From Bacilli bacterium (lineage in GTDB: Bacteria > Bacillota_I > Bacilli_A > RF39 > UBA660): a DNA stretch of 64,000 nucleotides. How positions within the stretch are numbered: position 1 is the first letter of the stretch; each line of letters begins with the position of its first letter. The notes beneath the pieces are model-generated. The model ran no database searches. It saw only the letters and a program-made list of their open reading frames with translations, and was not told the origin of the DNA. This document shows, in pieces, positions 1 through 64,000 of this stretch. A program made the translations under genes and the position numbers. The stretch spans positions 17,361 to 81,360 of the forward strand of contig JAZQBG010000004.1 of the NCBI GenBank assembly GCA_045545595.1, given 5' to 3'.

Positions 1-150
1 GGTGGAAGAATATTATTCTTAATTATAGAAAAATTAAAGGGTAGTCCTGTTGATTCTAAAGTAGAAAATATGTTCCATTATGTTGGATTTTTCCTACTAA
101 TAGGACTAATGATTTTAGTTACATTTAATGATATATTAAGATTGTTTTAA
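1..150 (+). CDS. 3' end of a CDS entering from upstream; hydrophobic C-terminus of an unidentified membrane protein (partial)
   Basis: Frame 1 is open from base 1 to TAA 148-150 (...VGFFLLIGLMILVTFNDILRLF*). Too short for a family call. Confidence 0.3.
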   Translation, partial: GGRILFLIIEKLKGSPVDSKVENMFHYVGFFLLIGLMILVTFNDILRLF

Positions 151-169
151 ATAGGAAAGGGGTAGTAAA

Positions 170-532
170 ATGGATGGAATGAATACACGTGATAAAATTA
201 ATCAATTATTAAAAATATGTCCTAATTATGAAAAAATTAATTCATATGAATTTTTTGAAGGAGATACGTTTTCGGAGACAATGATTAATTTCTATATTAA
301 ATTAATTGACAATATAGATATGAATAGTAAGGAAGAAACTGAATTTCTAAGTAATTTAGATATGGCTTTATCTAAATATGTAGATAATTATAAATTTAGA
401 AAGTTTTTAAAAACTAAATTAGTGGAAATAGATAACAAAGAAAAATATTATACATATAAAATAACAGTTAAATTAATAGAGTACTCTAATACATTTGATG
501 GTACAGAAATAGAAAGCACTAGATGGATCTAG
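170..532 (+). CDS. hypothetical protein (120 aa)
   Basis: ORF preceded by AGGGGTAG-type SD. No recognisable motif. Confidence 0.4.
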   Translation: MDGMNTRDKINQLLKICPNYEKINSYEFFEGDTFSETMINFYIKLIDNIDMNSKEETEFLSNLDMALSKYVDNYKFRKFLKTKLVEIDNKEKYYTYKITVKLIEYSNTFDGTEIESTRWI

Positions 533-536
533 TGCT

Positions 537-1667
537 TTAATTATTATCTAAAAACATTGCATGATATTCATCAAAAGTTATATTGTGCTCATATATGTAT
601 GTGGCTACATTAGTACCAACATATCTTAAATGCCACGATTCATAATTATAACCTGTTATTGCTTCTTTATCTTCTTGATACCTTATTATAAAACCATATG
701 TATGTGCGTTTTGTTTAACCCATTTATACTCTTCAGTATTTTCGAATAGTGTATAGGCAGACAATCCACCTCTAACATCAACTGCAAGTCCTGTTTCATG
801 TTCTGAATGCCTAGGTCTAGCAGAGTAGTCTTCTGCATATTGTAGTCCCTTAGTATTTACGTAATCATTGTATAATTTTTGTTGATAATCTTTAGTACGA
901 TAAGTTGATACAGCTTTAATAATTAAATTGATACTTTTCGCATCACTACACATTTCTTCAAATGCATTCTTTGCTGTTTTATTTAAATACATATCCGCAA
1001 CTGTAAATTTGCTGTCTATCTGTTCTAAATCTTTTGCTTCATAATCATCTGGCAACTTATTATATTTATTTACTAACACAAGTAAGTCATCAGGATTTTC
1101 TATGGTTTTAGGATTATCATAAAACTCTTTATCTAAATCCATATTAACTTTTAAAATAATATCTTTGTATGATAAATCAGTATTTTCTTCTTTATTTTTA
1201 TAATTTATATATCTGTCTAAGTTTTCAGCCTTAAATATTTTGTAATCTAAATAACTCTTTAGATTGTCTATATAAGTATAATTAGTTAAAAAATCAATTT
1301 CTTCATCTTCTAACTTCTCATAAATTTTACCAATTTCACTTTTGTTATATCCTAAGTCGGCTAATGAATTTATTTGTTTAGTTATGTTTTCGCTATTATT
1401 ATATTTAACGCTTAAATAAATATCCAAATTATCTTTGTCAAATTCTTCTGTTGCAACCGCAACATCTAATGTTTTAGAATAACCATTTTTCAATACTTCA
1501 TCTTCAATATTATTCTTTTTTATAGCTTTTATTGCAGTTTTAGAATATTCTAATCTTGATAATTTTGTTGATGAAGAATTAAACCATCCAACAAATAATA
1601 TTGTTAATACAACCAACATTAAAACTAGTATTCGTTTCTTTTTTAATCTTCTTCTTTTTATTGTCAT
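537..1667 (-). CDS. VanY/M15B-family D-alanyl-D-alanine carboxypeptidase, membrane anchored
   Basis: N-terminal TM (ILVLMLVVLTILFVGWF). Zn-peptidase motifs SEHETGLAVD and ESWHLRYVG are typical of the VanY/M15B family. Confidence 0.8.
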   Translation of the reverse strand: MTIKRRRLKKKRILVLMLVVLTILFVGWFNSSSTKLSRLEYSKTAIKAIKKNNIEDEVLKNGYSKTLDVAVATEEFDKDNLDIYLSVKYNNSENITKQINSLADLGYNKSEIGKIYEKLEDEEIDFLTNYTYIDNLKSYLDYKIFKAENLDRYINYKNKEENTDLSYKDIILKVNMDLDKEFYDNPKTIENPDDLLVLVNKYNKLPDDYEAKDLEQIDSKFTVADMYLNKTAKNAFEEMCSDAKSINLIIKAVSTYRTKDYQQKLYNDYVNTKGLQYAEDYSARPRHSEHETGLAVDVRGGLSAYTLFENTEEYKWVKQNAHTYGFIIRYQEDKEAITGYNYESWHLRYVGTNVATYIYEHNITFDEYHAMFLDNN

Positions 1668-1753
1668 ATCATCACCACATTCATTATAAAATAATTTTAT
1701 TCAATTTACAACTAATTTAAACTATGATAAAATTATATTAGGAAGGTGGTATC

Positions 1754-2263
1754 ATGAAAGAGAGAAAAATACCTACAAAAAATTATGTTATTTATGGAAT
1801 TATTGTTGTTGTAACTTTAGTTGCGGTGTTTTATATGAATGAGTGGTATAAAGCATATAAAGAATCAATATTAGAGAATTCTTATATTTCTGAATATGTT
1901 ACCGAAATCAACTACAGTGAGTTTGAAAATTATATTCAAGAAAACCCTAGTGCTATTATCTATATTAGTAAAACTAATTCAGAAGCTAGTATAAAAATTG
2001 AAAAAGATTTATACAAAATAATCAAAGCTAATGAATTAACTGATGAAATAGTTTTCTTAAATTTAACTGATAATGAAAACGTTTTAAGTGACATAGAAAA
2101 TAAATATTTTAGCACAATATTATCAACTGATTTAAATAGAGTACCTGCTATTGTGATATTTGATAATATGAAAATTGTAGATGTTCTAGTAAGTGATGAA
2201 GAAGAAAAAATTTCAAGATCAGATATTTTAAAACTATTAGAAGGGCAAGAATATATAAAATGA
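1754..2263 (+). CDS. membrane-anchored thioredoxin-fold-like protein lacking CxxC (hypothetical)
   Basis: N-terminal TM (YVIYGIIVVVTLVAVFYM). Size and pattern are like the neighbouring Trx-like lipoprotein, but there are no cysteines. ATGA overlap with the next gene. Confidence 0.35.
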   Translation: MKERKIPTKNYVIYGIIVVVTLVAVFYMNEWYKAYKESILENSYISEYVTEINYSEFENYIQENPSAIIYISKTNSEASIKIEKDLYKIIKANELTDEIVFLNLTDNENVLSDIENKYFSTILSTDLNRVPAIVIFDNMKIVDVLVSDEEEKISRSDILKLLEGQEYIK

Positions 2264-2769
2264 TAAATGTTGTATTATATGAACCAGAAATACCAATGAA
2301 CACTGGTAATATTATGAGAACTTGTGCAGGAACAGATGTTAAATTACACTTAATTAAACCACTTGGATTTTCATTGGATGAGAAAAGTGTTAAAAGAAGT
2401 GGTGCAAATTATATAGACCAATGTAATTATACTGTTTATGAAAATTTTGACGATTTTATTTCTAAAAACAACGGTACTTATTACTTTTTAACTAGATATG
2501 GTAATAAAAGTTATACTGAATTTAACTATTCAAATAAGGATGAAAATATTTATTTTATATTTGGTAAAGAAAGCACAGGAATTCCTCTAGAAATATTAAA
2601 ACCTTACTTTGATACTTGTTTAAGAATTCCTACTAATAATAAAATACGTGCTTTAAATGTTTCTAATGCAGTGGCTATAGTAGTATTTGAAGCATTAAGA
2701 CAACAAGAGTTCGATGGATTAGATTTTTATGATACCTTTAAAGGCAAAAATCATATCTTAGAAGATTAA
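2260..2769 (+). CDS. trmL: tRNA (cytidine/uridine-2'-O)-methyltransferase TrmL (SpoU/TrmH family)
   Basis: N-terminus VVLYEPEIPMNTGNIMRTCAG, plus FGKESTGIP and IPT...RALNVSNAVAIVVFEALRQ. These are typical TrmL/YibK motifs, and the 169-aa length fits. Confidence 0.85.
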   Translation: MINVVLYEPEIPMNTGNIMRTCAGTDVKLHLIKPLGFSLDEKSVKRSGANYIDQCNYTVYENFDDFISKNNGTYYFLTRYGNKSYTEFNYSNKDENIYFIFGKESTGIPLEILKPYFDTCLRIPTNNKIRALNVSNAVAIVVFEALRQQEFDGLDFYDTFKGKNHILED

Positions 2770-2793
2770 CACATTTTTTAATGTGTTTTTTTT
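2768..2793 (+). terminator. intrinsic terminator after trmL
   Basis: Stem AACACATT/AATGTGTT followed by a T-run. Confidence 0.7.
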
Positions 2794-2852
2794 AATTTTG
2801 ACAATAGTGTTGTCCAAACAAAAAAACACCTAACATAAGTTAAGCGTTTATA

Positions 2853-3266
2853 TTACTTAATATAATCATTAGCTTTCAATCTAGTTATTATTTTTTCTTT
2901 ACTAACATTACCATTAATTCTATTGAACCCAGATTCTTCTTCGCCATTAGTAATGAATACAACAGTAGGAGTACCAGTAATATTTACTACTTTATTAAAA
3001 TACTTTTTATCTTCATCACTAAGCTCATCAAGGTCTATGTAGTATGTATCAGAAATATTATTTTCTTCTATAACACTCTCAAATTTGGGTCCAAACTCAA
3101 TACAGTTACTACAAGAAGCACTTCCAATATAAAGAATAAAACTTTCTTTTTCTTTAATTAAATTGTTAAACTCCTTATAGTTAATTTCTTCAACACCCGT
3201 ACTAGAACACCCACATGCAATAAACATAACAATAAAAACAGCTAACTTTTTTAAAAACTTTTTCAT
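2853..3266 (-). CDS. thioredoxin-family lipoprotein (extracytoplasmic thiol-disulfide oxidoreductase-like)
   Basis: Lipobox FIACGC, CxxC motif SCSNC, and a Trx-fold pattern (GTPTVVF). Confidence 0.7.
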   Translation of the reverse strand: MKKFLKKLAVFIVMFIACGCSSTGVEEINYKEFNNLIKEKESFILYIGSASCSNCIEFGPKFESVIEENNISDTYYIDLDELSDEDKKYFNKVVNITGTPTVVFITNGEEESGFNRINGNVSKEKIITRLKANDYIK

Positions 3267-3344
3267 TAATAATCACCAATAAAAATATATCACTTTTTGT
3301 TATAAATGACAATAATTAATATTATACAAAATTTATATTTTATA

Positions 3345-3373
3345 TAGAAACTTAAAAACAAATGTGCTATAAT
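3345..3373 (+). promoter_or_regulatory. sigmaA-type promoter with extended -10 (TGcTATAAT) ahead of the Tad-like module
   Basis: TAGAAA-17 bp-TATAAT with TG at -15/-14. The 17-mer TGTGCTATAATATTAAT recurs at 17291. Confidence 0.55.
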
Positions 3374-3400
3374 ATTAATATTAAGATAGGAGGAGTTAGT

Positions 3401-4288
3401 GTGAACAATTTTGGTGATACTTTAAAAAGAATTCTGACAAATAAAAATACTGTAACAATAATAGGGGTTTTAGTTGGGATAGCAGTTTTATATTTCGGAT
3501 ATACTTGGAGAATTAATCAACAAGTAGAACAAATAACAGTTTTAGCCGCTAAACAAGATATTCAACCAAGAACAAAAATTACTAGTGATATGGTTGAAAC
3601 AGTAAGTATAGCACGTGTTATGTATGATAAAATGATTGGAGATTATGGAGAGGGTGTTTCTGTATTAAGAAGTACGGCAGAACTTAGTACATTTACAGAC
3701 GGAGCATATTCTAATATAAATACATTGATTCCAGCGGGGACTCCACTTATAAGAAACACTAATGTTGTAGAAAGAAGTAAAATTCCTTCATCTGTATTAT
3801 TAAAAATTGATAAAGGACAAGTTCCTTATGCTTTCTCAATTAATTATAGTGACACATATGGTAATGCAATAATGGATGGTATGTATGTAAACATATATAT
3901 GAAAGCAGTAGATGATACAGGTAAAACTATGATTGGTAAATTATTACAAGATGTAAAAGTACTTGCAGTATTAGATTCAAGTGGTAGAGATGTGTTTGAA
4001 AATACCGCAGAAAGTAGAACGCCTTCAACATTTATTTTTAGTGTTGATGAAGATTTACACTTACTTCTTAGAAAAGCTAATTATTTATCAAGAAATGCAG
4101 TTGAACTTATTCCAGTACCAGTTACTGAATCTGTAAGTGATGAAGAATATGAAGGAACAGTTGAAATAACAAGTAGTTACTTAAGAGAATTTATAGAATC
4201 AAGAACAATTGATGTTCCATTAGATGAACTTCCAGAAAACGATACCCCTGAAATAGATTTAGAAACTGAAGAAAATCCAGAAGAATAA
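3401..4288 (+). CDS. CpaB/RcpC-like Flp pilus assembly protein (SAF domain)
   Basis: GTG start 7 nt after AGGAGG. N-terminal TM. SAF-like segment VLAAKQDIQPRTKITSDMVETVSI. Lies directly upstream of the TadA-like ATPase. Confidence 0.55.
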   Translation: MNNFGDTLKRILTNKNTVTIIGVLVGIAVLYFGYTWRINQQVEQITVLAAKQDIQPRTKITSDMVETVSIARVMYDKMIGDYGEGVSVLRSTAELSTFTDGAYSNINTLIPAGTPLIRNTNVVERSKIPSSVLLKIDKGQVPYAFSINYSDTYGNAIMDGMYVNIYMKAVDDTGKTMIGKLLQDVKVLAVLDSSGRDVFENTAESRTPSTFIFSVDEDLHLLLRKANYLSRNAVELIPVPVTESVSDEEYEGTVEITSSYLREFIESRTIDVPLDELPENDTPEIDLETEENPEE

Positions 4289-4290
4289 TT

Positions 4291-5427
4291 ATGGAAGATA
4301 ATATATTTTCACATATTGACTTTGGTCCATTACAAAAATATTTAGATAATGATGATGTTACAGATATTTCGTATAGTAATGGTGGTCAATTATGGATTAA
4401 ATCTCTTTCTCAAGGTGTGTATCGTGTAGAAGAAAAAGATATTAATAATGCATTAATGGAAAAAATTGCATTCCAATGTTCAAATGCAATGGGTAAAACA
4501 TTTAACATGGCTCAACCATTTTTGGATGCTGAAGGAGAAGAACTTCGTTTAAACTTCGTTCATGAATCCATTGCCAAAAATGGCATTGCTGCTGTATTAA
4601 GAAAAACACCAGCTAAGATAAGACTTGAAAAAGAAAAATTACTAAATGAGAATTATGTAACTCTAGATATACATGACTTTTTAATTGAATGTGTACTTGG
4701 ACACTGTAATATTATTGTAAGTGGTGAAACTGGTTCAGGTAAAACAGAATTTGTTAAATATTTAGCGGCTCATACAAGAGAAAATGAAAAAATAATCACA
4801 ATTGAAGACACTCTAGAACTTCATTTAGATAGAATATTTCCACATAGAGATATAGTTGCGATGAAAACAAATAATATTGCATCATACTCTGAAGTTCTAG
4901 TAACATGTATGAGACAAAATCCTAAGTGGATACTTTTATCAGAAGTCAGAAGTGCGGAAGCAGTTATGGCAGTTCGTAACTCAATATCTTCTGGTCACAA
5001 TATTTTGTCTACAATTCATGCTGATAAAGCGGAGTCTATCCCTACTAGAATGTACAGTTTACTTGAAACTAATATTGATATAAATCAATTTCTAGCTTCA
5101 ATACATAGATATGTTCAATTAGGAGTTCACATAAGAGGTTACTATTCTAAAGAATATAAACGTTTCCAAAGAGAAATTGTTGAAGTAACTGAATTTTTTG
5201 TTGATGACGAAAATAAACCTAAACATAATACAATTTATAGAAAAACTTCTGCTGGAAAGATTACAAGAAAAAATCCTACAAAGTATTTAATTGATTATTT
5301 GGATGCACAAGGAATAGTATTATCTAAATCCGGTATAGAAGAAGAAATTGGACAAGAAAATAATATACAAGAGAAGATTCAACATATAGAAATACCTGAT
5401 GAAGAAATAGAAGAAATAATTATATAG
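4291..5427 (+). CDS. tadA: CpaF/TadA-type secretion ATPase (T2SSE/VirB11 superfamily)
   Basis: Walker A GETGSGKTE, Asp box TIEDTLEL, Walker B WILLSEVR, His box GHNILSTIHA. Confidence 0.85.
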   Translation: MEDNIFSHIDFGPLQKYLDNDDVTDISYSNGGQLWIKSLSQGVYRVEEKDINNALMEKIAFQCSNAMGKTFNMAQPFLDAEGEELRLNFVHESIAKNGIAAVLRKTPAKIRLEKEKLLNENYVTLDIHDFLIECVLGHCNIIVSGETGSGKTEFVKYLAAHTRENEKIITIEDTLELHLDRIFPHRDIVAMKTNNIASYSEVLVTCMRQNPKWILLSEVRSAEAVMAVRNSISSGHNILSTIHADKAESIPTRMYSLLETNIDINQFLASIHRYVQLGVHIRGYYSKEYKRFQREIVEVTEFFVDDENKPKHNTIYRKTSAGKITRKNPTKYLIDYLDAQGIVLSKSGIEEEIGQENNIQEKIQHIEIPDEEIEEIII

Positions 5428-5444
5428 AGTAAGGCGGTGATGAT

Positions 5445-6347
5445 ATGAATTTTATTGTCTTTTTGATAGTTACGTTTATTGCTGTATTTATTGTTGCGTA
5501 TAGAGCAAAGAAGAACGAAAATGTATATAAATTTATATCTGATCAAGTTGGCACAGTCTATGAAAAATTCGCCCCTTATTCTTATAAAGAAATAAGAAAA
5601 AAAGTAAAAGGATTAAAAGCAGATTATACACCCAGACAATATATAACACAAATAATTATGTTTGCAGGAGTTGCAGGTGTAATTTCATACCTGTATTTCT
5701 ATAGTATAATCTGGTCATTAGTTTACGCATTGATTGCGGTAAGTATTATTCCTTATATTACTTACCTAAGATATAAAAAAGTTTATAGTGAGTTTATATT
5801 TGAACAAGTTCAAGTTTATGCTACAAACGTTATTATGGAATATCAAACGACAAAATCATTTGTTAAAGCACTTGAAGGAGTTTATAAATCAGGAGTATTA
5901 GAAGATCCAGTATTAACTGATGTTAAAATAATGCTTGATATGGCTTATGAAAGAGGACAAATTGATGATTCAATTGATTTCATGAATGAAAAATACCCAT
6001 ATCATATAGTTAAAAATCTACACCAATTATTTTTACAAGTTACCAAAGAAGGTGCGAGAGATATAACAGGATCACTTGATAATATGTCACTTGATATCGA
6101 TACACTTGTTGAAGGTGTATATCGTGATAGATTAGATAGGGAACAATTCCATAAGCAATTTATCATGTATGGATTAATGTTATATTTCCTAGTTGCTATT
6201 ATACAATTACTGTTAGGACAAGATTCTTATTTAAAAATGATAGAATTATGGTACATACAATTAGTATTGCATGCAATATTAATCTTTAATAGTTATTTTC
6301 TACTTAATGGTGAAAAATATTATAACGAGAATGTAGGTGGAGAATAA
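5445..6347 (+). CDS. TadB-like polytopic platform protein (T2SSF-like)
   Basis: Topology is TM - TM pair - about 125-aa helical cytosolic domain - C-terminal TMs. Located immediately after the ATPase. Confidence 0.5.
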   Translation: MNFIVFLIVTFIAVFIVAYRAKKNENVYKFISDQVGTVYEKFAPYSYKEIRKKVKGLKADYTPRQYITQIIMFAGVAGVISYLYFYSIIWSLVYALIAVSIIPYITYLRYKKVYSEFIFEQVQVYATNVIMEYQTTKSFVKALEGVYKSGVLEDPVLTDVKIMLDMAYERGQIDDSIDFMNEKYPYHIVKNLHQLFLQVTKEGARDITGSLDNMSLDIDTLVEGVYRDRLDREQFHKQFIMYGLMLYFLVAIIQLLLGQDSYLKMIELWYIQLVLHAILIFNSYFLLNGEKYYNENVGGE

Positions 6348-7144
6348 TGTGGGAATTATTAATATTAACAGTAATAATTATTGGTATACTATCAATAAAT
6401 GGTGTAATAGATAGCAAAGGATTCTTCCAGGATAATAGTGTATATTTAAAATTATTAAAAGAAGATGACTATGACTTTTTAGTACGTGCTAAATATGGAG
6501 ATAAAGTTGATCCAGAAGTATTATTTACAAAAAGAATAAAAAATGCTGCATTAATATTTGGTGTAATGATGATTTTATTCTTAACGGTTGAAGGAATCAA
6601 TACTTTTCTTAAAATTCTAATTTGTGTTGGAATAGCTATATTTATATTTAAATCGGGTTACTCAAACCTTAGAAGTTATTATAAAAAACATTTGCATGAT
6701 ATCGATTTATTACTTCCTTATTATTTAAAATCATTGGAAGTATTAGTTCAATACTATACAGTTCCTGTAGCAATTCAAAGATCAATAGATGAGGCTCCTG
6801 ATATATTTAAGCCAGGACTAAGGAATTTAACTAAGAAAATTGAACAAGGTGATTCTTCAATAGATCCATATATGGATTTTGCTAAAGAATATCCTGTTAG
6901 AGATTCTATGAGAATGATGAGATTACTTTATCGTCTTGGCTTAGGTTTACAAGAAAATAAAGAAGAACAATTATTACTACTTTCTAAAACAGTATCTAGT
7001 TTACAAAATAAAGCTAGAGAACAAAAATATAAAGAAAGATTAGAAAAAATGCAAAACAAAACTATGATAATGCTAGGTGTAACTGGAGCTGGTGTAATAG
7101 TATTGTTATTAGTATCAATGTTAATGCTTATGACAAATCTTTAA
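6347..7144 (+). CDS. TadC-like polytopic platform protein (T2SSF-like)
   Basis: Same topology as the previous ORF. ATGT overlap coupling. Segment DFAKEYPVRDSMRMMRLL resembles a T2SSF domain. Confidence 0.5.
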   Translation: MWELLILTVIIIGILSINGVIDSKGFFQDNSVYLKLLKEDDYDFLVRAKYGDKVDPEVLFTKRIKNAALIFGVMMILFLTVEGINTFLKILICVGIAIFIFKSGYSNLRSYYKKHLHDIDLLLPYYLKSLEVLVQYYTVPVAIQRSIDEAPDIFKPGLRNLTKKIEQGDSSIDPYMDFAKEYPVRDSMRMMRLLYRLGLGLQENKEEQLLLLSKTVSSLQNKAREQKYKERLEKMQNKTMIMLGVTGAGVIVLLLVSMLMLMTNL

Positions 7145-7160
7145 AATACAAAATAAATTA

Positions 7161-7189
7161 TTGAATAAAAAATATAAATAATATATAAT
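7161..7189 (+). promoter_or_regulatory. consensus-like promoter dedicated to the pilin gene
   Basis: TTGAAT-17 bp-TATAAT. AAGGAGG SD follows at 7211-7217. Confidence 0.6.
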
Positions 7190-7226
7190 GAAATTGTTAA
7201 ATATAAAAATAAGGAGGAAGATATAA

Positions 7227-7439
7227 ATGAAAGAAGCTACTGGAGAATTAAATATGACTGTTGTTACTGTTATAGCAATAGCTGCAATTGCTGGATTATT
7301 TTATGCATTTGTGTGGCCTATGATTCAGTCAGGTATAAAAAATAACACTTGTGCAACATTTGGTGAAGGATATACATATTCTGAAACAAATGGTACTAAT
7401 TGTGTATCATCAGGTGACGGGTTCTGTTGTGCACCATAA
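7227..7439 (+). CDS. small Flp/Tad-type pilin candidate (70 aa) with Cys-rich C-terminus
   Basis: Short charged leader MKEATG followed by a hydrophobic helix (ELNMTVVTVIAIAAIAGLFYAFVW). Four Cys in the tail. Has its own promoter and terminator. Confidence 0.5.
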   Translation: MKEATGELNMTVVTVIAIAAIAGLFYAFVWPMIQSGIKNNTCATFGEGYTYSETNGTNCVSSGDGFCCAP

Positions 7440-7455
7440 TAATCTTTAATACTCA

Positions 7456-7482
7456 AACTTATCAAATTTGATAAGTTTTTTT
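7456..7482 (+). terminator. intrinsic terminator after the pilin gene
   Basis: Perfect 9-bp stem AACTTATCA/TGATAAGTT, 4-nt loop, T5 run. Confidence 0.8.
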
Positions 7483-7485
7483 ATT

Positions 7486-7548
7486 TTATCCACAAAATTG
7501 TTGATAAATAAAGTCTTTTGTTAAAGTTTTGTTGATATTATTAGTGAT
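7486..7548 (+). repeat. cassette-boundary composite repeat R1 (22-bp dyad + 41-bp constant block)
   Basis: TTATCCACAAAATTGTTGATAA, then ATAAAGTCTTTTGTTAAAGTTTTGTTGATATTATTAGTGAT. Similarity to R5 continues about 50 bp into the DUF1016 coding start. Confidence 0.9.
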
Positions 7549-7567
7549 AGTAATGGAGATGAAACTT

Positions 7568-8572
7568 ATGATAGAAAAAGATTTTAAAAATGTAATTACT
7601 GAGGTAAAAAAGCAAATTAGTAATACTAAAATAGAGATATTTCAAAATGCTAATATGAGCTTGTTGAAATTATATTATAATATTGGAAAGATTATTTATG
7701 ATAATTCAGAATGGGGAAATAAATTTATTGATGAACTTGCAGTTGAATTAAAAATATCGTTCCCAAATATCAAAGGATTTTCGGTTAGAAATCTTAAAAG
7801 TATGAAAAAATACTATTTGATTTGTAGTAGGAACGAAAAAGTGCAGACAGCATCTGCACTAATTCCATGGTCTCATAATATGCTTATTTTAGATAAAATA
7901 AAGGATGATAATAAAAGAATATGGTATATGAATGAAACTGCTATTAATGGTTGGAGTTATGATGTTCTTGGATTTCAAATAAAAAGTGATTTATATTCAA
8001 GACAAGTACTAGGAGATAAACCGAACAATTTTAAAACGACGTTAATAAATCCGCAAAGTGATTTAGCGAAAAATATGATGAAAGATCCATATATATTAAA
8101 TTTAACTGAATTAAATGAAGGTTATATTGAAATAGAGTTAGAGTTAGCTATGGTTGAAAAGATAAAAACAGTTTTATTAGAATTAGGTAATGGTTTTAGT
8201 TTTATTGGAAATCAATATAAAATAGAGGTTGGTAATAAAGATTATTATATAGATATGCTCTTTTATCATACAAAGTTACATTGTTATATTGTTGTTGAAT
8301 TAAAGAACACCGAATTTAAACCAGAATATGCAGGAAAGGTTAATTTTTATTTATCGGCGATTGATGCTTCATTAAAAGATGAAAATGATAATCCTAGTAT
8401 TGGTATTATATTATGTAGAGACAAAGATAAAATTTCAGTAGAATATTCACTTATGGATATAAGTAAACCGATAGGAGTAAGTTCATATGAATTATCAAAA
8501 TATTTGCCATCAGACATAATAAAAGAACTACCCACAGAAGAAGACTTAAATTTCCACGTGAATATTGAATAG
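7568..8572 (+). CDS. YhcG/DUF1016-family PD-(D/E)XK nuclease, paralogue 1 (intact)
   Basis: ATG 9 nt after GGAG. The longer TTG-start version is repeat sequence, not coding. Motifs IPWSHN, GWSYDVL, GNGFSFIGNQY and D...VVELK (D/ExK). Confidence 0.8.
   Translation: MIEKDFKNVITEVKKQISNTKIEIFQNANMSLLKLYYNIGKIIYDNSEWGNKFIDELAVELKISFPNIKGFSVRNLKSMKKYYLICSRNEKVQTASALIPWSHNMLILDKIKDDNKRIWYMNETAINGWSYDVLGFQIKSDLYSRQVLGDKPNNFKTTLINPQSDLAKNMMKDPYILNLTELNEGYIEIELELAMVEKIKTVLLELGNGFSFIGNQYKIEVGNKDYYIDMLFYHTKLHCYIVVELKNTEFKPEYAGKVNFYLSAIDASLKDENDNPSIGIILCRDKDKISVEYSLMDISKPIGVSSYELSKYLPSDIIKELPTEEDLNFHVNIE
7840..7860. repeat. intragenic hairpin in DUF1016 paralogue 1
   Basis: AGTGCAGA-cagca-TCTGCACT, an 8-bp stem ending 7 nt before the conserved Trp codon. 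Confidence 0.85.
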
Positions 8573-8604
8573 ATTAATTTAAAATATTTTTAGCCTAAAT
8601 GTAA

Positions 8605-8649
8605 ATAAATAAAGTCTTTTGTTAAAATTTTGTTGATATTATTAGTGAT
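8605..8649 (+). repeat. cassette-boundary repeat R2 (constant block intact, dyad degenerate)
   Basis: ATAAATAAAGTCTTTTGTTAAAATTTTGTTGATATTATTAGTGAT. The upstream dyad is reduced to TTAGCCTAAATGTAAATAA. Confidence 0.85.
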
Positions 8650-8683
8650 GATGTTTTTAATAATATGTGTTGGATTAAATTTA

Positions 8684-8712
8684 TTGTCATTAATATATTT
8701 TTATGCTATAGT
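8684..8712 (+). promoter_or_regulatory. cassette-internal promoter (extended -10)
   Basis: TTGTCA-17 bp-TATAGT with TGc upstream. The block TTTTTATGCTATAGTTTATGAGTGAGGTG is shared with the 9531-9557 leader. Confidence 0.55.
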
Positions 8713-8714
8713 TT

Positions 8715-8915
8715 ATGAGTGAGGTGAGGACTTTGAATAAAAGTTTTAAATTATATCTAAATCAAAATAGTAATAATATAGGCAAAATTAAAAATAATAT
8801 AAAAAAATTACATACAATCGATAAGGATCTTATACCACAATATTTAGATAGTCTTAAAGAAAATTTAAAAATTAAAGAGGTAAGTAAAAATAACGAATAT
8901 TTAAAATATATGTAA
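8715..8915 (+). CDS. small hypothetical protein (about 60-66 aa), first gene of a two-gene cassette
   Basis: ORF follows SD GAGGTGAGGA. The start could be ATG 8715 or the in-frame TTG 8733. Lys/Asn-rich. Confidence 0.4.
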   Translation: MSEVRTLNKSFKLYLNQNSNNIGKIKNNIKKLHTIDKDLIPQYLDSLKENLKIKEVSKNNEYLKYM

Positions 8916-8919
8916 ATTT

Positions 8920-9402
8920 ATGGAATACAGAACGGGTCAATTAATATGGCTTAAAAATATTGATAATTTTTCTGGTCATAAAGTTAAAGAGTCAAGACTA
9001 TGTATTGTTAGAAGAGTATATAACAATTATTTGATTGATTTAAGAACTTTATCAACTATATATTATGATAAAATCAATAAAATTCCAGCACGAAATCTAA
9101 AAGAGGCAAAAAAGGTATTACAAAATTTATTTGAAACGAAAATTAGAGAATCTGGGCAATATGTTATATTTGAACCCGAAAAAGATAATACTATAAATTT
9201 TTCTTTTGCTTTTGGTAATATGATTTCAAAAAAAGTTAATCTTTCAGAGTTTGAGCATGAACCATTATTGGATAAAAATAAAAATCCATTGTTTGTGTCA
9301 GAAGAAAAGGAACTTGAATTATCTTTAAGAGAAGCAGAAGCTATTGCTAAAGATATTGTATATTATTTTAAAATTTCATCAAAGCAATTACAAACTAACT
9401 AA
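8920..9402 (+). CDS. hypothetical protein (160 aa) with possible PemK/MazF-like SH3-barrel N-terminus
   Basis: Begins 4 nt after the upstream stop. N-terminus TGQLIWLKNIDNFSGHKVKESRLCIVRR loosely resembles the GDIxxVxF...RPxLV pattern of MazF-fold toxins. Confidence 0.3.
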   Translation: MEYRTGQLIWLKNIDNFSGHKVKESRLCIVRRVYNNYLIDLRTLSTIYYDKINKIPARNLKEAKKVLQNLFETKIRESGQYVIFEPEKDNTINFSFAFGNMISKKVNLSEFEHEPLLDKNKNPLFVSEEKELELSLREAEAIAKDIVYYFKISSKQLQTN

Positions 9403-9439
9403 AATCAAGTATTTGCAATTTAAATGCTTGATTTTTATT

Positions 9440-9500
9440 TTATCCACAAAATTGTTGATAATTAAAGTCTTTTGTTAAATTTTTGTTGATATTATAAGTG
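9440..9500 (+). repeat. cassette-boundary composite repeat R3
   Basis: TTATCCACAAAATTGTTGATAA, then TTAAAGTCTTTTGTTAAATTTTTGTTGATATTATAAGTG. Preceded by a hairpin plus T-run (9405-9435). Confidence 0.9.
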
Positions 9501-9516
9501 AACACTTATTCCTGTG

Positions 9517-9545
9517 TTGTTTTTCACTTGTTTTTATGATATAGT
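9517..9545 (+). promoter_or_regulatory. cassette-internal promoter (extended -10)
   Basis: TTGTTT-17 bp-TATAGT with TGa upstream. Homologous to the 8684-8712 promoter/leader. Confidence 0.5.
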
Positions 9546-9554
9546 TTATGTGAG

Positions 9555-9734
9555 GTGGAATGGTATGGGGTTATTAAAAAAGTTGCCGGAAGGATTTATA
9601 AAAAAAATAGAATCAAAGTTTCTTCTAGGAAAAATATTGATGATGAAATAATACCAATAAAATGGTCCAAAGATGTCATAAGTGGAAATAAAAAAGCAAT
9701 TGTTAAGTTGGCTAAAGAAGCAAGGAATAAGTAG
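9555..9734 (+). CDS. small basic hypothetical protein (59 aa, GTG start), antitoxin-like position
   Basis: Frame open from GTG 9555 to TAG 9732-9734 (...IPIKWSKDVISGNKKAIVKLAKEARNK). Below the ORF-track size cutoff. Weak SD. Confidence 0.3.
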   Translation: MEWYGVIKKVAGRIYKKNRIKVSSRKNIDDEIIPIKWSKDVISGNKKAIVKLAKEARNK

Positions 9735-9777
9735 TTAGTTTTTAATTACTTATTTTTATTATGTCAGGAGGAATTAT

Positions 9778-10065
9778 ATGTGTAAAATAGGAGATATAAT
9801 TGTAATTAAAAGTTATATTGGTGATGATAGTAAAGTAATTACACAACATTCTTTTATAGTAATTGATGATACACCAAGTCAAATTGGTGGATTAAATTAT
9901 GATTTAGTAACAAATGTTATGTCTAGTCTTAAAAATGAAAAGCATAGAGCAAAAAAATTAAAATTTAAAGAAAATATAGAAATTAAAAGTGATGATCTTA
10001 TCTCTATTTATAAGAATAATAAAATTAGTGATGATATACTTATGGGAGGAGTTAAATGTGAATAA
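9778..10065 (+). CDS. hypothetical protein (95 aa), possible PemK/MazF-fold toxin-like protein
   Basis: SD AGGAGG at 9766-9771. N-terminus KIGDIIVIKSYIGDDSKVITQHSFIVID resembles the MazF/PemK N-terminal strand pattern. Overlaps the next gene start (GTGA). Confidence 0.35.
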   Translation: MCKIGDIIVIKSYIGDDSKVITQHSFIVIDDTPSQIGGLNYDLVTNVMSSLKNEKHRAKKLKFKENIEIKSDDLISIYKNNKISDDILMGGVKCE

Positions 10066-10987
10066 ATCTTTAATTAAAAATGAAGAATTACTCGGTAATT
10101 ATTATAATGAGATTAAAAATAAATTAATTGATAATGAGATATATTTAAAAGTAAAAGATTATTCAAAGGAAAGAAATAAAGTTATTACATATTTTGAAAC
10201 AGGTAAACTTTTATTTGAAGCAGGGAGTGTTTATGGAGAAGACATAATTGGACAATATTCAAAAAAATTGATGATTGAAGTAGGTAAAAAATATAATAGA
10301 AGAACTTTATTTAGAATGAGGCAGTTTTATATGGTTTTCAGCAACTCAAAAGTGTCGACATTGTCGACACTTTTGAGTTGGAGTCACTATACAGAATTAT
10401 TATCTATTAAGGATGAAAATAAACTATATTATTATTTAAATATTTCTATAAGTCAACATATTGATGTTAGAGGTTTAAGAGAAAGAATTAAAAACAAGGA
10501 ATATGAAAGATTACCAGAAAAAACAAAAAATAAATTAATTTATAAAGAAGAATCAAAAGTAGATGATTTGATTAAGAATCCAATAATTATTAAAAATAGT
10601 AATAATTATGAAACAATATCAGAGAAAATATTACAAAAATTAATATTAGAAGATATACCATCATTTTTAGATGAGTTAGGTGATGGATTTACATTTATTA
10701 GAAATGAATATAAGATTAAGTTAGGAGACAAATATAATTATATTGATTTACTTTTATATAATATTAAATATAAGTGTTATGTAGTTATAGAATTAAAAGT
10801 AACTGAACTTAGGAAAGAACATATAGGACAAATTCAAACTTATATGAATTATATTGATAAAAATATAAAGACTATAAATGAAGATAAAACTATAGGAATA
10901 ATAATAGTTAAGAAAGATAATAAGTATATTATGGAATACTGTAGTGATGAAAGAATTATATCTAAGGAATATGAGTTAGTGAGCTGA
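10058..10987 (+). CDS. YhcG/DUF1016-family PD-(D/E)XK nuclease, paralogue 2 (intact, divergent)
   Basis: GTG 7 nt after GGAGGA. Motifs LSWSHY, GDGFTFIRNEY and D...VIELK. Confidence 0.75.
   Translation: MNKSLIKNEELLGNYYNEIKNKLIDNEIYLKVKDYSKERNKVITYFETGKLLFEAGSVYGEDIIGQYSKKLMIEVGKKYNRRTLFRMRQFYMVFSNSKVSTLSTLLSWSHYTELLSIKDENKLYYYLNISISQHIDVRGLRERIKNKEYERLPEKTKNKLIYKEESKVDDLIKNPIIIKNSNNYETISEKILQKLILEDIPSFLDELGDGFTFIRNEYKIKLGDKYNYIDLLLYNIKYKCYVVIELKVTELRKEHIGQIQTYMNYIDKNIKTINEDKTIGIIIVKKDNKYIMEYCSDERIISKEYELVS
10342..10380. repeat. perfect 39-bp palindrome inside DUF1016 paralogue 2
   Basis: CAACTCAAAAGTGTCGACA-T-TGTCGACACTTTTGAGTTG. The 19-bp arms were checked base by base. Encodes NSKVSTLSTLLSW. 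Confidence 0.95.
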
Positions 10988-11001
10988 GTAATCAATTTTT
11001 T

Positions 11002-11064
11002 TTATCAATAAATATATTGATAATTAAAGTCTTTCGTTAAAATTTTGTTGATATTATTAGTGAT
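11002..11064 (+). repeat. cassette-boundary composite repeat R4 (variant dyad)
   Basis: TTATCAATAAATATATTGATAA (both arms changed but still perfectly symmetric), then TTAAAGTCTTTCGTTAAAATTTTGTTGATATTATTAGTGAT. Confidence 0.9.
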
Positions 11065-11096
11065 GATATTTTAATTATTATTGTAATATTTAAATA

Positions 11097-11122
11097 AATT
11101 TTGCAGATGTGTCTGCAAAATT
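11097..11122. repeat. isolated hairpin upstream of the decayed DUF1016 paralogue 3
   Basis: AATTTTGCAGA-tgtg-TCTGCAAAATT, an 11-bp stem. Its core TGCAGA/TCTGCA matches the intragenic hairpin of paralogue 1. Confidence 0.85.
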
Positions 11123-11124
11123 AG

Positions 11125-11995
11125 AAAGAGGAAAATAGGTTAGAAACTACTGATAAAAATTTTAAAATTATTATACATGATATTGCTAATAAAATCAAAA
11201 ATACTCAATTAGAAATATTTCAGAATGCCAATGCAAGTGTATTAGAACTTTATTTTTATATTGGGAAAATGATAGATGAAAAATTTGAATGGGGGTAATA
11301 AGTTTGTAGAACATTTATCGATAGAATTAAAATTAAGATTTCCAAATGCAAAAGGTTATTCACCAAGAAATCTCCGTAATATGAGAAAGTACTATTTATC
11401 AGTAAAAGATAATAGTGAATTAAAAGAAATTTCATTTAAAATACCTTGGTCTCACAATACAATAATAATGGATAGAGTTAGAGATGATAATAGAAAAATA
11501 TGGTATATACAACAAACATATAATAATGGATGGAGTTATGATTATTTAGAAGTTCAAATAAAACGAGACGCATATTCGAGACAGGTTTTAGAGGATAAAC
11601 CTAACAATTTCAAATTAACGTTGTTACAACCACAAAGCTCTTTGGCAAAAGAAATCATGAAGGATCCATATTTTGATGTGGGTGAGTTAAGAGAAAATTT
11701 TGTGGAAAAGGACATTGAAAGTGCGATGGTAGAAAAAATTAAAATTACATTATTAGAATTAGGTAATGGATTTAGTTTTATATCTAATCAATATAGGGTC
11801 ACAATAAATGATGAGGAAAACTTTATTGATTTATTATTCTATTATACAAAGTTACATTGTTATGTTGCAGTTTAATTAAAAAACAATAAATTTATACCTG
11901 AATATGCTGGCAAAACGAATTATTATTTGTCTGCATTAGATGATAATTTAAAAACAGAATATAATAATCCTTCCATTGGAATTATACTAGTTAGA
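11125..11995 (+). pseudogene. YhcG/DUF1016 nuclease paralogue 3, decayed
   Basis: No start codon. +1 frameshift at the G5 run 11291-11295 (EWG|NKF). In-frame TAA at 11873-11875 where paralogues have the Glu of ELK. The 3' end is replaced after ...SIGIILVRNK. Confidence 0.8.
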
Positions 11996-12042
11996 AATAA
12001 ATTGACTTTATTAAAATATTTATTAGATTGGAGGGTTAGAAA

Positions 12043-12945
12043 ATGAAAAGTGATGTAGTAACAACTGAAATAATTGTCAAAGAAAATAAAGTCGGAATTT
12101 TAAAAGTTGGAAATGTTAATTACATCTCGCTAACAGATTTAGCAAAATATCAAAATTCTTCTGATCCATCATTTACAGTTAAAAATTGGTTAAGAAGAGT
12201 AACTACTATAGATTATGTTGGTCTTTGGGAACAAATACATAATGTGGATTTTAATTTGGTCGAATTCGACCAAATTAAAACAGAGTATGGTAAAAATTCA
12301 TTTGCAATGTCTCCAACTCAATGGATAAAAAGAACTAATGCAATTGGTATAATATCAAAAGGTGGGAGATATAGTATTGGAACATATGCTCATCCAGATA
12401 TAGCTTTTGAATTTGCTAGTTGGTTGTCTCCTGAATTTAAGTTATACTTAATTACTGAGTTTGAAAGATTAAAAGTAAATGAGGCATATCAACAAAAGGT
12501 TGATTGGCAAGCTAATCGAATACTTTCAAAATTAAATTATGTAGTTCATACGGATGCAATAAAAGAATACATAGTGCCAACACTTACTGAAAAACAAATT
12601 AAATCAATTTATGCAGAAGAAGCTGATGTTTTAAATGTTGCATTGTTTGGAACTACTGCTAAGGAATGGAGAGACGCAAATCCAGAACTTGCTAAAAGAG
12701 GAAATATTAGAGATTATACTGATTTACTTCATCTAGTTATTTTAAATAATTTACAAAATACTAATGCAGAATTAATAGAAAATAATATTCCACAAAGAGA
12801 AAGATTGATTAGACTAAATAATTCCGCAAAAAGACAAATGAAGTCTTTACAAAATAATAAAAATATACGTGAATTACAAAAACTAAAAGAACAAGTAAAT
12901 AGTGAAAAATATTTATTAGAATCATTAAAACATAAAATTGAGTAA
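12043..12945 (+). CDS. KilA-N domain protein, paralogue 1
   Basis: SD GGAGGG. KilA-N-like N-terminus (NYISLTDLAKY...AHPDIAFEFASWLSPEFKLYL). About 55-60% identical by eye to ORF 46708-47571. Confidence 0.7.
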   Translation: MKSDVVTTEIIVKENKVGILKVGNVNYISLTDLAKYQNSSDPSFTVKNWLRRVTTIDYVGLWEQIHNVDFNLVEFDQIKTEYGKNSFAMSPTQWIKRTNAIGIISKGGRYSIGTYAHPDIAFEFASWLSPEFKLYLITEFERLKVNEAYQQKVDWQANRILSKLNYVVHTDAIKEYIVPTLTEKQIKSIYAEEADVLNVALFGTTAKEWRDANPELAKRGNIRDYTDLLHLVILNNLQNTNAELIENNIPQRERLIRLNNSAKRQMKSLQNNKNIRELQKLKEQVNSEKYLLESLKHKIE

Positions 12946-12959
12946 TCAGTTTTTTTCTT

Positions 12960-13022
12960 TTATCCACAATTTTGTGGATAATTAAAGTCTTTTGTTAAAA
13001 TTTTGTTGATATTATTAGTGAT
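12960..13022 (+). repeat. cassette-boundary composite repeat R5 (perfect dyad)
   Basis: TTATCCACAATTTTGTGGATAA, then TTAAAGTCTTTTGTTAAAATTTTGTTGATATTATTAGTGAT. The spacer is ATTT instead of AAAT. Confidence 0.9.
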
Positions 13023-13041
13023 AGTAATGGAGATGGAACTT

Positions 13042-14038
13042 ATGATACAAGAAGATTTTAAAAATGTAATTTGTAAAATTAAAAATGAAATAAAAACTAG
13101 TCAAGTAAAAACTATGTTAGAAGTAAATAAAAATTTAATTGTGCTTTATTTTAGAATTGGAAAAATTATCTCAGAAAACAGTAACTATGGAAATAAATTT
13201 ATTGAAAATATTTCTAGAGAAATAAAATTAGATTTTTCATATTTAAAAGGATTTTCGCCTAGAAATTTAAGAAGTATGAAGTTATTTTATCAAGAATACA
13301 AGGATGATGAGATTCGGCAACAGCTTGTTGCCAAATTACCATGGGCATAATTTATTTCTAATTGAAAAATTTAAGGATAAGAAAATAAGAAAACTTTATG
13401 TAGAAAAAACAATAGAAAATGGATGGAGTAGAAATGTGTTGGCATTTCAGATTGACACTAAATATCATTTAAGAATTGGAAATAGTTCTAATGATTTTGA
13501 TAATACTATTCCTAGCATTGATACTGACTTAGTTAATAATATAATCAAGGATCCATATATTTTTGACTTCATATCCTTAAAAGAGAATTTTAAAGAAAAA
13601 AAATTAGAAACTGCCATGGTAAACAGAATACGTGATGTATTATTAGAATTAGGTAATGGATTCTCTTTTATTGGAAATCAATATAAGATAACATTAAGAG
13701 ATAATGATTATTACATAGATTTATTATTTTACCATTTAAAACTTAGATGTTATATCTTGATTGAATTAAAAGCAACATGTTTTATTCCAGAGTATGTTGG
13801 AAAACTGAAATTTTATTTATCGATAGTTGATGATGTTATAAAAAATGAAAATGATAATCCTTCTATTGGTCTAATACTGTGTAAAGATAAGGACAAAATT
13901 ACAGCACAGTATGCACTAAAAGATATTGGTAATCCGATTGGCGTAAGTTCATATGAGGTAAACAACCTAATTCCTACAGAAATATTGGATAAATTAACAA
14001 CTGAAGAAGATATTAACATGTATGTGGATATTAAATAG
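13042..14038 (+). pseudogene. YhcG/DUF1016 nuclease paralogue 4, frameshifted
   Basis: Two overlapping ORFs (13003-13350 and 13304-14038). The frame is lost in CCATGGGCATAAT, where PW(G/S)HN is expected. Otherwise close to paralogue 1. Confidence 0.75.
13316..13332. repeat. intragenic hairpin in DUF1016 paralogue 4
   Basis: GGCAACA-gct-TGTTGCC, ending 9 nt before the Trp codon and about 12 nt before the frameshift. Confidence 0.8.
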
Positions 14039-14055
14039 CTTTAATATTTTTTCTT

Positions 14056-14077
14056 TTATCCACAAAATTGTGGATTA
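14056..14077 (+). repeat. terminal dyad R6 (palindrome only, no constant block)
   Basis: TTATCCACAAAATTGTGGATTA. The sequence then diverges from the other repeats. Confidence 0.8.
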
Positions 14078-14116
14078 TTAAAAATTATAATAAACCGGCA
14101 GCCAATACGAACAAAA

Positions 14117-14170
14117 AACAAAATCGACCGGTTTTCTAACAAAATCGACCGGTTTTCTAAAGAAATCGAC
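14117..14170 (+). repeat. tandem 21-bp direct repeats (2.5 copies) upstream of the AlbA_2-type pseudogene
   Basis: ACAAAATCGACCGGTTTTCTA occurs twice, followed by AAGAAATCGAC. Relatively GC-rich, and contains the palindrome ACCGGT. Confidence 0.8.
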
Positions 14171-14216
14171 ATTATTCTTATTAATATAATATACAATAAT
14201 AACAATGGAGGTGCTT

Positions 14217-15653
14217 ATGCAATTAAAAGATTATGAAAAAGTCGAAAGTTCAAATATAGACTTTAAAGAGAAAGTAGAATGTAGTAAACCTAAGAGTTGG
14301 TTAAAATCAGTATCAGCTTTTGCTAATACTAATGGTGGTATTTTATTGTTTGGAGTAAGGGACACTGATTTAAAACCAGTAGGATTAAAGAATATCAATG
14401 AAGATTCCGAAAAAGTTTCTAGATTAATAAACAATAAAATAGTTCCTCTACCAAGATATGAATTAAACACATTTACTGAGGATAATAAAGATTTTATGGA
14501 AATAAAAATTGGCGATGGACCTAGAACCCCATAATATTATGATTCAGATGGTCGAAAAGAAGCATTTATTCGTTCTGGTAATGAAAGTATAACCGCTCCT
14601 AAACATATTTTGGATAACTTGATATTAAAAGGTGAAAATATAACGTATGATGAATTACCTAGTAAATATATGATAGAAGATGTTAGTTTTACATTATTAA
14701 ATGCAACTCTAAAAAAAGAAACAAGAAAAGAAATAAATAAGGATAAAGATTTTATTTCACTAGAATTAATAACAAACGATGGAAAGGTAACGAATGCAGG
14801 ATTACTATTATCTGACCAAGGATTTTTAACTCAATCTAGAATTTTTTGTACTAGGTGGAAAGGATTAATAAAAGGGTCTATATCAGGTGATGCAATAGAC
14901 GATAAAGAATACACAGGAAGCATAATTTCATTACTAGAAAATGCAGAAACTTTTATAAAGAACAATTCAAAAATTAGTTAGGAAATTCAAGGAATGAAAA
15001 GAGTAGAAAAAGAAGATTATCCACTAAGAGCAGTAAGAGAAGCAATGGTCAATGCTATTATTCATAGAGATTACCAAATAATTGGTTCAGAAATTCACAT
15101 AAATATGTTTGATAATAGGCTTGAAATAACATCTCCAGGTGGTATGATAGATGGTAGTTTTGTACAAGATTTAGACATTACAAAAGTATCATCTATTAGA
15201 ATAAATAGAATAATATCAGATATATTTAATAGATTAAATTTTATGGAACGTAGAGGAAGTGGATTAGTAAGAATTGTAGAATCTTATAGTGATACATCAT
15301 TAAAGCCAAGTTTCAATTCAGATATTTCTTCATTCAAAGTTGTTTTTCCAAATAAAAGTTATAATAACACTATAATATCGAACAATATTATTTCAAATGA
15401 AAATATAGTTAATGATGAAGATTATTTCATATTAAAAATGTATAAAAACTTGCCTAAAAATATAAGAAAAAACACATTTGAACAAATTAAAAAAATATTT
15501 CAAAAATATAACTATAAATACAGTTTTAAAAGGGAAGATATTGAAATTTTATTAAACGTAAAGAAAACAAGAGCGATAGATATTATTTCATTAATGAATG
15601 AGAATGATCTAATAGACACTTTAGAACAAACAAAATATAAATTTAAAAAATAA
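14217..15653 (+). pseudogene. AlbA_2 (divergent AAA/Schlafen-like) + HATPase_c_4 putative DNA-binding regulator, with two in-frame stops
   Basis: Three collinear same-frame ORFs separated by TAA 14532-14534 and TAG 14979-14981. Motifs FKE...SAFANTNGGILLFGV and AVREAMVNAIIHRDY. Confidence 0.7.
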
Positions 15654-15713
15654 GAGGCGATTTTTTCAAAATGGCCTCTTATATATTGATAAATATTTTT
15701 GAACAATATTCTA

Positions 15714-15742
15714 TTGAATAAATATTTAAAATAATATATACT
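15714..15742 (+). promoter_or_regulatory. promoter restarting the tadE-like/tadZ-like genes after the insertion
   Basis: TTGAAT-17 bp-TATACT. Confidence 0.45.
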
Positions 15743-15797
15743 AGTTATATAAAGAATACAAGGGATAGTGTGTCCTTTTTAAGGAAGATGATGTTTA

Positions 15798-16265
15798 GTG
15801 AGAGAAGCTATTGGTAGTACATTTTTATTTAATATAATGATAGTATTCATTTTCTTTTTTTCTGCGTTTTTAGCAATAGCTATAAATTATTCACAAGCTT
15901 TTAGAGTTAAAAATCAAATTATAAATTATATAGAACAATATGAAGGGATGAATGAAAAATCAGAACAAGAGATCGTTGATTATATAAGAAACTCTGGATA
16001 CCACAGAGACATTACATGTGATTGTGACACAGGTGGTTCTGGTGGGAATTATAGTTGTGGTAATACAAATGATGATAGAAATGGAGCAAAAGTAAAGTTG
16101 GATAGTGGTAATGAAGCAAAAGGATTATGTATCCGCAAATTAAAAAATGCCAATGATGATACATATTATCGTGTTACAACATTTGTAAAATTTAATTTAC
16201 CTCTAATTGGAGATTTCTTTACTTTTGAAGTAAAAGGCGAGACAAAAATAATAACTAATGATTAA
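15798..16265 (+). CDS. TadE/pseudopilin-like protein (155 aa)
   Basis: Leader MREAIG followed by a hydrophobic helix (STFLFNIMIVFIFFFSAFLAIAI). Same leader style as the 70-aa pilin. Cys-rich ectodomain. Confidence 0.45.
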   Translation: MREAIGSTFLFNIMIVFIFFFSAFLAIAINYSQAFRVKNQIINYIEQYEGMNEKSEQEIVDYIRNSGYHRDITCDCDTGGSGGNYSCGNTNDDRNGAKVKLDSGNEAKGLCIRKLKNANDDTYYRVTTFVKFNLPLIGDFFTFEVKGETKIITND

Positions 16266-16297
16266 TTAATTTAAAATAGATAGAACGTGGTGAAACT

Positions 16298-17290
16298 ATG
16301 AATGTAATAATTTCAAATAAAGCAAGAGATATGTTAGTTAATCTAGAAATAGATGTTATAAAATCTCTAAATGGTGAATATGAGGCTGAAGAATTAGCAA
16401 GTATGTTTTCTAATTTCTTCTTTAATAAAATGATTTTAGATATAACTGCTATTAAAAATTATCAAGACATACGCAATCTTCAAAAATTATGCATTAATTT
16501 AGATATGGATAAAATAATATTAGTTCTTGATAATAGTGATATTCAAAGTACATCATCATTATATTTGTCTAAATTAGTATCTATGGGTATATATAATTTT
16601 GCAACTAATTTAGATAGTATAATGTATTTGTATAACAATCCTAATTCTTATAGAGATGTAGCTCATATTCAACAACTTGATGCTTTAACATCAGCAGTTA
16701 CTGATAAAATAGAAAATTATAATATGAAGATTTTAGGAATTAAGAATATAACAGAACATGCTGGTGCGACAACGCTTACATATATGCTTAAAAACCAACT
16801 TGAGTTACAAGGATATAATGTAGTTGCTATAGAAGTCGGTAAAAGAGATTTCAGCAATTTTAACTCGCAAAACTTAATAAGTTGTAGTATGTCAGATTTG
16901 CCAAGTGAAATTGCAAAATATACTAGCTATGATGTTATTTTAATAGATTTAAATAATAATACCGAAGATGGATGTAGTGATGTATTATATTTGCTTGAAC
17001 CAACATATATAAAACTAAATAAGTTAATTAGACGAGATAGAATGATATTTAATAAATTACAAAACAAAAAAATTGTATTGAATAAAAGTCTATTAGATCA
17101 AAAAGATATAACTGATTTTGAATATGAATCAAAGAGTAAAGTATTTTATAACATTCCACCTCTAGATGAAAAACAAAAAGAACATAGCATTCTTAGTGGA
17201 TTACTAAATTTACTAGGATTAAACAAAAATACTACTTTTGTAGAAGAAAACAGAGGAAAAATCTTAGGGTTGTTCAAAAGTAATGATTAG
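16298..17290 (+). CDS. TadZ/CpaE-like ParA/MinD-fold protein with degenerate Walker A
   Basis: N-terminal receiver-like region. Segment ILGIKNITEHAGATTLTYMLKNQL...VVAIEVG...YDVILIDL aligns to a KGGxGKT P-loop, but without the Lys. Confidence 0.45.
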   Translation: MNVIISNKARDMLVNLEIDVIKSLNGEYEAEELASMFSNFFFNKMILDITAIKNYQDIRNLQKLCINLDMDKIILVLDNSDIQSTSSLYLSKLVSMGIYNFATNLDSIMYLYNNPNSYRDVAHIQQLDALTSAVTDKIENYNMKILGIKNITEHAGATTLTYMLKNQLELQGYNVVAIEVGKRDFSNFNSQNLISCSMSDLPSEIAKYTSYDVILIDLNNNTEDGCSDVLYLLEPTYIKLNKLIRRDRMIFNKLQNKKIVLNKSLLDQKDITDFEYESKSKVFYNIPPLDEKQKEHSILSGLLNLLGLNKNTTFVEENRGKILGLFKSND

Positions 17291-17301
17291 TGTGTTATAA
17301 T
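17273..17301 (+). promoter_or_regulatory. promoter with extended -10 ahead of the T4SS module
   Basis: TTCAAA-17 bp-TATAAT with TGt upstream. The 17-mer TGTGTTATAATATTAAT is 16/17 identical to 3363-3379. Confidence 0.55.
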
Positions 17302-17328
17302 ATTAATTGTTTTAAGGAGAAGATAGTT

Positions 17329-17790
17329 ATGAATTATAAAAAAATAATAATACTGACATTAATAATTGTTTTTTGTGGGATAATAACACCAATGGATGTT
17401 GAGGCAAAAGATGAAAGTAAAGAACAAATGGTTGATATGGTTAACGTAGCTAATCAATATGAAGATCCTAGTAATTGGGATTTATGTACAAATCCTGAAT
17501 CAATTCCTACATTAAAATTTATTGGAAATTTATTAAGAGTTGCTTTTATTGCTGTACCAATAATATTAATAATAATTGGTTCTATTGACTTTGTAAAAGC
17601 TACATTAGCTAAAAATGATGATGACATAAAAAAAGCACAATCTGCATTTATAAAACGAGTTATAGCATGTGTTATAGTGTTTTTTGTGCCAATTATTACA
17701 AAAATAATATTTAATACTATTCTTGATACTAAAGATGAAGTTAAAAACTCTCATTGCTTAACTTGCATACTCAATCCTGATAGTTGTTAA
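17329..17790 (+). CDS. VirB2/TrbC-like (pilin-like) T4SS membrane protein, paralogue 1
   Basis: ATG after SD AAGGAG. Signal peptide, then two TM helices around a charged loop: VPIILIIIGSIDFVKATLAKNDDDIKKAQSAFIKRVIACVIVFFVPII. Confidence 0.5.
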   Translation: MNYKKIIILTLIIVFCGIITPMDVEAKDESKEQMVDMVNVANQYEDPSNWDLCTNPESIPTLKFIGNLLRVAFIAVPIILIIIGSIDFVKATLAKNDDDIKKAQSAFIKRVIACVIVFFVPIITKIIFNTILDTKDEVKNSHCLTCILNPDSC

Positions 17791-17884
17791 TTAAATATAG
17801 ATCTTTAACAACTTTTCGCTTTTGTTCTTAAGTTTTAAATAATTATTATATAATATTATAAATAAAGTACGTGAGGTGTATAAA

Positions 17885-19054
17885 ATGAAAAATAAAATCT
17901 TTTGGATAATATGTGCAATTGTTTGCTTTTTTGCGTTTTCTGATATGGTTTTTGCTGCAAATGGTTGTTTAGAAGTATGCAAAGGCAAACTTAAAGAGGA
18001 ATGTTGTTGTCCTGAAAATAGCGAATATTATGGCCAAGAAGGAACATACACTAAGCTTCAAAATACAGGTTTTGAATGTAATTATACAATTACAATAAAT
18101 GGACAAAAAATTGGTATAATCTATAAGTATATAGATGGCGTGACACCTTTAACATCATCGCTAGTTGATCCAGATATTTCGATAAAGTTAGGTGGCAAAA
18201 CTTATCCTATTATAATGGCCGAATTAGATAATACTATGAGGCTAGAACTTGATGACTTTATAGGTGATGGAATTGTTGATGATACAACTGGCGATATAAG
18301 TTATAATTATTCTTGTCCGTATGCTGTTTATGTAGCTCAGATTGAAAACGATTCATCTGTTTTTGCTGATGGTTTAGGATATAAATTATATTTTTTTCCA
18401 ACAGGAGAGATAGAGTATAAAGCTGGCGCTCCTTTGCCAAGTTACAAAGAAGAAGATGATTTAGATGGTAACAAAGCTGATGGCAGTGAAAAAGGACTTA
18501 CTGCTCAACAGTGGGCTTTGCTGAAAACATCTACTGGCTATAAAAAGATGTCAGATATGCTCAAAATAAATAAAACTGGATTTGGTGGTTGGGCACTAGA
18601 TACAAAACTTAGCAAATATGCGTGTCATATTGCTACATACGACAAAGAAACTGATGAGGTTATTGACTCATATGATGCTAATACAACTCACTCTGATTTA
18701 GACGATATAGCAGATGCTAGTAGTAGTGATCCTACCAGAGATATTATTGATACCATTAAGGACTCTGTAGCCGATTGTACTACACTAAGTGGGACAAAAA
18801 CTTATAAAATAATAAATAAAATATTTATGTGGATACAAATAGCAGCGCCAATAATGGTAGTTATATTTGGAGTGTTGGATTTTACAAAAGCTATGGCAGC
18901 TAGTGATAATGATGCAATAAAAAAAGCACAAAGTACATTTATAAAAAGAATTATAGTAGCAGCTATAATAATATTATTACCAGTTATAATGAATCTTGTT
19001 ATCGACTTGTATGAAGGTGCAACAGGTATTAATACTTGTGGAATAGGGGAATAA
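17885..19054 (+). CDS. secreted Cys-rich domain fused to a VirB2/TrbC-like C-terminal module, paralogue 2
   Basis: Signal peptide ...DMVFA|ANG. CLEVCKGKLKEECCCP cluster. C-terminus APIMVVIFGVLDFTKAMAASDNDAIKKAQSTFIKRIIVAAIIILLPVI. Confidence 0.5.
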   Translation: MKNKIFWIICAIVCFFAFSDMVFAANGCLEVCKGKLKEECCCPENSEYYGQEGTYTKLQNTGFECNYTITINGQKIGIIYKYIDGVTPLTSSLVDPDISIKLGGKTYPIIMAELDNTMRLELDDFIGDGIVDDTTGDISYNYSCPYAVYVAQIENDSSVFADGLGYKLYFFPTGEIEYKAGAPLPSYKEEDDLDGNKADGSEKGLTAQQWALLKTSTGYKKMSDMLKINKTGFGGWALDTKLSKYACHIATYDKETDEVIDSYDANTTHSDLDDIADASSSDPTRDIIDTIKDSVADCTTLSGTKTYKIINKIFMWIQIAAPIMVVIFGVLDFTKAMAASDNDAIKKAQSTFIKRIIVAAIIILLPVIMNLVIDLYEGATGINTCGIGE

Positions 19055-19100
19055 TTTTTGTTTTTTGTGCAATTTATGATGTTTGGAGGATGAAAAAATT

Positions 19101-20969
19101 ATGGGAGCTTTAGATGGAATCGGAAGTTTCATATATGAAAGTTTTATAAATCTATGTTTGATAATTGATGGAATGCTTATAAGTATAAATGGGGCTTTAT
19201 TTGGGACTTTTATGGAAATAGCTAAACATGAAGTGGATAGGAGTATATTTGGAGATATTACAAAAAAAATTTACATAATCATTGGTATATTTATGATCTT
19301 TAGAGTTGCATTTTCTCTAATTCAAATGTTAGCTAATCCTGATATGCTTGCAGACAAGGAAAAAGGCGCAGGAAAACTTGCAACGCGCGTAGTTATTGTA
19401 TTTGCATTGATTGTTATGGTTCCAACAATATTTGAAATGGCGTATGGATTACAAAACGCTGTATTAGACGATAATATTATTGGTAGTATATTTAATGCGG
19501 GTGGTGTTGGTGAAAAGGATTATGTTGAAAATAAAGGTTCAGAAATGGCTATGGATATATTTAAAGGGATGATAAAGCCAGTTGGGAGCAAAAGGACAAA
19601 TTGTATGTGTGCTGTTACAACGGATAATGGTTGTGGTACAACTGCATATAATAAAGCTACATCCATAAGTGAAATTAGATCGGCGGAAAAAAATGGTTTG
19701 CATACTAATCCTGGTACTTTAGACTGCTTTACTGATAAAAGTGTTGATGATGGTTATTTGTTAGAGTATCGCCCGTTAATATCTAGTGTTGCATTAGGTA
19801 TGATGGCTTGGCTTATGGTAGGATATTGTATAGATATTGGAGTTAGATATCTCAAATTAGTATTCTTACAATTAATTGCTCCTATATGTATTGCTACATA
19901 CGTTGTTGGAGGTAAGGATAATTCATTTAACAAATGGATTAAAATGACTACATCAACATATTTGCTTGTGTTTATGAGATTAATGATAATTTATATTATT
20001 ATGTTTATTGCGAAAAACATTACTTCCATCACTGATAAATTAAGTAGTCTTTCATCAGTAGCTGTGATTTTAGGTATGTTAGTGTTTGCTAAAAATGCTC
20101 CTAAATTAATAAGTGATTTATTTGGTATTCAAGAAGATAAAGAAGGGGGACTTAAAGGTATTGCAAAAGCGGCACTTCTTGGCGCTGCAGCAATGGGCGT
20201 TGGTGGAGTTGGCTCTGCTGTTAGTAAATTTGCTGCTTCTAAACAAGCAGGAAATGGATTTTTGAAATCATTAGGAGCTGGAGTAACTGGTTTAGGTTCT
20301 GGAGCAGTAGCAGGAGCTTTCTCTGGTGCTAAAGCCAAAAATCCTTTCGAGGCATTTAAGGGCGGTGTAGGTATTGCACAAAAGAAAGGACAACAAACTC
20401 TTAACAATGGAACAACTAGTTGGTTTAATAGAACAGGTGCTAGGATTCAAAGTGGTCTTGGATTACAAACTGCAGCAGATAGGTATGATTCTCAAATTGA
20501 AGGATATAACGCTATAAAAGATAGTGCTAAAAATTTACAAGATTATGCAGCAGGTGAAGTGGCAAAAGATAATAGTACAATGACTACATTTACTTGGACA
20601 GATGAAAATGGAAATCAAATTACTTCTCGTGGTAATGTAAATACATTAAAAGAATACGCAAACCAATTAAGAATGAACGGCGGAAACGCTAGAGATATTG
20701 CGATGGCAGAATCTAGAGCCAAAATTGCTGAAAAACAAGCTATTGCAGATTATATAACAAATAATGCTACTAGTGATTCAACAGTTGCTGCTGGAATAAG
20801 TGAGATTAATGCTTTAAATAACCAATATGGTCTTGATATGGCAACTGTTACTAATGGTGCATCTGTACAAGATGCTAAAACAGGTGCTATTGATGCTGTT
20901 AATGATATTAAAACTAGAGAAGATTATATTCGTTCACAAGAAATTAAAAGAACAACAAAACAAAGTTAA
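19101..20969 (+). CDS. VirB6/TrbL-like polytopic T4SS channel protein
   Basis: ATG after GGAGGA. At least 6 predicted TM helices, a Gly/Ala-rich segment (GLKGIAKAALLGAAAMGVGGVGSA...) and a soluble C-terminal domain. Sits next to PrgI/VirB4-like genes. Confidence 0.55.
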   Translation: MGALDGIGSFIYESFINLCLIIDGMLISINGALFGTFMEIAKHEVDRSIFGDITKKIYIIIGIFMIFRVAFSLIQMLANPDMLADKEKGAGKLATRVVIVFALIVMVPTIFEMAYGLQNAVLDDNIIGSIFNAGGVGEKDYVENKGSEMAMDIFKGMIKPVGSKRTNCMCAVTTDNGCGTTAYNKATSISEIRSAEKNGLHTNPGTLDCFTDKSVDDGYLLEYRPLISSVALGMMAWLMVGYCIDIGVRYLKLVFLQLIAPICIATYVVGGKDNSFNKWIKMTTSTYLLVFMRLMIIYIIMFIAKNITSITDKLSSLSSVAVILGMLVFAKNAPKLISDLFGIQEDKEGGLKGIAKAALLGAAAMGVGGVGSAVSKFAASKQAGNGFLKSLGAGVTGLGSGAVAGAFSGAKAKNPFEAFKGGVGIAQKKGQQTLNNGTTSWFNRTGARIQSGLGLQTAADRYDSQIEGYNAIKDSAKNLQDYAAGEVAKDNSTMTTFTWTDENGNQITSRGNVNTLKEYANQLRMNGGNARDIAMAESRAKIAEKQAIADYITNNATSDSTVAAGISEINALNNQYGLDMATVTNGASVQDAKTGAIDAVNDIKTREDYIRSQEIKRTTKQS

Positions 20970-20989
20970 TAAAAGGGATGTGATATATA

Positions 20990-21310
20990 ATGATTAGTGG
21001 TGGATATTTAATACCGGCCAATTCAAAAAAAGGACAATTAATACTAAATTATTTTAGGCTAGTAGATTTATTAATATTTGGAATAGGATTATTAGTGTCG
21101 TTTCTATTGTTGATAATTTTTGGTACTGGTGGTATTGCGCAAACACTTGGTATATTAGCACCTGCTGCACTTGGTGCACTTCTTGTTGCGCCAGTTCCAA
21201 ACTATCATAATGTTTTGGTTTTCATAACTAGTTTATATGAATATTTAAACAATAGAAGAAATTATATATGGAAAGGTTGGTGTGTTACTAATGGCGAAGA
21301 CAAACAGTAA
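20990..21310 (+). CDS. PrgI/VirB3-like small membrane protein
   Basis: 106 aa with two TM helices. Its position immediately before VirB4, overlapping its start, is typical of Gram-positive T4SS. Confidence 0.55.
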   Translation: MISGGYLIPANSKKGQLILNYFRLVDLLIFGIGLLVSFLLLIIFGTGGIAQTLGILAPAALGALLVAPVPNYHNVLVFITSLYEYLNNRRNYIWKGWCVTNGEDKQ

Positions 21311-21836
21311 ATATACAGAAGATTGGTTGCCTATTAATTCCATAATGAATGGAATGATAATTTTAGATAATAAATGGAAGGTGACAGGTGTAAAAATAAA
21401 TCCTAGAAACATATTCATATTAGAACCGTCCGCACAAGATGCAACTTTAATAGCACTTAAAAATTTATATAATATGTTGGATTTTGAATTTTGGATTGTT
21501 TCTGCAGATAGACCTGTTGATATTTCACTTTACTTATCACAGTTACAACTTTTGTATAGCCAAACACAAAAACAATATGTTAGAAAATTAATCATGGAAG
21601 ATATTAATAAAGCTAACATGTATACTGCAAATAATGTGGTTGATACTGAATATTATTTGTTATTTAGAGAAAAGAATGATGATTTAATTCAAAAGAGAAT
21701 AAGATTATTAATTAATAATTTAGCGAATTGTGGATTAAGTGCCGCCCAAACTTCAAATGAGGATTTAAGAGTTCTATTAGAAAACTTCTTAAATGGTGGA
21801 CAAACCACTGGATTTGGAGCAGTGATGCCAGTATGA
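21291..21836 (+). CDS. VirB4-family ATPase, N-terminal domain encoded as a separate ORF
   Basis: Segment DWLPINSIMNGMIILDNKWKVTGVKINPRNIFIL resembles the N-terminus of Gram-positive VirB4 (PrgJ/TcpF/CD1110-type). Ends at a TGA that overlaps the next ATG. Confidence 0.55.
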   Translation: MAKTNSKYTEDWLPINSIMNGMIILDNKWKVTGVKINPRNIFILEPSAQDATLIALKNLYNMLDFEFWIVSADRPVDISLYLSQLQLLYSQTQKQYVRKLIMEDINKANMYTANNVVDTEYYLLFREKNDDLIQKRIRLLINNLANCGLSAAQTSNEDLRVLLENFLNGGQTTGFGAVMPV

Positions 21837-23617
21837 AAATAAAAAGCGAATTAGCCCCTAAGGGATTACAATTTAACTCAGGTGATTTTGTTATTAGTGA
21901 TAAATATGCAACGATTTTAACTGCTGTATCTTATCCTAAATTTATACAACCAGGATATTTAGCAAGTTTAACAAATATGTCTGGTATTAAAATGGTTATT
22001 AAACATATACCATTGCCGTTTTCAGTTATTTCTAAAATGCTTAATAAAGAAATTGCGGATTTAAAACAAAAATATCATGAAGAAAATGATAAAACTATTC
22101 AAGAAAGAATAAGACAAGATATTGATTCACTAGAATATTTTATTCAAATGATGGTATCTTCTCAAGCAAGAATTTTTGACTTTCAACTACACATAATGAT
22201 TACCGCTGATACAAGAGAAGCATTAGAAAATAAAAAAGTTCAAGTTAAAAATTATCTTGAAGCTATGGAAATGAGATCTGTTGTACTTAGATTTGAACAG
22301 GAAAAAGTATTAAAATCAATACTTCCTATTTTCCCTAATCAAGATATAGAACAAAGAATTGGTACACCAGTTCCATCAGTTACTATGGCGGCTATGTATC
22401 CATTTATATTTGATAGTGTTAAGGATCCCGGATTATCTTGTTTATTAGGTGTGGATTTTTCGGGAGGGGTTATACTATTTAACCAATTCCTATATCAAAT
22501 TAAAAAGGAACATAATAGAAATAATGCTAATTTAATTATTTTAGGTACATCAGGTAGTGGTAAGAGTACAACTGCTAAGATTATACTTAGATCTCATATC
22601 AGGAATGATGCACAAATTGTTGCAATAGACCCTGAAGATGAATTAAGTGAAATGGGTAAAACATTTGGTGCTGATATGATTGACCTTGGAAAAGGTGGAC
22701 AATTTGGTATGATAAATCCACTTGAAGTAATAGTTGATGCTGATGAAGAAGAATTATCTCAAGGATTAGGATATACTGTTCTTAATAAAACATTACAATT
22801 CTTAAAAGCGTTTATGAGATATTATTCGCCAGATATTAGCGAAGATGTATTAACTACTTTTAGTGAAGTTGTACAAGATACATATAAGAGATTTGGAATA
22901 GATTTTGACACTGATTTTTCTAAATTCACATCAAAAGATTTTCCAGTATTTGCAGATGTGTATGAAACTATTAAAGGTAGATTATTATCTATGAACGAAA
23001 AAACTCGTGAAAGAGACATTATGGAACAGCTTGAGATAAAAGTTAGACCATTAGTAAAAGAATTAAGATACTATTTTGGTGGTCATACAACTATAAAAAG
23101 AGACTCTCAATTCATTATATTCAATTTAAAAGAACTTATGAATTCAGATAATAATATTAGAAACGCATTATTCTTTAATGTATTAAAATATGCGTGGGGA
23201 TTATGTTTAGATAAAGACAAAAATACCGTATTGTCAGTCGATGAAGCCCATATTTTATTGTCTGGTAATAACGTATTAGGTGCGGATTTCTTAGCGCAAG
23301 TTCAAAGAAGGGCTAGAAAGTATAATACTGGTACAATAATAAGTACACAACAACCAACAGATTTCTCTGACCCTGCTGTCATTACTCAAGGTAAAGCAAT
23401 ATTTGATAATGCTGCTTATTACATAGTAATGGGACTTAGAAAACAAGCAACAGAAGATTTAGCTAAATTAATTGATTTAAATGATAATGAAAAAGATAAT
23501 ATTAAGAGATTTAATCAAGGAGAAGCATTGTTTGTTTGTGGTAACAGACGTATGATAATAAATATTATTGCTTCTGAAAAAGAATTAGACTCATTTGGAA
23601 GTGGCGGCGGTCTATAA
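21833..23617 (+). CDS. VirB4-family conjugation/secretion ATPase, middle and ATPase domains
   Basis: Walker A GTSGSGKST, Walker B LSVDEAH, and SYPKFIQPGYL typical of the VirB4 middle domain. Confidence 0.8.
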   Translation: MKIKSELAPKGLQFNSGDFVISDKYATILTAVSYPKFIQPGYLASLTNMSGIKMVIKHIPLPFSVISKMLNKEIADLKQKYHEENDKTIQERIRQDIDSLEYFIQMMVSSQARIFDFQLHIMITADTREALENKKVQVKNYLEAMEMRSVVLRFEQEKVLKSILPIFPNQDIEQRIGTPVPSVTMAAMYPFIFDSVKDPGLSCLLGVDFSGGVILFNQFLYQIKKEHNRNNANLIILGTSGSGKSTTAKIILRSHIRNDAQIVAIDPEDELSEMGKTFGADMIDLGKGGQFGMINPLEVIVDADEEELSQGLGYTVLNKTLQFLKAFMRYYSPDISEDVLTTFSEVVQDTYKRFGIDFDTDFSKFTSKDFPVFADVYETIKGRLLSMNEKTRERDIMEQLEIKVRPLVKELRYYFGGHTTIKRDSQFIIFNLKELMNSDNNIRNALFFNVLKYAWGLCLDKDKNTVLSVDEAHILLSGNNVLGADFLAQVQRRARKYNTGTIISTQQPTDFSDPAVITQGKAIFDNAAYYIVMGLRKQATEDLAKLIDLNDNEKDNIKRFNQGEALFVCGNRRMIINIIASEKELDSFGSGGGL

Positions 23618-23639
23618 TCTCAAAGTGTGGTGGTAGAAA

Positions 23640-25367
23640 ATGTGGGGTGCAGTAGCAAAGCAATTATTAAGTAACCCAAAGACTCGTAAAATTATAATAA
23701 TAGCAGCAGTGGGATTACTAGGATTTCAATTTTTGTTCATGTTTTTAATAATATGTGCAGTTGCATATCCAATTTTTGCAGTCGGAGAATTTATACAAAA
23801 CTTTGTAAGTGCAGTCGAAGATTTTTTCCAAAGATTTGGCAATTTTATAACATTTAATGGATGGAAAACTAATGAAGAAAAATATTTTGAGTTTATGGAG
23901 GAATTATCATGTGAAAATGCCACGATTATTTCTTCAACAGTAATGTATTATTACAATATAGGACAATTTGAATCTGAAGAAATGTCAGATGAAGAGTGGG
24001 AAAATTATGATCCATCTACATCAAATGGTGATGATGATCTTCCATATGGAGATTTATTAAAAGATGCAAAAAAACTTAATAAGTACTATAAAAAAGGAAT
24101 GACTGAATACGAAACATATGTAAAAACAAAATTTATACCTAGCTATGACAAGAATGCAAATGTTGATTCTATATATGATGCTATGATGACTATTGCAAAA
24201 ACTGGTAATTGTAGTAAGGGTTCTTCCTCCGGTAGTTCTGGATTTTATAGTGTAACCTGTTCGGGTGTTACTGTAACAGGTGAGGGAGCAGGAACATATC
24301 AACTAGAAGATTATGTTGCTGGTGTTGTTGATGCAGAGGTAGGAGTTTTTGGGGAAAGTGCAGAAACTTTGAAGGCACAGGCAATCGCTGCTAGAACTTA
24401 TGTTTTGAATACAACAAATAATTGTGCAAATCCAATAAATAATTCAACTACAGCACAAACTTTTTCTCCTAATCCATCTGAGGCAGCTAAACAAGCTGCT
24501 AATGAAACCGCGGGTAAGGTTTTAACATTTAATGGTTCTATATTTAAATCTGAATATGACTCGTTTTGTTCAAACTGCGATAGTACTACAACAAACGAGG
24601 ATGGTTCATATACAGCGCAATATACAAAACTTCCTAATAATGAAACACATTCAGTTACACTTGGTAGTTCATATGCTAGTTATATTGCCGGTGGACATGG
24701 TAGAGGTATGAGTCAAGTGTTAGCGTATCAACTTGCTAATGAAGGTAAAACTTATGCTGAAATTTTGGAATACTTTTACTCGCCAGGTGTTGTAATTGCT
24801 AATTCAGGTGGTTTTAGTACTGGTGGATGGACAATTAGAAATACAACACCAACAAAAAGTGATACATTATATACAGGGTATGCGAATGTTGGTCAATGTG
24901 TATGGTATGCAAAATCCCGTGCTATGGAAATATTAACAGAACTTAAAAATGCTGGTAAAATAGATTCTGAACAAGCAGATAAGGCTATTCAATCTTTAAA
25001 TTCAACATATGGTAATGCAACAGACTGGTATAAAAATACATCAGATAAATTTAATAAAATTTCTGATATAACTAAACCTCAAGCTGGTTCAATAATTGTA
25101 TGGTCTGGCGGAAATGGTCATAACTATGGTCATGTAGCTATTATCGAAGAAATTAATACAGAGGAAAACACTATAACGGTAACAGATACATGGTCTAATT
25201 TGAGAGATGGTAATGGTAATATAGATTCATGTCCTGGTACATGGACTTGTATAGTGTTTAATAGTAAGACATACTCATTAGATGATTTTATTAATAATTA
25301 TGCACCACATGGTGGAGGATATAAGAGGTTTGTAGGTTATGTTAATTTTGTAAATAGTGAATTTTAG
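23640..25367 (+). CDS. bifunctional cell-wall hydrolase (SpoIID/LytB-like + CHAP), VirB1/PrgK/TcpG analogue
   Basis: N-terminal TM. SpoIID motif LKAQAIAARTYVL. CHAP Cys in GQCVWYAKSRA and His in GHVAIIEEI. Confidence 0.75.
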   Translation: MWGAVAKQLLSNPKTRKIIIIAAVGLLGFQFLFMFLIICAVAYPIFAVGEFIQNFVSAVEDFFQRFGNFITFNGWKTNEEKYFEFMEELSCENATIISSTVMYYYNIGQFESEEMSDEEWENYDPSTSNGDDDLPYGDLLKDAKKLNKYYKKGMTEYETYVKTKFIPSYDKNANVDSIYDAMMTIAKTGNCSKGSSSGSSGFYSVTCSGVTVTGEGAGTYQLEDYVAGVVDAEVGVFGESAETLKAQAIAARTYVLNTTNNCANPINNSTTAQTFSPNPSEAAKQAANETAGKVLTFNGSIFKSEYDSFCSNCDSTTTNEDGSYTAQYTKLPNNETHSVTLGSSYASYIAGGHGRGMSQVLAYQLANEGKTYAEILEYFYSPGVVIANSGGFSTGGWTIRNTTPTKSDTLYTGYANVGQCVWYAKSRAMEILTELKNAGKIDSEQADKAIQSLNSTYGNATDWYKNTSDKFNKISDITKPQAGSIIVWSGGNGHNYGHVAIIEEINTEENTITVTDTWSNLRDGNGNIDSCPGTWTCIVFNSKTYSLDDFINNYAPHGGGYKRFVGYVNFVNSEF

Positions 25368-25376
25368 GTGATAATA

Positions 25377-26048
25377 ATGAATAATAAAATATTTGTTTTA
25401 GCCATAGTTATGTTATTTATAACCGGCTGTACTGTTACTTACGATTTAAATATTGAAGATAGTAAAGTATATGAAAAAGTAAATTTAAATGTTGATTCAA
25501 CATTTAATTCAAGAATTTCAGAGTTATCAAAAATGAAACAATATAACCATCTTTCTGGAAATAATACCACTTATTATAATTTTTCTTCTGCTGAGAGTGA
25601 TAGTGGGGTTAAACTTTCATATGATTATCAGTATAATTTTGAAAATTTTGAAGAATCACGTGCATTAAGTGAATGTTTTTCTGCTTTTAATGTATTAAAT
25701 GATTATGAAGAAGAAACTCTTAGAATTACTACATCAAACAAATTTAATTGTCTTAATTATAATGATGAATTTGTTGATAGTGTGACAATAAATATTAAAA
25801 CAAATCATAAAGTAATTAATCATAATGCTGATAAAGTTGAAAATGATACTTATACTTGGGAAATAAAATCAAGTATGCTAGATAAGCCTATTGATTTTAC
25901 AATTGATAGAAATCCTAAGGATACAACTGTAGAAGATACTATAAGAGATGTTGGTACACTTTTGATAGTTATTGGTATAGTTGCAGGCATTGGTGTTATT
26001 GTACTTATTTACTTAAAAATAAGATCTAAAAATGTAAATAAAATTTAA
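25377..26048 (+). CDS. lipoprotein with C-terminal TM anchor (T4SS accessory, function unknown)
   Basis: Lipobox LFITGC. C-terminal TM LLIVIGIVAGIGVIVLIYL. Confidence 0.5.
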   Translation: MNNKIFVLAIVMLFITGCTVTYDLNIEDSKVYEKVNLNVDSTFNSRISELSKMKQYNHLSGNNTTYYNFSSAESDSGVKLSYDYQYNFENFEESRALSECFSAFNVLNDYEEETLRITTSNKFNCLNYNDEFVDSVTINIKTNHKVINHNADKVENDTYTWEIKSSMLDKPIDFTIDRNPKDTTVEDTIRDVGTLLIVIGIVAGIGVIVLIYLKIRSKNVNKI

Positions 26049-26080
26049 ATCATAAATATTGAAATATTTATGATTTTTTC
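26048..26080 (+). terminator. intrinsic terminator before the coupling-protein gene
   Basis: 13-bp AT-rich stem AATCATAAATATT/AATATTTATGATT plus a T-run. An extended -10 TGaTATAAT follows at 26090-26098. Confidence 0.6.
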
Positions 26081-26140
26081 TTTAATACGTGATATAATAT
26101 TTTTGAATTAATTAAATTATTCTTACAGGAGGAAATTTTT

Positions 26141-28219
26141 ATGAAATTAAAATTTACTGCAAATAAAGAAGATTGGATAATCTTTATATTGATGTTAATA
26201 TTGATGTTATATTTAGTAGCGATAGCTGTATTAAACTTTTCAGTTTTTGCTCATACTGGATCATTCCATGGTTTAAACCCAATACCGGCATTTACTAATC
26301 CAGATTATTTAATGCCAACTTTAGTATTTTACATAATAATTATCTTAGTTGGTTTTGGTAGTGTAAATTCATACTTTTTTGATAGGGAAAAAGGTACTGG
26401 TTTTTCAACAACAAAAAGTGATAAAGGATATTCAAGATGGTCTAAGCCAGAAGAAATCAAAGGTGAATTAAAACCAGTTAATCCAACTGCACATACTAGT
26501 GAATATGCTGGTATTCCAATTATTAATGATGGTAAAACTGTATGGGTAGATAACGGTGAATATCATAACCTTATTATAGGGTCCACTGGTTCAGGTAAAA
26601 CACAATTAATTGTTTTTCCAATGGTTAACGTTTTAGCTAAAAAAGGTGAATCTATGATTATTACCGACCCCAAAGGTGAAATCTATGATGCAACTGCCAA
26701 TATGTTAAAAGAACGTGGTTATAAAATTATCGTTTTAAATTTACGTGATCCTCAAAGAGGTAATGCATGGAATCCATTCCAAATGCCTTACAAACTATAT
26801 AAAAGTGGTAACGGTGACAAATCAACAGAGTTACTTGACGACTTAGCAATCAATATTCTATATGATGAAAAAAGTCAAAGTAATGACCCATTCTGGGAAA
26901 AGACATCTGCAGACTACTTTACTGGTTTATCATTAGGTATGTTTGAAGATGCTGATGAGAGTAAAATCAACTTAAATACAATAAATTACATGAGTACTGT
27001 AGGAGAAGATAAGTTTGGTGGCTCTACATATATAAAAGAATACTTTAATATGAAAGATCCAACAAAACCGGCATATATAAATGCTTCCAGTACAATTAAT
27101 GCACCTACTGAAACTAAAGGTGGAATTCTTTCTGTATTTAGACAAAAGATTAAATTATTTTCTTCTAAAGAAAATTTATCAGAAATGTTAAGTCATAGTG
27201 ACTTTGATATGCAAGATATAGGAAAACAAAAAACTGCTGTTTTCATTATCATCCAAGATGAAAAGAAAACATATCATCCACTTGCAACAATATTCCTAAA
27301 ACAAGTATATGAAACATTAATCGATGTTGCACAAGAAAACGGTGGAAAACTTCCTGTTAGAACTAACTTTATTCTTGATGAGTTTGCGAACATGCCACCA
27401 CTAAAAGATGTTACAACAATGATTACTGCAGCTCGTTCTAGACAAATAAGATTTAACTTCATAATACAAAACTTTGCGCAATTAACGCAAGTTTACGGTA
27501 AAGAAAATGCAGAAACAATTAGAGGTAACTGTGGTAACACAATATATTTAATAAGTACAGAGTTACAAGCTCTTGAAGAAATAAGTAAATTATGTGGGGA
27601 AGTTAAATCTAAAGAAAAAGAAAAAACAAGTTCAACACCATTAGTTACTGTAAGTGACTTACAAAGAATGAAGAAGTTCGAAATGATAGTATTAAGACTT
27701 CGTAAATTCCCATTCAAAACTAAAATGACTCCACAATTCCAAATGAATTGGGGACCTCAAGACACATCAAAAGCTGAACTTCCTACTAGAGAAAGAAAAG
27801 CTGTGGAAGTATTTGACTTAAAAGAATTTGTGAAGGAAAAGAAAAAAAGTAATTTATTTAACATATTAGAAGGTTCAAATGGTGGAGGACCAGATATTCC
27901 AGCTGCTCCATTTAATCCATTTGCGATGCCTTCAGCTGACAATAACGATTTTAATGTTGATGACTTAGTTAAGAAAATCGATGCTAAAATTGCTGAGTTG
28001 GAAGAGGAAGAAAGAAGAGAAAAAGAAAAACTCGAAAAGGAAAAACAAGCTAATAAATCAAATATTATATCTGACAATGATATAACACCTCAAGTTTTAG
28101 AAGTAGCAGAGAATAAGACAACAAATGTTAACAAACCAATAGTTAAAGAAGAAATTAATAATCAAGAAGAAGATATTAGTGATGATCAATTCTTCGATGA
28201 TTTCTTTGCTGATGAATAA
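26141..28219 (+). CDS. VirD4/TraG-type type IV coupling protein
   Basis: Two N-terminal TM helices. Walker A GSTGSGKTQ, TDPKGE, Walker B-like NFILDEFAN. Acidic C-terminal tail. Confidence 0.8.
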   Translation: MKLKFTANKEDWIIFILMLILMLYLVAIAVLNFSVFAHTGSFHGLNPIPAFTNPDYLMPTLVFYIIIILVGFGSVNSYFFDREKGTGFSTTKSDKGYSRWSKPEEIKGELKPVNPTAHTSEYAGIPIINDGKTVWVDNGEYHNLIIGSTGSGKTQLIVFPMVNVLAKKGESMIITDPKGEIYDATANMLKERGYKIIVLNLRDPQRGNAWNPFQMPYKLYKSGNGDKSTELLDDLAINILYDEKSQSNDPFWEKTSADYFTGLSLGMFEDADESKINLNTINYMSTVGEDKFGGSTYIKEYFNMKDPTKPAYINASSTINAPTETKGGILSVFRQKIKLFSSKENLSEMLSHSDFDMQDIGKQKTAVFIIIQDEKKTYHPLATIFLKQVYETLIDVAQENGGKLPVRTNFILDEFANMPPLKDVTTMITAARSRQIRFNFIIQNFAQLTQVYGKENAETIRGNCGNTIYLISTELQALEEISKLCGEVKSKEKEKTSSTPLVTVSDLQRMKKFEMIVLRLRKFPFKTKMTPQFQMNWGPQDTSKAELPTRERKAVEVFDLKEFVKEKKKSNLFNILEGSNGGGPDIPAAPFNPFAMPSADNNDFNVDDLVKKIDAKIAELEEEERREKEKLEKEKQANKSNIISDNDITPQVLEVAENKTTNVNKPIVKEEINNQEEDISDDQFFDDFFADE

Positions 28220-28260
28220 TAAAATTTATAAAAAGTATAGATTTTGTAAAATTTAAAGTA

Positions 28261-28298
28261 AAAGATTACAGATAGTAAAATTGTCTGTAATCTTTTTA
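28261..28298 (+). terminator. intrinsic terminator ending the T4SS module
   Basis: 12-bp stem AAAGATTACAGA/TCTGTAATCTTT followed by T-rich sequence. Confidence 0.75.
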
Positions 28299-28524
28299 TG
28301 TTTCTGAAAAGAAATGTGTTATAATTTTCAAAAATATTGATTTTGAAATAAAATGCGAACGCAATCTCCTTGGCTTTAGACTATGAGTCAAGTGAGTAAA
28401 AAAATAAAATCTAAAACATGTTAAGCCCTCTTTGCAAACGTATGTTTGTGATGTATAATTTGTTTACGAGTAGATGTTAAAGTAAAAATAAATATAAATT
28501 TTTATATGGTTAAGGGGGTATAAT

Positions 28525-29631
28525 ATGTTAAGAGCTTATAAATATAGAATATATCCGAATGATATACAAAAAGAACAAATAAATAAAACATTCGGTTGTG
28601 TTAGATTTGTTTATAATAAGGTTTTATATTATAGAAAAGAAACATATGAGAAAGATAATAAAAGTTTAAGTAAAATTGGCTGTAATAATTATTGTAATCA
28701 TGTATTAAAGAGTAAATATGTATGGTTAAAGGAAGTTGATAAATTTGCTTTAACTAATTCTATATATAATATGGATAATGCTTATAATAAATTTTTCAAA
28801 GAAAACGCTGGTTATCCAAAGTTTAAAAGTAAACATAATAATCACAAATCATATACAACTAATTATACGAACGGAAATATAGATGTAGATTTTGATAATA
28901 ATAAAATTAAATTACCTAAATTAAAATATATTAAAGCAAAAGTACATCGTAAATTTAAAGGTATTATTAAGAGTGCAACAATATCACAAGTACCTAGTGG
29001 AAAATATTATGTATCATTATTAGTGGATACTGGCGATATAAAAAGGAAATCTATATCAGATAAAAAAATCGGGATAGATTTAGGCATTAAAGATTTATGT
29101 ATAACATCAGATGGAGATAAGTATGAAAACCCGAAAATATTAAAGAAATATGAAAAGAAAATAGCTAGACTAGGAAGAAGTTTATCTAGAAAACAAAAAG
29201 GAAGCAATAACTTTCAAAAAATAAAACATAAGTTAGCAAAGTGTCATGAAAGAATATCAAACATTAGATGTGATTATTTACATAAAGTAAGTCATAAAAT
29301 AATTAGCGAAAACCAAGTAATTATAACAGAAGATTTACAAGTAAAGAATATGATGAAAAATCATAAATTAGCATCAAGTATAGCAGATGTATCGTGGCAC
29401 GAATTAACAAGACAATTAACGTATAAAGCAGATTGGTATGGAAGAACATATATAAAAGTAGATACATTTTATGCAAGTAGTCAGTTATGTCATGTATGTG
29501 GATATCAAAATAGTGATATAAAGAACTTATCAGTAAGAAGCTTTAAATGTCCAAAATGTGATACATATCATGATAGAGATATTAATGCAGCAAAGAATAT
29601 ATTAAAAGAAGGATTAAGATTAATGGTTTAG
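28525..29631 (+). CDS. tnpB: TnpB (OrfB) RNA-guided endonuclease-family transposase accessory protein
   Basis: Canonical N-terminus [13 protein letters not shown].. and RuvC-like GIDLGIKD. Zn finger CHVCG...[15 protein letters not shown] near the C-terminus. Confidence 0.9.
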
Positions 29632-29744
29632 AATTATAACATATATATAGGGATGGAATATCCCGAATATAAGCTTGTGGAGAAGTCTGGTTACAGAGTC
29701 TATGAAGCAAGAAGCCCATTGACTTTAGACTATGGGTAGTTCAC
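29560..29744 (+). ncRNA. probable omega/right-end RNA of the TnpB element
   Basis: By analogy with characterised TnpB systems, the guide-RNA scaffold spans the tnpB 3' end to the right end. Structured segments GGGATGGAATATCCC and GCCCATTGAC...TATGGG. The 5' limit is a guess. Confidence 0.4.
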
Positions 29745-29790
29745 ATAACGTTGTCACATGATACTCTCAATACATACGAGGAGTGGTAAT

Positions 29791-30648
29791 GTGAAAGAAA
29801 ATAATATGCATTTAGTAAACAAGATATTTAATAATGAAACAATTAGAACGGTATGGGATAAGGAGGATGAAAAATATTATATTAGTGTAGTTGATATTGT
29901 TGGTGTTGTATCAGAAAGTAAAGATGGTAGAAAGTATTGGAATAAATTAAAACAAAGACTAAAACAGGAAGGTAATGAGTCGGTGACAAATTGTCACCAA
30001 CTGAAATTAAAAGCATCAGATGGAAAATATTATAAGACTGATGTTGTTGACATAGAAGGAATGTTTAGAATAATTGAGTCTATTCCTAGTAAAAATGCGG
30101 AGCCAATAAAACAATGGTTAGCAAAACTCGGAAGCGAAAGAATAAATGAAGTATTTGATCCATCCCTTGGAATTCAAAGAGCAGTAGATACTTATAGGGC
30201 TAAAGGTTATGATGAAGATTGGATTCAAAAAAGAACTAGGGGGATAATTAACAGAAAACAATTAACTGATGTTTGGAAAGAAGTAGGGATTAAAGATGGA
30301 AAAGAATTTGCAATCCTAACAAGCGAAATATACAAAAGTTGGGCTGGGATGACAGCTAAAGAATATAAACAATATAAAGGATTAAGAAAAGAATCATTAA
30401 GTGATAATATGACTGATATTGAAGTAGCGCTTGCAGATTTAGGAGAACTCGCAACAAGAGAAATTGCTAAAAAAAGGAATCCAAAAGGACTAGATGAAAA
30501 TAAAGGAGTAGCAAGATGTGGAGGTAAAATCGCAAACAATACAAGAAAAGATTTAGAATCTGAATTAGTACAAAATATTCTTACAAAAGATAATAATATA
30601 AATTATCAATATATTAGTGAATCTAATCAAATAGAAGATAAAAATTAA
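29791..30648 (+). CDS. Bro-N domain protein (phage antirepressor/DinD-like)
   Basis: GTG 7 nt after AGGAG. Bro-N pattern FNNETIRTVWDKEDEKYYISVVDIVGVV. Confidence 0.65.
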   Translation: MKENNMHLVNKIFNNETIRTVWDKEDEKYYISVVDIVGVVSESKDGRKYWNKLKQRLKQEGNESVTNCHQLKLKASDGKYYKTDVVDIEGMFRIIESIPSKNAEPIKQWLAKLGSERINEVFDPSLGIQRAVDTYRAKGYDEDWIQKRTRGIINRKQLTDVWKEVGIKDGKEFAILTSEIYKSWAGMTAKEYKQYKGLRKESLSDNMTDIEVALADLGELATREIAKKRNPKGLDENKGVARCGGKIANNTRKDLESELVQNILTKDNNINYQYISESNQIEDKN

Positions 30649-30709
30649 TGTATTAAGAATAACAAAAAATATATTGTTATTCTTTTCATATACTTTATTA
30701 GGTGAAAAT

Positions 30710-31492
30710 ATGACAAAGAGAATAAGATTAAAAGGAACTAAAAAAATAAAACATATAAATCACAAAATGATAATATTAACTAAAATTATGGTTATACTAA
30801 GTTTAGTATTTGTGACTACATTTTTTATAATTCATCTATTTAATAAAAAAGCAACTCCAATACTTTTAAACTATGCAGAATTAGAAACTAGAAAGTTGGC
30901 TACAGTAATAATAAATAGGGCAGTATCAAAACAGATTGCTAGTGAAATATCACTTGATGAGTTAATCATTACTCATAAAAACAATAATAATGAAATACAA
31001 TCAGTAGATTTTAATCCATATCTAGTTAATAAAGTTTTAAATTCTGTCACAAATACTATCCAATTGAATTTAAAATGGCTAGAAGAGGGAAAAGTAGATA
31101 TGATTGAATTACCAGAAGGGGTAACAATGGATTATGATAGTGAAAATTTAAAAAAAGGAATAATATATGAAATCCCTGTTGGTGCGGTTACAAAGAATTC
31201 ATTTCTTTCTAATTTAGGGCCTAAGATTCCCGTTAAATTGAATTTAATAGGTTCAGTAGAATGTGGTATTAATACAAAACTTACCCACTATGGAATTAAT
31301 AATGTATATTTAGAAATTGTGGTTAATGCAACAGTTAGTGAACAAGTTGTTTTGCCATTTACATCTAAGACAATAACAATTTCAACTGATATACCAGTAG
31401 CTATGAAAATTATAGAAGGTAAAGTGCCTGAATATTACTCTAGTGGAATAAGTGAAAATTCATCTACTTTTAGTATTCCTATAGGTGAATAA
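30710..31492 (+). CDS. yunB: sporulation protein YunB
   Basis: N-terminal TM, then the YunB-like pattern ILLNYAELETRKLATVIINRAVSKQ...PVKL....V..V. Synteny with yutD. Confidence 0.65.
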   Translation: MTKRIRLKGTKKIKHINHKMIILTKIMVILSLVFVTTFFIIHLFNKKATPILLNYAELETRKLATVIINRAVSKQIASEISLDELIITHKNNNNEIQSVDFNPYLVNKVLNSVTNTIQLNLKWLEEGKVDMIELPEGVTMDYDSENLKKGIIYEIPVGAVTKNSFLSNLGPKIPVKLNLIGSVECGINTKLTHYGINNVYLEIVVNATVSEQVVLPFTSKTITISTDIPVAMKIIEGKVPEYYSSGISENSSTFSIPIGE

Positions 31493-31548
31493 TATGATAT
31501 AATTAGTTTGTAATAATTTGTAAAAATCTGGTAGAAGTGGGTGATAAA

Positions 31549-33270
31549 ATGAGTAAAAGAAACGGAAAAAAAATAAAAAAGAAAAATATTATTTTGTTTT
31601 TAATAATCATTGTAATGATAACGGGGTTATTCATCTACTTTAGTTCTTCAAATGTTACATTTAAAAATAGTGATAAAAAGACTTATTATCTAAAAGGAAA
31701 TACTACTGAAATTCCGATATATAATGAAAAGTTTGAACTCAAAGAAAATTTAAAAAGAGGTGTACTAGTAACACTAAATAGTGATGAAGAAATCACTTCT
31801 GAAGATGGTAATATATATAATAAAATAAGTTATAATGATAAAACTTATTACGTATTAAAAGATAATCTAACTACTAATAAAGATAAACTTGCAACTGAAG
31901 AAGTTATGTATGTTAGAACATCTACAACGCTTTATTCTGATATCGAGAAAGGTACTATTGCTGGATTAGTAAATAAAGGTGATGAACTTTCTATAGTTGG
32001 TTATGACAAATTAGAACAAGGTAGTGTTAATGCATATAAAGTTAAAATAGGAGAACAAACAGGCTATGTATATGGAAAATACTTAGTTGCTGATAAAGAG
32101 TCCTCACTTGCTTATTATGAGCCTGATAAATATCATAATGTTCACGCATTAAGTGGACATACATTAGGAGCAGGTAGTGCAGAAAATTTAGATTATTATC
32201 CAGTGGACAAACCTTCGTTTGAAAATAACAAAATGCCTGATGTAGTGTATGCTTTATATTTAAATGGTGGAAAAAATGTAATAAGTAATGTTGATAGTTA
32301 TATAGAGTTCGCTAAAACAACTAATATAAATGCATTTGTTGTTGACATTAAAGATAACGAATCACCGGCTTATGATTCTGAAGTTATGAAAACTATGTCA
32401 CCAACAAACTATAGTAAAGCTGCTAATTCTAAAGAAGATTATAAAGTAGCTATTCAAAAACTTAAAGATGCAGGATTCTATGTAATAGGGAGAATAACAG
32501 TATTCAAAGACAAATATTATGCAGAAGATCATCCGGAAGATGCGATAATGGATACTAGAACTGGACAAGCTTTCTTACATTCTAGTACTTATTGGCCAAG
32601 TCCATATCGAAGAAATGTATGGATGTTTAATGTAGAACTTGCTAAAGAAGCAGTAACTGAAATGGGATTTAATGAAATACAATTTGACTATGTTAGGTTT
32701 CCTGATAGAGTTTTACAATATGAACGTGATGGATTAATGGATTTTAGAAACGAATACAATGAAGAAAAAGCTCAAGCTATACAAAGATTTTTAATGTATG
32801 CTTGTGATGAACTTCACCAATTAGGAGTATACGTTTCTGCTGATGTATTTGGTGAATCAGCGCATAAATATGTAACAGCTTATGGTCAATATTGGAGTGC
32901 GATATCTAATGTAGTAGATGTAATAAGTGCGATGCCATATCCTGACCACTTTAGTAAATATGAATATAATTTTAAAGAACCAGTCTGGACTAAACCATAT
33001 GAAATATTAAACTTTTGGGCAAACACATATGTAAATCCAAGGCAACAGGGAGCTCCAACTCCTGCAGTTGTAAGAACATGGATACAAACTTATGATGTTC
33101 CAAATTATAAACATTCTGGTGGATATAAATATGGTGCAGATCAAGTAGAAGCTCAAATAAGAGGATTGTTTGACGCAGGACTAACTGGTGGATACATGAC
33201 ATGGAATGCGGCAAGTGATTTAGATAAATATAAATCACAAGTAACAGCATATCAAAAGGAGTATAAATAA
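31549..33270 (+). CDS. membrane-anchored putative glycoside hydrolase (DUF4015/GHL-type TIM barrel) with SH3-like repeats
   Basis: N-terminal TM. SH3b-like segments (YVRTSTTLYS...GYVYGKYL). Catalytic-domain motifs AFVVDIKD and IQFDYVRFPD. Confidence 0.55.
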   Translation: MSKRNGKKIKKKNIILFLIIIVMITGLFIYFSSSNVTFKNSDKKTYYLKGNTTEIPIYNEKFELKENLKRGVLVTLNSDEEITSEDGNIYNKISYNDKTYYVLKDNLTTNKDKLATEEVMYVRTSTTLYSDIEKGTIAGLVNKGDELSIVGYDKLEQGSVNAYKVKIGEQTGYVYGKYLVADKESSLAYYEPDKYHNVHALSGHTLGAGSAENLDYYPVDKPSFENNKMPDVVYALYLNGGKNVISNVDSYIEFAKTTNINAFVVDIKDNESPAYDSEVMKTMSPTNYSKAANSKEDYKVAIQKLKDAGFYVIGRITVFKDKYYAEDHPEDAIMDTRTGQAFLHSSTYWPSPYRRNVWMFNVELAKEAVTEMGFNEIQFDYVRFPDRVLQYERDGLMDFRNEYNEEKAQAIQRFLMYACDELHQLGVYVSADVFGESAHKYVTAYGQYWSAISNVVDVISAMPYPDHFSKYEYNFKEPVWTKPYEILNFWANTYVNPRQQGAPTPAVVRTWIQTYDVPNYKHSGGYKYGADQVEAQIRGLFDAGLTGGYMTWNAASDLDKYKSQVTAYQKEYK

Positions 33271-33542
33271 TGATAAATATAAATGATAAAAAATATGAAT
33301 TAATTAAAAATGAAAAAGAAGCTTGGAATCAAGAAGAATTCGAAAATTTATTTACTGATTACTTTTATGAATTTGATTATATAGTAGGAGATATTGCTTA
33401 CTCTAAATTGAGACTTAAAGGTTTTTATGATTCAAAAAATTCGAAAGTAAAGGATTTTAACAATATTGACAATTTGGATGAATATTTAAAAAATTATTGT
33501 GCTTCCGGATGTAAATATTTTGTGATAAAACGTGTAAAATGA
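33270..33542 (+). CDS. yutD: YutD-like protein (DUF1027)
   Basis: 90 aa. FEFDYIVGDIAYSKLRLKGFY is typical of the YutD family. ATGA-type coupling to the upstream gene. Confidence 0.6.
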   Translation: MININDKKYELIKNEKEAWNQEEFENLFTDYFYEFDYIVGDIAYSKLRLKGFYDSKNSKVKDFNNIDNLDEYLKNYCASGCKYFVIKRVK

Positions 33543-33657
33543 CAATTATTGAGAAAAAATATCATTTTTTTGATATTTTTTTTAATTTTACTATTGGAAT
33601 TATTATTTAGATGTGTTAAAATCTAAATAGAATAATTAAAGGGTAAGGTGATATCAT

Positions 33658-34914
33658 ATGGATAACAATTTGACAATACGTATTATTACTGAAGAAGCTA
33701 AGGAAATAGAAGCTAGTGTCATTAGTTTATTCGAAATATTAGAAAATCAAAAAAAATATGCAATATATACATTTAATGAGGAAGATGCTCAAGGTTTAGT
33801 AAAGATTTATGCTTCAAGAATTATGGAAGTTGACGGTTTATATACATTCACTTCAATTTCAGATTCAGAAGAATGGGGACGTATTAAAGCCATTATGAAA
33901 TCAATGGCTAAAGCTGATAGTGACGGTACTGATAATGGAACTGTTAAATTAATATCTGCTAAACAAGTTAAAGCTCAAATGAACGAACCAATTTCTGTAA
34001 ATCTTTCTGAAACTAAAGCTGCTAAAATAGGACCTAATTATAAAACAGGTATTACTAACAGTTATTTAAATAACGTTAAAGAAGAAGTAGCACCAGCTAT
34101 TGAAGAACCTGTTGTTGTAGTTCCTGAACCAGCAATAGAAATTCCTCAACCTGTTGTAGAACCAGTAGTAGCTCCAACTATTGAATTACCAAAAGTTGAA
34201 GAAGAGGTACCTGCTCCAATTAGTATTGAACCTGTTGCAATAGAAACTCCAGAAGTAGAAGAACCTAAAGTAGAAATGCCAGAAATTGAAATTCCTACTT
34301 TTGTACCAGAAATACCTTCATTTGAACCAACTCCAGTTGCTGATGCTGAGTTAGATTCAATTGATATGCCAAAAGTTGAAGAAGAAGTTAGTGTTCCTGA
34401 AGTTGAAGTGAAAGAAGAATTTAAACCAAGTTTTGATTTTGAAGTTCCAACATTCGATGAAGAAGAAAAAGAAGAACCAGAATATGAAGTTCCACAAATT
34501 AAAGAAAGACCAAGTGTAGACTCAGTATTAAACAAAGCTTCTTACTATCAAAATATTCCTGAAGAAAAAGAAGAAAAGCGTGATGAATCTAATGAAAATA
34601 TTATTCAATCAATTGGTTTAGAATTTATGAAAAAAGTAAGTGAACTTGCTGAATATGAAAAAGAATTAAATAAAAGAAATCGCGAATTAGAAGCTAAAGA
34701 AAGACTAATTGTAAAATTAGAAAAAGAATTGGCTGAAAAGGATGAAAAACAAAAAGCAGCTATGATGTCAAATAAAGATAGAGAAAAGGAACTTAGAAAA
34801 GTTGAAAAAGAACTTGCTGATAAAGATAATGATTTAAACAGAAGAATTATGGAATTCAACAAGAAAATTTCAATGTTCCAACAAACATTCGAAACAATTT
34901 CAAAAGTAGACTAA
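33658..34914 (+). CDS. hypothetical protein: DUF1292-like N-terminus, Pro/Glu/Val-rich low-complexity middle, coiled-coil C-terminus
   Basis: N-terminus ITEEAKEIEASVISLFEILENQKKYAIYTFNEED. The middle consists of PE(V/I)E-type repeats. Lys/Glu heptad-like tail. Confidence 0.45.
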   Translation: MDNNLTIRIITEEAKEIEASVISLFEILENQKKYAIYTFNEEDAQGLVKIYASRIMEVDGLYTFTSISDSEEWGRIKAIMKSMAKADSDGTDNGTVKLISAKQVKAQMNEPISVNLSETKAAKIGPNYKTGITNSYLNNVKEEVAPAIEEPVVVVPEPAIEIPQPVVEPVVAPTIELPKVEEEVPAPISIEPVAIETPEVEEPKVEMPEIEIPTFVPEIPSFEPTPVADAELDSIDMPKVEEEVSVPEVEVKEEFKPSFDFEVPTFDEEEKEEPEYEVPQIKERPSVDSVLNKASYYQNIPEEKEEKRDESNENIIQSIGLEFMKKVSELAEYEKELNKRNRELEAKERLIVKLEKELAEKDEKQKAAMMSNKDREKELRKVEKELADKDNDLNRRIMEFNKKISMFQQTFETISKVD

Positions 34915-34979
34915 TGTCTACTTTTTTTTCATGTAATATATTTTTTTTAAACTCATATATTAAACTAGAGGTGGGTTTA

Positions 34980-35906
34980 GTGAAAAATGCAATTCAATAC
35001 TATTACAATTTAAACCCTATTAATCTGCATCAAAAAGATGATGTTTATTATTTTAAAATCGATAATGATAGATTTTTTCTTTTTCCCCTTTTAAGAAATG
35101 ATAATGAATTAAATTCTATTTATCAAATAGATCTAGAACTATTAAATAGGCGAGTTCCAACACATCAAATCATTTTAAATAAACAAAAAAATATCGTAAC
35201 TATAGTAAATGATATTCCATATGTTTTGCTTAAATCCTTTGTTAAAAAAAATGATTCAATAGATATAGATGATATTATTACCTTAGCAAATAAAACTGAG
35301 ATTAAAAAACAAGATTTATTTTTAGATAAATCCAATTGGGTTACATTATGGGAAAATAAAAATGACTATTTAGAATATCAAGTAAGTCAATTTGGCATTA
35401 AATATCCTGTTATTTGTGAAACTTTTAGTTATTATATAGGTTTGGCAGAAAATGCTATTTTATATGTTAAAAATACTACTATTGAATCAAAGCCAGAATT
35501 TTCTGATTCTTTAGTTATATCACATAGAAGAATAAATAATTATACAACACTATTTGATTTATATAATCCTCTTGAATTTATAATTGACTATAAGGTTCGT
35601 GACATATCTGAATATATAAAATTTAAGTTTTTTTATAATAAAGAAAACTTATGGGAAGAAATAAATAATTATTTTTCTAGTAATAAATTATCTATATTTG
35701 GCGCAAGAATGTTATTTGCAAGACTACTATATCCAACATATTATTTTGATTTATATGACCAAATATTAGAAGGTGAACGCGATGAAAAAGATTTACATCA
35801 TATAATAAAAAAACAGGAAGAATATGAAGAATTTCTTAGTGATATATATAATTACTTATCACTAAAATATCCTCTACCTCCTGTGGAGTGGTTACTTAAA
35901 AGATGA
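34980..35906 (+). CDS. CotS/YutH-like spore-coat kinase-fold protein
   Basis: GTG after GAGGTGG. Size, the N-terminus AIQYYYNL..., and its position between yutD-like and nifU-like genes mirror the Bacillus yutD-yutH-yutI region. No catalytic motifs were verified. Confidence 0.4.
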   Translation: MKNAIQYYYNLNPINLHQKDDVYYFKIDNDRFFLFPLLRNDNELNSIYQIDLELLNRRVPTHQIILNKQKNIVTIVNDIPYVLLKSFVKKNDSIDIDDIITLANKTEIKKQDLFLDKSNWVTLWENKNDYLEYQVSQFGIKYPVICETFSYYIGLAENAILYVKNTTIESKPEFSDSLVISHRRINNYTTLFDLYNPLEFIIDYKVRDISEYIKFKFFYNKENLWEEINNYFSSNKLSIFGARMLFARLLYPTYYFDLYDQILEGERDEKDLHHIIKKQEEYEEFLSDIYNYLSLKYPLPPVEWLLKR

Positions 35907-35920
35907 TAATTTATCATCTT

Positions 35921-36142
35921 TTAAGCTAATTCTACTTTTTTTACTTCTGGAATTTCACTCATTAAAGCCATTTCAATTCCTTCTAATGTTTGGTCTAACA
36001 TATAACAGTGCATACATACACCACTTACATTAACATACACAATACCATCTTCAAATTTAACAAATTCTATGTTTCCACCATCATTTTGAAGTATTGGTTT
36101 TATTTTTTCAATAACTTCTTTTATTTTTTCCTCTGTTTTCAT
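35921..36142 (-). CDS. NifU-like (Nfu/YutI-type) Fe-S cluster scaffold protein
   Basis: Segment IKPILQNDGGNIEFVKFEDGIVYVNVSGVCMHC contains the CxxC of the Nfu C-terminal domain. Confidence 0.8.
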   Translation of the reverse strand: MKTEEKIKEVIEKIKPILQNDGGNIEFVKFEDGIVYVNVSGVCMHCYMLDQTLEGIEMALMSEIPEVKKVELA

Positions 36143-36208
36143 TTTATCACCATCCACTGTTATTATAACCGATTTATTACTTTAAATAAATAAAATTCAA
36201 CAAATTAC

Positions 36209-36237
36209 TTGCTAAAATTACAATTAAATGATAAAAT
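36209..36237 (+). promoter_or_regulatory. promoter of tRNA-His
   Basis: TTGCTA-17 bp-TAAAAT, about 29 nt upstream of the tRNA 5' end. Confidence 0.5.
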
Positions 36238-36265
36238 AATGTACGTAATATTTAATTTATTACAT

Positions 36266-36342
36266 GGCGGTATTGGTGAAGGGGTTAACACGCTGGTTTG
36301 TGGCACCAGTATGCAAGGGTTCGAGTCCCTTATACCGCCCCA
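36266..36342 (+). tRNA. tRNA-His: tRNA-His (anticodon GTG) with encoded G-1 and CCA
   Basis: 7-bp acceptor stem GCGGTAT/ATACCGC plus a G-1:C73 pair. Anticodon stem CTGGT/ACCAG with loop TTGTGGC. T-arm GGGTTCGAGTCCC. 3' CCA is encoded. Confidence 0.9.
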
Positions 36343-36383
36343 TATTGAAATTTACGCACACCTTTGTGTGTTAAATAAGTAAA

Positions 36384-36416
36384 AGTTCGTAATACTTGGT
36401 ATTATGGACTTTTTTC
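36384..36416 (+). terminator. intrinsic terminator after tRNA-His
   Basis: 12-bp stem (two G-T pairs) AGTTCGTAATAC/GTATTATGGACT, 3-nt loop, T5 run. Confidence 0.7.
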
Positions 36417-36441
36417 TTTGCAAAGGTGGTGAATTTATAAA

Positions 36442-36732
36442 ATGAACGTGTCCATAGAAACTTTAGAATTTCCTTTGTGTATAAAAAATAAAATATTAAG
36501 GATTAAAGATATTACTAAACTTAACATAGAATATATATCAGGTAAAAACATAATATTTAAAAACACTAATTTAGGGTTATTTGAGCCACATAAAGTTATT
36601 ATTAGTAATAATTATAATGGCATAGTAATACTCTGTTATAATGAGGATACAATGCTTTATAGAGATGATTTAAATATTATTACAATAAATGAGTTGACTG
36701 ACATAATTAAGGTATTATTAGAAAAAAATTAA
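36442..36732 (+). CDS. hypothetical protein (96 aa)
   Basis: ORF after SD AAAGGTGG. No motif recognised. Confidence 0.4.
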   Translation: MNVSIETLEFPLCIKNKILRIKDITKLNIEYISGKNIIFKNTNLGLFEPHKVIISNNYNGIVILCYNEDTMLYRDDLNIITINELTDIIKVLLEKN

Positions 36733-36862
36733 AAAATTTTTAAAATTTATTTTCCCCTTTATTTATAAGGGTTTAACGACTATTTTGATATATTTTTTTC
36801 AAAAAGTGGCCATTGCGTGTCCTAAAAAAATGTGGTATTATGATAATATACGACAATTGTAG

Positions 36863-38149
<1,287 letters not shown>

Positions 38150-38215
38150 AAAATAACAGAAGAAAAAATAAAAGATTTAACCATAAAAGAAACAACAGAA
38201 GATCATAAAAGTGAT

Positions 38216-38695
38216 ATGAGAATTATTTATAACTTAAGACAATTAGAACAAATCAAAAAGAAATCTTATTATGTTAGAAAAAATCGTTTATGGGATATAT
38301 TACCTAAAGAACAAAAGCAAGAAATAGTATTTAAATACATTGATAATGTAAGTATTGAAATAGATAAAAAGAAAAATGTTTCAATTAAAAAGATAAATAT
38401 AAATAAGAAAGAAATAGAAAATATAGGATATATGTTTAGAGAAAATTGTTTTGATATTTTAATTAATTGTAATGATAAAAATATAATATTATCTAATTAT
38501 CAAACAAATGAAGATATGGAAAAATATATAAAATCATTAAGTGAATTTTATAAAATAAATCAAAGTAATTTAAATATTAAATCACTTAATCTAGAAGAAA
38601 TAAGTAAAGATAATAATTTATTACAGATAATTCCTAATAAAAAAGATAATAGATTTGATAAAGAAACTCTAACATTGTTATCAATTAATGCTTAA
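38216..38695 (+). CDS. C-terminal continuation of the serine recombinase (same frame, after the TGA at 38147-38149)
   Basis: The 66 nt between the TGA and this ATG are open in the same frame. The combined 578 codons match large serine recombinase size. Confidence 0.6.
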   Translation: MRIIYNLRQLEQIKKKSYYVRKNRLWDILPKEQKQEIVFKYIDNVSIEIDKKKNVSIKKININKKEIENIGYMFRENCFDILINCNDKNIILSNYQTNEDMEKYIKSLSEFYKINQSNLNIKSLNLEEISKDNNLLQIIPNKKDNRFDKETLTLLSINA

Positions 38696-38756
38696 AATAT
38701 GATAAAATTATATTGTTGAATCGTTTGTTATGTAAATTGAGAAAGGAGCAAATTTT

Positions 38757-39767
38757 ATGTTGGAAAAAAGCAATACTCAAATGATTAAAGAAATTAAAGA
38801 TGTAATTATTAGTAGTAGAAATAAAATAGCTTATGAAGTAAATAATACAATGCTATTAGCATACTGGAATGTTGGTAGAATTATTGTTGAAAATGAACAA
38901 AATGGAAATATAAAAGCTGAATATGGTAAACAAGTTTTAAAAGAACTTTCAAAAGAATTAAAAAAGGTTTTAGGTTCAGGTTTTTCAGTATCAAATCTTC
39001 AATATATGCGTAGATTTTATATTAAATATCCAAAACAACAGACACTGTCTGTTAAATTGAGTTGGTCTCATTATTGTGAGTTATTAAGTATTGAAAATGA
39101 TGATGAAAGATGTTTTTATGAAAAAGAATGTGTTAATTCAAATTGGAGTGTTAGAGAATTAAAAAGACAATTAGAAACATCATTATTTGAAAGATTATTG
39201 TTATCAGAAGGAAAAGATAATAAGAAAAAAGTTTATGAACTAGCAAAAGTTGGACAATCTTTAACTACTCCAAAAGATATTCTTAAAGAACCTTATGTTT
39301 TTGAATTCTTAGGTATTCCAGAAAATAAACCAATACTTGAAAAAGATTTAGAAAGAAAATTAGTTAAACACATGAGAGAATTTTTGCTTGAATTAGGTAA
39401 AGGATTTATGTTTGTTGGAACACAACAAAGAATAACATTAGGTAATATTCATTATTATGTTGATATGGTTTTTTATAATAAAATTTTAAAATGTTATGTA
39501 TTAATTGATTTAAAAATAGGACAAATGAAACCAGAATATGCTGGTCAAATGAATATGTATTTGAACTATTTTACAGAAGAAATTAATGATGAATCAGATA
39601 ATAAACCTATTGGAATTATCCTATGTAAAAGTAGAAAAGAAATTGCAATGGAATATGCTTTAGGTGGATTATCTAATAATGTATTTGCATCAACTTATAC
39701 TTATTATATACCTAAGAAAGATGTATTAATTAGTGAAGTTGAAAGGATTTTGAAAGAAGAAAATTAA
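38757..39767 (+). CDS. YhcG/DUF1016-family PD-(D/E)XK nuclease, paralogue 5 (intact)
   Basis: SD AAAGGAG. Motifs LSWSHY, NWSVRELKRQ, GKGFMFVGTQQ and D...LIDLK. Confidence 0.8.
   Translation: MLEKSNTQMIKEIKDVIISSRNKIAYEVNNTMLLAYWNVGRIIVENEQNGNIKAEYGKQVLKELSKELKKVLGSGFSVSNLQYMRRFYIKYPKQQTLSVKLSWSHYCELLSIENDDERCFYEKECVNSNWSVRELKRQLETSLFERLLLSEGKDNKKKVYELAKVGQSLTTPKDILKEPYVFEFLGIPENKPILEKDLERKLVKHMREFLLELGKGFMFVGTQQRITLGNIHYYVDMVFYNKILKCYVLIDLKIGQMKPEYAGQMNMYLNYFTEEINDESDNKPIGIILCKSRKEIAMEYALGGLSNNVFASTYTYYIPKKDVLISEVERILKEEN
39037..39053. repeat. intragenic hairpin in DUF1016 paralogue 5
   Basis: AACAGACA-c-TGTCTGTT, ending 9 nt before the Trp codon. Confidence 0.85.
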
Positions 39768-39796
39768 TCAAAATAAATTTATAGAACGGAGAATTT

Positions 39797-40339
39797 ATGA
39801 CTAATAAATTAGAATTTAAAAAAGTTGTAGAAAATAAAAACTTAGTAGCAATATCTACTTATAATTGTATTAAAAATATATTTTCTGAAGAAGATATGAA
39901 TGAAATTTTAGTAGCTGAAATAAATCCAGAATATATGGATGGTATTAAACTATGTAAGCATTATGATATTGATATTAAGACAGGAGCAAATTGTTTAATA
40001 TGTGAATGTAAAAGAGGAGAAAATAAAAGTTATGCAGCTTTATTAGTGCCTACTGGATATAAATACAATATGTCATCAACGGTAAGGAAATATACTAATT
40101 CCAGAATGGTATCTGTAGCACCCTTAGATTATGTACTTGAAAAAACAAAAATGGAATATGGTAGTATAAATCCAATTGGATTACCAGAAGACTGGAAACT
40201 ATTTATTGATCCAAAAGTATTAGAAGTAGAAAGAATTATTTGTGGAAGTGGTTTACAAAATTCAAAACTATCTCTGCCAAGTAAATTCTTATTAAAACTA
40301 AACAATGCTGAAATTTTAGAAAATTTAGCTAAGGAATAA
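39797..40339 (+). CDS. YbaK/ProX-like aminoacyl-tRNA deacylase-domain protein
   Basis: SD GGAGAA. The pattern ...CLICECKRGENKSYAALLVPTGYKYNM...ICGSG resembles the YbaK/EbsC editing domain. Confidence 0.45.
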   Translation: MTNKLEFKKVVENKNLVAISTYNCIKNIFSEEDMNEILVAEINPEYMDGIKLCKHYDIDIKTGANCLICECKRGENKSYAALLVPTGYKYNMSSTVRKYTNSRMVSVAPLDYVLEKTKMEYGSINPIGLPEDWKLFIDPKVLEVERIICGSGLQNSKLSLPSKFLLKLNNAEILENLAKE

Positions 40340-40363
40340 TTATATTGTAAAGGAAGTGTTATT

Positions 40364-40813
40364 ATGTGCAATCTAGTAATTGAAAAATTAAAAAAAGAAG
40401 ATTTAAAAGAAGCAATTTTTATTTATGATAGTAATCATAATCTAACTACTAATTATAATAAACTTGTAAAAGAATATGATAAAATTTATAATAATCCTGA
40501 CTATTACAATATTGTTGCTAAATTAGATAATAAAATTGTTGGACTGGCTACAGTGGTTGTTAATCACGATATAGTTGAAGAATTAAAGCCTTTTTTAACT
40601 GTATGGAATTTTGGCGTTCATAAAGATTATAGACGAAAGAAAATTGGTACATCAATGTTAAATCATATATATGAATATGCAAAAAAATTAGATTGCGAAT
40701 TTATTTCGTTAATCGCAGAAACTGATAATATTGTTGGTCAGCAATTCTATGAAAGTTTAGGATATATTAAAGAAATTGGATTTATTAAATTAATAAATAA
40801 GGAAAAATGGTAA
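40364..40813 (+). CDS. GNAT-family N-acetyltransferase
   Basis: Motif A region VHKDYRRKKIGTSMLNHIYEYAKK and a C-terminal FYESLGY. Confidence 0.8.
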   Translation: MCNLVIEKLKKEDLKEAIFIYDSNHNLTTNYNKLVKEYDKIYNNPDYYNIVAKLDNKIVGLATVVVNHDIVEELKPFLTVWNFGVHKDYRRKKIGTSMLNHIYEYAKKLDCEFISLIAETDNIVGQQFYESLGYIKEIGFIKLINKEKW

Positions 40814-40825
40814 AAAACAATTTTT

Positions 40826-40848
40826 GAACGAGAAATCGTTCTTTTTTT
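40826..40848 (+). terminator. intrinsic terminator after the GNAT gene
   Basis: Stem GAACGA/TCGTTC with a 4-nt loop and a T7 run. Confidence 0.7.
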
Positions 40849-41076
40849 GTGCCTAAATTTAGAAAGGAGGTGAATTTTATTAATTATTTCTTTGAAGTAG
40901 TTGTGCCACAATTGTTAGAGTATTTTAAAGAAAATGCAAAGGATATACCTTATTATTTGCTTTCTGAAGTATTAATTAATAATAAGAACTATGAAAAAGA
41001 AGTGAAAGAAATGATTGAAAAATCTAATGAAGTTAGTAAAAAATATATAGAAAAAAATAAAACTGTCCGAGACTAA
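40849..41076 (+). CDS. hypothetical protein (up to 75 aa; start uncertain)
   Basis: The ORF overlaps an internal AAAGGAGG. The true start may be downstream. No motif recognised. Confidence 0.3.
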   Translation: MPKFRKEVNFINYFFEVVVPQLLEYFKENAKDIPYYLLSEVLINNKNYEKEVKEMIEKSNEVSKKYIEKNKTVRD

Positions 41077-41195
41077 TTATTAGGGTTTTAGGGAGTATTC
41101 CCTAACAAGTGGACGGGTGTGTATACACCATGCTTGATAGATAAAATTTCTATATTACGTTACCCGTCCCTTTATTTTTTGAAAGGAGATATTTT

Positions 41196-41735
41196 ATGAA
41201 TGAAAAATTGATAGATAGAAAACAAGTTCAAGAGATGTTTTCATTAACTACAAAACAATTTGGTAGAGTTCTGAGAAATATAGAAAGAAGACATCCTTTA
41301 GAATCTTGGATTAAAAGAATAAAAGAAAATAATAAAGAAAAAATATATATAAAACAAGAATGTGTTGAATGGTTAAAAGAAGTTTATTTTAATAAAGAGG
41401 AACACTATTTAACTTTAGAAATACAATTCTATAAAAAAAGAATATTTGCTTTAGAACATGAATTAGGAATAATCCCTCAACCTAAGAAATATCGAAATAC
41501 TTTATTAAGATTTTTAGATTTAGAATTTAATAAAAGTAGAAATGTAATACAAGTAGCAGTTCATAGAATGCAAAAATAATTTTCTTATCCAATTAAGTAT
41601 GAAAAAGCAGGTATGATTTTTGTAAAAGCAGAAGGAGTTAAATGGTTGCATGAAAATTATTTTAGAAGAGATTACTTAAAAGAATTAGAAGAATATAAAT
41701 GGATGTTAAATATAGAAAAACAAAGAAAATGTTAG
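41196..41735 (+). pseudogene. hypothetical DNA-binding-like protein with an internal duplicated motif, interrupted by an in-frame TAA
   Basis: TAA at 41577-41579, then the same frame stays open to TAG 41733-41735. The motif I(Y/F)(I/V)K.E.V.WL.E.YF occurs on both sides of the stop. Confidence 0.5.
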
Positions 41736-41840
41736 TAATTTGTAGAAATATTTGTTATAATAAATTTAGATTTAAAGGGCTAGTACAGACTTTGAGTTAG
41801 TTTTGTATTACCCTTTTTTTGAAGTTGGAGGTTTAGGTTT

Positions 41841-43034
41841 ATGGAAGAAAATAAAATGATATTATCACAAAGAATTGTAGATAATGATAATACTAAAGAA
41901 AACGATTTATTCAAAGAATATATTATTAATGTTGAAAATTATTCAAAAACACATATTTTTTCAAATATAGAAAAAGGAATTATATCTACAACATTTAAAG
42001 AATACTTATATAATGTATTTGATGTATCAAATCAATTAGAATTAATAAAAAAAATTAATGGGGAATGGAAATTAATATTAGAAGATGGTATAGATGATTT
42101 TATTTTAGATGAAACTCAAAAAGTTGTGACAATATATTATGGGGATTACAAAATCTTTTATTACGACAAAATGAAAACAAAAAATTCTGCAAACGCCATT
42201 AAAATGTTGTTTAATGATGATAAGGTACCACCTACAAGCCAAATTGCTGATGTCATTGAAAAAATAGCCGATAGATCAGATGCATTAAGTTTTACTATTA
42301 ATGAAAAAAATATTATAGCAAAAAGTATTCCTACAATCTTGATGGATAATAACATTAAATTAGATAAAGATGATATCTTTGATATAAACAAAGTTTCAAT
42401 TCGAGAAGTTATAGAAATTGGGAGAAAAATATTAAAGAATGATAGAACAGTATTGAAGATATTTGGAACAAAAGAAGTTCACAAAGAAGAAACTTGGCAA
42501 CAATATTTTGAAAGATATGGTAATTATTTGTTATTTGGAAATGTACGTTTAGATCCTAAGGTATGTTTAAATAAAGAAAAAACTAAGGAATTGAACGATA
42601 AATACCCAGATATTATTACATGTAATAGATTTGGATTTTTAGATATTATAGAATTAAAAAGATCAGATATGTTTCTGTTTAAATTTGATAATTCTCATAA
42701 TAAATTAGTTCCAACATCGACACTAAGTTCTGCTTTATCGCAATTAAATGGATATTTACAAATTATTCCTTATGCATATGAGACTCAAAAAGCTAAAGAC
42801 CAAGGTTTAGAATGTGCTTCTGGCATGTTATTAATTGGAGATAATGATCATTTAGTTAAAGAAAATGATACTTTAAAAAAATATATGCAAGATAATAATT
42901 TAACTATAGAAAATATAAAGTATGAAGCACAAAAAGAATTAAGAAAATTAAATTATAGTTATAGTCATATGCAAGTTGTTTTATATGATGAATTAATAAA
43001 TACTCTTGAAACATTTATTAATAATATAAATTAA
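41841..43034 (+). CDS. Shedu-like (DUF4263) PD-(D/E)XK nuclease defence candidate
   Basis: C-terminal core YPDIITCNRFGFLDIIELKRSD...LSSALSQLNGY matches the D...ExK...Q..Y layout recalled for SduA/DUF4263. The N-terminal domain is unassigned. Confidence 0.45.
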   Translation: MEENKMILSQRIVDNDNTKENDLFKEYIINVENYSKTHIFSNIEKGIISTTFKEYLYNVFDVSNQLELIKKINGEWKLILEDGIDDFILDETQKVVTIYYGDYKIFYYDKMKTKNSANAIKMLFNDDKVPPTSQIADVIEKIADRSDALSFTINEKNIIAKSIPTILMDNNIKLDKDDIFDINKVSIREVIEIGRKILKNDRTVLKIFGTKEVHKEETWQQYFERYGNYLLFGNVRLDPKVCLNKEKTKELNDKYPDIITCNRFGFLDIIELKRSDMFLFKFDNSHNKLVPTSTLSSALSQLNGYLQIIPYAYETQKAKDQGLECASGMLLIGDNDHLVKENDTLKKYMQDNNLTIENIKYEAQKELRKLNYSYSHMQVVLYDELINTLETFINNIN

Positions 43035-43102
43035 ATTAATAAAATTGATAAAAAATATAAATTAATATATAATATAATTCACAGAAGGGAGATTTAAAAA
43101 AT

Positions 43103-43624
43103 ATGAATAATTTATATGTAGTATTAAAACTAGATGATGTTGCAACTGAAATTCGTAAAATTTTAGAAATTCCAGATGATTTTATTGTTAATCATAATTT
43201 TAAAGAAGAACTAATTAAAAGAATACCGCAAAAATTTGAATCATTTAAAATTGAAGCTGACTATGGTATGAGTTTTACTTTAACAAATGGAAAAGATATT
43301 TTTATAACATATGATAAAAATGAAATGAAAAAAGGTGAAGTTTTTGAATATGTTACTCGTGCATTTTTATACGGCATATTATTAGATAAAAAGGAATTAA
43401 ATTACTATCAATTACAAGAATACCATGTTCCTGATTATACTATTTTAAATGATGAATATGTTGACTGTCTTTTTAAAGCGTTTTTATTGCCTCGTAAACA
43501 ATTTTATAAAGAAATGGTGAAATATACAACAGGTGATGGATCTAGATGTGATGTAGAAACAATGTCAAAAAAATTGGAAAACAAGCATGTTATTTCTAGA
43601 GGTCGTGATTTAAAATTATGGTAA
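43103..43624 (+). CDS. hypothetical protein (173 aa)
   Basis: SD AAGGGAG. No motif recognised, and no HExxH. Confidence 0.4.
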   Translation: MNNLYVVLKLDDVATEIRKILEIPDDFIVNHNFKEELIKRIPQKFESFKIEADYGMSFTLTNGKDIFITYDKNEMKKGEVFEYVTRAFLYGILLDKKELNYYQLQEYHVPDYTILNDEYVDCLFKAFLLPRKQFYKEMVKYTTGDGSRCDVETMSKKLENKHVISRGRDLKLW

Positions 43625-43667
43625 TATAAAGATTGATTTATACATTACCATTTGCTATAATCAATTT

Positions 43668-43765
43668 ATCAAGTATTAAAACTTTTGCGCGATTTGGGTG
43701 CAAAACTCGTTTGTTTATTGCCCCATTTGAGTATTTGGTGAAGCTGAAATAAGCTTCACTTTTTC
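43668..43765 (+). ncRNA. candidate small RNA, copy A (promoter-hairpin-C-rich motif-terminator unit)
   Basis: Promoter TTGATT-17 bp-TATAAT (43633-43661). Hairpin TTTTGCGC/GGTGCAAAA. GCCCCA motif. Terminator GTGAAGCT/AGCTTCAC plus T5. Homologous unit at 46170-46299. Confidence 0.45.
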
Positions 43766-43864
43766 TTTGGCATAAAAAAGTCAAAAAAAGGTCAAATTTG
43801 GTCAAAAAATAAGTACAGTAAATTTCGTAAACTTAGGTTGTAAAGGGTTTTTCTAGTGTTTAAT

Positions 43865-43893
43865 TTGAATTAATGAAGACTATTTGTTATAAT
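43865..43893 (+). promoter_or_regulatory. promoter of the LRR gene
   Basis: TTGAAT-17 bp-TATAAT. SD GGAGAGG before ATG 43929. Confidence 0.6.
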
Positions 43894-43928
43894 AACAATA
43901 CTTTTTTAATGGATGGAGAGGATACTAT

Positions 43929-46109
43929 ATGAATGATTTGAAATTAATAAAGAAATATTATGGCGAAAATTTCATGCATTTATGTAGAGAATTATTTCCA
44001 ACTATTTTAGAAAAAGAAGGTTTGCTTTTTTATTTAATCAAAAATAAATTTCATTATAATAAATATCTTTATGATGATATAATTGAACAAGATAAAGTAA
44101 ACGATTTTAAAGACTATATTTATAGTTTAACTAATATAAAAGTCAAAAAAGAAATCAAAGTTGATAAAAATCCATTTGAATTATTAGATGATGCAGGATA
44201 TATTTTATATGAATGTAAAACAGAGAGAGACATACAAAAATTCAAAAAATATTATAAAAAAGATGAAGAATTATGTACATTTAGAGATAATAGATTGGAA
44301 ACAAATTATGTGTTTTTTGCAATAAAGAAAAATGTAGATGAAATTAAAAGAGAAGATTTTTTCTCTCCTAAAAGAGAAGATGAATATGGTACATCAGTAA
44401 TAAGCATTCAGTTTTCTAAGAATGCAAATAACACATTAAGTATTAAAAATAGATATAATCATACTGTAAAAAACCCAGATGCAACTTTTTCTAACAATTT
44501 AGATAATATTATTCCAGGGCTTACTAATAGTTTTAAAAAGTACTATAATTTTAATATTTCAGAAAACTATGAACAAGATTTTGAACTAGAAAATTATGTT
44601 AAAGCAATAGATGGTGAATTATATAAATACAATTATGAAATTAACAATGTTTATTATTGTCCAAATAATATAGTAATTAATGAGTTTGCAGTAATGCCAG
44701 AATTCCTTAATAAAGAGAAATATCTAATTTTTGATTATTTTATATTAGATTTAGAAAATAAAATAATAAGACCAACTACTAAATCAGTAAACGATTCGTT
44801 TTATAAAGATTTTTGTTTTATAAAAAAAATAGAAATAATAAACAATAAAGAAACCAAAGGTAAAACTATAAAAATATTATTTGATGCAGATAAAAAAGCA
44901 ATAATTGAACTCGATAAAGAAAATAGGATGATAAAATATTATAATGAAAAAGTTATTACAATAGATAACTGCTATTTGAAAAATAATATGTTTTTAAAAG
45001 AATTAAATTTACCAAATGTTTTAATAATAGGAAATTCTTTTCTTGCTGATAATAATATTCTATATAAAATAAATTTACCAAAGGTAACAAAAATTGGGAA
45101 TGAATTTTTAAAGTGGAATAGAGGATTAGAAGAGATTAGTTTACCAAGTTTAAAAAGTTGTGGTGACGAATTTTTGAAAATAAATCATAGTATAAGTAAA
45201 ATAGAATTAGAAAATATTGAAAAAATAGGATATCATTTTCTATATCATAATTTGAATTTACATAAAATTATTCTTCCAAAAGTAAAAATAATTGCAGGCA
45301 GTTTTTTAGCAGAAAACAGAAACTTAAATGAAATAATAATGCCTGAAGTAGTAGAGATAGATGAACATTTTTTATTAAAAAATATAAGATTAAAAGAATT
45401 AAAGTTGCCAAAAGTAAAAAAAGTTGGTAATAACTTTTTAAAAGAAAATGAAACATTAGAAAAAATTAATTTACCTGAAATAGAAATTATTATGAGCAAT
45501 TTTTTATATTCAAATGATTCGTTAGAAAAAGTGAACTTCCCGCATTTGAAAGAGATAGGTAATTGGTTCCTATTTAGTAATGAAAAAATAGATGTAATTT
45601 CGTTTCCAAATGTAAAAGAAATAGGTGTAAAATTTTTAGCATCAAATGAAACATTAAATAAAATTGAATTGCCAAAAGTAGAAAAAATAGGATATTCATT
45701 TTTGGAAAGAAATTTATATTTGCAAGAGATTAATTTCCCAGAAGTTATTAGTATAGGTGCTCATTTTTTATATGATAATGTAGGTTTAAAAACTTTTTCT
45801 GCAGATAAATTAAAAGCAGTTGATGATTGGTTTTTGCCTTCAAATAATGCATTAAAAGAATTAAATTTGCCTAGGTTGAAAATTATTTGTAATTATTTTT
45901 TAGATCAAAATAATGTTTTATTAAAGTTTAATGCACCAGAATTAAATGAAATAGGAGATAATTTTTTATACTATAATGAGACTTTAAATGAATTTTATGC
46001 ACCTAAATTAGATAGAATAGGTGGAAATTATTTAGCATATAATAATTTCTTAAAAGAACCAGAATTTAAACCTAAAACCTTAAAATTAAAAAATAGTAAT
46101 ACTAATTAA
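43929..46109 (+). CDS. cytoplasmic leucine-rich-repeat protein (BspA-type 23-residue LRRs) with an unassigned 330-aa N-terminal domain
   Basis: No signal peptide. About 16 tandem units of the form L..I.LP.V..IG..FL..N. Confidence 0.7.
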   Translation: MNDLKLIKKYYGENFMHLCRELFPTILEKEGLLFYLIKNKFHYNKYLYDDIIEQDKVNDFKDYIYSLTNIKVKKEIKVDKNPFELLDDAGYILYECKTERDIQKFKKYYKKDEELCTFRDNRLETNYVFFAIKKNVDEIKREDFFSPKREDEYGTSVISIQFSKNANNTLSIKNRYNHTVKNPDATFSNNLDNIIPGLTNSFKKYYNFNISENYEQDFELENYVKAIDGELYKYNYEINNVYYCPNNIVINEFAVMPEFLNKEKYLIFDYFILDLENKIIRPTTKSVNDSFYKDFCFIKKIEIINNKETKGKTIKILFDADKKAIIELDKENRMIKYYNEKVITIDNCYLKNNMFLKELNLPNVLIIGNSFLADNNILYKINLPKVTKIGNEFLKWNRGLEEISLPSLKSCGDEFLKINHSISKIELENIEKIGYHFLYHNLNLHKIILPKVKIIAGSFLAENRNLNEIIMPEVVEIDEHFLLKNIRLKELKLPKVKKVGNNFLKENETLEKINLPEIEIIMSNFLYSNDSLEKVNFPHLKEIGNWFLFSNEKIDVISFPNVKEIGVKFLASNETLNKIELPKVEKIGYSFLERNLYLQEINFPEVISIGAHFLYDNVGLKTFSADKLKAVDDWFLPSNNALKELNLPRLKIICNYFLDQNNVLLKFNAPELNEIGDNFLYYNETLNEFYAPKLDRIGGNYLAYNNFLKEPEFKPKTLKLKNSNTN

Positions 46110-46204
46110 AACTATAAATATGTTGTTTTTATAGGTCTAGATTTAAGTTTATAATATATGATATAAATATTGATTTATAAATTATCATTTGTTATAATCA
46201 ATTT

Positions 46205-46299
46205 ACCAAGTATTAAAACTTTTTGCACAATTTGTGTGCAAAACTTATGAATTTATTGCCCCATATATGTATAATTAGAGCACATTGTGCTCTTTTTTT
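46205..46299 (+). ncRNA. candidate small RNA, copy B
   Basis: Promoter TTGATT-17 bp-TATAAT (46170-46198). Hairpin TTTTGCACA/TGTGCAAAA. GCCCCA motif. Terminator AGAGCAC/GTGCTCT plus T7. Confidence 0.45.
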
Positions 46300-46707
46300 C
46301 ATAAATGAAATGTTAAAGATCAATTTTTGAATCATTAATTTAACGTATTTTTCTAATGACATTTAAATTTGAAAACCATTTTATTTGAATAGAATCTCTG
46401 TGGGACTAGAATTTTTTTGAGAAAGTTATCAATAACAATAAAGTGAAAATATTATGTTTTATTTTAAAACACTTAAATTTTTTATTTTTTGATCATTGCA
46501 ATTAACTTTAAAAAGTTAGTTTTTTTATTATGGAATTTTTTAAATTTTACATATTTTCAATATTTGAGCTATTTTGAATACAGAAATGTAAAATTGTTAT
46601 TACAGATTTTTTAATTTTGAATTGCAGAATACTCAAATATATAAGATTATCAATTTGAATTATTTATCTGATAAATTTATAATTCAATCATAAAGGAGAT
46701 GATTTGG

Positions 46708-47571
46708 ATGAAAATTCAAAATTCAGATATTAATTTGAATGTTAAAAATAATTTGATAGGAGTTATGAAAGTTGATGGAGTTGATTACATATCTTTAACA
46801 GATTTATCTAAGTATAAAAATCCTAACAATCCAGCAGATGTTATAAATAAGTGGATGACAAATAAGGATTCATTTGATTTTTATTGTTTGTGGGAAGAAT
46901 TATTTAATCCAAGTTTTAATTTAGCGGAATCTCGCGAAATTAAAATTAATGAGGTTGGGTATAATTCGTTTACAATGTCACCAACAAAGTGGAAAAAAAG
47001 AACAAATGCAATTGGTATATTACCGAGCAGCGGGAGGTATAGTAAAGGATGTTTTGCGCATCCTGATATTGCATTAGAATTTGCATCATGGATAGATACT
47101 AGTTTTAAATTATATTTGATAAAAGAATTTGAAAGATTAAAAACAGATGAAGCTAGAAAAAATGACAAAGAATGGAGTGTTAGAAGAAGTTTATCTAAAA
47201 CTAATTATAAAATTCATACTAATTCAATTAAAGAAAAACTTTTACCAATGCTTTCAAATAAACAAAAGAAGTTAGTTTATTCTGATGAGGCAGACATTTT
47301 GAATGTTGCTTTATTTGGTATAACTGCAAAAGAATGGAAAAAGAATAATCCGAATTTAGAAGGTAATATTAGAGATTATGCAGATATATTACATTTAGTA
47401 GTTTTAAATAATTTAGAAGCAATAAACTCTGAAATGATTTCAAGTGGAATTAATCAAAAAGAAAGGCTAGAAAAACTTAATGATATAGCCATTAAACAAT
47501 TATCTATTCTATATAATGATAATAATATTAAAAAACTAGATAATATTGATAGAATCAATGTGATTAAATAA
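46708..47571 (+). CDS. KilA-N domain protein, paralogue 2
   Basis: ATG 9 nt after GGAG. DYISLTDLSKY...AHPDIALEFASWIDTSFKLYL. Paralogous to 12043-12945. Confidence 0.7.
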   Translation: MKIQNSDINLNVKNNLIGVMKVDGVDYISLTDLSKYKNPNNPADVINKWMTNKDSFDFYCLWEELFNPSFNLAESREIKINEVGYNSFTMSPTKWKKRTNAIGILPSSGRYSKGCFAHPDIALEFASWIDTSFKLYLIKEFERLKTDEARKNDKEWSVRRSLSKTNYKIHTNSIKEKLLPMLSNKQKKLVYSDEADILNVALFGITAKEWKKNNPNLEGNIRDYADILHLVVLNNLEAINSEMISSGINQKERLEKLNDIAIKQLSILYNDNNIKKLDNIDRINVIK

Positions 47572-47576
47572 TTTAG

Positions 47577-49094
47577 ATGAAAGATAAAATATGTGGATAC
47601 TATTTAGATAGAGAACAAGAAGCAATAGTGTTAGATCAATCTAAACACTTATTGGTTGTTGCAGGTGCGGGTAGTGGAAAAACATTAACAATATTAGGAA
47701 AAATCAATTATTTAGTAAAATATAGCGGAATAGATAAAGATGACATATTATGTATTTCCTTTACTAAGGCAGCTGCAACTAGTTTAAAAGAGAAAATCAA
47801 AAAAGAGTTTAATCTAGATATGCCTGTTTACACTTTTCATAAACTATCATTGGAAATATTGAAAGACTATAAAATAAATTATAAAATTACTCCAACAGAT
47901 ATGCTAAGTAATATAATTCATGAGTTTTTATATATTAAAGTTTTAGATAATCCTAAATTTATGAAATTAATTTTAAAGTATTTTAAAGTTAAATATAAAG
48001 ATAAAAAGAAATATCTTAATTTTTTATATAATAATCAATATTTAATAGAAAATTTTGAAAATTTAATATCAACATTTATTAAATTATTAAAATGTAACGG
48101 CTATAACTTAAATAGTTTTGTCAAATTCTTAAAAATATCTAAACGAAATATTTTTAGTTATAAGAAGGAAAAAAATTTTCTAATTATAACACTCAACATT
48201 TATTTAATATACGAGAAATACTTAGAAGAAAATAACGAAATAGATTTTGATGATATGTTAATTAAGGCAACAAAGATAGTAGAGGAATGTGGTATAAAAA
48301 GAAAATATAAATATATCATTATTGATGAATATCAAGATACATCTTATATACGATTTCTACTAATAAAAAGGGTGTTAGACTGTACATCTGCATCATTATT
48401 AGTTGTTGGGGATGATTTCCAATCTATATACCGTTTCACAGGTTGTGATTTATCACTTTTTATTAATTTTCAAAAATATTTTCATGATTCAAGGATTATG
48501 AAAATTCAAAATACTTATAGAAATAGTCAAGAATTAATAAGTATTGCTGGAGATTTTGTAATGAAAAACAAAAATCAAATATTTAAAAACTTAAAGTCAG
48601 ATAAACATATAGATTATCCAATACAAATAATTTATTATACCAATATAAAAAAAGCTTTTCTAAAATTAATTTTAGAAATAAATACTCCAATATTAGTTTT
48701 AGGTAGGAACAATAATGATGTAAATTTAATATTTGATAAAAAATATTTTAAATTAGAAAATGAAAATATCATTTACATGGAAAACCCTAATAAAAAAATC
48801 AAATATTTAACGATGCATAAATCAAAAGGACTAGAAGAAGAGAATGTCATTATAATAAACTTAGAAGATAAATTATTAGGCTTCCCTAACAAAATAGTTG
48901 ATTCTAAAATTTTAAGATTTGTATCATCTGCATCTGATAAATATCCTTATAGTGAAGAACGAAGGTTATTTTATGTAGCGTTAACTAGGACTAAAAATTA
49001 TACATTTTTACTAGTTCCTAAAAGTAATGAATCAATATTTGTAAGAGAATTAAAGCGAAATTACAAAAATAAAATTAAAATATATTATTATTAA
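47577..49094 (+). CDS. compact UvrD/Rep-family (SF1) helicase, 505 aa
   Basis: Motif I AGAGSGKT, motif II IIIDEYQD, motif III VGDDFQSIYRFTG, motif V-VI TMHKSKGLE...LFYVALTRTK. Confidence 0.8.
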   Translation: MKDKICGYYLDREQEAIVLDQSKHLLVVAGAGSGKTLTILGKINYLVKYSGIDKDDILCISFTKAAATSLKEKIKKEFNLDMPVYTFHKLSLEILKDYKINYKITPTDMLSNIIHEFLYIKVLDNPKFMKLILKYFKVKYKDKKKYLNFLYNNQYLIENFENLISTFIKLLKCNGYNLNSFVKFLKISKRNIFSYKKEKNFLIITLNIYLIYEKYLEENNEIDFDDMLIKATKIVEECGIKRKYKYIIIDEYQDTSYIRFLLIKRVLDCTSASLLVVGDDFQSIYRFTGCDLSLFINFQKYFHDSRIMKIQNTYRNSQELISIAGDFVMKNKNQIFKNLKSDKHIDYPIQIIYYTNIKKAFLKLILEINTPILVLGRNNNDVNLIFDKKYFKLENENIIYMENPNKKIKYLTMHKSKGLEEENVIIINLEDKLLGFPNKIVDSKILRFVSSASDKYPYSEERRLFYVALTRTKNYTFLLVPKSNESIFVRELKRNYKNKIKIYYY

Positions 49095-49142
49095 ACTAAG
49101 TCTATAAATAGATATTATGTTATAATTAAGATGGTGGTAAAA

Positions 49143-51542
49143 ATGGATTTAGATAATTTAACAATTTCAAATAACACTTTACTTATTATTCCAAATAATA
49201 TTAAAAACAAAGTACTTAAAAAGCTAAGTGATAGTAGTATACTTTTTAATATTAAAATAATGTCATTAGAAGAATTCAGAAATAAATTCTATTTTAGTTA
49301 TGATGAAAAATCCATTTATTACTTAATGAATAAATATGGTTATAAGTATAGTATTGCTAAAGAATACCTAAATAGTTTATATTATGTAGATGAAAGTGAC
49401 TATGAAAATGAAAAGTTAAAATTTTTAAAAGATTTAAAATTAGAATTAGGAGAAAACAAATTATTGAATATTGATTATTTGTTTGTAGATTATATTAAAA
49501 ATTTTAAAATTATTATATATGGTTATGATTATATAAATAAATTTTACAAAAAAATGTTTGACAAAGTTGAAGAATATTCGAGTGTCGAAATAATTGAAAA
49601 AGAAAAGAGAAGTAATAAGAATTTAAAGGTTTATGAATTTAAAAATATAGAAGAAGAAATTTCATTTATTTCTCAAAAAATTATAGACTTAATAAAAAGT
49701 GGTGTAGATATAAATAAAATATTTATAGCTAATGTTAGTAGTGAATATTATGAAGTTATAAAAAGAATATTTAAATTCTACAAATTACCTATAAGTTTAG
49801 ATGAAACAAATTCCATTTACAGCACAACCCTAATAACGGAATTTTTAACAGAACTAAAACAAATGAGAAGTATTGAAAGTTCTATCAACAGAATTGTGGA
49901 AAAGTATAATCTAGAGAATAATGAAAATCTAGATATATTTAATAAACTTGTTAATATTTGTAACAAATATAATTTTGAAAAAGTAGATGATTCTATTATA
50001 AATTGTATAGAAGAAGAATTAAAAAATACAAATATTAAAAAATTAAATCTTAATAATTCAGTAAAGTGTATTAATATTAAAGACAATATATTTAGTGACT
50101 CAGAACACATTTTTATAATTGGATTTAATCAAGGAACTATTCCTAAGTTATATAAAGATGAAGATTATTTAGGTGATAATATAAAATCATTATTAAATAT
50201 AGAAACAACAACTGAAAAAAATATTATAGAAAAACAAACAATATCAAATATAATTAACAAAATCCCTAATTTAACAATATCTTATAAACTAATATCACCA
50301 TTTGAAAGTTATTATCCATCAAGTTTGATAGATGAATTAAACATGGAAATTATTAAAGTAGATGATGAAAAGTATAATTATTCAAATATATATAACAAAA
50401 TACAATTATCTCAAAAATTGGATACTATGATTAAATATAACACAATAGAGAATAATTTAAATGTTTTATATTCAAATTACAAAGATTTAGACTATTTAAA
50501 ATATGATAATAAGTTTACAGGAATAAACAAAGACAATTTAAAAAAATATTTAGATAATAAATTATTACTTTCATATTCTAGTATAGATAATTATTTCAGA
50601 TGTGGATTCAGATATTATATAAACAATATATTAAAATTAGATAAATATGAAGAAACTTTTCCACAATTTATTGGGAACTTATTTCACGACATATTATCAA
50701 AAGCATTTGAAGATAACTTTAATTACGAAGAGGAATTTAATAACTATATAAAAGATAAAAATTTAACTAATAAAGAATTATTCTTAATTAATAAGCTTAA
50801 AGACGAATTATTATTTGTAATTGAAACAATTAAACAAAATGATAAATATTCTAAATTAAATGAAGCTTTATATGAACAAAAAATCTATATAGATAAAAGT
50901 AGAGATATTAAAATAACATTTATGGGGATAATAGATAAGCTTAAATATAAAGTAGATAATGATAAAACATATGTATCCATAATTGATTATAAAACAGGTA
51001 ATACACCAACAAATCTTAACAATACAATTTATGGATTAAATATGCAGTTACCAATTTATCTTTATTTGGCTAAAAATTATAAACAATTTCAAAATGTAGA
51101 ATTCATTGGTTTTTATCTTCAAAAAGTACTAAATAATGAAATAAGTGTTAAAGGTAACGAAGATTATGAAACACTAAAAAGACAAGCATTAAAGTTAAAT
51201 GGTTATAGCGTTAGTGATGAATCATTACTTGAGTTATTTGATTCTACATATAAAGATAGTGAAGTTATAAAAAGCATGAAAATGAGTAGTAAAGGATTTT
51301 ATAGTTATGCGAAAGTATTAAATAGAAAGCAAATAGAGAAATTAACAGAAGTTGTGGATAACAACATTAATAACGCTATTGATGGAATAATGGATGCTAA
51401 ATTTGATATAAATCCAAAAAGAGTTGGTCAAACAAATTTAGGATGTGAGTTTTGTAGTTATAAAGATTTGTGTTATATGAATGAAAAAAATATAGTTAAT
51501 TTAGAAGAACATACAGATTTAGATTTTTTAGGAGAGGATTAA
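49143..51542 (+). CDS. addB: AddB (helicase-nuclease AddAB subunit B), short form with a degenerate N-terminal ATPase
   Basis: C-terminal PD-(D/E)XK nuclease (IIDKLKY...IIDYKTG) and Fe-S Cys cluster (CGFRYY... GCEFCSYKDLC). Sits upstream of addA. Confidence 0.75.
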   Translation: MDLDNLTISNNTLLIIPNNIKNKVLKKLSDSSILFNIKIMSLEEFRNKFYFSYDEKSIYYLMNKYGYKYSIAKEYLNSLYYVDESDYENEKLKFLKDLKLELGENKLLNIDYLFVDYIKNFKIIIYGYDYINKFYKKMFDKVEEYSSVEIIEKEKRSNKNLKVYEFKNIEEEISFISQKIIDLIKSGVDINKIFIANVSSEYYEVIKRIFKFYKLPISLDETNSIYSTTLITEFLTELKQMRSIESSINRIVEKYNLENNENLDIFNKLVNICNKYNFEKVDDSIINCIEEELKNTNIKKLNLNNSVKCINIKDNIFSDSEHIFIIGFNQGTIPKLYKDEDYLGDNIKSLLNIETTTEKNIIEKQTISNIINKIPNLTISYKLISPFESYYPSSLIDELNMEIIKVDDEKYNYSNIYNKIQLSQKLDTMIKYNTIENNLNVLYSNYKDLDYLKYDNKFTGINKDNLKKYLDNKLLLSYSSIDNYFRCGFRYYINNILKLDKYEETFPQFIGNLFHDILSKAFEDNFNYEEEFNNYIKDKNLTNKELFLINKLKDELLFVIETIKQNDKYSKLNEALYEQKIYIDKSRDIKITFMGIIDKLKYKVDNDKTYVSIIDYKTGNTPTNLNNTIYGLNMQLPIYLYLAKNYKQFQNVEFIGFYLQKVLNNEISVKGNEDYETLKRQALKLNGYSVSDESLLELFDSTYKDSEVIKSMKMSSKGFYSYAKVLNRKQIEKLTEVVDNNINNAIDGIMDAKFDINPKRVGQTNLGCEFCSYKDLCYMNEKNIVNLEEHTDLDFLGED

Positions 51543-51543
51543 T

Positions 51544-51936
51544 TTGAAAAATATAGATTTCAAAAATACAATTTTGAATATTATTGCATGTAGTTTATAT
51601 TTACTTAAAATTTTAGGAAGTATTACAATAATAATATTTCTAGTATACTTATTTTTACATACAACAGATACAATTACTAGAATTATACTTATTCCGTTTT
51701 TTATATGTGGATTTACAATATTTGGTGCTTTAATAGCTAAGTTTTTTAGAAAAGTTAATTTAGAAGTATTATTTCACAAACTATATACTGTTGGTTTTTT
51801 ACTGTTTTGGTTCGGAGTATTAGTATTAGGTTGTTATCTAAGTTTAATTAATAGAGAATACCAAATGATAATATTTACAATACCATTTTGGCTAGTAGGT
51901 ATATATATGGTTTATAAAAATTTTATTAAAAAATAA
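51544..51936 (+). CDS. small polytopic membrane protein (130 aa, about 4 TM) nested between addB and addA
   Basis: TTG start 1 nt after the addB stop, preceded by GGAGAGGA. Entirely hydrophobic helices. Confidence 0.45.
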   Translation: MKNIDFKNTILNIIACSLYLLKILGSITIIIFLVYLFLHTTDTITRIILIPFFICGFTIFGALIAKFFRKVNLEVLFHKLYTVGFLLFWFGVLVLGCYLSLINREYQMIIFTIPFWLVGIYMVYKNFIKK

Positions 51937-51956
51937 TAGTTAAAAGAGGTGAGTTT

Positions 51957-54900
51957 ATGCCTAAATGGACAGAAGAACAACAACAAGCAATTGATCTAGA
52001 AGGAAAAAATATAATCGTAAGTGCGGGTGCAGGTAGTGGTAAAACTGCAGTATTAACAGAAAGAGTTTTGAGAAAATTAAAAAGTGGTGTTAATATTGAC
52101 GAATTATTAATTTTAACATTTACTAAAGCAGCTGCACATGAAATGAAAGAAAGAATTAGAAAAGCGATAAAAAAAGTTCCTAATATTAAAGAACAATTAA
52201 ATAAAATTGACAGTGCTTATATAACTACATTTGATAGTTATGCCTTATCAATTGTAAAAAAATATCATTATATTCTTAACGTTTCTAACGATATTTCAAT
52301 ATGTGAGGCTAGTATAATAAACTTAGAAAAAGAAAAAATCATTGATGAAATATTTGAACAACTATATAGCGAAAATAATGAAAAATTTATGAAACTAATA
52401 GGTGACTTTTGTGTAAAAGATGATAAAGAAATCAAAGAAGCTATTATTTCAATAAGTAATAAATTAGACTTAAAATATGACAAGCAAGAATACTTATTAA
52501 ATTACATTAATCACAAATTTGATGACTCTGTAATAGATAACGATATTAAAAGTTTTACTAATATATTAATAGATAAAATAAATTCTATAAATAATGAATT
52601 AAAGAATTTAAATATGTATGTTGAACCAGATTATTATAATAAAATGTATGATACTTTAAGTAGATTATTAGGCTCTAAAACAATAGAAGAAATAAATACT
52701 AACATAGATACCAAACTACCTAGTATACCTAGAGGAACAGATGAATTAGGTAAAGCATCTAAAGATAAAATATCAGGAATATTAAAAGACATACAAGGAT
52801 TATGTGTCTATAGTAATGATAAAGAAATTAAAGATTCTATTTTATATACTAAAGAATATGTTGAAATAATTATTGATATTATTTTAAAATTAGATAAAAA
52901 ATTAAATGAATTTAAATTTAATAAAGATTTATATGAATTTAATGATATTGCCAAAATGGCAATTAGAATATTAAAAGAAAATCCAAATATTGCTTTAGAA
53001 CTAAAAAATAGTTTAAATGAGATTCTAATTGATGAATACCAAGACACTAATGATTTACAAGAAGATTTTATTTCTATGATAGCAAACAATAATGTATATA
53101 TGGTAGGTGATATTAAACAATCAATATATAGATTCAGAAATGCGAATCCATATATATTTAAAAACAAATATGATACTTATACTGATGGAGAAATTGGAAT
53201 TAAAATTGATTTAAACAAAAACTTTAGATCTAGAAAAGAAGTATTAGATAATATCAATGTAATATTTAACTTAGTAATGGACGATTTAATAGGTGGAGCA
53301 CAATATAAAATTTCACATCAAATGATATTTGGTAATTTAACATATGAAGAAGAAGGTAAGACTAGTCAAAATAATAATATAGAATTTTACAATTATGAAT
53401 TTGATAAAAGTAAAGGTTTTACTAAAGAAGAAACTGAAATATTTATAATTGCGAATGATATAAAAAACAAGATAGAAAACAAATATCAAATATTTGATAA
53501 AGATACTTTAGAAGTTAGAGATGCAAAATATAGTGATTTCGTAGTTTTAATCGACAGAACTACTAATTTTGATTTATATAAAAAAATATTTGAATATATG
53601 TCAATACCATTATCAGTTTTAAAAGATGAAACAATAACTAATGGTACAGATATAAATCTTATTAAAAATATCTTAAGACTGTTAATTAATTTAAAACAAA
53701 ATAAATTTGATGAAGATTTTAAATATGCTTTTATGAGTATCGCACGTAGTTACTTGTTTAAATTAGATGATGATAAAATATTTGACTATATATTAAATAA
53801 CACATATAAAGAATCAGAAATTATGGAAATTTCATATAAAATTCTATCAAGAATAGATAATATAGATATATCAACTCTATTAAATATAATAATTGATGAA
53901 TTTGATTTTTATAATAAATTAATAACAGTTGGTAATATTAAAGAAAGCATTATAAGACTTGAATATATAATTAATCTTTCTAAAAATTTACAAGACATAG
54001 GTTATAATGTTTTAGATTTCTATGAATACTTAGATAATATTTCATCTAAAAATTATGATATTAAGTTTTCATCAAACAATGAAAATAGTGATAGTTGTAA
54101 AATAATGACTATACATAAATCAAAAGGATTAGAATATCCAATTTGTTATTATTCGTCACTATATTCAAAATTTAATATTAGTGATTTAAAAGAAAAATTT
54201 ATATTTGATAATACATATGGTATTATTACTCCATACGTTCAAAATGGTATTAAAAGTACTATATATAAAAATTTGTTAAAAGAAAAATATTTAAAAGAAG
54301 AAATATCAGAAAAAATTCGTTTATTCTATGTTGCATTAACTAGATGCAAAGAAAAGATGATTGTCATTAACTCATTTAACGATTACGATATCATAAATAA
54401 GAATGGATTAGTTGAAAATGATATTAGATTAAAATACGCTTCATTTAGTGACATATTAAATTCGATTAAAAATGATATTAGTGAGTATATTAATAATATA
54501 GAATTAGATAAGATTCATATGAGTAAAGATTATAATCTTATAAAAAGTTCTAATTATAAATCTAAAATTCCTAGTTCTGATATAGTGTTAAATATAGAAG
54601 AAATAAATATTGAAAATGAACAAATTGAAGATAAGAAATTTTCTAAAACCTTAAATTCAGTTATCAGCAAAGAGGAAAAAGAAAAATTAGAAATAGGAAC
54701 AAATGTCCATTATGCATTAGAAGTTTTAGATTTTAAAAAACCTAATTTTTCAAATTTAAATATAAATAAATTTTACATAGATAAAATAAAAAAGTTTTTG
54801 TCTAATGAAATATTTGATGATGTTAACAATACTAAAATTATTAAAGAACATGAATTTATTTATGAGAAGGATAATATTGAGTATCATGGTATTATAGATT

Positions 54901-55097
54901 TAATTTTAGAAAAAGACGATGAAATAATTGTTTTAGACTATAAACTTAAAAATATTGATGATGAAGCTTATACTAAACAATTATTGGGATATAAAGATTA
55001 TATTTCACAAAAGACTGATAAAAAAATATCATTATATCTATACTCGATATTAGATGAAAGAATAAAAAATATAGATGATAGTCTAGAACTAATATAA
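51957..55097 (+). CDS. addA: AddA (ATP-dependent helicase/nuclease subunit A)
   Basis: UvrD-type motifs SAGAGSGKTAVL, LIDEYQDTN, VGDIKQSIYRFRNA and TIHKSKGLE. C-terminal nuclease GIIDLILEKDDEIIVLDYK. Confidence 0.9.
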   Translation: MPKWTEEQQQAIDLEGKNIIVSAGAGSGKTAVLTERVLRKLKSGVNIDELLILTFTKAAAHEMKERIRKAIKKVPNIKEQLNKIDSAYITTFDSYALSIVKKYHYILNVSNDISICEASIINLEKEKIIDEIFEQLYSENNEKFMKLIGDFCVKDDKEIKEAIISISNKLDLKYDKQEYLLNYINHKFDDSVIDNDIKSFTNILIDKINSINNELKNLNMYVEPDYYNKMYDTLSRLLGSKTIEEINTNIDTKLPSIPRGTDELGKASKDKISGILKDIQGLCVYSNDKEIKDSILYTKEYVEIIIDIILKLDKKLNEFKFNKDLYEFNDIAKMAIRILKENPNIALELKNSLNEILIDEYQDTNDLQEDFISMIANNNVYMVGDIKQSIYRFRNANPYIFKNKYDTYTDGEIGIKIDLNKNFRSRKEVLDNINVIFNLVMDDLIGGAQYKISHQMIFGNLTYEEEGKTSQNNNIEFYNYEFDKSKGFTKEETEIFIIANDIKNKIENKYQIFDKDTLEVRDAKYSDFVVLIDRTTNFDLYKKIFEYMSIPLSVLKDETITNGTDINLIKNILRLLINLKQNKFDEDFKYAFMSIARSYLFKLDDDKIFDYILNNTYKESEIMEISYKILSRIDNIDISTLLNIIIDEFDFYNKLITVGNIKESIIRLEYIINLSKNLQDIGYNVLDFYEYLDNISSKNYDIKFSSNNENSDSCKIMTIHKSKGLEYPICYYSSLYSKFNISDLKEKFIFDNTYGIITPYVQNGIKSTIYKNLLKEKYLKEEISEKIRLFYVALTRCKEKMIVINSFNDYDIINKNGLVENDIRLKYASFSDILNSIKNDISEYINNIELDKIHMSKDYNLIKSSNYKSKIPSSDIVLNIEEINIENEQIEDKKFSKTLNSVISKEEKEKLEIGTNVHYALEVLDFKKPNFSNLNINKFYIDKIKKFLSNEIFDDVNNTKIIKEHEFIYEKDNIEYHGIIDLILEKDDEIIVLDYKLKNIDDEAYTKQLLGYKDYISQKTDKKISLYLYSILDERIKNIDDSLELI

Positions 55098-55192
55098 AAG
55101 TGTATAATTTGTGTAAATATTTATTATATAAATATATTCTTTTTTGTCTTTTTGTTATAATTTAATTATAAAATAAGGGAGGAATATTAAAT

Positions 55193-56245
55193 ATGAAAAA
55201 TGTAAAAGTTGTTCAATATGGCAGTGGAAAAATGTCAGTATATACAATGCGTTACGTTTTAGAAAACGGAGGACAAATTGTAGGTGCGATTGACATTAAC
55301 GAAGATATTATTGGAAAAGATATTGGAGAAATAATTGGTTCTGAAAATTTAGGAGTTAAAGTAACTGATGCAAAAGATGCAGAAAAGTTATTAAAAGAAG
55401 TTAAACCAGATGTATGTATAGTTACTACTATGAGTTTAATAAATGATGTTAAAGATGCTTTGTTACTTTGTGCAAAATTAGGAATAAATGCAATTACAAC
55501 GTGTGAAGAAGCATTTTATCCAATGAATTCATCACCAACATTAACAAAAGAAATTGACAAGTTAGCAAAAGAAAATAATTGTACTATTACAGGTAGTGGA
55601 TATCAAGATGCCTTTTGGGGTAATTTAATTACAACACTAGCAGGTACTACACAAAAAATTACAAAAATTAAAGGGAGTTCAAGTTATAATGTAGAAGATT
55701 ATGGAATTGCCCTTGCAAAAGCACATGGTGCAGGACTTACATTAGAAGAATTTGATGAAAAAATAGCATCAGCTGATAATATCAGTGATGAAGAAAGAAA
55801 TGAAATTATCGAAAAAGGAGAATACACTCCAAGTTATATGTGGAATGTTAATGGATGGTTATGTGATAAATTAGGATTAACTGTCATAAGACAAACACAA
55901 AAATGTGTACCACAAACACATGACGAAGATATTGAGTCATCAACACTTGGTATGACAGTTAAAAAAGGTATGGCAACAGGAATGAGTGCGGTAGTTACAA
56001 CAACTACTAAAGAAGGAATTACTTTAGAAACAGAATGTATTGGTAAAGTATATTCCAAAGATGATTGCGACAAAAATGATTGGACAATCTATGGTGAACC
56101 AAATACTAATCTGGTTATTACAAGACCAGCAACAGTAGAACTTACTTGTGCAGCAATTGTAAATAGAATACCTGATGTTATTGCTTCAAAACCAGGATTT
56201 GTTCCAACATCACAAATGGGTGAATTAAAATATATTAAAAAGTAA
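55193..56245 (+). CDS. DapB-N-like NAD(P)-binding oxidoreductase (amine dehydrogenase / 2,4-diaminopentanoate dehydrogenase-like)
   Basis: N-terminal Rossmann VKVVQYGSGKMS. Overall layout resembles the DapB-like amine dehydrogenase family. Substrate unknown. Confidence 0.45.
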   Translation: MKNVKVVQYGSGKMSVYTMRYVLENGGQIVGAIDINEDIIGKDIGEIIGSENLGVKVTDAKDAEKLLKEVKPDVCIVTTMSLINDVKDALLLCAKLGINAITTCEEAFYPMNSSPTLTKEIDKLAKENNCTITGSGYQDAFWGNLITTLAGTTQKITKIKGSSSYNVEDYGIALAKAHGAGLTLEEFDEKIASADNISDEERNEIIEKGEYTPSYMWNVNGWLCDKLGLTVIRQTQKCVPQTHDEDIESSTLGMTVKKGMATGMSAVVTTTTKEGITLETECIGKVYSKDDCDKNDWTIYGEPNTNLVITRPATVELTCAAIVNRIPDVIASKPGFVPTSQMGELKYIKK

Positions 56246-56332
56246 TAGACATTAAAAGTAAATATTTATAAAATATTTGCTTTTTTTGTTTAAAAAATGG
56301 AAATATATTCATAATAAAAATAGGTGATTATT

Positions 56333-57058
56333 ATGTTTTTAAATACCAATTGGATAGAAGTAGGGGATGTTATTCTTCGTGCTTTAATATCATTAGTTAC
56401 ATTATTCTTAATAACAAAATTACTTGGAAAAAAACAAGTATCACAACTTAGTGTATTTGATTATGTAATAGGAATATCAATAGGTAACTTTGCCGCAGAA
56501 ATGACTATAAATATTGAATCACAATATATGAATGGAATTGTAGCAGTAGTTGTGTTTGGTGTTGTTGCATATCTAATATCAATATGGACTATGAAAAGTA
56601 TTGTAATAAGAAGATTTTTTATGGGTACTCCTACATTATTAATACAAAATGGTAAACTAATTGAAAAAAACTTAAAAAAAGTTAAATTTGATATGAATGA
56701 TTTATTAGAAGAATGTAGGAGTAATGGTTATTTTGATATTAGTGAAATAGAATATGCAATAATGGAAGCCAATGGGACATTAAGTATATTACCCAAAGGA
56801 GAATATAAACAGCCAACCATAAAAGATATGAATTTAAAAGCAGAAAAACAAGGATTATGTGCGAATGTGATCATCGATGGTAAAATTATGTACAATAATC
56901 TTAAACATATTCACAAGACCGAAAAATGGCTGTTAAAAGAATTAAAAGTAAGAGGACAAGAACTAGGTGATATATTATTAGGTACAGTTGATATTAATGA
57001 AAAATTAGTTTTATATAATAGAAATAATAATGAAGAAAAATTTGATGTTTTAGAATAA
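56333..57058 (+). CDS. DUF421 (YetF/YrbG-like) membrane protein
   Basis: N-terminal TM helices, then the pattern LLGKKQVSQLSVFDYVIGISIGN typical of DUF421. Confidence 0.7.
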   Translation: MFLNTNWIEVGDVILRALISLVTLFLITKLLGKKQVSQLSVFDYVIGISIGNFAAEMTINIESQYMNGIVAVVVFGVVAYLISIWTMKSIVIRRFFMGTPTLLIQNGKLIEKNLKKVKFDMNDLLEECRSNGYFDISEIEYAIMEANGTLSILPKGEYKQPTIKDMNLKAEKQGLCANVIIDGKIMYNNLKHIHKTEKWLLKELKVRGQELGDILLGTVDINEKLVLYNRNNNEEKFDVLE

Positions 57059-57248
57059 GTATCTTTGAATATTATAATTTATTAATATATTCCTTCTTCA
57101 TAATAGAAATTAATAATATACTAATATTTTGTTAAGAATATTAGTATATATGACAAATTTTTACAAATATAATCAAAAATAACAAAAACACTTTGTAATT
57201 ATTAAAAAATATGTTATAATTTATGTATCTTAAGAAGGAGGAGTTTAT

Positions 57249-57611
57249 ATGGATTTAATGTTAATTGGTAAAAGCGTAAGTGATATTTGTTCAGGTGATA
57301 TGGTAACAATAATGAAAGTTGTTAGAAATGTATTAACTATAATCCAAATCGCCGTACCAATAATATTAATAATAATAGGATCTATTGATTTAATGAAAGC
57401 TGTTATGGCAGGTAAAGAGGATGAAATTAAAAAAGCTCAAGGTACTTTTATAAAACGTGCGATTGCAGCTGTTATTGTTTTCTTTATCCCACTAATCGTA
57501 AATATTGTTTTAGGATTACTTCCTGTTGAAAATGGTTTAGAAGCAAGTGATGGAACAGATCTTAATTATAAAAAATGTTGGGACTTAGGTGTAGATAAAA
57601 AGAAAAATTAA
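57249..57611 (+). CDS. VirB2/TrbC-like (pilin-like) membrane protein, orphan paralogue 3
   Basis: SD AAGGAGG. VPIILIIIGSIDLMKAVMAGKEDEIKKAQGTFIKRAIAAVIVFFIPLI is nearly identical in pattern to the C-termini of 17329-17790 and 17885-19054. Confidence 0.5.
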   Translation: MDLMLIGKSVSDICSGDMVTIMKVVRNVLTIIQIAVPIILIIIGSIDLMKAVMAGKEDEIKKAQGTFIKRAIAAVIVFFIPLIVNIVLGLLPVENGLEASDGTDLNYKKCWDLGVDKKKN

Positions 57612-57790
57612 AAAGTGAATTATACCTATATTTGATAAAAACGTATAAAAGTGAATTGAAATTTTTATATGTTTTTTTATATATAAAACTTTGATTATAA
57701 AACAAATTGGAATACAAGAAATATATATTGTATTTTTTAAATTATTTTGCTATACTAATATTGTATTAAGATTAATAGATGGGTGATTTT

Positions 57791-58903
57791 ATGTTGAGAG
57801 AATTATTTGATCAAAAACCTGAAATAAAGAAAATAATATTAATTATATTATTAATTATTGTAACTATAATTATAGGACTGGCTGTTTTTCCAATGTTTAA
57901 GTCAACAAAACTAACATATTCAGAATTAGAAGACAAAATGCAAGAAGCTGCAATTAGTTATTATGAATATAATGAAGACAAATTACCATCCGATGGTAAT
58001 ACTGTAACAATTTCATATGGTACTCTAGAAAAAGCAGGAAAGATTAAAGCAATTGATAAGTATGGAAAAGGGTCATGTGAAGGAAAGGTAGTAGTTAGTA
58101 ACTCAAATAATAATTATGCATACACAGCATATTTAGATTGTGGCACCGATTATAAAACAATTAAATTTTACAACAAAGTATTAGAAGACAACCAAATAGT
58201 TAGTGAAAAAGACGGATTATATCTTCAAGGAAATTCAAAAGTATTTAGAGGTGAAGAAATAAATAATTTTGTCATGTTTGATTTTGATGAAGAACAAATA
58301 TGGAGGATTATAAAAATAGAAGGTGATAACTCTGTTAAATTAATACTTTATAATGGCAGGTTAAAATCTAATTATGATGACCGATATAATTCTGATAGAG
58401 ATTTAACAGTTGGTAAAAATGATTATACTATTAGTAGAATGAAGGAAACTATGGAGGAATTATATAGCGAAGATTTACTAATAACTGGTAATTTAAAAGG
58501 AAAAATGCTTTTAAAACCTATTTGTATTGGTAAAAGATCTGATGACGATAATATCAATGATGGAAGCATTGAGTGTAGTAAAACTATAGAGGGGCAATAT
58601 ATTAGTAATCTAAGTTTATATGAATACATTAATGCAAGTATAGATTCTGCTTGTAATTCTGTAAATACACTAGAATGTCAAAATTATAATTATTTAAATA
58701 TTAATGATGACTTTAGTTCTTGGTGGTTGACAACTGCATACAAAGAAAATTCTTATCAAGCATATTACGTGACTTCTAGCGGGTTAATTAATACTTCATA
58801 TTGTTCATCAATCTTAACTATCAAACCAACAATATATTTAAGCGAAAATACAATTTATGTTTCAGGTAACGGAAGTTATGATGATCCTTATATAATAAAA
58901 TAA
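57791..58903 (+). CDS. membrane-anchored extracellular protein, function unknown
   Basis: N-terminal TM (IILIILLIIVTIIIGLAVF). Cys-containing ectodomain. C-terminal SWWLTTA...IKPTIYL...GNGSYDDPYII resembles a widespread Firmicutes surface domain. Confidence 0.4.
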   Translation: MLRELFDQKPEIKKIILIILLIIVTIIIGLAVFPMFKSTKLTYSELEDKMQEAAISYYEYNEDKLPSDGNTVTISYGTLEKAGKIKAIDKYGKGSCEGKVVVSNSNNNYAYTAYLDCGTDYKTIKFYNKVLEDNQIVSEKDGLYLQGNSKVFRGEEINNFVMFDFDEEQIWRIIKIEGDNSVKLILYNGRLKSNYDDRYNSDRDLTVGKNDYTISRMKETMEELYSEDLLITGNLKGKMLLKPICIGKRSDDDNINDGSIECSKTIEGQYISNLSLYEYINASIDSACNSVNTLECQNYNYLNINDDFSSWWLTTAYKENSYQAYYVTSSGLINTSYCSSILTIKPTIYLSENTIYVSGNGSYDDPYIIK

Positions 58904-59001
58904 AAGACTAGCAATAGTCTTTTTTTGTTGTAAAATAGCACATAATAAAATTCTAAAAATAAAATGTCCATAATATACTTAAGTAAGGAGGACAAACTAT
59001 T

Positions 59002-61650
59002 ATGTGGAATATTTTAAATAACAGTAATACTAAAACAGGACTTACAGATGAACAAGTGGTAGAATCTATTAAAAAATATGGAGATAACAAAATATCTTCC
59101 ACAAAAAAAGAAGGATTTTTTAGACTGTTTATTGAAACATTAGGGGATCCAATTATAAAAATACTTTTAATTGCGCTTGCAATTAAAACAATATTTCTAT
59201 TTAAAGATTTTGACTGGTTTGAAACTATAGGTATAGTAATTGCTATATTTGTTGCTTCATTCATATCTACAATATCAGAATATGGTAGTGAAAAAGCATT
59301 CGAAAAATTGCAAGAAGAATCAGCCAGAATAAAGTGCAGAGTTAAAAGAAACGGACAGGTTATAGAAATAAATATTGATGATATAGTTTGTGGAGATATC
59401 GTAATGTTATCTTCAGGAGATAAAGTACCTGCAGATGGGATTTTGGTAAAAGGTAAAGTTAGTATTGATGAATCCTCAATAAACGGAGAAACAAAAGAAG
59501 CAAATAAAGAACCTATTAATATAGTTTCTAAAATATTAAATGATAAAAACAGAATATATCGCGGAACTGTAGTTTATTCGGGTGAAGGGGAACTTATAAT
59601 AACTGAAGTAGGTGATAAAACTTTCTATGGTAAACTTGCAAAAGAAATACAAGAAAAACAGCCTGATAGTCCACTAAAATTAAGACTTAGACATCTTGCT
59701 CAAATAATCAGTAAAATTGGTTATATAGGTGCGGCGCTAGTATCAATATCATATTTATTTTCAGTAGTTTTCATAAGTAATGGATTTGATATACCTAAAA
59801 TTATAGAAACAATAACTAATTTCCCAGTAATGTTTGGACATATATTATATGCCTTAACACTTAGTGTAACAATAATAGTAGTTGCAGTACCCGAAGGACT
59901 ACCTATGATGATTACTTTAGTTCTTTCTTCTAATATGAAAAGAATGTTAAAAAATAATGTATTAGTTAGAAAGTTAGTCGGAATAGAAACAGCAGGTAGT
60001 ATTAATATCTTATTTACTGATAAGACAGGAACGCTAACTAAAGGTAAATTAGAAGTAGTAGGTTTTTCCACAGGAAATCTAAAAGATTATTATAGTGAAT
60101 TAGAAATCGCACAACACAGAAATCTACACCAGTTAGTTAAATTATCTTTTGTATACAATAATGCAAGTAACTATGATAAACAAAGAAAAAATGTAATAGG
60201 TGGAAATATTACAGATAGAGCTTTGTTATCCTTTATAAAAACAGACCCAGATATGGGTATAAAAAAAATATCTAATATTCCTTTCGATAGTAAAAATAAA
60301 TATTCTATGACCACTGTTAAATACGGAAAAAACATTAACCTAATTAAAGGCGCACCAGAAAAAATTATTCCGTATTGTACAAGTTATTGTGATGAAGATG
60401 GTGTTAAACAATATTTTTATTCAAGAAGAAAAATAAACGAAAAAATCTCTAACATGACTCGAAATGGTATTAGAGTTTTGGCCATAGCTATTTCTGAAGA
60501 TATTAAAAACCCCTTTAAAAATCTAATGTTAGTTGGATTAGTTCATATTAAAGATGAGGTAAGAAAAGATGCAATTGAAGGAGTTAAATTAGTTAATGAT
60601 GCCCATATTCAAACTGTTATGATAACAGGAGATAATAAAGATACAGCTGTTTCAATAGCGAAAGAAGTAGGTCTTCTTACTAGTAAAAAAGATATAGTTT
60701 TAACCTCAACAGATATGAATTCTAAAACTGATGATGAACTAAAAAAGATACTACCAAATCTTAGGGTTGTCGCAAGATCTTTACCACAAGACAAAAGTAG
60801 ATTAGTAAGAATTAGTCAAGAAATGGATTTAGTTGTTGGAATGACAGGGGATGGAGTTAATGATGCACCTGCACTTAAAAAAGCGGATGTAGGTTTTGCG
60901 ATGGGGAGTGGAACAGAAGTTTCTAAAGAAGCCAGTGACATAGTTATTTTAGATGATAATTTTATATCAATATCCAAAGCAATATTATATGGAAGAACTA
61001 TATTTAAAAGTATTAGAAAATTTATAATATTTCAATTAACTGTTAACGCTTGTGCGATTTCTTTATCAATCATTGGACCATTTATAGGTGTGCCAACACC
61101 TGTTACAGTTATTCAAATGTTGTGGATTAATATGGTTATGGATACTTTAGCTGGACTTGCCTTTGCATTTGAACCACCATTATTAGAATACATGAAAGAA
61201 TATCCTAAGAAAAAAGATGAACCAATAATCAATGAATATATGAGAGATGAAATTTTATTTACTGGATTTTATTCTGCGCTTCTTTGTATATTATTTCTAA
61301 AATTACCAATTTTCAATAGTTTATTTAGAACAGGTGAAAATAACATATACTTAATGACAGCATTCTTCGGTTTATTTATATTTATAGGAATATTTAACTG
61401 CTTTAATGCTAGAACTAACAGATTAAATTTGTTTTCTCATCTTTTAGAAAACAAAGTATTTATAGTCATAATTGGTATTATATTAATTATACAAATATAT
61501 TTAATCTATTATGGGGGAAGTCTTTTTAGAACTGCAGGTCTTACATTAAAGGAATTTATTTGGATGATATTACTCGCTATGACGGTTATACCTGTAGACT
61601 TTATTAGAAAGTTATATTTAAGATATAAAAAGAATATTGGTGGTGTATAA
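59002..61650 (+). CDS. calcium-translocating P-type ATPase (P2 type)
   Basis: Motifs DKTGTLT, TGDN and GDGVNDAPALKKADVG. PEGLP in M4. About 10 TM segments. Confidence 0.85.
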   Translation: MWNILNNSNTKTGLTDEQVVESIKKYGDNKISSTKKEGFFRLFIETLGDPIIKILLIALAIKTIFLFKDFDWFETIGIVIAIFVASFISTISEYGSEKAFEKLQEESARIKCRVKRNGQVIEINIDDIVCGDIVMLSSGDKVPADGILVKGKVSIDESSINGETKEANKEPINIVSKILNDKNRIYRGTVVYSGEGELIITEVGDKTFYGKLAKEIQEKQPDSPLKLRLRHLAQIISKIGYIGAALVSISYLFSVVFISNGFDIPKIIETITNFPVMFGHILYALTLSVTIIVVAVPEGLPMMITLVLSSNMKRMLKNNVLVRKLVGIETAGSINILFTDKTGTLTKGKLEVVGFSTGNLKDYYSELEIAQHRNLHQLVKLSFVYNNASNYDKQRKNVIGGNITDRALLSFIKTDPDMGIKKISNIPFDSKNKYSMTTVKYGKNINLIKGAPEKIIPYCTSYCDEDGVKQYFYSRRKINEKISNMTRNGIRVLAIAISEDIKNPFKNLMLVGLVHIKDEVRKDAIEGVKLVNDAHIQTVMITGDNKDTAVSIAKEVGLLTSKKDIVLTSTDMNSKTDDELKKILPNLRVVARSLPQDKSRLVRISQEMDLVVGMTGDGVNDAPALKKADVGFAMGSGTEVSKEASDIVILDDNFISISKAILYGRTIFKSIRKFIIFQLTVNACAISLSIIGPFIGVPTPVTVIQMLWINMVMDTLAGLAFAFEPPLLEYMKEYPKKKDEPIINEYMRDEILFTGFYSALLCILFLKLPIFNSLFRTGENNIYLMTAFFGLFIFIGIFNCFNARTNRLNLFSHLLENKVFIVIIGIILIIQIYLIYYGGSLFRTAGLTLKEFIWMILLAMTVIPVDFIRKLYLRYKKNIGGV

Positions 61651-61756
61651 TTATGTATATTAACAGTTCAAATATGAACTGTTTTTCTTAGTGTAATTGA
61701 AAAAATACGTATTTAGTGGTATACTTTATATTGATTAGTTTTAGAAGGTGATTTTA

Positions 61757-63781
61757 GTGAAAGAGAAAATTTTTAAACTCTTCAAAAAAGTTTTAAATTT
61801 TAATTATAAAGAGTACATTACAACAAGTATTTTGTTTTTAACATTTGTAATAACTAATTTAATAAATTCATCACTACTAAGATTTTTTACAGTTAAAAAC
61901 TATTTCGATATAAAACCAATTTTAGCAGACTTAGCAATTGTCACATTTATAGGTGCATTTGCATTCTTTTTTAAACCTAAAAATAGATTTAAATATTTCT
62001 TTATTTGGTCTATAATTTTAACAGCGATCTGCATTATAAATTCAATATACTATACATTCTTTATGTCGTTTTCTTCAATTTCACTATTAGCAACTTCTAC
62101 ACAAGTAGTTGATGTTGGTGATGCACTTGTTCAAAATGTATTACAAATAAAAGATTTTACTTTCCTTTGGCAACCGTTAATAATAGTTATTGTACATAAA
62201 ATTCTAAAGAAAAAAGAATACTACAAAGGAATAGAGGATTTTGAAAAAGCAAAAATAAAGACTAGAAAAAAAAGAGTATTCAATACTGCAATTTTCTCTT
62301 GTATTGTTGCAGCAATATTTACATTATCATTAAGTGCATTAGAAATAGGGAGATTAAACAAACAATGGAATCGTGAATTTATAGTTTCTAAGTTTGGTAT
62401 ATTTGTTTATCATATTAATGATATTATAAAATGTATAGAACCTAAATTTAATACATTATTTGGATATGATAAAGCATACAGAGAATTTAGAGAGTATTAT
62501 GAGGGAAATTCTGTAAAACCATCTACAAACGAATACACAAATATGTTTGAGGGTAGAAATGTAATAATGATTCATACAGAAAGTATGCAAAAAGTTGCGA
62601 TGGAAACAGAATTTAATGGACAAGAAGTAACTCCAAATTTAAACAAAATAGCAAGTGAAGGATTATATTTTTCTAATTTCTATTCACAAGTTAGTGTAGG
62701 TACAAGTTCAGATACAGAATTCACAGTATCAACATCACTTATGCCAGTAAATAACGGAACAGTATTCATAAGTTACTTTGATAGAAAATATGTCGCATTC
62801 CCAGAGTTAATGAAAGAAAAAGGTTACTATACATTCAGTATGCATGGTAATAATGGGGATTTCTGGAACAGAAACATAATGCACAAAAATCTAGGTTATG
62901 ATAAATATTATTCTAAAACTTCGTATGAAATAGATGAAGAAATAGGATTAGGATTATCCGATAAATCATTCTTTAGACAAGCAACTGATATAATGCAAGA
63001 AGTTAAATTAAAAAAAGAAGGTCAACCATTCTATTCAACACTTATTATGCTTACAAATCATACACCATTTGATGATGTAGAAAAATATGGAGAATTTCCG
63101 GTTACTATGAATTACAAAACAACTAATGAAACTGGTGAAATAGTAGAATCAACAGCTAATTACTTAGAAGGTACAAGCTTAGGTAATTATTTTAAATCAG
63201 CACATTATGCTGATGAAGCAATTGGTGAATTAATGCAACATTTGGATAATAAAGGATTACTAGAAAATACTGTAGTAGTTTTCTATGGAGACCACGATGC
63301 AAGATTACCAAAATCAGAGTATAATTTAATGTTTAACTATAATCCAGAAACTGATGATTTATTAGATGAAAATGATCCAAATTATGATGAATTTGATTAC
63401 TATGATTATGAATTAAATAGGAGTGTTCCATTTATCATTTGGGCCAAGGATAAACAATTTAAAAAAGAAATAACAACAGCTATGGGAATGTATGATGTAT
63501 TACCAACATTAGGAAATATGTTAGGTGTATATAGTCCTTATCAATTAGGACATGATGTAATGAACTTAACTGATAATTTAGTTCCTTTCCCAAATGGTAA
63601 TTGGTTGTCAAATAATGTATATTATAATAATTCAAAACAAGAATATATAACTTTAACGTCAAGTCCAATAAGTGATGAATATATTAAAGAAAATTCAGAA
63701 AAAGCTGATGAAATTTTAAAAGTTTCAAACTCAATAATTGTGTATGATTTAATAAAAGCAGATCTAGAAAAGAATAATTAG
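61757..63781 (+). CDS. LTA synthase (LtaS)-family sulfatase-domain protein
   Basis: Five N-terminal TM helices plus an extracellular sulfatase domain (IMIHTESMQ, GTSSDTEFT, GDHD). Confidence 0.8.
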   Translation: MKEKIFKLFKKVLNFNYKEYITTSILFLTFVITNLINSSLLRFFTVKNYFDIKPILADLAIVTFIGAFAFFFKPKNRFKYFFIWSIILTAICIINSIYYTFFMSFSSISLLATSTQVVDVGDALVQNVLQIKDFTFLWQPLIIVIVHKILKKKEYYKGIEDFEKAKIKTRKKRVFNTAIFSCIVAAIFTLSLSALEIGRLNKQWNREFIVSKFGIFVYHINDIIKCIEPKFNTLFGYDKAYREFREYYEGNSVKPSTNEYTNMFEGRNVIMIHTESMQKVAMETEFNGQEVTPNLNKIASEGLYFSNFYSQVSVGTSSDTEFTVSTSLMPVNNGTVFISYFDRKYVAFPELMKEKGYYTFSMHGNNGDFWNRNIMHKNLGYDKYYSKTSYEIDEEIGLGLSDKSFFRQATDIMQEVKLKKEGQPFYSTLIMLTNHTPFDDVEKYGEFPVTMNYKTTNETGEIVESTANYLEGTSLGNYFKSAHYADEAIGELMQHLDNKGLLENTVVVFYGDHDARLPKSEYNLMFNYNPETDDLLDENDPNYDEFDYYDYELNRSVPFIIWAKDKQFKKEITTAMGMYDVLPTLGNMLGVYSPYQLGHDVMNLTDNLVPFPNGNWLSNNVYYNNSKQEYITLTSSPISDEYIKENSEKADEILKVSNSIIVYDLIKADLEKNN

Positions 63782-63799
63782 GGAAAGTAGGTTATATAA

Positions 63800-64000
63800 A
63801 TGAAGAAAAGAAAATTAAAGAAATCAACAAAAAAAATAATGATTATAACATTAATCGCAGTAATATTTATATTAGGAGTTTATTATGTAATTGATAGTTT
63901 TACCGCTAAAACTCCTGTTAATACTAAAGTTAAAGTAATAGATCAAATAGAAGATTATGGATATAATCTTGAGGAAAATGAAACTAAATTATATAAAGAT
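63800..64000 (+). CDS. 5' end of a membrane-anchored protein (partial, runs off the window)
   Basis: ATG after AAAGTAGG. Basic N-terminus plus TM (IMIITLIAVIFILGVYYVI). Confidence 0.4.
   Translation, partial: MKKRKLKKSTKKIMIITLIAVIFILGVYYVIDSFTAKTPVNTKVKVIDQIEDYGYNLEENETKLYKD

Follow-up and report, generated by a model that had tools for sequence, protein, structure and literature searches.

The window analysed here, 64 kb of DNA from a lineage of uncultured small-genome gut Bacilli, carries a Tad-like module and, directly 3' of it and in the same orientation, a Gram-positive type IV secretion system (T4SS) module. The features are as follows.

3345..3373, +, promoter-like site upstream of the CpaB-like gene, TAGAAA-17-TATAAT with TG (consensus match only)
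3401..4288, +, CpaB/RcpC-like protein (reading frame open from 3362)
4291..5427, +, TadA/CpaF/VirB11-family secretion ATPase; Walker A, Walker B and His box intact
5445..6347, +, TM1, TadB-like inner-membrane platform protein, polytopic (profile-profile match)
6347..7144, +, TM2, TadC/TadB-like inner-membrane platform protein, polytopic (profile-profile match)
7161..7189, +, promoter-like site preceding the pilin-like gene
7227..7439, +, 70-aa pilin-like protein with a single TM helix between a short polar leader and a Cys-rich tail
7478..15700, +, cassette insertion, repeat-bounded, interrupting the Tad-like module; not a machine part
15798..16265, +, p155, minor-pilin-like protein (DUF4320-like), homologue of pLS20 gene 40
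16298..17290, +, p330, conserved 330-aa protein (46-84% identity in relatives)
17273..17301, +, promoter-like site preceding the T4SS module, TTCAAA-17-TATAAT with TG
17329..17790, +, VirB2-like T4SS pilin a (reading frame open from 17290)
17876..19054, +, VirB2-like pilin b, with an N-terminal extracellular domain of ~300 aa
19083..20969, +, VirB6-like polytopic channel protein
20990..21310, +, VirB3-like small membrane protein, called by size and position
21282..21836, +, VirB4 N-terminal (TraC-like) domain as its own ORF
21833..23617, +, VirB4 ATPase
23640..25367, +, peptidoglycan hydrolase (SpoIID + CHAP)
25368..26048, +, lipoprotein-like protein: lipobox-like signal …LFITGC, C-terminal hydrophobic TM helix
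26141..28219, +, VirD4 coupling protein (CD1115 family)

As the first-pass annotation had stated, every real gene from 3401 to 28219 lies on the + strand; the − strand ORFs within 3362/3401-28219 are short and each lies inside a + strand gene. None of the cluster ORFs is broken, and the catalytic motifs are present. The near-identical promoter core claimed for the two modules is also found: TG(C/T)TATAATATTAAT is common to the promoter-like sites at 3345-3373 and 17273-17301, and from its position the likely true starts are GTG 3401 for the CpaB-like gene and ATG 17329 for VirB2-like a. The promoter-like stretch at 7161..7189 is 81% similar over 36 nt to a stretch upstream of 15798. Separate promoter-like sites, recognised as consensus matches, appear to serve the Tad-like and T4SS modules.

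The ATPase matches Pfam T2SSE with 94.6 bits (gathering score 24.9). Compared with solved structures, it scores best with CpaF (70.5 bits), ahead of VirB11 (59) and FlaI (56.5). Its NCBIfam scores are about equal for VirB11 (112.8), TadA-conjugal (100.5) and TrbB (99.9), and all are below cut-off, which for VirB11 is 249.95. It is 33-34% identical to the ATPases of pLS20 (gene 37) and of a Paraclostridium plasmid. The matches of the CpaB-like protein to TIGR03177 (E 6.4e-9, 35 bits, cut-off 71) and Pfam RcpC (E 4e-5, 23.9 bits, cut-off 28.8) are likewise below cut-off; its identity among relatives is 36-88%, and the orthologues in the three relatives L003-L005 have a recorded PF16976 match.

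The TadB-like and TadC-like calls hold in profile-profile comparison but not in Pfam, where TM1 and TM2 have no match and the T2SSF gathering score was failed, and the homology is remote. By hhalign, TM1 scored 81.6% with annotated TadB/TadC (E 1.1e-5) and 75% with a TadB subset, and the diverse TM2 family scored 91.6% with TadB/TadC (E 8.3e-7, 195 columns). The positive control, TadB with TadC, gave 96.3%, and the negative controls (reversed template, VirB6) gave 0.1-2.7%. Among remote TM2 relatives T2SSF was the top Pfam family by count, at 3 of 41 and tied with YqzE (best E 0.003). TM1-TM2 fusion proteins were found. Foldseek with low-confidence AlphaFold models gave no matches.

In the family of the proposed pilin, the N-terminus MKEA[T/A]GE and the TM are invariant and the C-terminus is variable; the Flp motif G/XXXXEY was not found in the 70-aa protein, which has no HMM similarity to Flp or pLS20 gene 41 and matched no known pilin profile. 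A similar leader, M[R/K][E/D][A/S]xG followed by a TM helix, is present in p155. This protein, previously called TadE-like, falls instead in the DUF4320/pLS20-gene-40-like family: DUF4320 is matched weakly in 4 of 43 members, and Pfam Tad (TadE/G-like) is not significant (2 of 43 members at E 0.25). The TadZ-like label given to p330 could not be confirmed: the protein has no PDB or Pfam match and reaches only 13% with a TadZ/CpaE set in hhalign, at a deviant Walker-A-like stretch. No prepilin peptidase was found in the 64 kb or in the relatives' flanks.

In the T4SS module, HMM searches bore out VirB4, the SpoIID + CHAP hydrolase and VirD4, but the pilin and VirB6 matches are below cut-off and that of VirB3 is weak. 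VirB2-like a reaches 24.9 bits with Pfam T4SS_pilin (cut-off 26.6) and weakly matches the NCBIfam Mbov_0395 pilin-like family; the same domain in VirB2-like b, at residues 310-375, gives 18.8 bits (E 0.0018), below the same cut-off, and its family hairpin is kept in relatives, which have 2-5 VirB2-like copies. The VirB6-like protein is similar to a Mycoplasma-ICE VirB6-like family (NCBIfam Mbov_0396, 1.4e-9; MMCAP2_0566, 2.6e-8; both below cut-off) and to a pLS20_p028-family protein of a Paraclostridium plasmid (blastp 5.8e-7). The VirB3-like protein matches TcpE at E 0.012; its size and its place immediately 5' of VirB4 are kept in relatives. VirB4 itself is in two pieces. The N-terminal ORF covers positions 99-276 of NCBIfam VirB4_plasma (E 1.1e-15), and its orthologues are assigned to PF26593 (TraC-like); the ATPase scores 342.7 bits with VirB4_plasma, 167 with the CD1110 family and 43.2 with Pfam AAA_10, and is 68-79% identical in relatives. 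The split is native, many species sharing it with overlapping stop and start codons. The hydrolase exceeds both Pfam cut-offs (CHAP 60.9 bits, SpoIID 51.7 bits), and its orthologues have swapped catalytic domains, for example M23. The lipoprotein-like protein matched no family in profile searches; its slot in relatives holds a protein of similar size. VirD4 (Pfam T4SS-DNA_transf, 199 bits; NF045973, 316 bits, cut-off 250) closes the cluster in relatives also. In the window, TnpB and Bro-N genes are inserted 3' of VirD4.

The combination of a Tad-type module with a VirB4/VirD4 machine, at first regarded as an unusual hybrid, is not unusual among Firmicutes, since homologous modules lie beside T4SS genes in pLS20, pXO2 and pHT73. 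In pLS20, genes 37-40 are homologous to the ATPase, TM1, TM2 and p155 (HMM matches: TM1 to gene 38, 8e-3; TM2 to gene 39, 1e-13). In pXO2, the ATPase/membrane-protein module has counterparts (TM1, 8.9e-5; TM2, 3.5e-13; p155, a 120-aa protein, 2.7e-8), and pHT73 has a similar pairing, with counterparts of TM1 (a 315-aa protein, 3.2e-17), TM2 (4.6e-19) and p155 (a DUF4320 protein, 3e-5). Counterparts of TM1/TM2 and p155 are also present in Lactococcus pJM1A. Plasmid pAW63 is a conjugative relative of pXO2. For pLS20 and pAW63 the ATPase has been labelled "VirB11" and its neighbours "unknown" (PMC8557374, PMC1196294). The module is paired with different T4SS types in different plasmids, and that the pairing arose or persisted in three or more plasmid lineages is difficult to account for unless linkage is under selection. 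Judged by sequence, the whole locus is a chromosomal relative of the pLS20/pXO2 class of conjugation operons. The plasmid architecture was already known; what is new here is a chromosomal, relaxase-less form.

The adjacency is not confined to this genome: 55 of the 63 assessable species-level relatives (87%) keep gene order and co-orientation, with tight spacing and ATPase identities of 71-93%. A close relative of the ATPase occurs in at least 561 species-representative genomes, one of them being a circular 1.2-Mb contig. The Tad-like core is also found without a T4SS, in 8 of the 63 loci and in Faecisoma-like contigs; the five-gene core stands alone in L003-L005, and neighbours of the standalone core include proteins with a canonical N_methyl pilin motif. 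Neither this independent occurrence nor the below-threshold scores of some Tad-like calls refutes the proposed unity of the two modules outright, and the standalone core indicates that the putative filament acts, or is able to act, independently of the T4SS. Located between the modules, p155 and p330 mostly travel with the T4SS. Housekeeping genes flank the locus on both sides: the trmL, trx, vanY flank is syntenic, trmL adjoining the locus in many relatives, and yunB or other housekeeping genes lie directly 3' of VirD4 in relatives. Neither a relaxase nor an integrase was found in the window or in the relatives' flanks. Relative to the nearest relative, L009, the motor parts have housekeeping-like identity (ATPase 93%, TM1 90%; TrmL 95%) and the surface parts have changed rapidly (pilin 55%, VirB2 47-61%, VirB6 42%). 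The locus is chromosomally fixed and vertically inherited.

Other readings of the locus have to be weighed. The halves could be independent systems, uncoupled and neighbours by descent: a T4SS and, apart from it, a Tad-like pilus for adhesion or DNA uptake. The halves have separate promoter-like sites, the core can stand alone with N_methyl pilin-like proteins flanking it, and plasmids combine the module with differing T4SS types; moreover, Tad-like operons with DUF5411 and without a T4SS have been described in Firmicutes (PMC9523054). However, the arrangement kept in 87% of assessable species, the pairing that recurs across plasmid lineages with different T4SS types, and the position and company of p155 and p330 make independence unlikely. 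On a second, distinctly doubtful reading, the ATPase is nothing more than a VirB11 serving the T4SS, the membrane proteins next to it are inner-membrane components specific to that system, and no type IV filament is produced. VirB11 is indeed the top NCBIfam score, but that score is far under its cut-off, and among solved structures the ATPase fits CpaF best. The homologue is named VirB11 for pLS20 and pAW63 (PMC8557374, PMC1196294), the plasmid modules are embedded in conjugation operons, and the pilin-like protein lacks a pilin profile match. On the other hand, the ATPase is not a lone VirB11: a CpaB/RcpC-like gene precedes it, pilin-like proteins and two platform proteins that align with TadB/TadC, as the negative controls do not, accompany it, and the core occurs without any T4SS nearby. 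The canonical VirB11 of VirB/D4 systems is not known to function with GspF/TadB-type platform proteins.

A decaying integrated conjugative element, stripped of relaxase and integrase and with genes becoming pseudogenes, is very improbable. The missing relaxase and integrase, TnpB and Bro-N after VirD4, the 8-kb cassette array within the module and the two-piece VirB4 could all be read as decay, but the ORFs are intact, the VirB4 split is kept in many species, and hundreds of species hold the locus at a syntenic chromosomal site with motors conserved at housekeeping level.

With a probability of about 0.6, the region specifies a single machine of the cell envelope, conserved and fixed in the chromosome and built from two sub-assemblies. 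One would be a type IV filament module of a divergent Tad type, with the CpaB-like protein on the wall or periplasm side, a hexameric TadA/VirB11-family ATPase on a TadB-like and TadC-like platform, the 70-aa protein as major pilin-like subunit and p155 as the minor one. The other would be a Gram-positive (MPF_FATA-like) T4SS of two VirB2-like proteins, VirB6, VirB3, two-piece VirB4, wall hydrolase and lipoprotein, with VirD4 as substrate receptor. The hydrolase would open the wall, and the ATPase and platform would pull pilin from the membrane and polymerise it to a short filament. This filament may reach and hold a partner cell, as the type IV pili of R64 and PAPI-1 do for their T4SS, or it may prop open a conduit through the thick wall, replacing the absent VirB7/9/10 core. 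VirD4 would then hand the substrate to the VirB4/VirB6/VirB3 channel. Given vertical inheritance and no linked relaxase, candidate substrates in this lineage are chromosomal DNA, via an unlinked or unrecognised nickase, or proteins. Since a relaxase is missing from the relatives' flanks too, "conjugation" is putative for this cluster, and we hypothesise pilus-assisted mating or effector delivery. The Tad-like/T4SS pairing, which familiar conjugative plasmids of Bacillus share, conflicts with the view that Gram-positive T4SSs are without a pilus apparatus or a VirB11-type ATPase.

The cassette insertion, recognised as such from the start, contains six ~70-nt repeats that precede DUF1016/YhcG paralogs and broken genes. 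It is absent from L009, and its 8 kb could hamper the expression of genes that lie 3' of it.

The G+C content of the window is about 25%, and every substantial ORF from 3362/3401 to 28219 is on the + strand. This bears out the first-pass annotation, which had described a Tad/Flp-like pilus module and a Gram-positive type IV secretion system (T4SS) module forming one co-oriented supercluster. The presence of trmL, yunB, yutD, and genes for a VanY-like peptidase and addAB-like helicase-nucleases identifies the window as part of the chromosome of a spore-forming Firmicute. Promoter-like sites with the common core TG(C/T)TATAATATTAAT are found 5' of the CpaB-like gene and 5' of the first VirB2-like gene, and their positions shift the likely starts of these genes to 3401 and 17329, respectively. 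The claim that both modules share a promoter core holds to the extent that the core precedes each, but consensus matches in an AT-rich genome are not proof of promoters. The locus is made up as follows.

3362/3401-4288, +, CpaB/RcpC-like protein, first gene (TIGR03177 E 6.4e-9, Pfam RcpC E 4e-5, both below cut-off)
4291-5427, +, secretion ATPase, directly after the CpaB-like gene (Pfam T2SSE 94.6 bits, above gathering score)
5445-6347 and 6347-7144, +, TM1 and TM2, polytopic membrane proteins of 300 and 265 aa (no Pfam match)
7227-7439, +, pilin-like protein of 70 aa with one TM helix
15798-16265, +, p155, 155 aa with an N-terminal TM helix, after an insertion
16298-17290, +, p330, conserved protein of 330 aa, after p155
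from 17329, +, two VirB2-like proteins with a C-terminal VirB2-like hairpin (T4SS_pilin 24.9 and 18.8 bits, cut-off 26.6)
next, +, VirB6-like protein (Mycoplasma ICE family Mbov_0396 at E 1.4e-9, pLS20_p028 family at E 6e-7)
next, +, VirB3-like membrane protein (called by size, position, and a weak TcpE match)
21282-23617, +, VirB4 in two ORFs (AAA_10 above gathering score; VirB4_plasma E 3e-102, 342.7 bits; CD1110 family E 4e-49)
23640-25367, +, SpoIID+CHAP hydrolase (both domains above cut-off)
between the hydrolase and VirD4, +, lipoprotein-like protein
26141-28219, +, VirD4 of the CD1115 family (T4SS-DNA_transf 199 bits; NF045973 316 bits, cut-off 250)

The second half of the locus has components of an MPF_FATA-type system, namely, VirB4, VirD4, a CHAP+SpoIID hydrolase, a VirB6-like protein and, by size, position, and the weak TcpE match, a VirB3-like protein. 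VirB4 is encoded by an ORF for a TraC-like N-terminal domain of about 184 aa and an ORF for a 594-aa ATPase, the stop codon of one overlapping the start codon of the other. The same two-ORF arrangement recurs in many species, indicating that the split is native and not a frameshift. The number of VirB2-like genes varies from two to five among genomes. A relaxase gene, which a system must have to count as conjugative, was found neither in the 64-kb window nor within 10 kb downstream of VirD4 in relatives. The catalytic domains of the wall hydrolase are exchangeable: SpoIID+CHAP in the window is replaced by SpoIID+M23 in L097, from the closest relative (6968-9196), and by M23 alone in another fetched locus (L095, 6195-8483).

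In the first half, the ATPase cannot be assigned from scores alone. Among NCBIfam models, P-type VirB11 (TIGR02788) ranks first with 112.8 bits, followed by the TadA-family conjugal ATPase (100.5) and TrbB (99.9), all far below cut-off (249.95 for the curated VirB11 equivalog). Among solved structures in the PDB, CpaF is best (70.5 bits), ahead of VirB11 (59) and FlaI (56.5). In tblastn searches of plasmids, alphaproteobacterial CpaF (E 2e-19) scores better than most VirB11 and than TrbB (1e-10 or weaker); the best VirB11 match (5e-17) covers 39% of the query. The neighboring genes, rather than the ATPase score, decide between a Tad-like module and a lone VirB11, and they point to a divergent Tad-like type IV filament module.

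Among these neighbors, TM1 and TM2 are homologous to TadB and TadC, the two single-domain platform proteins of the GspF/T2SSF fold. A diverse TM2 family profile, built from an exhaustive HMMER search (693 representatives at E <= 0.001), was compared by hhalign with six proteins annotated as TadB or TadC, taken from S. meliloti pSymA and from one plasmid each of Pseudosulfitobacter and Rhodococcus. The probability was 91.6% (E 8.3e-7) over 195 columns spanning the T2SSF domain. For TM1, whose profile was widened with plasmid homologues, it was 81.6% (E 1.1e-5), and 75% against the TadB subset alone. TadB against TadC served as positive control and reached 96.3%; for reversed templates, the polytopic VirB6 family, p330, and p155, all used as negative controls, the values were 0.1-2.7%. 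No window protein matches Pfam T2SSF (PF00482) at the gathering score. Among remote TM2 relatives, T2SSF is the family matched most often, tied with YqzE (3 of 41, best E 0.003). Searches of PDB sequences with profile HMMs for TM1, TM2, and p330 yielded no significant match. AlphaFold2 models of TM1 and TM2, made from 40-42 sequences of 60-90% identity, reached a pLDDT of about 66 and a pTM of 0.36-0.40, and Foldseek of these models against the PDB returned noise only (E > 2); with models of such low confidence, the fold evidence is void rather than negative.

In some remote relatives, TM1 and TM2 are fused into single proteins of 486-613 aa (search homologues P0361, P0371, and P0389), which recall the two-domain PilC/GspF platform proteins. 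Paralogy of TM1 and TM2 was not detected by hhalign of shallow alignments. In the diverse set, the TM1 profile aligned mostly with the N-terminal half of the fused proteins, which reflects fusion rather than paralogy. The TM2 profile also weakly cross-matches gene 38 of plasmid pLS20 (1.3e-5), which, as a profile match, hints at TM1-TM2 paralogy.

The small proteins of the module are pilin-like. The 70-aa family has an invariant N-terminus MKEA[T/A]GE, in longer form MKEA[T/A]GE[L/A/V][N/S]xT, then a TM helix and a tail that varies and is often rich in Cys. The p155 family starts with M[R/K][E/D][A/S]xG and then a TM helix, resembling the pilin leader; a common leader is as expected of a major pilin and a minor one processed by the same peptidase. 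The Flp processing motif G/XXXXEY is absent from the 70-aa family, which has no E5/Y6, and the pilin HMM detects no similarity to Flp proteins (loci L090 and L091), to pLS20 gene 41, or to the 48-aa protein of pXO2. p155 is a homologue of the gene 40 product of pLS20 and of the corresponding pXO2 protein, with a weak relationship to DUF4320. Pfam scans of every p155 and p330 family member gave no noteworthy TadE/G-like or ParA match: in the p155 family, Tad (TadE/G-like) was matched by 2 of 43 at E 0.25 and DUF4320 by 4 of 43. p330, called TadZ-like in the first-pass annotation, has no PDB or Pfam match, and hhalign aligned it with a set of TadZ/CpaE proteins at 13% probability, through 31 columns of a deviant Walker-A-like stretch.

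An A24 prepilin peptidase (TadV/CpaA) was not found among the scanned genes of the window or, in relatives, among the genes upstream of the locus. Some relatives have canonical GFTLxE pilins near the locus, which implies that a peptidase is present elsewhere. The Tad-like module is flanked by proteins whose N-terminus is that of canonical type IV pilins (KGFTLIE...) in two Faecisoma-like loci (L003, 3714-5240 and 12244-13158; L004, 17041-17592), in the nearest relative (L009, 3704-4078), and in L080 and L081. The two L003 proteins tested match Pfam N_methyl above cut-off, and a regular expression for this N-terminus found none in the window. The CpaB/RcpC call is below cut-off in the window protein, and its orthologues carry a recorded PF16976 match. 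Taken together, the first half is best described as a divergent Tad-like type IV filament module, neither a canonical tad locus nor a lone VirB11. The original Tad/Flp call stands as regards the TadB/TadC homology, but not as regards the Flp motif, an in-locus prepilin peptidase, or a T2SSF match at gathering score.

The locus is widely distributed and conserved. Metagenomes contain thousands of homologues with 60-90% identity to each of TM1, TM2, and VirD4; the few source names given for these are 'Bacilli', 'Firmicutes/Bacillota', 'Clostridiales', 'Mollicutes', and 'Candidatus Faecisoma'. In a scan of one genome per GTDB species, at least 561 genomes have a close relative of the ATPase. The best 80 of these loci (71-93% ATPase identity, one on a circular 1.2-Mb contig) were fetched with 10-kb flanks. 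VirB2-like, VirB6, VirB3, and VirB4 genes directly follow the Tad-like genes in 55 of the 63 assessable loci (87%), with order and orientation kept; eight have no T4SS genes within 10 kb, and 17 of the 80 contigs end too early to tell. The adjacency of the two modules, which had been put forward for checking in related genomes, is therefore conserved and not peculiar to the window. In most loci, 3.2-5.5 kb separate the ATPase from the first of the VirB2-like genes.

The flanks are also conserved. On the left, vanY, trmL, and a gene for a thioredoxin-like lipoprotein are syntenic in close relatives, and in many relatives that are more distant trmL is found within a few kb of the locus. The locus ends on the right with VirD4, directly followed by yunB, DUF4015, and yutD in the closest genome and by RmuC, RNase R, and SmpB in another lineage. 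The motors are conserved nearly as well as TrmL (95% identity to the closest genome): 93% for the ATPase, 90% for TM1, and 89% for the N-terminal VirB4 ORF. The exposed parts are 55% (pilin), 47-61% (VirB2-like), and 42% (VirB6) identical in the same comparison, which suggests diversifying pressure on them. Synteny, distribution, and motor conservation indicate that the locus is chromosomal, constrained, and inherited vertically, rather than a mobile island of recent date. In Faecisoma-like contigs, a Tad-like core of DUF5411, CpaB, ATPase, TM1, TM2, and pilin stands alone, with no T4SS nearby, flanked by large proteins with the canonical N_methyl pilin motif above gathering score. In L003-L008, DUF5411 and two or three genes for large proteins lie ahead of the CpaB-like gene; these are missing in the window and, judging by flank-gene position, in L009. 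DUF5411 also precedes the module in plasmid pHT73.

The same pairing of modules is found on conjugative plasmids. Nucleotide searches of both halves against plasmids gave no match. By tblastn, the ATPase finds pLS20-family Bacillus plasmids and a Paraclostridium plasmid on top. In pLS20, gene 36 is followed by the ATPase (37), two membrane proteins (38 and 39), a 120-aa protein with an N-terminal TM helix (40), 47-aa one-TM proteins (41), and further small proteins; then come VirD4 (CD1115 family), VirB6 (pLS20_p028 family), a VirB3-like protein, VirB4, and a hydrolase. The conjugation region of pXO2 is built likewise, with a TrbC/VirB2-family protein annotated among its small proteins. The TM2 HMM matches pLS20 gene 39 (1e-13) and proteins of pXO2 (3.5e-13), the Paraclostridium plasmid (2.4e-12), and Lactococcus pJM1A (7.6e-8). 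The TM1 HMM matches pXO2 (8.9e-5) and pLS20 gene 38 (8e-3), and the p155 HMM matches pXO2 (2.7e-8). In the conjugative Cry plasmid pHT73, DUF5411, a 263-aa protein, an AAA ATPase, a T2SSE ATPase, membrane proteins of 315 and 297 aa, a small TM protein, and DUF4320 have the same orientation as a relaxase-bearing T4SS of the Tcp type and lie upstream of it. The 315- and 297-aa proteins match the TM1 and TM2 profiles with E 3e-17 and 5e-19. The pairing of a Tad-like module with a Gram-positive T4SS thus recurs with at least two T4SS types on plasmids, and conjugation of such plasmids is documented (PMC9673590).

The window locus is nearly collinear with the pLS20/pXO2/pAW63 class of Bacillus MPF_FATA plasmids, sharing the ATPase, two membrane proteins, a gene-40-like protein, VirB2-like proteins, VirB6, VirB3, VirB4, a hydrolase, and a CD1115-type VirD4, with HMM or blast links for the ATPase, TM1, TM2, p155, VirB6, VirB4, and VirD4. 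It differs in being chromosomal, vertically inherited, and relaxase-less, with a split VirB4 and another small pilin family, whereas the plasmid systems have a MobP relaxase, an adhesin, and quorum-sensing control, place VirD4 before VirB6, and have no CpaB-like gene or p330. The pHT73/pE81-53 class of the B. cereus group also has a module with TM1/TM2 homologues upstream of a co-oriented T4SS. Unlike the window locus, it is plasmid-borne, with a relaxase and a Tcp-type T4SS (TcpC/D/E and an FtsK-like coupling protein). DUF5411, present upstream in gut relatives and in pHT73, is missing from the window. The window locus is a chromosomal, relaxase-less variant of an architecture that is present, but mislabelled, in Bacillus conjugative plasmids. 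The first-pass annotation had taken the locus for an unusual hybrid of pilus and T4SS; the supercluster is real and conserved, but its architecture already exists in these well-known plasmids.

The labels in the literature are of interest here. In pLS20 and pAW63, the ATPase is called VirB11 and its neighbors 'unknown', and Gram-positive elements are said not to form pili (PMC8557374; PMC1196294) and to use adhesins instead (PMC12857230; PMC8557374). A December 2025 review states that Gram-positive T4SSs 'universally lack VirB11 homologs' (PMC12857230). For Clostridia, operons with DUF5411/CpaF/PilC were predicted to be secretion-related in a study based on NLP (PMC9523054). In the literature outside subscription, no paper was found that names TadB/TadC-like platform proteins in these conjugation operons. 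A 2021 paper on the pLS20 family reports that these plasmids encode no VirB2 homologue. By eye, pLS20 gene 45 (76 aa; 15412-15642 in the pNARUSE locus, L002) has the two-helix hairpin typical of VirB2/TrbC pilins, and its pXO2 counterpart (17610-17888 in L094) is annotated as TrbC/VirB2 family.

Other systems resemble the locus in part. Like Tad/Flp (type IVc) systems, such as the cpa locus of S. meliloti pSymA, it combines a CpaB-like protein and a CpaF-like ATPase with a platform of two single-domain paralogs, a very small pilin, and minor pilins bearing the leader of that pilin, but it has no Flp G/XXXXEY motif, prepilin peptidase, or secretin, and all matches are remote and below curated cut-offs. 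The classical type IVc examples are Cpa of Caulobacter and Tad of Aggregatibacter; no secretin is expected in a monoderm. The best NCBIfam matches for VirB4, the VirB6-like, and the VirB2-like proteins are to Mycoplasma ICE families (Mbov_0395/0396/0397), with scores below equivalog cut-offs. Mycoplasma ICEs are mobile by a DDE transposase. They are not known to have a canonical relaxase, which the window locus also lacks, or a Tad-like module.

In the IncI1 R64 thin pilus and in PAPI-1 of P. aeruginosa, genes for a type IV filament machine are associated with transfer functions of the VirB4/VirD4 type, and the pilus promotes or is required for mating (PMC12857230). These are type IVb pili of diderms with unrelated gene sets; in the window locus, the coupling is inferred. 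In Patescibacteria, which have reduced genomes and VirB2-like pilin paralogs, MPF_FATA-like T4SSs are chromosomal and mostly relaxase-less, and partner contact depends on type IV pili (PMC12102498; PMC12857230). This is a parallel to the relaxase-less window locus (PMC12102498), although Patescibacteria belong to a different phylum, a fused Tad-like and T4SS locus is not described there, and a host-dependent lifestyle is unproven for the Bacilli clade. In a linear plasmid of Cutibacterium acnes, a Gram-positive tad locus adjoins VirB4, TcpC, and FtsK-like genes, and the authors explicitly left open a link between Flp pili and conjugation (PMC5696575). Unlike the window locus, that tad locus is actinobacterial, plasmid-borne, and canonical, with recognizable TadE and Flp proteins.

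The two modules are likely to be functionally linked, and we put the probability that they form one composite machine at about 0.6. In such a machine, the hydrolase would open the cell wall, and the ATPase and platform would polymerize the small pilin, with the minor pilin as primer, into a short filament. The filament might capture a partner cell, as type IV pili do for the T4SSs of R64 and PAPI-1 (PMC12857230). Alternatively, it might prop a conduit across the thick wall, in place of the VirB7/9/10 proteins that are missing from monoderm systems. VirD4 would feed the substrate into a channel of VirB4, VirB6, and VirB3. The substrate may be DNA nicked by an unlinked or unrecognized enzyme, or it may be protein instead. 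Gene content, homology, and conserved linkage are what the data establish; the filament, its coupling to the T4SS, and the substrate are inferences from them.

Separate promoter-like sites and the existence of stand-alone Tad-like cores would also suit two independent systems that are neighbors by descent, an alternative we consider unlikely. The same stand-alone cores argue against a plain VirB11 with T4SS-specific membrane partners. The ATPase does score best against VirB11 among NCBIfam models, but the TadB/TadC and CpaB homologies disfavor the suggestion that it is simply the VirB11 of the T4SS, making this somewhat less probable still. A decaying ICE, which the missing relaxase might bring to mind, is very improbable, given intact genes, a conserved VirB4 split, and the wide distribution; synteny and distribution also led to rejection of a mobile ICE. 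A SpoIIIA-like sporulation channel was considered because of a weak ATPase match to SpoIIIAA (E 0.015) and the flanking spore genes, and rejected, as neither the gene set nor VirB4 and VirD4 agree with such a channel. A DNA-uptake system of the ComB/Ced kind was also considered; the presence of VirD4 argues for export.

A broader proposal, which we offer tentatively and hold to be doubtful as a whole, is that the Tad-like filament sub-assembly forms an integral and ancestral component of one major Gram-positive T4SS class (pLS20, pXO2/pAW63, pHT73, and the window system), where it would build a contact pilus or a wall-spanning pseudopilus, and that the whole machine was domesticated without a relaxase in the chromosome of a large clade of uncultured gut Bacilli with small genomes. 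If true, the textbook view that monoderm T4SSs lack VirB11-type ATPases and pili would be overturned. The domesticated machine would then serve relaxase-independent chromosomal DNA exchange, as in Mycoplasma chromosomal transfer, or else a partner- or host-dependent lifestyle, as proposed for Patescibacteria T4SSs. Independently of this proposal, the results suggest that a secretion ATPase, a TadB/TadC-like platform, and pilin-like subunits are a recurrent, conserved neighbor of Gram-positive T4SS genes, contrary to reviews. The matter is of moderate to high interest because the current textbook statement on Gram-positive T4SSs becomes directly testable, pLS20 being tractable. The machine measures 17 kb (25 kb in the window, the 8-kb insertion included) and is kept under housekeeping-level constraint in a gut clade that is very widespread and has genomes of about 1.2 Mb. 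Its surface parts diversify fast, a pattern typical of structures in contact with other cells, phages, or the host. Should it transfer DNA or protein, it would matter for gene flow and for dependencies between uncultured bacteria of the gut.

The insertion lies between the pilin gene and the minor-pilin gene (p155), at about 7478-15700. This stretch of about 8 kb has six copies of a repeat of about 70 nt, 0.85-2 kb apart, each 5' of a cassette gene and each containing a ATCCACAAAATTGTGGAT palindrome followed by a promoter-like AAAGTCTTTTGTTAAAATTTTGTTGATATTATTAGTGA. The repeat core was not found elsewhere in the window or in any fetched locus, and the insertion is absent at the corresponding position in the nearest relative; a few relatives carry other inserts of 3-5 kb at this spot. 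The cassette genes include DUF1016/YhcG PD-(D/E)XK nuclease paralogs, several of them truncated or frameshifted, and broken genes at 14205-15653 that are Schlafen/AlbA-like by eye only. The cassette protein at 12043-12945 resembles a KilA-N protein encoded at 46699-47571. At the other end of the locus, an IS605-type TnpB gene and a Bro-N domain gene lie between VirD4 and yunB (28525-30648), an insertion relative to L097. Farther downstream, 36267-43034 holds tRNA-His followed by a serine recombinase gene (36923-38149), an intact DUF1016/YhcG nuclease gene (38757-39767), and a gene for a Shedu SduA-like protein (41841-43034), and is probably an integrated defence island.

Follow-up and report, generated by a model that had tools for sequence, protein, structure and literature searches.

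Between positions 7486 and 14077 of the 64 kb stretch of DNA that was analysed (the window), five near-identical boundary units and a sixth consisting of a palindrome only delimit five gene modules. The array occupies the spacer that follows a pilin-like gene in a conserved Tad-like/type IV secretion cluster, upstream of the cluster's next gene, and we consider it about evenly probable that it is a strain-variable islet of accessory modules in which recombination between the repeats both maintains and reshuffles the portable boundaries. An earlier note had described an array of separable modules bounded by a composite repeat within this pilus/T4SS cluster, and the description holds, with syntenic relatives carrying 0, 1 or at least 2 modules at the same point. 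The six repeat copies that it placed in the window were all recovered on recounting. The arrangement is as follows, with all features on the forward (+) strand.

7227..7439 (+): pilin-like small gene of 70 aa from the ORF list, the conserved gene immediately upstream of the array
7455..7485 (+): pilin terminator hairpin AAACTTATCAAA/TTTGATAAGTTT, from reading of the sequence, its T-run continuing into the first boundary
7486..7548 (+): R1, palindrome TTATCCACA-AAAT-TGTTGATAA (7486-7507) and 41-bp block (7508-7548)
7568..8572 (+): module 1, intact DUF1016-A gene predicting a YhcG-type PD-(D/E)XK nuclease (PADLOC candidate PDC-S02)
8587..8649 (+): R2, decayed palindrome position (8587-8608) and perfect block (8609-8649)
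8684..9402 (+): module 2, promoter-like TTGTCA-17-TATAGT, then a 66-aa ORF and a 160-aa ORF
9440..9502 (+): R3, palindrome identical to that of R1 (9440-9461) and block (9462-9502), with a hairpin and T-run upstream at 9403-9439
9555..10987 (+): module 3, a fusion of a 59-aa ORF, a truncated phrog_21589 ORF (9778-10065) and an intact DUF1016-B gene (10058-10987)
10981..11064 (+): R4, mini-terminator remnant CTGAGTAATCA and T-run, a variant but perfect palindrome TTATCAATA-AATA-TATTGATAA (11002-11023) and block (11024-11064)
11137..12945 (+): module 4, DUF1016-C pseudogene (11137-12001) and KilA-N gene (12043-12945; PADLOC candidate PDC-S22)
12941..13022 (+): R5, TGAGTAATCAG and T-run, perfect palindrome TTATCCACA-ATTT-TGTGGATAA (12960-12981) and block (12982-13022)
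13043..14038 (+): module 5, DUF1016-D gene with a frameshift and a stop near 13350
14056..14077 (+): R6, terminal palindrome TTATCCACA-AAAT-TGTGGATTA, without a block
14117..15653 (+): extra inserted DNA that is not repeat-bounded, a 21-bp tandem repeat (14117-14170) and an AlbA_2/HATPase_c_4 gene
15714..16265 (+): promoter-like TTGAAT-17-TATACT (15714-15742) and the next conserved cluster gene (15798-16265)

Each boundary unit is composed of a T-run, the 22-bp palindrome and the 41-bp block, a combination for which the chance expectation is none, and the boundaries in the window are 91-100% identical to one another. The repeat had been reported as a 63-bp unit; it exists, but its true length is 70 nt with the T-run on its left included, and R4 and R5 additionally share a mini-terminator, TGAGTAATCA(G)TTTTTT. 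Allowing up to 2 mismatches, the block's 38-nt core has 5 occurrences, compared with 0.00 expected from shuffled sequences, and TTATCCACA is present in 6 copies in 64 kb against 1.1 expected, with 5 of the 6 inside the array. The palindrome has a 9-4-9 geometry and is near-palindromic, and its central 4 bp vary by copy (AAAT, ATTT or AATA, and AATT in the related locus L013). At R2, the dyad is degenerate as had been claimed, yet the block is perfect.

A short, intergenic, palindrome-containing, multi-copy unit is also what a miniature transposable element or dispersed intergenic repeat (MITE- or REP-like) that landed here several times would leave. However, all copies in the 64 kb share one orientation and are confined to a single 6.6-kb stretch, and HMM profiles built from the block and from the entire boundary detected none elsewhere in approximately 1.2 Mb of related loci, nor were there further copies in the window. 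The copies have neither unit-spanning terminal inverted repeats nor target-site duplications, and the sole transposase-related gene, a TnpB gene 14 kb away, has no similar hairpin nearby, making such an origin scarcely credible. The repeat was also not found by exact-pattern scans of genome, metagenome and viral collections.

The cargo consists mostly of candidate phage-defence nucleases, several of which are decaying, with the defence function predicted from the families PDC-S02 and PDC-S22, which are PADLOC candidate families and not validated defence systems. Four DUF1016 paralogues had been noted and four copies are indeed present, but two of the four, C and D, are pseudogenes, DUF1016-C having lost its start and acquired a frameshift. 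At 9778-10065, the 95-aa ORF represents a phrog_21589 gene that has been truncated and joined to DUF1016-B, and searches of Pfam, PADLOC and PHROG families with the two ORFs of module 2 gave no match. Inserted DNA does not end at 14080, as had been proposed, but extends further, and only from ~15710 onwards is the sequence again homologous to the module-free allele. The additional segment, in which the AlbA_2/HATPase_c_4 gene (14205-15653) is fragmented, separates R6 from the next conserved gene and is missing from L013 and L021.

DUF1016-A, C and D are paralogues in the same orientation, as would be expected if one DUF1016 gene and its 5′ region had been duplicated in tandem in situ and had then diverged, a process that likewise gives N+1 repeats. 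The earlier note had named this as the scenario that would undo its interpretation. It fails, in that the block also precedes two unrelated small-gene modules. Moreover, A shares only 55-60% protein identity with C or D and 35% with B, compared with 91-100% for the boundaries, and A has 87-89% homologues at other chromosomal sites in other genomes. All four of the A-homologue contexts examined (84-88% aa identity) are among housekeeping genes and have no boundary, and relatives carry B alone (L021) or nothing (L013). Because the block precedes unrelated genes, the proteins have diverged while the block is near-identical, and homologues of A occur without it, simple tandem duplication was rejected as very unlikely.

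In related loci, the same point is occupied by different alleles. The pilin-like gene gave no match in Pfam and PHROG searches, but orthologous genes of 69-77 aa follow the TadC-like gene in L013 and L021. L013-L020, with the same flanking genes, contains the pilin terminator, one perfect palindrome and the promoter of the next gene, with zero modules. In L013, the hairpin homologous to the pilin terminator scored as terminator-like, and in the module-free allele the palindrome with its trailing TTTTT was called as a further terminator behind that of the pilin gene. L021/22 has the palindrome, a diverged block and DUF1016-B as a single module, and L105 has half a palindrome, a diverged block and a small-gene module. 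L113 carries at least two modules, in the order palindrome and block, DUF1016-B, mini-terminator with palindrome and block, DUF1016-C. In more distant relatives, only ~35 bp separate the pilin-like gene from the next gene and the palindrome is absent. The distance from TadC to the next large gene is usually 0.7-1.25 kb (67 related loci) and is 9.2 kb in the window. The differences in cassette content looked for between strains are seen as same-point alleles with 0, 1, at least 2 or 5 modules, though only five kinds of allele were sampled and the dynamics are read from few samples. The order B then C is identical in the window and L113. DUF1016-B of the window is 93% identical (aa) to that of L113 and 82% to the sole DUF1016 protein at the same site in L021.

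The boundaries evolve in concert, being homogenised within a genome and divergent between genomes. Both L113 boundaries are identical to each other; relative to the orthologous R4 of the window, their differences fall exactly on the arms of the palindrome and the centre of the block, whereas the surrounding non-coding DNA is ~96% identical. The boundary is also independent of content, as it precedes DUF1016-A, B (L021 and L113), C and D and both small-gene modules. GATATTAT is the part of the block that is invariant in all alleles, and the block centre is variable in sequence and fixed in length, resembling a promoter spacer. Modules 1 and 5 share a tract of ~125 bp (7475-7600) that is 88-97% identical, compared with 45-75% beyond it, and that spans the T-run, palindrome, block, 5′UTR and first ~30 nt of the ORF. 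Taken over the 5′ 125 bp of module 5, identity to module 1 is 90-97%. This pattern suggests a conversion-like mosaic.

A site-specific cassette system, in which the 22-bp palindrome is the core site and circular modules carrying palindrome and block are inserted and excised by a recombinase whose gene lies elsewhere, would produce an integron-like or dif-module-like array with no adjacent integrase. There are N modules and N+1 palindromes, the last without a module-borne block, module-free relatives retain exactly one palindrome at the same point, and unrelated modules have the boundary in common. The palindrome, absent from the more distant relatives, may have come in with the first module. 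The block also resembles a degenerate second T-run and palindrome at ~31-bp spacing, as in accessory subsites (p = 0.0005-0.01, three copies), and the window encodes a serine recombinase (36923-38149) that, like a host enzyme, is a candidate for the activity. However, neither the window nor L021, L105 or L113 has a recombinase in or close to the array, and the central 4 bp differ among copies, which normally blocks strand exchange. Some palindromes have been left to degenerate (at R2, in the half site of L105 and at the right-hand junction of L021), the order of B and C is unchanged, and the tract shared by modules 1 and 5 passes well beyond the palindrome into the ORF, as in homologous exchange and not as a sharp core-site junction. 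We consider this system unlikely. The absence of integron integrase, attC, CRISPR and IS signatures had been noted correctly; a scan of the 64 kb that covered ORFs of 90 aa or more on the main coding strand turned up no tyrosine integrase or recombinase, and nothing at the array is attC-, CRISPR- or IS-like.

The palindrome might instead be primarily a regulatory operator, in which paired inverted DnaA boxes and a weaker third box in the block bind DnaA or another dimeric regulator. The modules would then be one co-regulated set, for example tied to replication status, and the repeat would be kept by regulation, not rearrangement. Arms that match the DnaA-box consensus TTATNCACA exactly are found in L013, L021, R5 and both L113 copies, as well as in the left arms of R1, R3 and R6, and the over-representation of TTATCCACA in the array points the same way. 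The L113 arms differ only at the degenerate position 5 of the box (TTATTCACA, TTATACACA), so that hairpin pairing is broken while TTATNCACA is kept in both. The palindrome overlaps the -35/upstream region of the candidate promoters in the block, and a third TGTTGATAT, 30 bp downstream, overlaps the -10. However, R4 has two box mismatches per arm, the palindromes of R2 and L105 are lost, and the blocks are intact despite this, indicating that the box is dispensable. Operator selection alone also fails to explain why all 41 block positions are nearly identical within a genome when the blocks diverge between genomes, and the DnaA-box match is a post-hoc recognition of one famous 9-mer. A primarily regulatory role is distinctly unlikely. 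The proposal that the arms co-vary under selection for dyad symmetry is doubtful. R4 is the one copy that supports it, with two pairs changed on both sides; three cells are unpaired, and 38 of 500 shuffles score equally well. The change at box position 5 in both L113 arms, which abolishes pairing, speaks against it. Resemblance to the Hin/Gin half-site is confined to the outer TTATC, and the site is 22 bp, not 26 bp.

From sequence features we infer promoter and terminator activity of the boundaries. In modules 1 and 5, the gap between palindrome and ATG is only 60 nt, and any promoter of their own must therefore sit in the block, the end of which is an invariant (TG)nTATTAT located ~20 nt before their ribosome-binding sites. 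The extended -10 that had been proposed, TGTTAAAAT, is not conserved in relatives, with L113 having TTCCACAAT, and the preferred -10 is accompanied by a poor -35, GTCTTT. A sigma-70 consensus scan found sites as frequently in shuffled sequence of this ~25% GC DNA and did not single out the block. Modules 2 and 3 each carry their own promoter-like site, so that the block would be redundant as a promoter there.

Under the favoured reading, a strain-variable islet with recombining boundaries, each module, whether candidate nuclease (DUF1016/PDC-S02), KilA-N protein (PDC-S22) or small gene pair, opens with the same portable boundary made up of the T-rich tail of the preceding terminator, the palindrome and the 41-bp block. 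The boundary would insulate the module against read-through and supply its own transcription start, and the palindrome, at the -35/operator position, may be a protein-binding site or a hairpin able to gate the promoter. The direct repeats would be kept alike within a genome via gene conversion and would serve as recombination substrates for the gain, loss, fusion and exchange of modules. Homologous recombination would be sufficient and a dedicated integrase unnecessary, with both the recombination pathway and the palindrome-binding factor putative. Repeats of 60-90 bp are short substrates for RecA-dependent exchange. The N+1 arrangement and the solo palindrome in empty alleles fit site-specific integration equally.

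The Mycoplasma vsp/vlp/vsa loci are variable-gene loci of AT-rich Mollicutes in which a highly conserved 5′ cassette lies upstream of each paralogue. They encode surface lipoproteins subject to phase or antigenic variation, some with a dedicated recombinase and a single expression site. The array resembles these loci of AT-rich relatives in its tandem, same-orientation genes with near-identical upstream cassettes kept by recombination, but has cytoplasmic nuclease-type cargo and a promoter-like block at every module. The source is an uncultured gut Bacilli genome.

As in sedentary chromosomal integrons, small unrelated modules, each with a short structured repeat, form a one-directional tandem array that is enriched in defence-type cargo and strain-variable in content. 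Integron attC families are species-specific, and the repeats here are, like them, homogeneous within a genome and different between genomes. To our knowledge, integrons are essentially unknown in this AT-rich Bacilli lineage. Unlike integrons, the array, known from sequence alone and in an AT-rich Bacilli host, has no IntI and no attC architecture (R''/L''/L'/R' with GTTRRRY), and its repeat is at the 5′ end of the module with promoter-like sequence, whereas that of integrons is at the 3′ end of promoterless cassettes. Integrase-less attC clusters (CALINs) store anti-phage and toxin-antitoxin cassettes (bioRxiv 10.1101/2024.07.02.601686). In the Acinetobacter pdif (Xer) modules, short dyad sites also bound accessory modules with no adjacent dedicated recombinase, and content varies among relatives (PMC6449649, PMC13141974). 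However, pdif sites are 28 bp (11-6-11), with an XerC/XerD half-site consensus and alternating orientation (PMC6449649, PMC13141974), and the site here has a near-palindromic 9-4-9 layout, bears no sequence relation to pdif and comes with a 41-bp block.

DUF1016 is a known passenger of conjugative T4SS clusters, with a DUF1016 gene located between traU and traW in a Rickettsia RAGE (PMC4316617). The locus is like the fixed cargo or defence hotspots that lie among the core genes of mobile elements or conjugative clusters, in that the flanking core genes are conserved and a single intergenic point between them holds a varying set of accessory or defence genes. Such hotspots are known in P2/P4 prophages and SXT ICEs. 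Unlike the array here, however, we know of no hotspot described as partitioned by a concertedly evolving boundary of palindrome and promoter. The array is not yet a proven new system of cassette capture, but as a cargo hotspot it is genuine and an unusual variant.

The array of accessory modules in the gene cluster is genuine and varies between strains, and the boundary common to its modules evolves in concert. It lies in DNA of about 25% G+C with nearly all genes on one strand. The boundary units are all in direct order and each sits 5′ of the genes of its module. The six repeat copies claimed in the earlier note (R1 to R6) were all recovered in register by direct reading and with a repeat finder.

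Features of the array and its surroundings, in window coordinates. The 22-bp palindrome TTATC-N12-GATAA and the 41-bp block (0-2 mismatches) are each present in five copies.
Upstream: CpaB-like gene, T2SSE ATPase, two membrane proteins, 70-aa pilin-like gene
R1: palindrome from 7486, block 7508-7548; module 1, intact DUF1016-A
R2: palindrome decayed, block perfect, 8609-8649; module 2, ORF pair of 66 aa and 160 aa
R3: palindrome from 9440, block 9462-9502; module 3, fusion of a 59-aa ORF, a truncated phrog_21589 ORF and DUF1016-B
R4: palindrome from 11002, block 11024-11064; module 4, DUF1016-C pseudogene and KilA-N gene
R5: palindrome from 12960, block 12982-13022; module 5, frameshifted DUF1016-D
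R6: palindrome from 14056, without block
Downstream: T4SS_pilin-like proteins, VirB4-like ATPase, CHAP/SpoIID hydrolase, VirD4 coupling protein

Shuffled sequence gave 0.00 expected copies of the block against the five found. The repeat unit takes in the T-run on its 5′ side, which extends it to 70 nt, and the R4 and R5 units also include a common mini-terminator remnant, TGAGTAATCA(G)TTTTTT. The palindrome has a 9-4-9 layout, with arms TTATCCACA/TGTGGATAA in the aligned boundaries. The block resembles the preceding T-run and palindrome weakly but significantly, as a tandem sub-repeat of ∼31 bp (p = 0.0005-0.01; R5 and two related loci, L021 and L113), which is why there is a third half-site 30 bp downstream. 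Compared across alleles, the block retains TAAAGT(C/A)T and (T/C)GATATTAT, separated by a 14-nt spacer of fixed length and variable sequence.

PADLOC assigns the DUF1016 proteins to PDC-S02 and the KilA-N protein to PDC-S22, both candidate, unvalidated families. None of the small module proteins matches Pfam or PADLOC and only one matches PHROG; an impression of MazF-like motifs in them was unsupported by any search. No paralogy links the two small-gene pairs, the proteins of which are mutually unrelated, and both small-gene modules have their own TTGTCA/TTGTTT-17-TATAGT promoter-like sites besides the preceding block. The array had been taken to end at 14080, but the inserted DNA runs to about 15710 and includes a fragmented AlbA_2/HATPase_c_4 gene (14205-15653) after R6. 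Just upstream of this gene is a 21-bp tandem repeat, AACAAAATCGACCGGTTTTCT (2.6 copies, 14117-14170), which may be an operator array for the regulator-like AlbA_2/HATPase_c_4 protein. Defence-type genes also occur far outside the array, namely a fifth intact DUF1016 gene (E, 38757-39767), a gene for a Shedu SduA-like protein (41841-43034) and a second KilA-N gene (46699-47571).

Relatives were reached by homology, starting from the TadC-like protein and DUF1016-B, and five kinds of allele were found at the same insertion point.

Alleles at the insertion point in related loci. Percentages are identities of the TadC-like protein unless stated otherwise.
L013-L020 (85%): pilin terminator, one perfect palindrome TTATCCACAAATTTGTGGATAA plus TTTTT, promoter-like site of the next gene; block and modules absent
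L021/L022 (88%): palindrome, diverged block, one DUF1016 gene, then a mini-terminator; right junction without recognisable palindrome
L105 (82%): T-run joined to the right palindrome half, diverged block, small-gene module
L113 (DUF1016-B, 93%): palindrome and block, B, mini-terminator with palindrome and block, intact start of C
L108/L109 and L112 (78-79%): ∼35-40 bp from pilin-like gene to next gene; no terminator and no palindrome

Alleles with no module, one, at least two and five are represented, so that strains do differ in cassette content at the boundaries. The L021/L022 DUF1016 is 82% identical to DUF1016-B of the window, and the order B then C is common to L113 and the window. Over 67 loci the distance from TadC to the next large gene is normally 0.7-1.25 kb, compared with 9.2 kb in the window. 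Conserved synteny with variable content and cargo from candidate defence families is the pattern of a defence island or mobile-element cargo hotspot. The solo palindrome in L013 may represent the original target, or else a scar after module loss.

Relatives also carry DUF1016 genes singly among housekeeping genes (L005, 1826-2725 and 9509-10897), once with an ORF6N gene directly after, an arrangement that echoes the DUF1016-C and KilA-N pairing of the array. One gene further downstream, L112 (GCA_947624635.1, CANQLF010000066.1, 9250-11310) has a different cargo islet with SocA_Panacea and DUF1016 genes. There, each module follows a repeated hairpin that is rich in GC, GGTSGCWCACTGWGCSACC, with compensatory changes in its stem, and an 81-nt block 96% identical between copies; some hairpin copies have flanks in common with the palindrome inside the DUF1016 gene of that genome. 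The architecture parallels the window array and the sequence is unrelated. Homology between the two boundaries was rejected, as nhmmer gave no match and pairwise scores fell within the shuffle range, bar one common 11-mer.

Plain duplication does not explain the array. The earlier note had itself raised the possibility that the repeat is the duplicated 5′ region of tandem DUF1016 genes, and this fails on three counts. Blocks are 91-100% identical, compared with 55-60% for the DUF1016 proteins A versus C and D and 35% for A versus B. DUF1016-A has 87-89% homologues in other metagenomic genomes, and in the contexts examined (84-88% aa identity) these lie among housekeeping genes, with homology starting from the ribosome-binding site and the block absent. 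The block also precedes two small-gene modules encoding unrelated proteins.

The two boundaries in L113 are identical through palindrome and block. At the orthologous B-C boundary, L113 and the window depart from each other almost solely in the palindrome arms and the 7-nt centre of the block; the ∼150 nt of non-coding DNA around it is roughly 96% identical. Modules 1 and 5 share 88-97% identity over 7475-7600, a tract spanning the T-run, palindrome, block, 5′UTR and first ∼30 nt of the ORF, after which identity drops to 45-75%. To judge from these alignments, concerted boundaries and the module 1/5 tract form the pattern that gene conversion between short direct repeats would produce. Site-specific exchange would leave a sharp junction at the core site.

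A dedicated site-specific recombination system building the array is unlikely. The N+1 logic of the boundaries and the solo site fit such a system, but no recombinase is nearby, the central base pairs are unequal among palindromes, the sites are decaying and the conversion tract extends beyond the core site. No tyrosine recombinase or phage-integrase domain was detected by Pfam in window ORFs of ≥90 aa on the main coding strand, and among same-strand ORFs of this size the only recombination-type genes were a serine recombinase (36923) and TnpB (28525). The former, 23 kb from the array, carries a Recombinase domain and is of the large-serine type. The TnpB/IS605 OrfB-type gene (28525-29631) comes immediately after the VirD4-like gene and is followed by one for a Bro-N protein.

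Comparison with known systems found the array closest in logic to defence-banking integron arrays and dif modules, although the defining features of both are missing. As in integrons and CALINs, strains differ in what cassettes lie between the repeats. However, an integron has an IntI-type tyrosine recombinase next to the array, whereas a CALIN has attC sites alone, and no such recombinase was present among the ORFs scanned here. Integron and CALIN attC sites are 3′ of cassettes, with RYYYAAC/GTTRRRY cores in an imperfect inverted arrangement R″-L″...L′-R′, whereas the window unit is 5′ of genes, and inspection of the aligned boundaries revealed no RYYYAAC partner for the single GTTAAAA of the block. 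Xer dif modules have 28-bp sites with 11-bp XerC/XerD arms and a 6-bp spacer in alternating orientation, in contrast to the 9-4-9, exclusively direct sites of the window, the sequence of which we take to be unrelated to the dif consensus. The suggested resemblance to Hin/Gin sites is confined to the outer TTATC; hix/gix sites are 26 bp, with two 12-bp half-sites (TTATCAAAAACC), a 2-bp core and an adjacent small serine invertase and enhancer, whereas the window site is 22 bp with only the distant large-serine enzyme.

The DnaA-box 9-mer TTATNCACA is exact in both arms of R5, L013, L021 and L113. The left arms of R1, R3 and R6 are also exact, with one mismatch in each right arm, and R4 has two mismatches in each of its arms. 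The arms thus have the sequence of a DnaA box, and DnaA binding is putative. That the palindrome serves as a DnaA-type operator is somewhat less likely still than a dedicated recombination system, and would be compatible either with that system or with the cargo-islet reading preferred below.

Paired cells make up 94% over six distinct palindrome variants by formal count. Co-variation of the arms, put forward in the earlier note, is weak: there are two two-sided changes, both of them in R4; pairing fails in three cells, and the observed pairing is reached in 38 of 500 shuffles. In L113, position 5 is changed in both arms (TTATTCACA, TTATACACA), giving a T.T mismatch that still fits TTATNCACA, which would favour protein recognition over hairpin selection. 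The symmetric double change in R4 would favour hairpin selection, or templated quasi-palindrome mutation. Symmetrisation does occur in the lineage, since a 17-bp perfect palindrome within DUF1016-B is merely a quasi-palindrome in the L021 orthologue. The palindrome has been lost at R2, L105 and the right junction of L021, and palindromes are therefore not essential for keeping a module.

The stem of the pilin terminator (window 7455-7478; L013 11115-11143; L105 ∼4646-4668) carries TTATC...GATAA (CTTATCAAATTTGATAAG), the outer pentamers of the boundary palindrome, and the variant arms of R4 (TTATCAAT/ATTGATAA) are closer to this stem than to the remaining palindromes. Most DUF1016 paralogues also have an in-frame perfect palindrome immediately before the (P/S)W(S/G)H codons, found at 7840-7860 (A), 10345-10381 (B) and within 38757-39767 (E) in the window, at 11621-11688 in L112, and in the L005 and L009 DUF1016 genes. 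Examples are AGTGCAGA-CAGCA-TCTGCACT, the 17-bp arms in B, AACAGACA-C-TGTCTGTT and GGTGCGACA-G-TGTCGCACC. Conservation of its position without that of its sequence suggests a function at the level of DNA or RNA, or else templated mutation.

Signals in the boundary were compared across alleles. In the module-free L013 allele, the palindrome with TTTTTAATTT is flagged as a second terminator, following that of the pilin gene. Array palindromes have TTAAAGTC after the stem rather than a direct T-run, and none was flagged in the scan. All window and L113 copies have TGaTATTAT, with CGaTATTAT in L021 and L105, making TGnTATTAT the best-conserved candidate -10 of the block; the extended -10 proposed earlier, TGTTAAAAT, is not conserved and is replaced by TTCCACAAT in L113. 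A sigma-70 consensus scan (84 sites, 78 expected) is uninformative in DNA this AT-rich. In modules 1 and 5, GGAG-N7-ATG begins about 20 nt past the block end, so that their promoter, if they have their own, must be in the block. A sigma-28 (FliA/SigD) promoter, TAAAGTTT-N11-GCCGATAA, was rejected on the length of the spacer. The block reads TAAAGTCT-N14-GTTGATAT, with GTCGATAT for the second element in L021, and although each element is consensus-like, the spacer exceeds the required length by 3 nt in every allele. RNA folding of the units (z-scores -0.2 to -2.2) gave no convincing conserved structure other than the palindrome itself, and the pairing that R1/R3 could form instead, between left arm and third half-site, is not conserved. 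Rfam at E≤1 over 7000-16000 returned only sub-threshold chance matches.

Profile searches of ∼1.2 Mb of related sequence found no copy of the unit outside this locus. Exact-pattern scans for block and palindrome gave four matches in GTDB species genomes, all attributable to chance and without the rest of the unit, none in metagenome contigs and, with three patterns, none in IMG/VR; the first patterns were too strict for the diverged blocks of L021, L105 and L113. Plasmids and phages gave no BLAST match to the region or to the unit, and IMG/VR scans guided by the TadC and DUF1016-B proteins had none either. Among the matches listed in a metagenome scan with the TadC alignment, relatives were ≤62% identical and none had palindrome or block. 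A dispersed repeat of MITE or REP type was rejected, as copies occur at this locus only (window and related loci) and the alignment has neither TIR nor TSD.

The preferred reading, which we hold with belief and doubt in about equal measure, is a cargo islet in which the boundaries are portable terminator/operator/promoter units that also provide homology for recombination. It is improbable, though worth stating, that AT-rich gut Bacilli have an undescribed cassette integration system with the 22-bp DnaA-box palindrome as its core site, in which palindrome-and-block modules would be captured at the solo site beside the pilin gene by a recombinase acting in trans, forming a defence-gene bank inside a conjugation/pilus cluster. 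If true, this would be a functional analogue of the integron or of dif modules.

Genes for defence and addiction are known to form clusters at hotspots. To our knowledge, it is largely unclear, except in integrons and a few mobile elements, how new genes enter these, and no integron-like capture system is established in Firmicutes-type bacteria. The locus offers a small, readable case from a poorly studied gut lineage, with a single intergenic point that, depending on the related genome, is empty, singly or multiply occupied. If the boundary is a recombination site, it would represent an integron-like capture system in Firmicutes-type bacteria; if it is a portable terminator/operator/promoter, it would illustrate how passengers can enter an operon-like secretion cluster without disturbing it.

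Follow-up and report, generated by a model that had tools for sequence, protein, structure and literature searches.

A covarying palindrome at a fixed codon position of YhcG/DUF1016 genes, most likely a putative DNA-binding site of the encoded protein

Introduction

Short palindromic DNA sites are encountered in several well-described genetic systems. In ParB-parS and Noc-NBS, an HTH protein is paired with a palindromic site of 14-16 bp, and a few residues of the recognition helix determine site specificity. Lin and Grossman are said to have located, in 1998, the first parS site of B. subtilis inside spo0J. Intragenic auxiliary operators, such as lac O2 in lacZ and gal OI in galE, are palindromic protein-binding sites inside coding regions, and extra operator copies near the promoter permit looping or roadblock action. 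Rickettsia palindromic elements (RPEs) are in-frame palindromic DNA that proteins tolerate in loops or surface regions and that can multiply, whereas in REPtrons (REP sequences with RAYT transposases) short palindromes flank the gene of a nuclease that could act on them. Finally, at quasi-palindromic template-switch hotspots, for example in E. coli thyA, imperfect inverted repeats are turned into perfect ones.

This paper describes a palindrome within genes of the widespread YhcG/DUF1016 family, encountered in a 64-kb stretch of Bacilli bacterium DNA (the window) and followed through homologues; no prior description of it was found. The arrangement resembles ParB-parS in combining a palindromic site with a putative ParB-like DNA-binding domain, and in placing the site within the coding sequence of its putative reader, in the linker or loop just past the DNA-binding helices. 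Unlike ParB, YhcG lacks the N-terminal CTPase domain and has a PD-(D/E)XK nuclease as partner domain, while its site keeps to a single codon position, differs greatly from homologue to homologue through changes that compensate each other, can amplify in frame or shift to the 5' leader, and implies no partition function. The lac and gal operators lie in a gene other than that of their repressor and do not shape a conserved protein segment family-wide, whereas the YhcG site is inside the open reading frame of its putative reader and travels with it. RPEs are selfish elements of 100-150 bp spread over many unrelated genes of one genus; the YhcG palindromes measure 19-39 bp, occupy one codon position in one gene family across phyla, and are not dispersed. 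REP sequences lie outside genes in hundreds of copies per genome, and HUH Y1 enzymes process them, in contrast to YhcG copies, which are restricted to the gene and the sequence directly next to it and accompany a PD-(D/E)XK enzyme. Template switching of the thyA type probably explains the matched arms and the centre-base flips of the YhcG palindromes, but it is a mutational mechanism rather than a conserved element, and does not predict conservation of position, core and flanking copies.

Results

Paralogues in the window

The DUF1016/YhcG paralogues of the window (P1 to P5) and their palindromes are as follows (for palindromes, which have no strand, z refers to the DNA fold).

7568..8572, forward strand: P1, intact DUF1016/YhcG gene (Pfam DUF1016_N E 1.6e-37, YhcG_C E 4.3e-61; PADLOC PDC-S02 E 1e-126)
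7775..7816, forward strand: codons of the putative HTH recognition helix of P1, GFSVRNLKSMKKYY (from the translation; in relatives, the corresponding helix and the arm bases covary)
7840..7860: intragenic palindrome of P1, 8-bp arms, 5-nt centre, AGTGCAGA-cagca-TCTGCACT (-8.6 kcal/mol, z -5.9)
10058..10987, forward strand: P2, intact DUF1016/YhcG gene (Pfam; PADLOC PDC-S02)
10342..10380: intragenic perfect 39-bp palindrome of P2, 19-bp arms, centre T (-20.4 kcal/mol, z -8.5)
11097..11122: 5' leader palindrome of P3, perfect 11-bp arms, between a -10-like box and the RBS, AATTTTGCAGA-tgtg-TCTGCAAAATT (z -7.3)
11276..11875, forward strand: P3, decayed DUF1016 copy without intragenic palindrome (partial Pfam matches; 11412-11447 folds like shuffles)
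13042..14038, forward strand: P4, DUF1016 gene disrupted by a frameshift immediately past the Trp codon (ORFs 13003-13350 and 13304-14038; Pfam)
13316..13332: intragenic palindrome of P4, 7-bp arms, 3-nt centre (z -3.4)
38757..39767, forward strand: P5, intact DUF1016/YhcG gene (Pfam; PADLOC; thousands of relatives)
38979..39020, forward strand: codons of the putative recognition helix of P5, GFSVSNLQYMRRFY (translation; AF2 helix 78-90; column covariation)
39037..39053: intragenic palindrome of P5, 8-bp arms, centre C (z -2.1; identical core CAGACAsTGTCTG in most clade-1 homologues)

The palindromes of P1, P2, P4 and P5 were all found where the first-pass annotation had placed them. All four have their centre at the first base of the sixth codon preceding the conserved Trp, 18 nt ahead of the Trp codon of the (P/S)W(S/G)H motif. 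The window holds 121 hairpins (arms of at least 7, loop of at most 6), or about 0.06 per 30-nt zone, and at that density the chance of a hairpin in four of the five paralogues is roughly 5e-5. The P2 palindrome is the longest hairpin of the whole window, and it is not an assembly artefact, since a 37-bp version recurs in L230, a gene 93% identical to P2 from another metagenome. The AT-rich near-palindrome that had been proposed for P3 at 11420-11439 proved no more stable than shuffles when folded (z = +0.2); the palindrome that P3 does have is in its leader, and its TTGCAGA arms agree with those of the intragenic palindrome in the relative L132.

Conservation and covariation in the family

A palindrome at the same position is present in approximately 70% of the homologues (160 loci from bacteria and archaea; arms of 8-14 bp, 1-nt centre), E. 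coli K-12 yhcG among them, and the proportion is likewise about 70% in a non-redundant set of 129 homologues from many phyla. Approximately 22% of the genes have a palindrome neither inside the gene nor in the flanks examined. The palindromes are 19-39 bp long, with AT-rich outer ends (AATT or CAATTG) and a variable middle that covaries between the arms around family-specific cores, one clade having CAGAC(A)-S-(T)GTCTG and the second GCAAC..GTTGC.

The comparison with synonymous-codon shuffles had been named beforehand as a refutation test, and homologues from many phyla far exceeded the shuffled expectation in stem potential. Over 77 diverse homologues, the mean length of the longest perfect arm in the zone was 7.6 nt, against 3.8 elsewhere in the same genes and 3.9 in the shuffles, and in 31 of the 77 the arm was longer than in all 200 shuffles. 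When 101 sequences were aligned with the Trp as anchor, 80% of the cells were paired, compared to 57% after shuffling and 28-37% (about 34%) when the register was slid, with a covariation score of 0.536 versus 0.159. Three or four kinds of Watson-Crick pair occurred at arm positions 6-8, where 72-74 of the 77 sequences were paired, and paired base changes preserve the palindrome while altering the protein. Co-resident paralogues nearly always differ in their arms, as in the window and in L009, L096, L108 and L130. The claim made for this genome, that different sequences at one codon position are kept paired by covariation inside a coding region, thus holds for the family; the phenomenon is real and far more general than the earlier annotation saw.

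Nucleotide constraint and symmetry

Codon usage at the site is strongly skewed relative to the rest of the same genes: Gln is encoded by CAG in 36 of 41 cases (31% elsewhere), Thr by ACA in 48 of 53 (39%), Leu by CTG in 31 of 34 (11%), Val by GTG in 26 of 30 (17%) and Ser by TCT in 50 of 62 (22%). This synonymous skew places the nucleotides themselves under selection.

The intragenic palindrome is perfect right through its 1-nt centre. Sense-strand mismatches revealed no excess of G.T, A.C being at least as common, and the 4-nt centres of non-coding copies are mostly YRYR, identical when read on both strands. The centre base toggles between complements, C/G or T/A (CTG/GTG 57/62, TTG/ATG 52/37), which suggests that the arms are kept matched partly by template switching or arm recombination. 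The spacing from CAGA to TCTG is 2, 4 or 5 nt; such variable half-site spacing sits uneasily with a rigid dimer binding duplex DNA and is better suited to a stem, whether hairpin or cruciform.

Copies in the flanks and in arrays

Flanking copies were found in 9 of 38 genes without an intragenic palindrome, versus 5 of 91 genes with one. In L002, L003, L006, L058, the L084 group and the P3 leader, a palindrome of the DUF1016 type is situated between the -10 box and the RBS; in L006, L011, L019, L072, L082/83 and E. coli, one follows the stop codon at a distance of 16-30 nt. The family-specific cores persist in such non-coding copies, free of coding constraint. L072 and L019 carry near-identical copies, with the same arms, upstream of, inside and downstream of the gene, while L058 has lost its intragenic copy and bears upstream the arms of its relative L060, the helix being the same in both. 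Moreover, some genes contain tandem in-frame copies (2-9 units), with heterogeneous arms within one array in E. coli K-12 (CGCC/CACC, CCGC, TGGC), L156 and L160, and relatives of P2 have a duplicated N-terminal module. No genome-wide dispersal was seen, copies being restricted to the gene and the sequence adjoining it, and the cassette boundaries in the window are marked by a different repeat, TTATCCACAA..TTGTGGATAA.

The yhcG gene of E. coli K-12 has three intragenic copies and one past the stop codon, with no adjacent recombinase. E. coli alleles are more than 97% identical elsewhere and about 65% identical across exactly the helix and the palindromes, and the downstream copy is constant across helix alleles. 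A strict one-reader-one-site code therefore fails. Strains without yhcG have a solo palindrome at the empty locus, of which the arms are identical to those of the intragenic copy of O157 yhcG; the junctions are not clean and the flanks diverge too. K-12 has a further copy directly after gltD.

N-terminal domain

Fifteen codons before the palindrome come the codons of the putative recognition helix (GFSxSNLxxMRxFY), and the palindrome itself falls in the next segment, which codes for a loop. Helix residues x1 and x2 (columns -21 and -20) track the arm type at positions 7-9 with normalised mutual information of 0.81 and 0.76, compared to 0.28-0.45 for the columns between helix and arms, and the same combinations of helix residue and arm were seen again on other protein backbones, F with xTCC occurring in both clades, for instance. 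This association could stem from transfer of linked blocks rather than from function. The best Foldseek matches of the N-domain were Noc and ParB, Pfam HTH_ParB matched it at E 0.015, and a PDB profile search matched it to Spo0J, with the palindrome-encoded peptide aligned to IQQLIAEG..GHGRTLL. The domain thus weakly resembles a ParB/Noc HTH, at a similarity below curated thresholds. By fold search, the nuclease resembles Hjc, RecU and Cas4.

KilA-N genes

A family unrelated to YhcG/DUF1016, with a member in the same island, has the same fixed-position behaviour.

12043..12945, forward strand: KilA-N domain gene (PADLOC PDC-S22 E 4e-116; Pfam KilA-N E 2.9e-17)
12249..12280: its intragenic perfect 32-bp palindrome, centre GAA|TTC, no strand (z -6.9)

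In 36 distinct homologues the KilA-N palindrome is kept with covariation (on average 11.8 of 14 paired, versus 3.6 in the background), and in L210 and L217 the intragenic palindrome is absent and a KilA-N-type palindrome lies upstream instead. That two unrelated families behave alike could indicate a shared mechanism, structural or at the level of the host, instead of two self-sites independent of each other.

Discussion

What the data show is the palindrome with its fixed position, covariation, synonymous-site constraint, 5' and 3' relocation, tandem arrays and KilA-N parallel. We read it as a cis element that acts at the level of DNA and is part of the YhcG/DUF1016 gene, most likely the putative binding site of the encoded protein. 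That it is a cognate site moving with its reader, probably for self-regulation, is the reading we prefer, tentatively, at a probability of about 0.4. Among the roles proposed earlier, a self-recognition site for the encoded nuclease comes closest to this putative function.

A conceivable though rather doubtful alternative is that the palindrome serves recombination or mobility, being extruded as a hairpin or cruciform or cut by the encoded nuclease, and acts as the point where DUF1016 cassettes or their N-terminal modules enter, leave, undergo duplication or are swapped between alleles. Copies at both gene ends (L072, L019, L006 and the L084 group), the E. coli empty-locus and gltD copies, the mosaic divergent block of the E. 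coli alleles that ends at palindromes, the in-frame amplification, the duplicated module in P2 relatives, the toggling centre, the Hjc-, RecU- and Cas4-like fold and a variable centre length that suits a stem-loop all agree with such a role. However, the intragenic copy stands alone in most genes and cannot delimit a cassette, the E. coli junctions are unclean, the cassette ends in the window carry another repeat, the palindromes are not dispersed in genomes, and cutting its own gene would be self-destructive. It is unlikely that the element acts as an RNA hairpin, which might stabilise the 5' or 3' end, be processed by RNase III, control translation as an operator or, as a cis-encoded RNA, bind and restrain the nuclease in the manner of a type III antitoxin. 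An RNA element could explain the flexible placement within the transcription unit (a 5' leader starting near +1, the ORF or the 3' end), the true 4-nt loops of non-coding copies and arrays reminiscent of ToxI-like repeats, and some PD-(D/E)XK folds are RNases, with cap-snatching endonucleases among the fold matches. Yet the mismatches lack a wobble signature, complementarity runs into the would-be loop, the centre is strand-symmetric, there was no Rfam match, and HTH and KilA-N domains typically bind double-stranded DNA. The attenuator suggested earlier is likewise not favoured, as intragenic copies are not followed by a U-tract.

Neutral molecular drive, in which an ancestral quasi-palindrome in a tolerant loop was perfected by template-switch correction and has no function, appears improbable. 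The perfect centre and its flips, the low structural constraint on the encoded loop and the lineage-dependent arm length (the 19-bp extension occurs only in P2 and L230) are what it would produce, but it does not account for one codon position kept across bacteria and archaea in two unrelated families, for cores retained in non-coding copies, for a 5' leader copy replacing a lost intragenic one or for covariation with the upstream helix, and long palindromes are normally unstable. Template switching, raised earlier as the neutral explanation, thus probably contributes to arm matching but is insufficient alone. The further suggestion of an att site was prompted by a large serine recombinase gene (36923-38149; Resolvase and Recombinase domains) two genes upstream of P5. 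This can hardly be maintained: the palindrome occurs without an adjacent recombinase in E. coli and most of the 160 loci, has the same core in dozens of unrelated genomes, and has an odd centre, while crossover by serine recombinases takes place at a dinucleotide in the middle of the site.

In the preferred reading, that of a cognate site travelling with its reader, the putative N-terminal ParB/Noc-type HTH would recognise the palindrome in its own gene, and arm matching would probably be aided by template switching or arm-arm recombination. We infer both the binding and the control of expression by it, which may operate through an operator or roadblock and possibly through looping to copies near the promoter and past the stop codon; a difficulty is that a roadblock within a gene of an operon would be polar on the genes downstream. 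Because the helix codons lie 15 codons upstream and the palindrome is in the loop segment that follows, reader and site would form one tightly linked mobile unit. Binding may provide promoter-independent self-control of a potentially toxic PD-(D/E)XK nuclease, and the different arms of co-resident paralogues would avoid cross-talk.

Intragenic palindromes in the DUF1016/YhcG paralogues

Open reading frame and Pfam analysis of the window, which has a G+C content of 26%, revealed five DUF1016/YhcG paralogues (P1 to P5). DUF1016_N (PF17761) scored 129, 79, and 155 bits in P1, P2, and P5, respectively (Pfam gathering cut-off 32.8), YhcG_C (PF06250) scored 118-208 bits with the D...E-x-K core of PD-(D/E)XK nucleases present, and the YIDxLFY...(E/D)LK motif is kept across the alignment.

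DUF1016/YhcG paralogues and P3 leader palindrome in the window
7568-8572: P1, intact
10058-10987: P2, intact
11097-11122: palindrome in the 5' leader of P3, 11-bp arms, between a promoter-like box and the ribosome binding site (RBS); P3 has no intragenic copy
11276-11875: P3, decayed
13042-14038: P4, frameshift just 3' of the Trp codon
38757-39767: P5, intact

The four intragenic palindromes reported by the first-pass annotation were recovered at exactly the same coordinates, and they do occupy one codon position, their common centre being base 1 of the sixth codon upstream of the Trp in the conserved (P/S)W(S/G)H motif (position -18). The near-palindrome that had been described within P3 did not surpass shuffled sequence in folding (z +0.2). 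In the window as a whole there are 121 hairpins with arms of at least 7 and a loop of at most 6, or approximately 0.06 per 30-nt zone, so that the probability of finding one at this place in four out of five paralogues by chance is approximately 5e-5.

The frameshift in P4 (13340-13350) directly follows the Trp codon, reading CCA TGG GCA TAA where P-W-G-H-N is expected, and in yhcG of Escherichia coli strain 1613 (L163) 2 nt are deleted 9 nt 3' of the palindrome. These two frameshifts may be a coincidence, two cases being too few to claim a hotspot.

Conservation and covariation across the family

Eighty diverse relatives of P5 (45-86% identity) were collected from species-representative genomes of bacteria and archaea, and nearly all of them have a palindrome at the same place, e.g., TTCCAGACAcTGTCTGGAA, GTGAGACAcTGTCTCAC, TGGCAGACAgTGTCTGCCA, TTCTCGACGCAgTGCGTCGAGAA, and CAATTGCGACAACAcTGTTGTCGCAATTG, with the encoded peptides varying accordingly (FQTLSGK, SETLSHQ, WQTVSAK, LDAVRRE, and ATTLLSQ). 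The comparison of stem potential with synonymous-codon shuffles in homologues, proposed in the first-pass annotation, came out in favor of a conserved element: the longest perfect arm averaged 7.6 nt in this zone, versus 3.9 in the shuffles and 3.8 at other positions of these genes. Pairing at 9 or more of the 14 positions was seen in 77 of 84 sequences, and the centre was located exactly at -18 in 67. Eighty relatives of P1, obtained from metagenomes, likewise contain the palindrome with another core (..GCAACAA-S-TTGTTGC..), although it is absent from some subclades. Scans of viral contigs with the single proteins P1 and P2 gave no matches.

Covariation-maintained pairing inside the coding region, as postulated earlier, was found when 101 sequences of the two clades were aligned on the Trp; 80% of the cells were paired, versus 57% for shuffles and 28-37% with a slid partner, with a covariation score of 0.536 versus 0.159. 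Synonymous sites within the palindrome are under strong constraint; Leu is encoded by CTG in 31/34 cases (11% elsewhere in the same genes), Ser by TCT in 50/62 (22%), and Thr by ACA in 48/53 (39%). Among close relatives only coupled switches were encountered, such as FQT[LV]SGK to QQT[LV]SVK in proteins that are more than 80% identical, and in the P2 clade ST..ST, SP..AT, and AP..AQ interchange. The 39-bp palindrome of P2 has a 37-bp counterpart in a gene of 93% identity that stems from a different sample, and just 7 of 9 positions are paired in an 82%-identical relative; the extra arm length is therefore lineage-specific. The palindrome-coded columns rank approximately 34th-50th (fam5) and 49th-65th (fam2) for variability out of roughly 330-360, and strong diversifying selection is thus not supported.

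Constraint at the DNA level

The symmetry of the palindrome is perfect right through its 1-nt centre, which is C in 40/77 and G in 29/77 sequences of clade 1 (the P5 relatives) and would be T or A in the P2 clade, judging from the alternation of Leu and Met at the centre codon; in both clades the centre switches between two complementary bases. Mismatches of the A.C type are as frequent as those of the G.T type, and no excess of sense-strand wobble was seen, in a G.U test that is ambiguous through confounding by codon constraints. The centres of non-coding copies are mostly YRYR (CGCG, CGCA, TGTG, and TGCG) and strand-symmetric. The intragenic copies have no U-tract on their 3' side, where the next bases are AAATTG or AATT(C/A) without a T-run, and Rfam 15 gave nothing with E<=10 at the DUF1016 palindromes. 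Together, these properties are evidence for a constraint that acts on the DNA. By eye, GTTRRRY boxes of integron attC sites were not evident in the palindromes.

The distance between CAGA and TCTG is 2, 4, or 5 nt, a variation that is easier to reconcile with a stem-loop or flexible dimer than with a rigid one. The flipping of the centre suggests that template switching or recombination takes place between the arms, which would help them to stay matched.

Copies outside the coding sequence and tandem arrays

Palindromes of the same type were also found outside the genes of the homologue loci retrieved (L numbers), between a -10-like box and the RBS (L002, L003, L006, L058, L019, L072, the L084 group, and the P3 leader) or 16-30 nt 3' of the stop codon (L006, L011, L019, L072, L082/83, and the L084 group). 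These non-coding copies retain the family core CAGAC..GTCTG without codon constraint, and some of the downstream copies (L084 group) have A/T-tracts and may terminate transcription. Flanking copies are more common in genes without an intragenic copy (9/38 versus 5/91; Fisher p 0.005, with some non-independence among the loci). The upstream, inside, and downstream copies of L072 and L019 are near-identical, with the same arms, while in L058 the intragenic copy is lost and the upstream copy has the arms of its relative L060, with which it shares the putative recognition helix described below.

Some metagenome homologues, from termite-gut and other samples (L117, L125, L153, L156, and L160), have 2-9 tandem in-frame palindromes with expanded linkers; L153, for example, contains AATTCGTCCCCAAgTTGGGGACGAATT in triplicate and L160 a run of three 30-nt units. 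P2 relatives of 402-406 aa (P0122-P0175) have the N-terminal module (approximately residues 7-112) in tandem, including the palindrome segment and WSHY. More distant extra copies within the loci are mostly located in other DUF1016 paralogues and have different arms, and a gene's own half-sites elsewhere in its locus are few, mainly in paralogues or immediate flanks; in the window the core occurs in P1 and P5 only. An element inserted at the palindrome in L084-type loci was considered and rejected, the apparent insertion being a tandem partial paralogue.

Palindromes of E. coli yhcG

E. coli K-12 yhcG contains three intragenic palindromes at +315, +354, and +393, spaced 39 nt, followed by a perfect palindrome 28 nt 3' of its stop codon, and one further copy lies directly 3' of gltD.

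Palindromes in the E. coli loci
L161 (K-12, NC_000913.3): about 2631-2658, 10143-10250, and 10970-10998
L229: about 2455-2485

The intragenic copy number is one in O157:H7 and two in other E. coli strains. The arms of the alleles differ by compensatory changes (CGCC..GGCG, GTGC..GCAC, and CTCC..GGAG), and alleles that are more than 97% identical elsewhere are only approximately 65% identical across a block comprising the helix codons and the palindromes. Strains without yhcG have a solo palindrome between gltD and nanQ, with the arms of the intragenic copy of O157 yhcG. A 34-mer of this solo palindrome was found by BLAST at a median of 2 and a maximum of 5 places per E. coli genome, with either no feature or yhcG/DUF1016 beneath the matches listed; the palindrome family is therefore not dispersed, and dispersed repeats (REP/BIME, RPE, or MITE-like) were rejected.

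A second family: KilA-N

A KilA-N gene in the island of P1-P4 contains a palindrome of its own.

KilA-N features in the window
12043-12945: KilA-N gene (PADLOC PDC-S22)
12249-12280: intragenic palindrome, perfect, 32 bp

Among 36 distinct homologues (approximately 45-55% identity) this even-centred site has a mean of 11.8 of 14 positions paired versus 3.6 in the background, with rich covariation (TTTAA-N6-CGAA|TTCG-N6-TTAAA). Two loci without the intragenic copy (L210 and L217) have a copy of the same type 20-50 nt 5' of the start codon. Rfam 15 gave only chance miRNA-like hits at this palindrome. In the viral contig L221, an odd-centred palindrome of the DUF1016 type, CAATTCGGTACGCAcTGCGTACCGAATTG, is located at 271-299, approximately 300 nt upstream of a KilA-N gene, which suggests that members of the two families can lie close together in other places as well.

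Genomic context of the paralogues

Every cassette between the tad pilus genes and the pilus-like genes downstream is preceded by a repeat of 70 nt, in which two perfect DnaA-box-like 9-mers in inverted orientation (TTATCCACAA-nn-TTGTGGATAA) come before a promoter-like stretch (TTGTTA..TTGTTGATATTATTAGTGAT). The window has 6 occurrences of TTATCCACA, versus 1.1 expected. The same repeat flanks P2 relatives in two other loci (L230 and L231), and the region is therefore a conserved cassette hotspot. P5 is located in a second integrated or defence island, since a large serine recombinase is encoded two genes upstream and a Shedu protein downstream. The last of the three open reading frames that follow the cassette array has weak PADLOC similarity to Argonaute-associated protein regions (Aga SIR2-PNTD and pAgo).

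Neighbouring features in the window
7478-7547, 8579-8648, 9432-9501, 10994-11063, 12952-13021, and 14048-14117: copies of the 70-nt repeat
14205-15653: three consecutive open reading frames after the cassette array, resembling a fragmented gene
34902-34925 and 35895-35925: palindrome AAAAGTAGACTAATGTCTACTTTT and palindrome CTTAAAAGATGATAAtTTATCATCTTTTAAG (15-bp arms), bracketing an unannotated open reading frame (34914-35906)
36923-38149: large serine recombinase
41841-43034: Shedu SduA_C protein

Putative DNA-binding domain and its covariation with the palindrome

In the AF2 model, the palindrome-coded peptide forms a loop or short helix between helices 78-90 and 103-110, and the C-terminal domain has the PD-(D/E)XK fold, resembling Cas4, MGME1, Hjc, and RecU. 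Sequence comparison of the full YhcG protein with solved structures gave no informative match, and Foldseek matches of the full model were limited to the nuclease fold. With the N-terminal domain alone (pLDDT 86), Foldseek placed Noc and ParB first, weakly (E 0.4-2.5, TM 0.4-0.48), Pfam HTH_ParB gave an E of 0.015 (15.9 bits, below the cut-off of 22.6), and a PDB profile search aligned 'kvqtl.stklsWshytell' with 'IQQLIAEGTLSMGHGRTLL' of Spo0J (weak, E 0.6). These three signals for a ParB-type helix-turn-helix (HTH) are all weak and concordant. Pfam gave no match to ParB-N or an N-terminal CTPase domain, the partner domain being the PD-(D/E)XK nuclease.

By the Spo0J alignment, GFSxSNLx1x2MRxFY would be the recognition helix. 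In the P5 clade, the normalised mutual information with arm type is 0.81 for residue x1 and 0.76 for x2, exceeding that of the columns between helix and palindrome, and certain helix-arm pairings reappear when the backbone differs (F/Y with xTCC, in both clades; W with NTGC; and R with TGG). The code is a loose one, since the arms are mixed in arrays of a single gene. The covariation provides indirect support for the predicted specific binding of the palindrome by the protein.

Discussion

The reading to which we assign the highest probability, roughly 40%, is that the ParB-like HTH encoded by each gene recognises the palindrome as its cognate DNA site, probably for self-regulation. The site would be kept within approximately 60 bp of the codons of its reader, so that the pair is inherited together, and it would probably let the gene for a potentially toxic nuclease control itself independently of a promoter. 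The placing of the 5' copies, which resembles that of operators, fits this reading, as does the precedent of parS, which lies inside spo0J; the likeness to parS in parB and to intragenic operators is that of a self-site or a site inside a coding sequence.

The palindrome could instead be a recombinogenic hairpin, cruciform, or cleavage site that drives the exchange of cassettes and alleles, in line with the solo palindrome in E. coli strains without yhcG, the flanking copies, the tandem arrays, and the mosaic block in the E. coli alleles; this is possible, if rather doubtful. An RNA hairpin is unlikely, since the G+C-rich stem with U-tract of an intrinsic terminator or attenuator is not what is seen at the intragenic copies and Rfam matches are lacking at the DUF1016 palindromes; the attenuator suggested in the first-pass annotation is disfavored by the same missing U-tract and by the lack of a sense-strand wobble excess. 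Neutral drive by template switching alone appears improbable. The suggestion that the palindrome is a serine-recombinase att site can practically be dismissed, as its odd centre conflicts with the central-dinucleotide symmetry of such sites, and the palindrome also occurs in E. coli yhcG and at most other loci without an adjacent recombinase.

Extending the self-site reading to both families, we tentatively propose, as a rather speculative view, that YhcG/DUF1016 (PDC-S02) and KilA-N (PDC-S22) genes, which belong to two unrelated families of mobile single-gene defence candidates, are self-contained cassettes that would combine a DNA-binding reader and its hypervariable site in approximately 60 bp of one open reading frame, with part of the protein sequence dictated by the palindrome, which may also be a substrate for nuclease-driven cassette exchange. 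Such a gene would supply the cis-acting site for its control or anchoring at any new location, and paralogues would stay orthogonal because their arms differ. A full-text literature search found no description of a palindrome element for the DUF1016/YhcG or the PDC-S02/PDC-S22 families, and its unusual features are the position-locking, the covariation that rewrites the protein, the in-frame amplification, and the recurrence in a second family.

If correct, this would be a family-wide case in which a symmetry constraint on the nucleic acid shapes protein sequence, residue pairs such as F..G, W..A, Q..V, and SE..HQ co-switching only since the DNA must remain palindromic. Position-locked intragenic palindromes offer a simple screen for further families of this kind, and the recurrence in KilA-N points to the possibility that mobile genes without a promoter have a cis site of their own within the open reading frame. 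Such palindromes are also hotspots for rearrangement and copy-number change, of which annotators and codon-optimisers of these genes should be aware. YhcG/DUF1016 proteins are very common and uncharacterised, with an enrichment in defence islands and at type I restriction-modification loci; the palindrome provides a first mechanistic lead, in that both a cognate site and a recognition helix can be predicted, and its presence in E. coli K-12 yhcG makes it directly testable.
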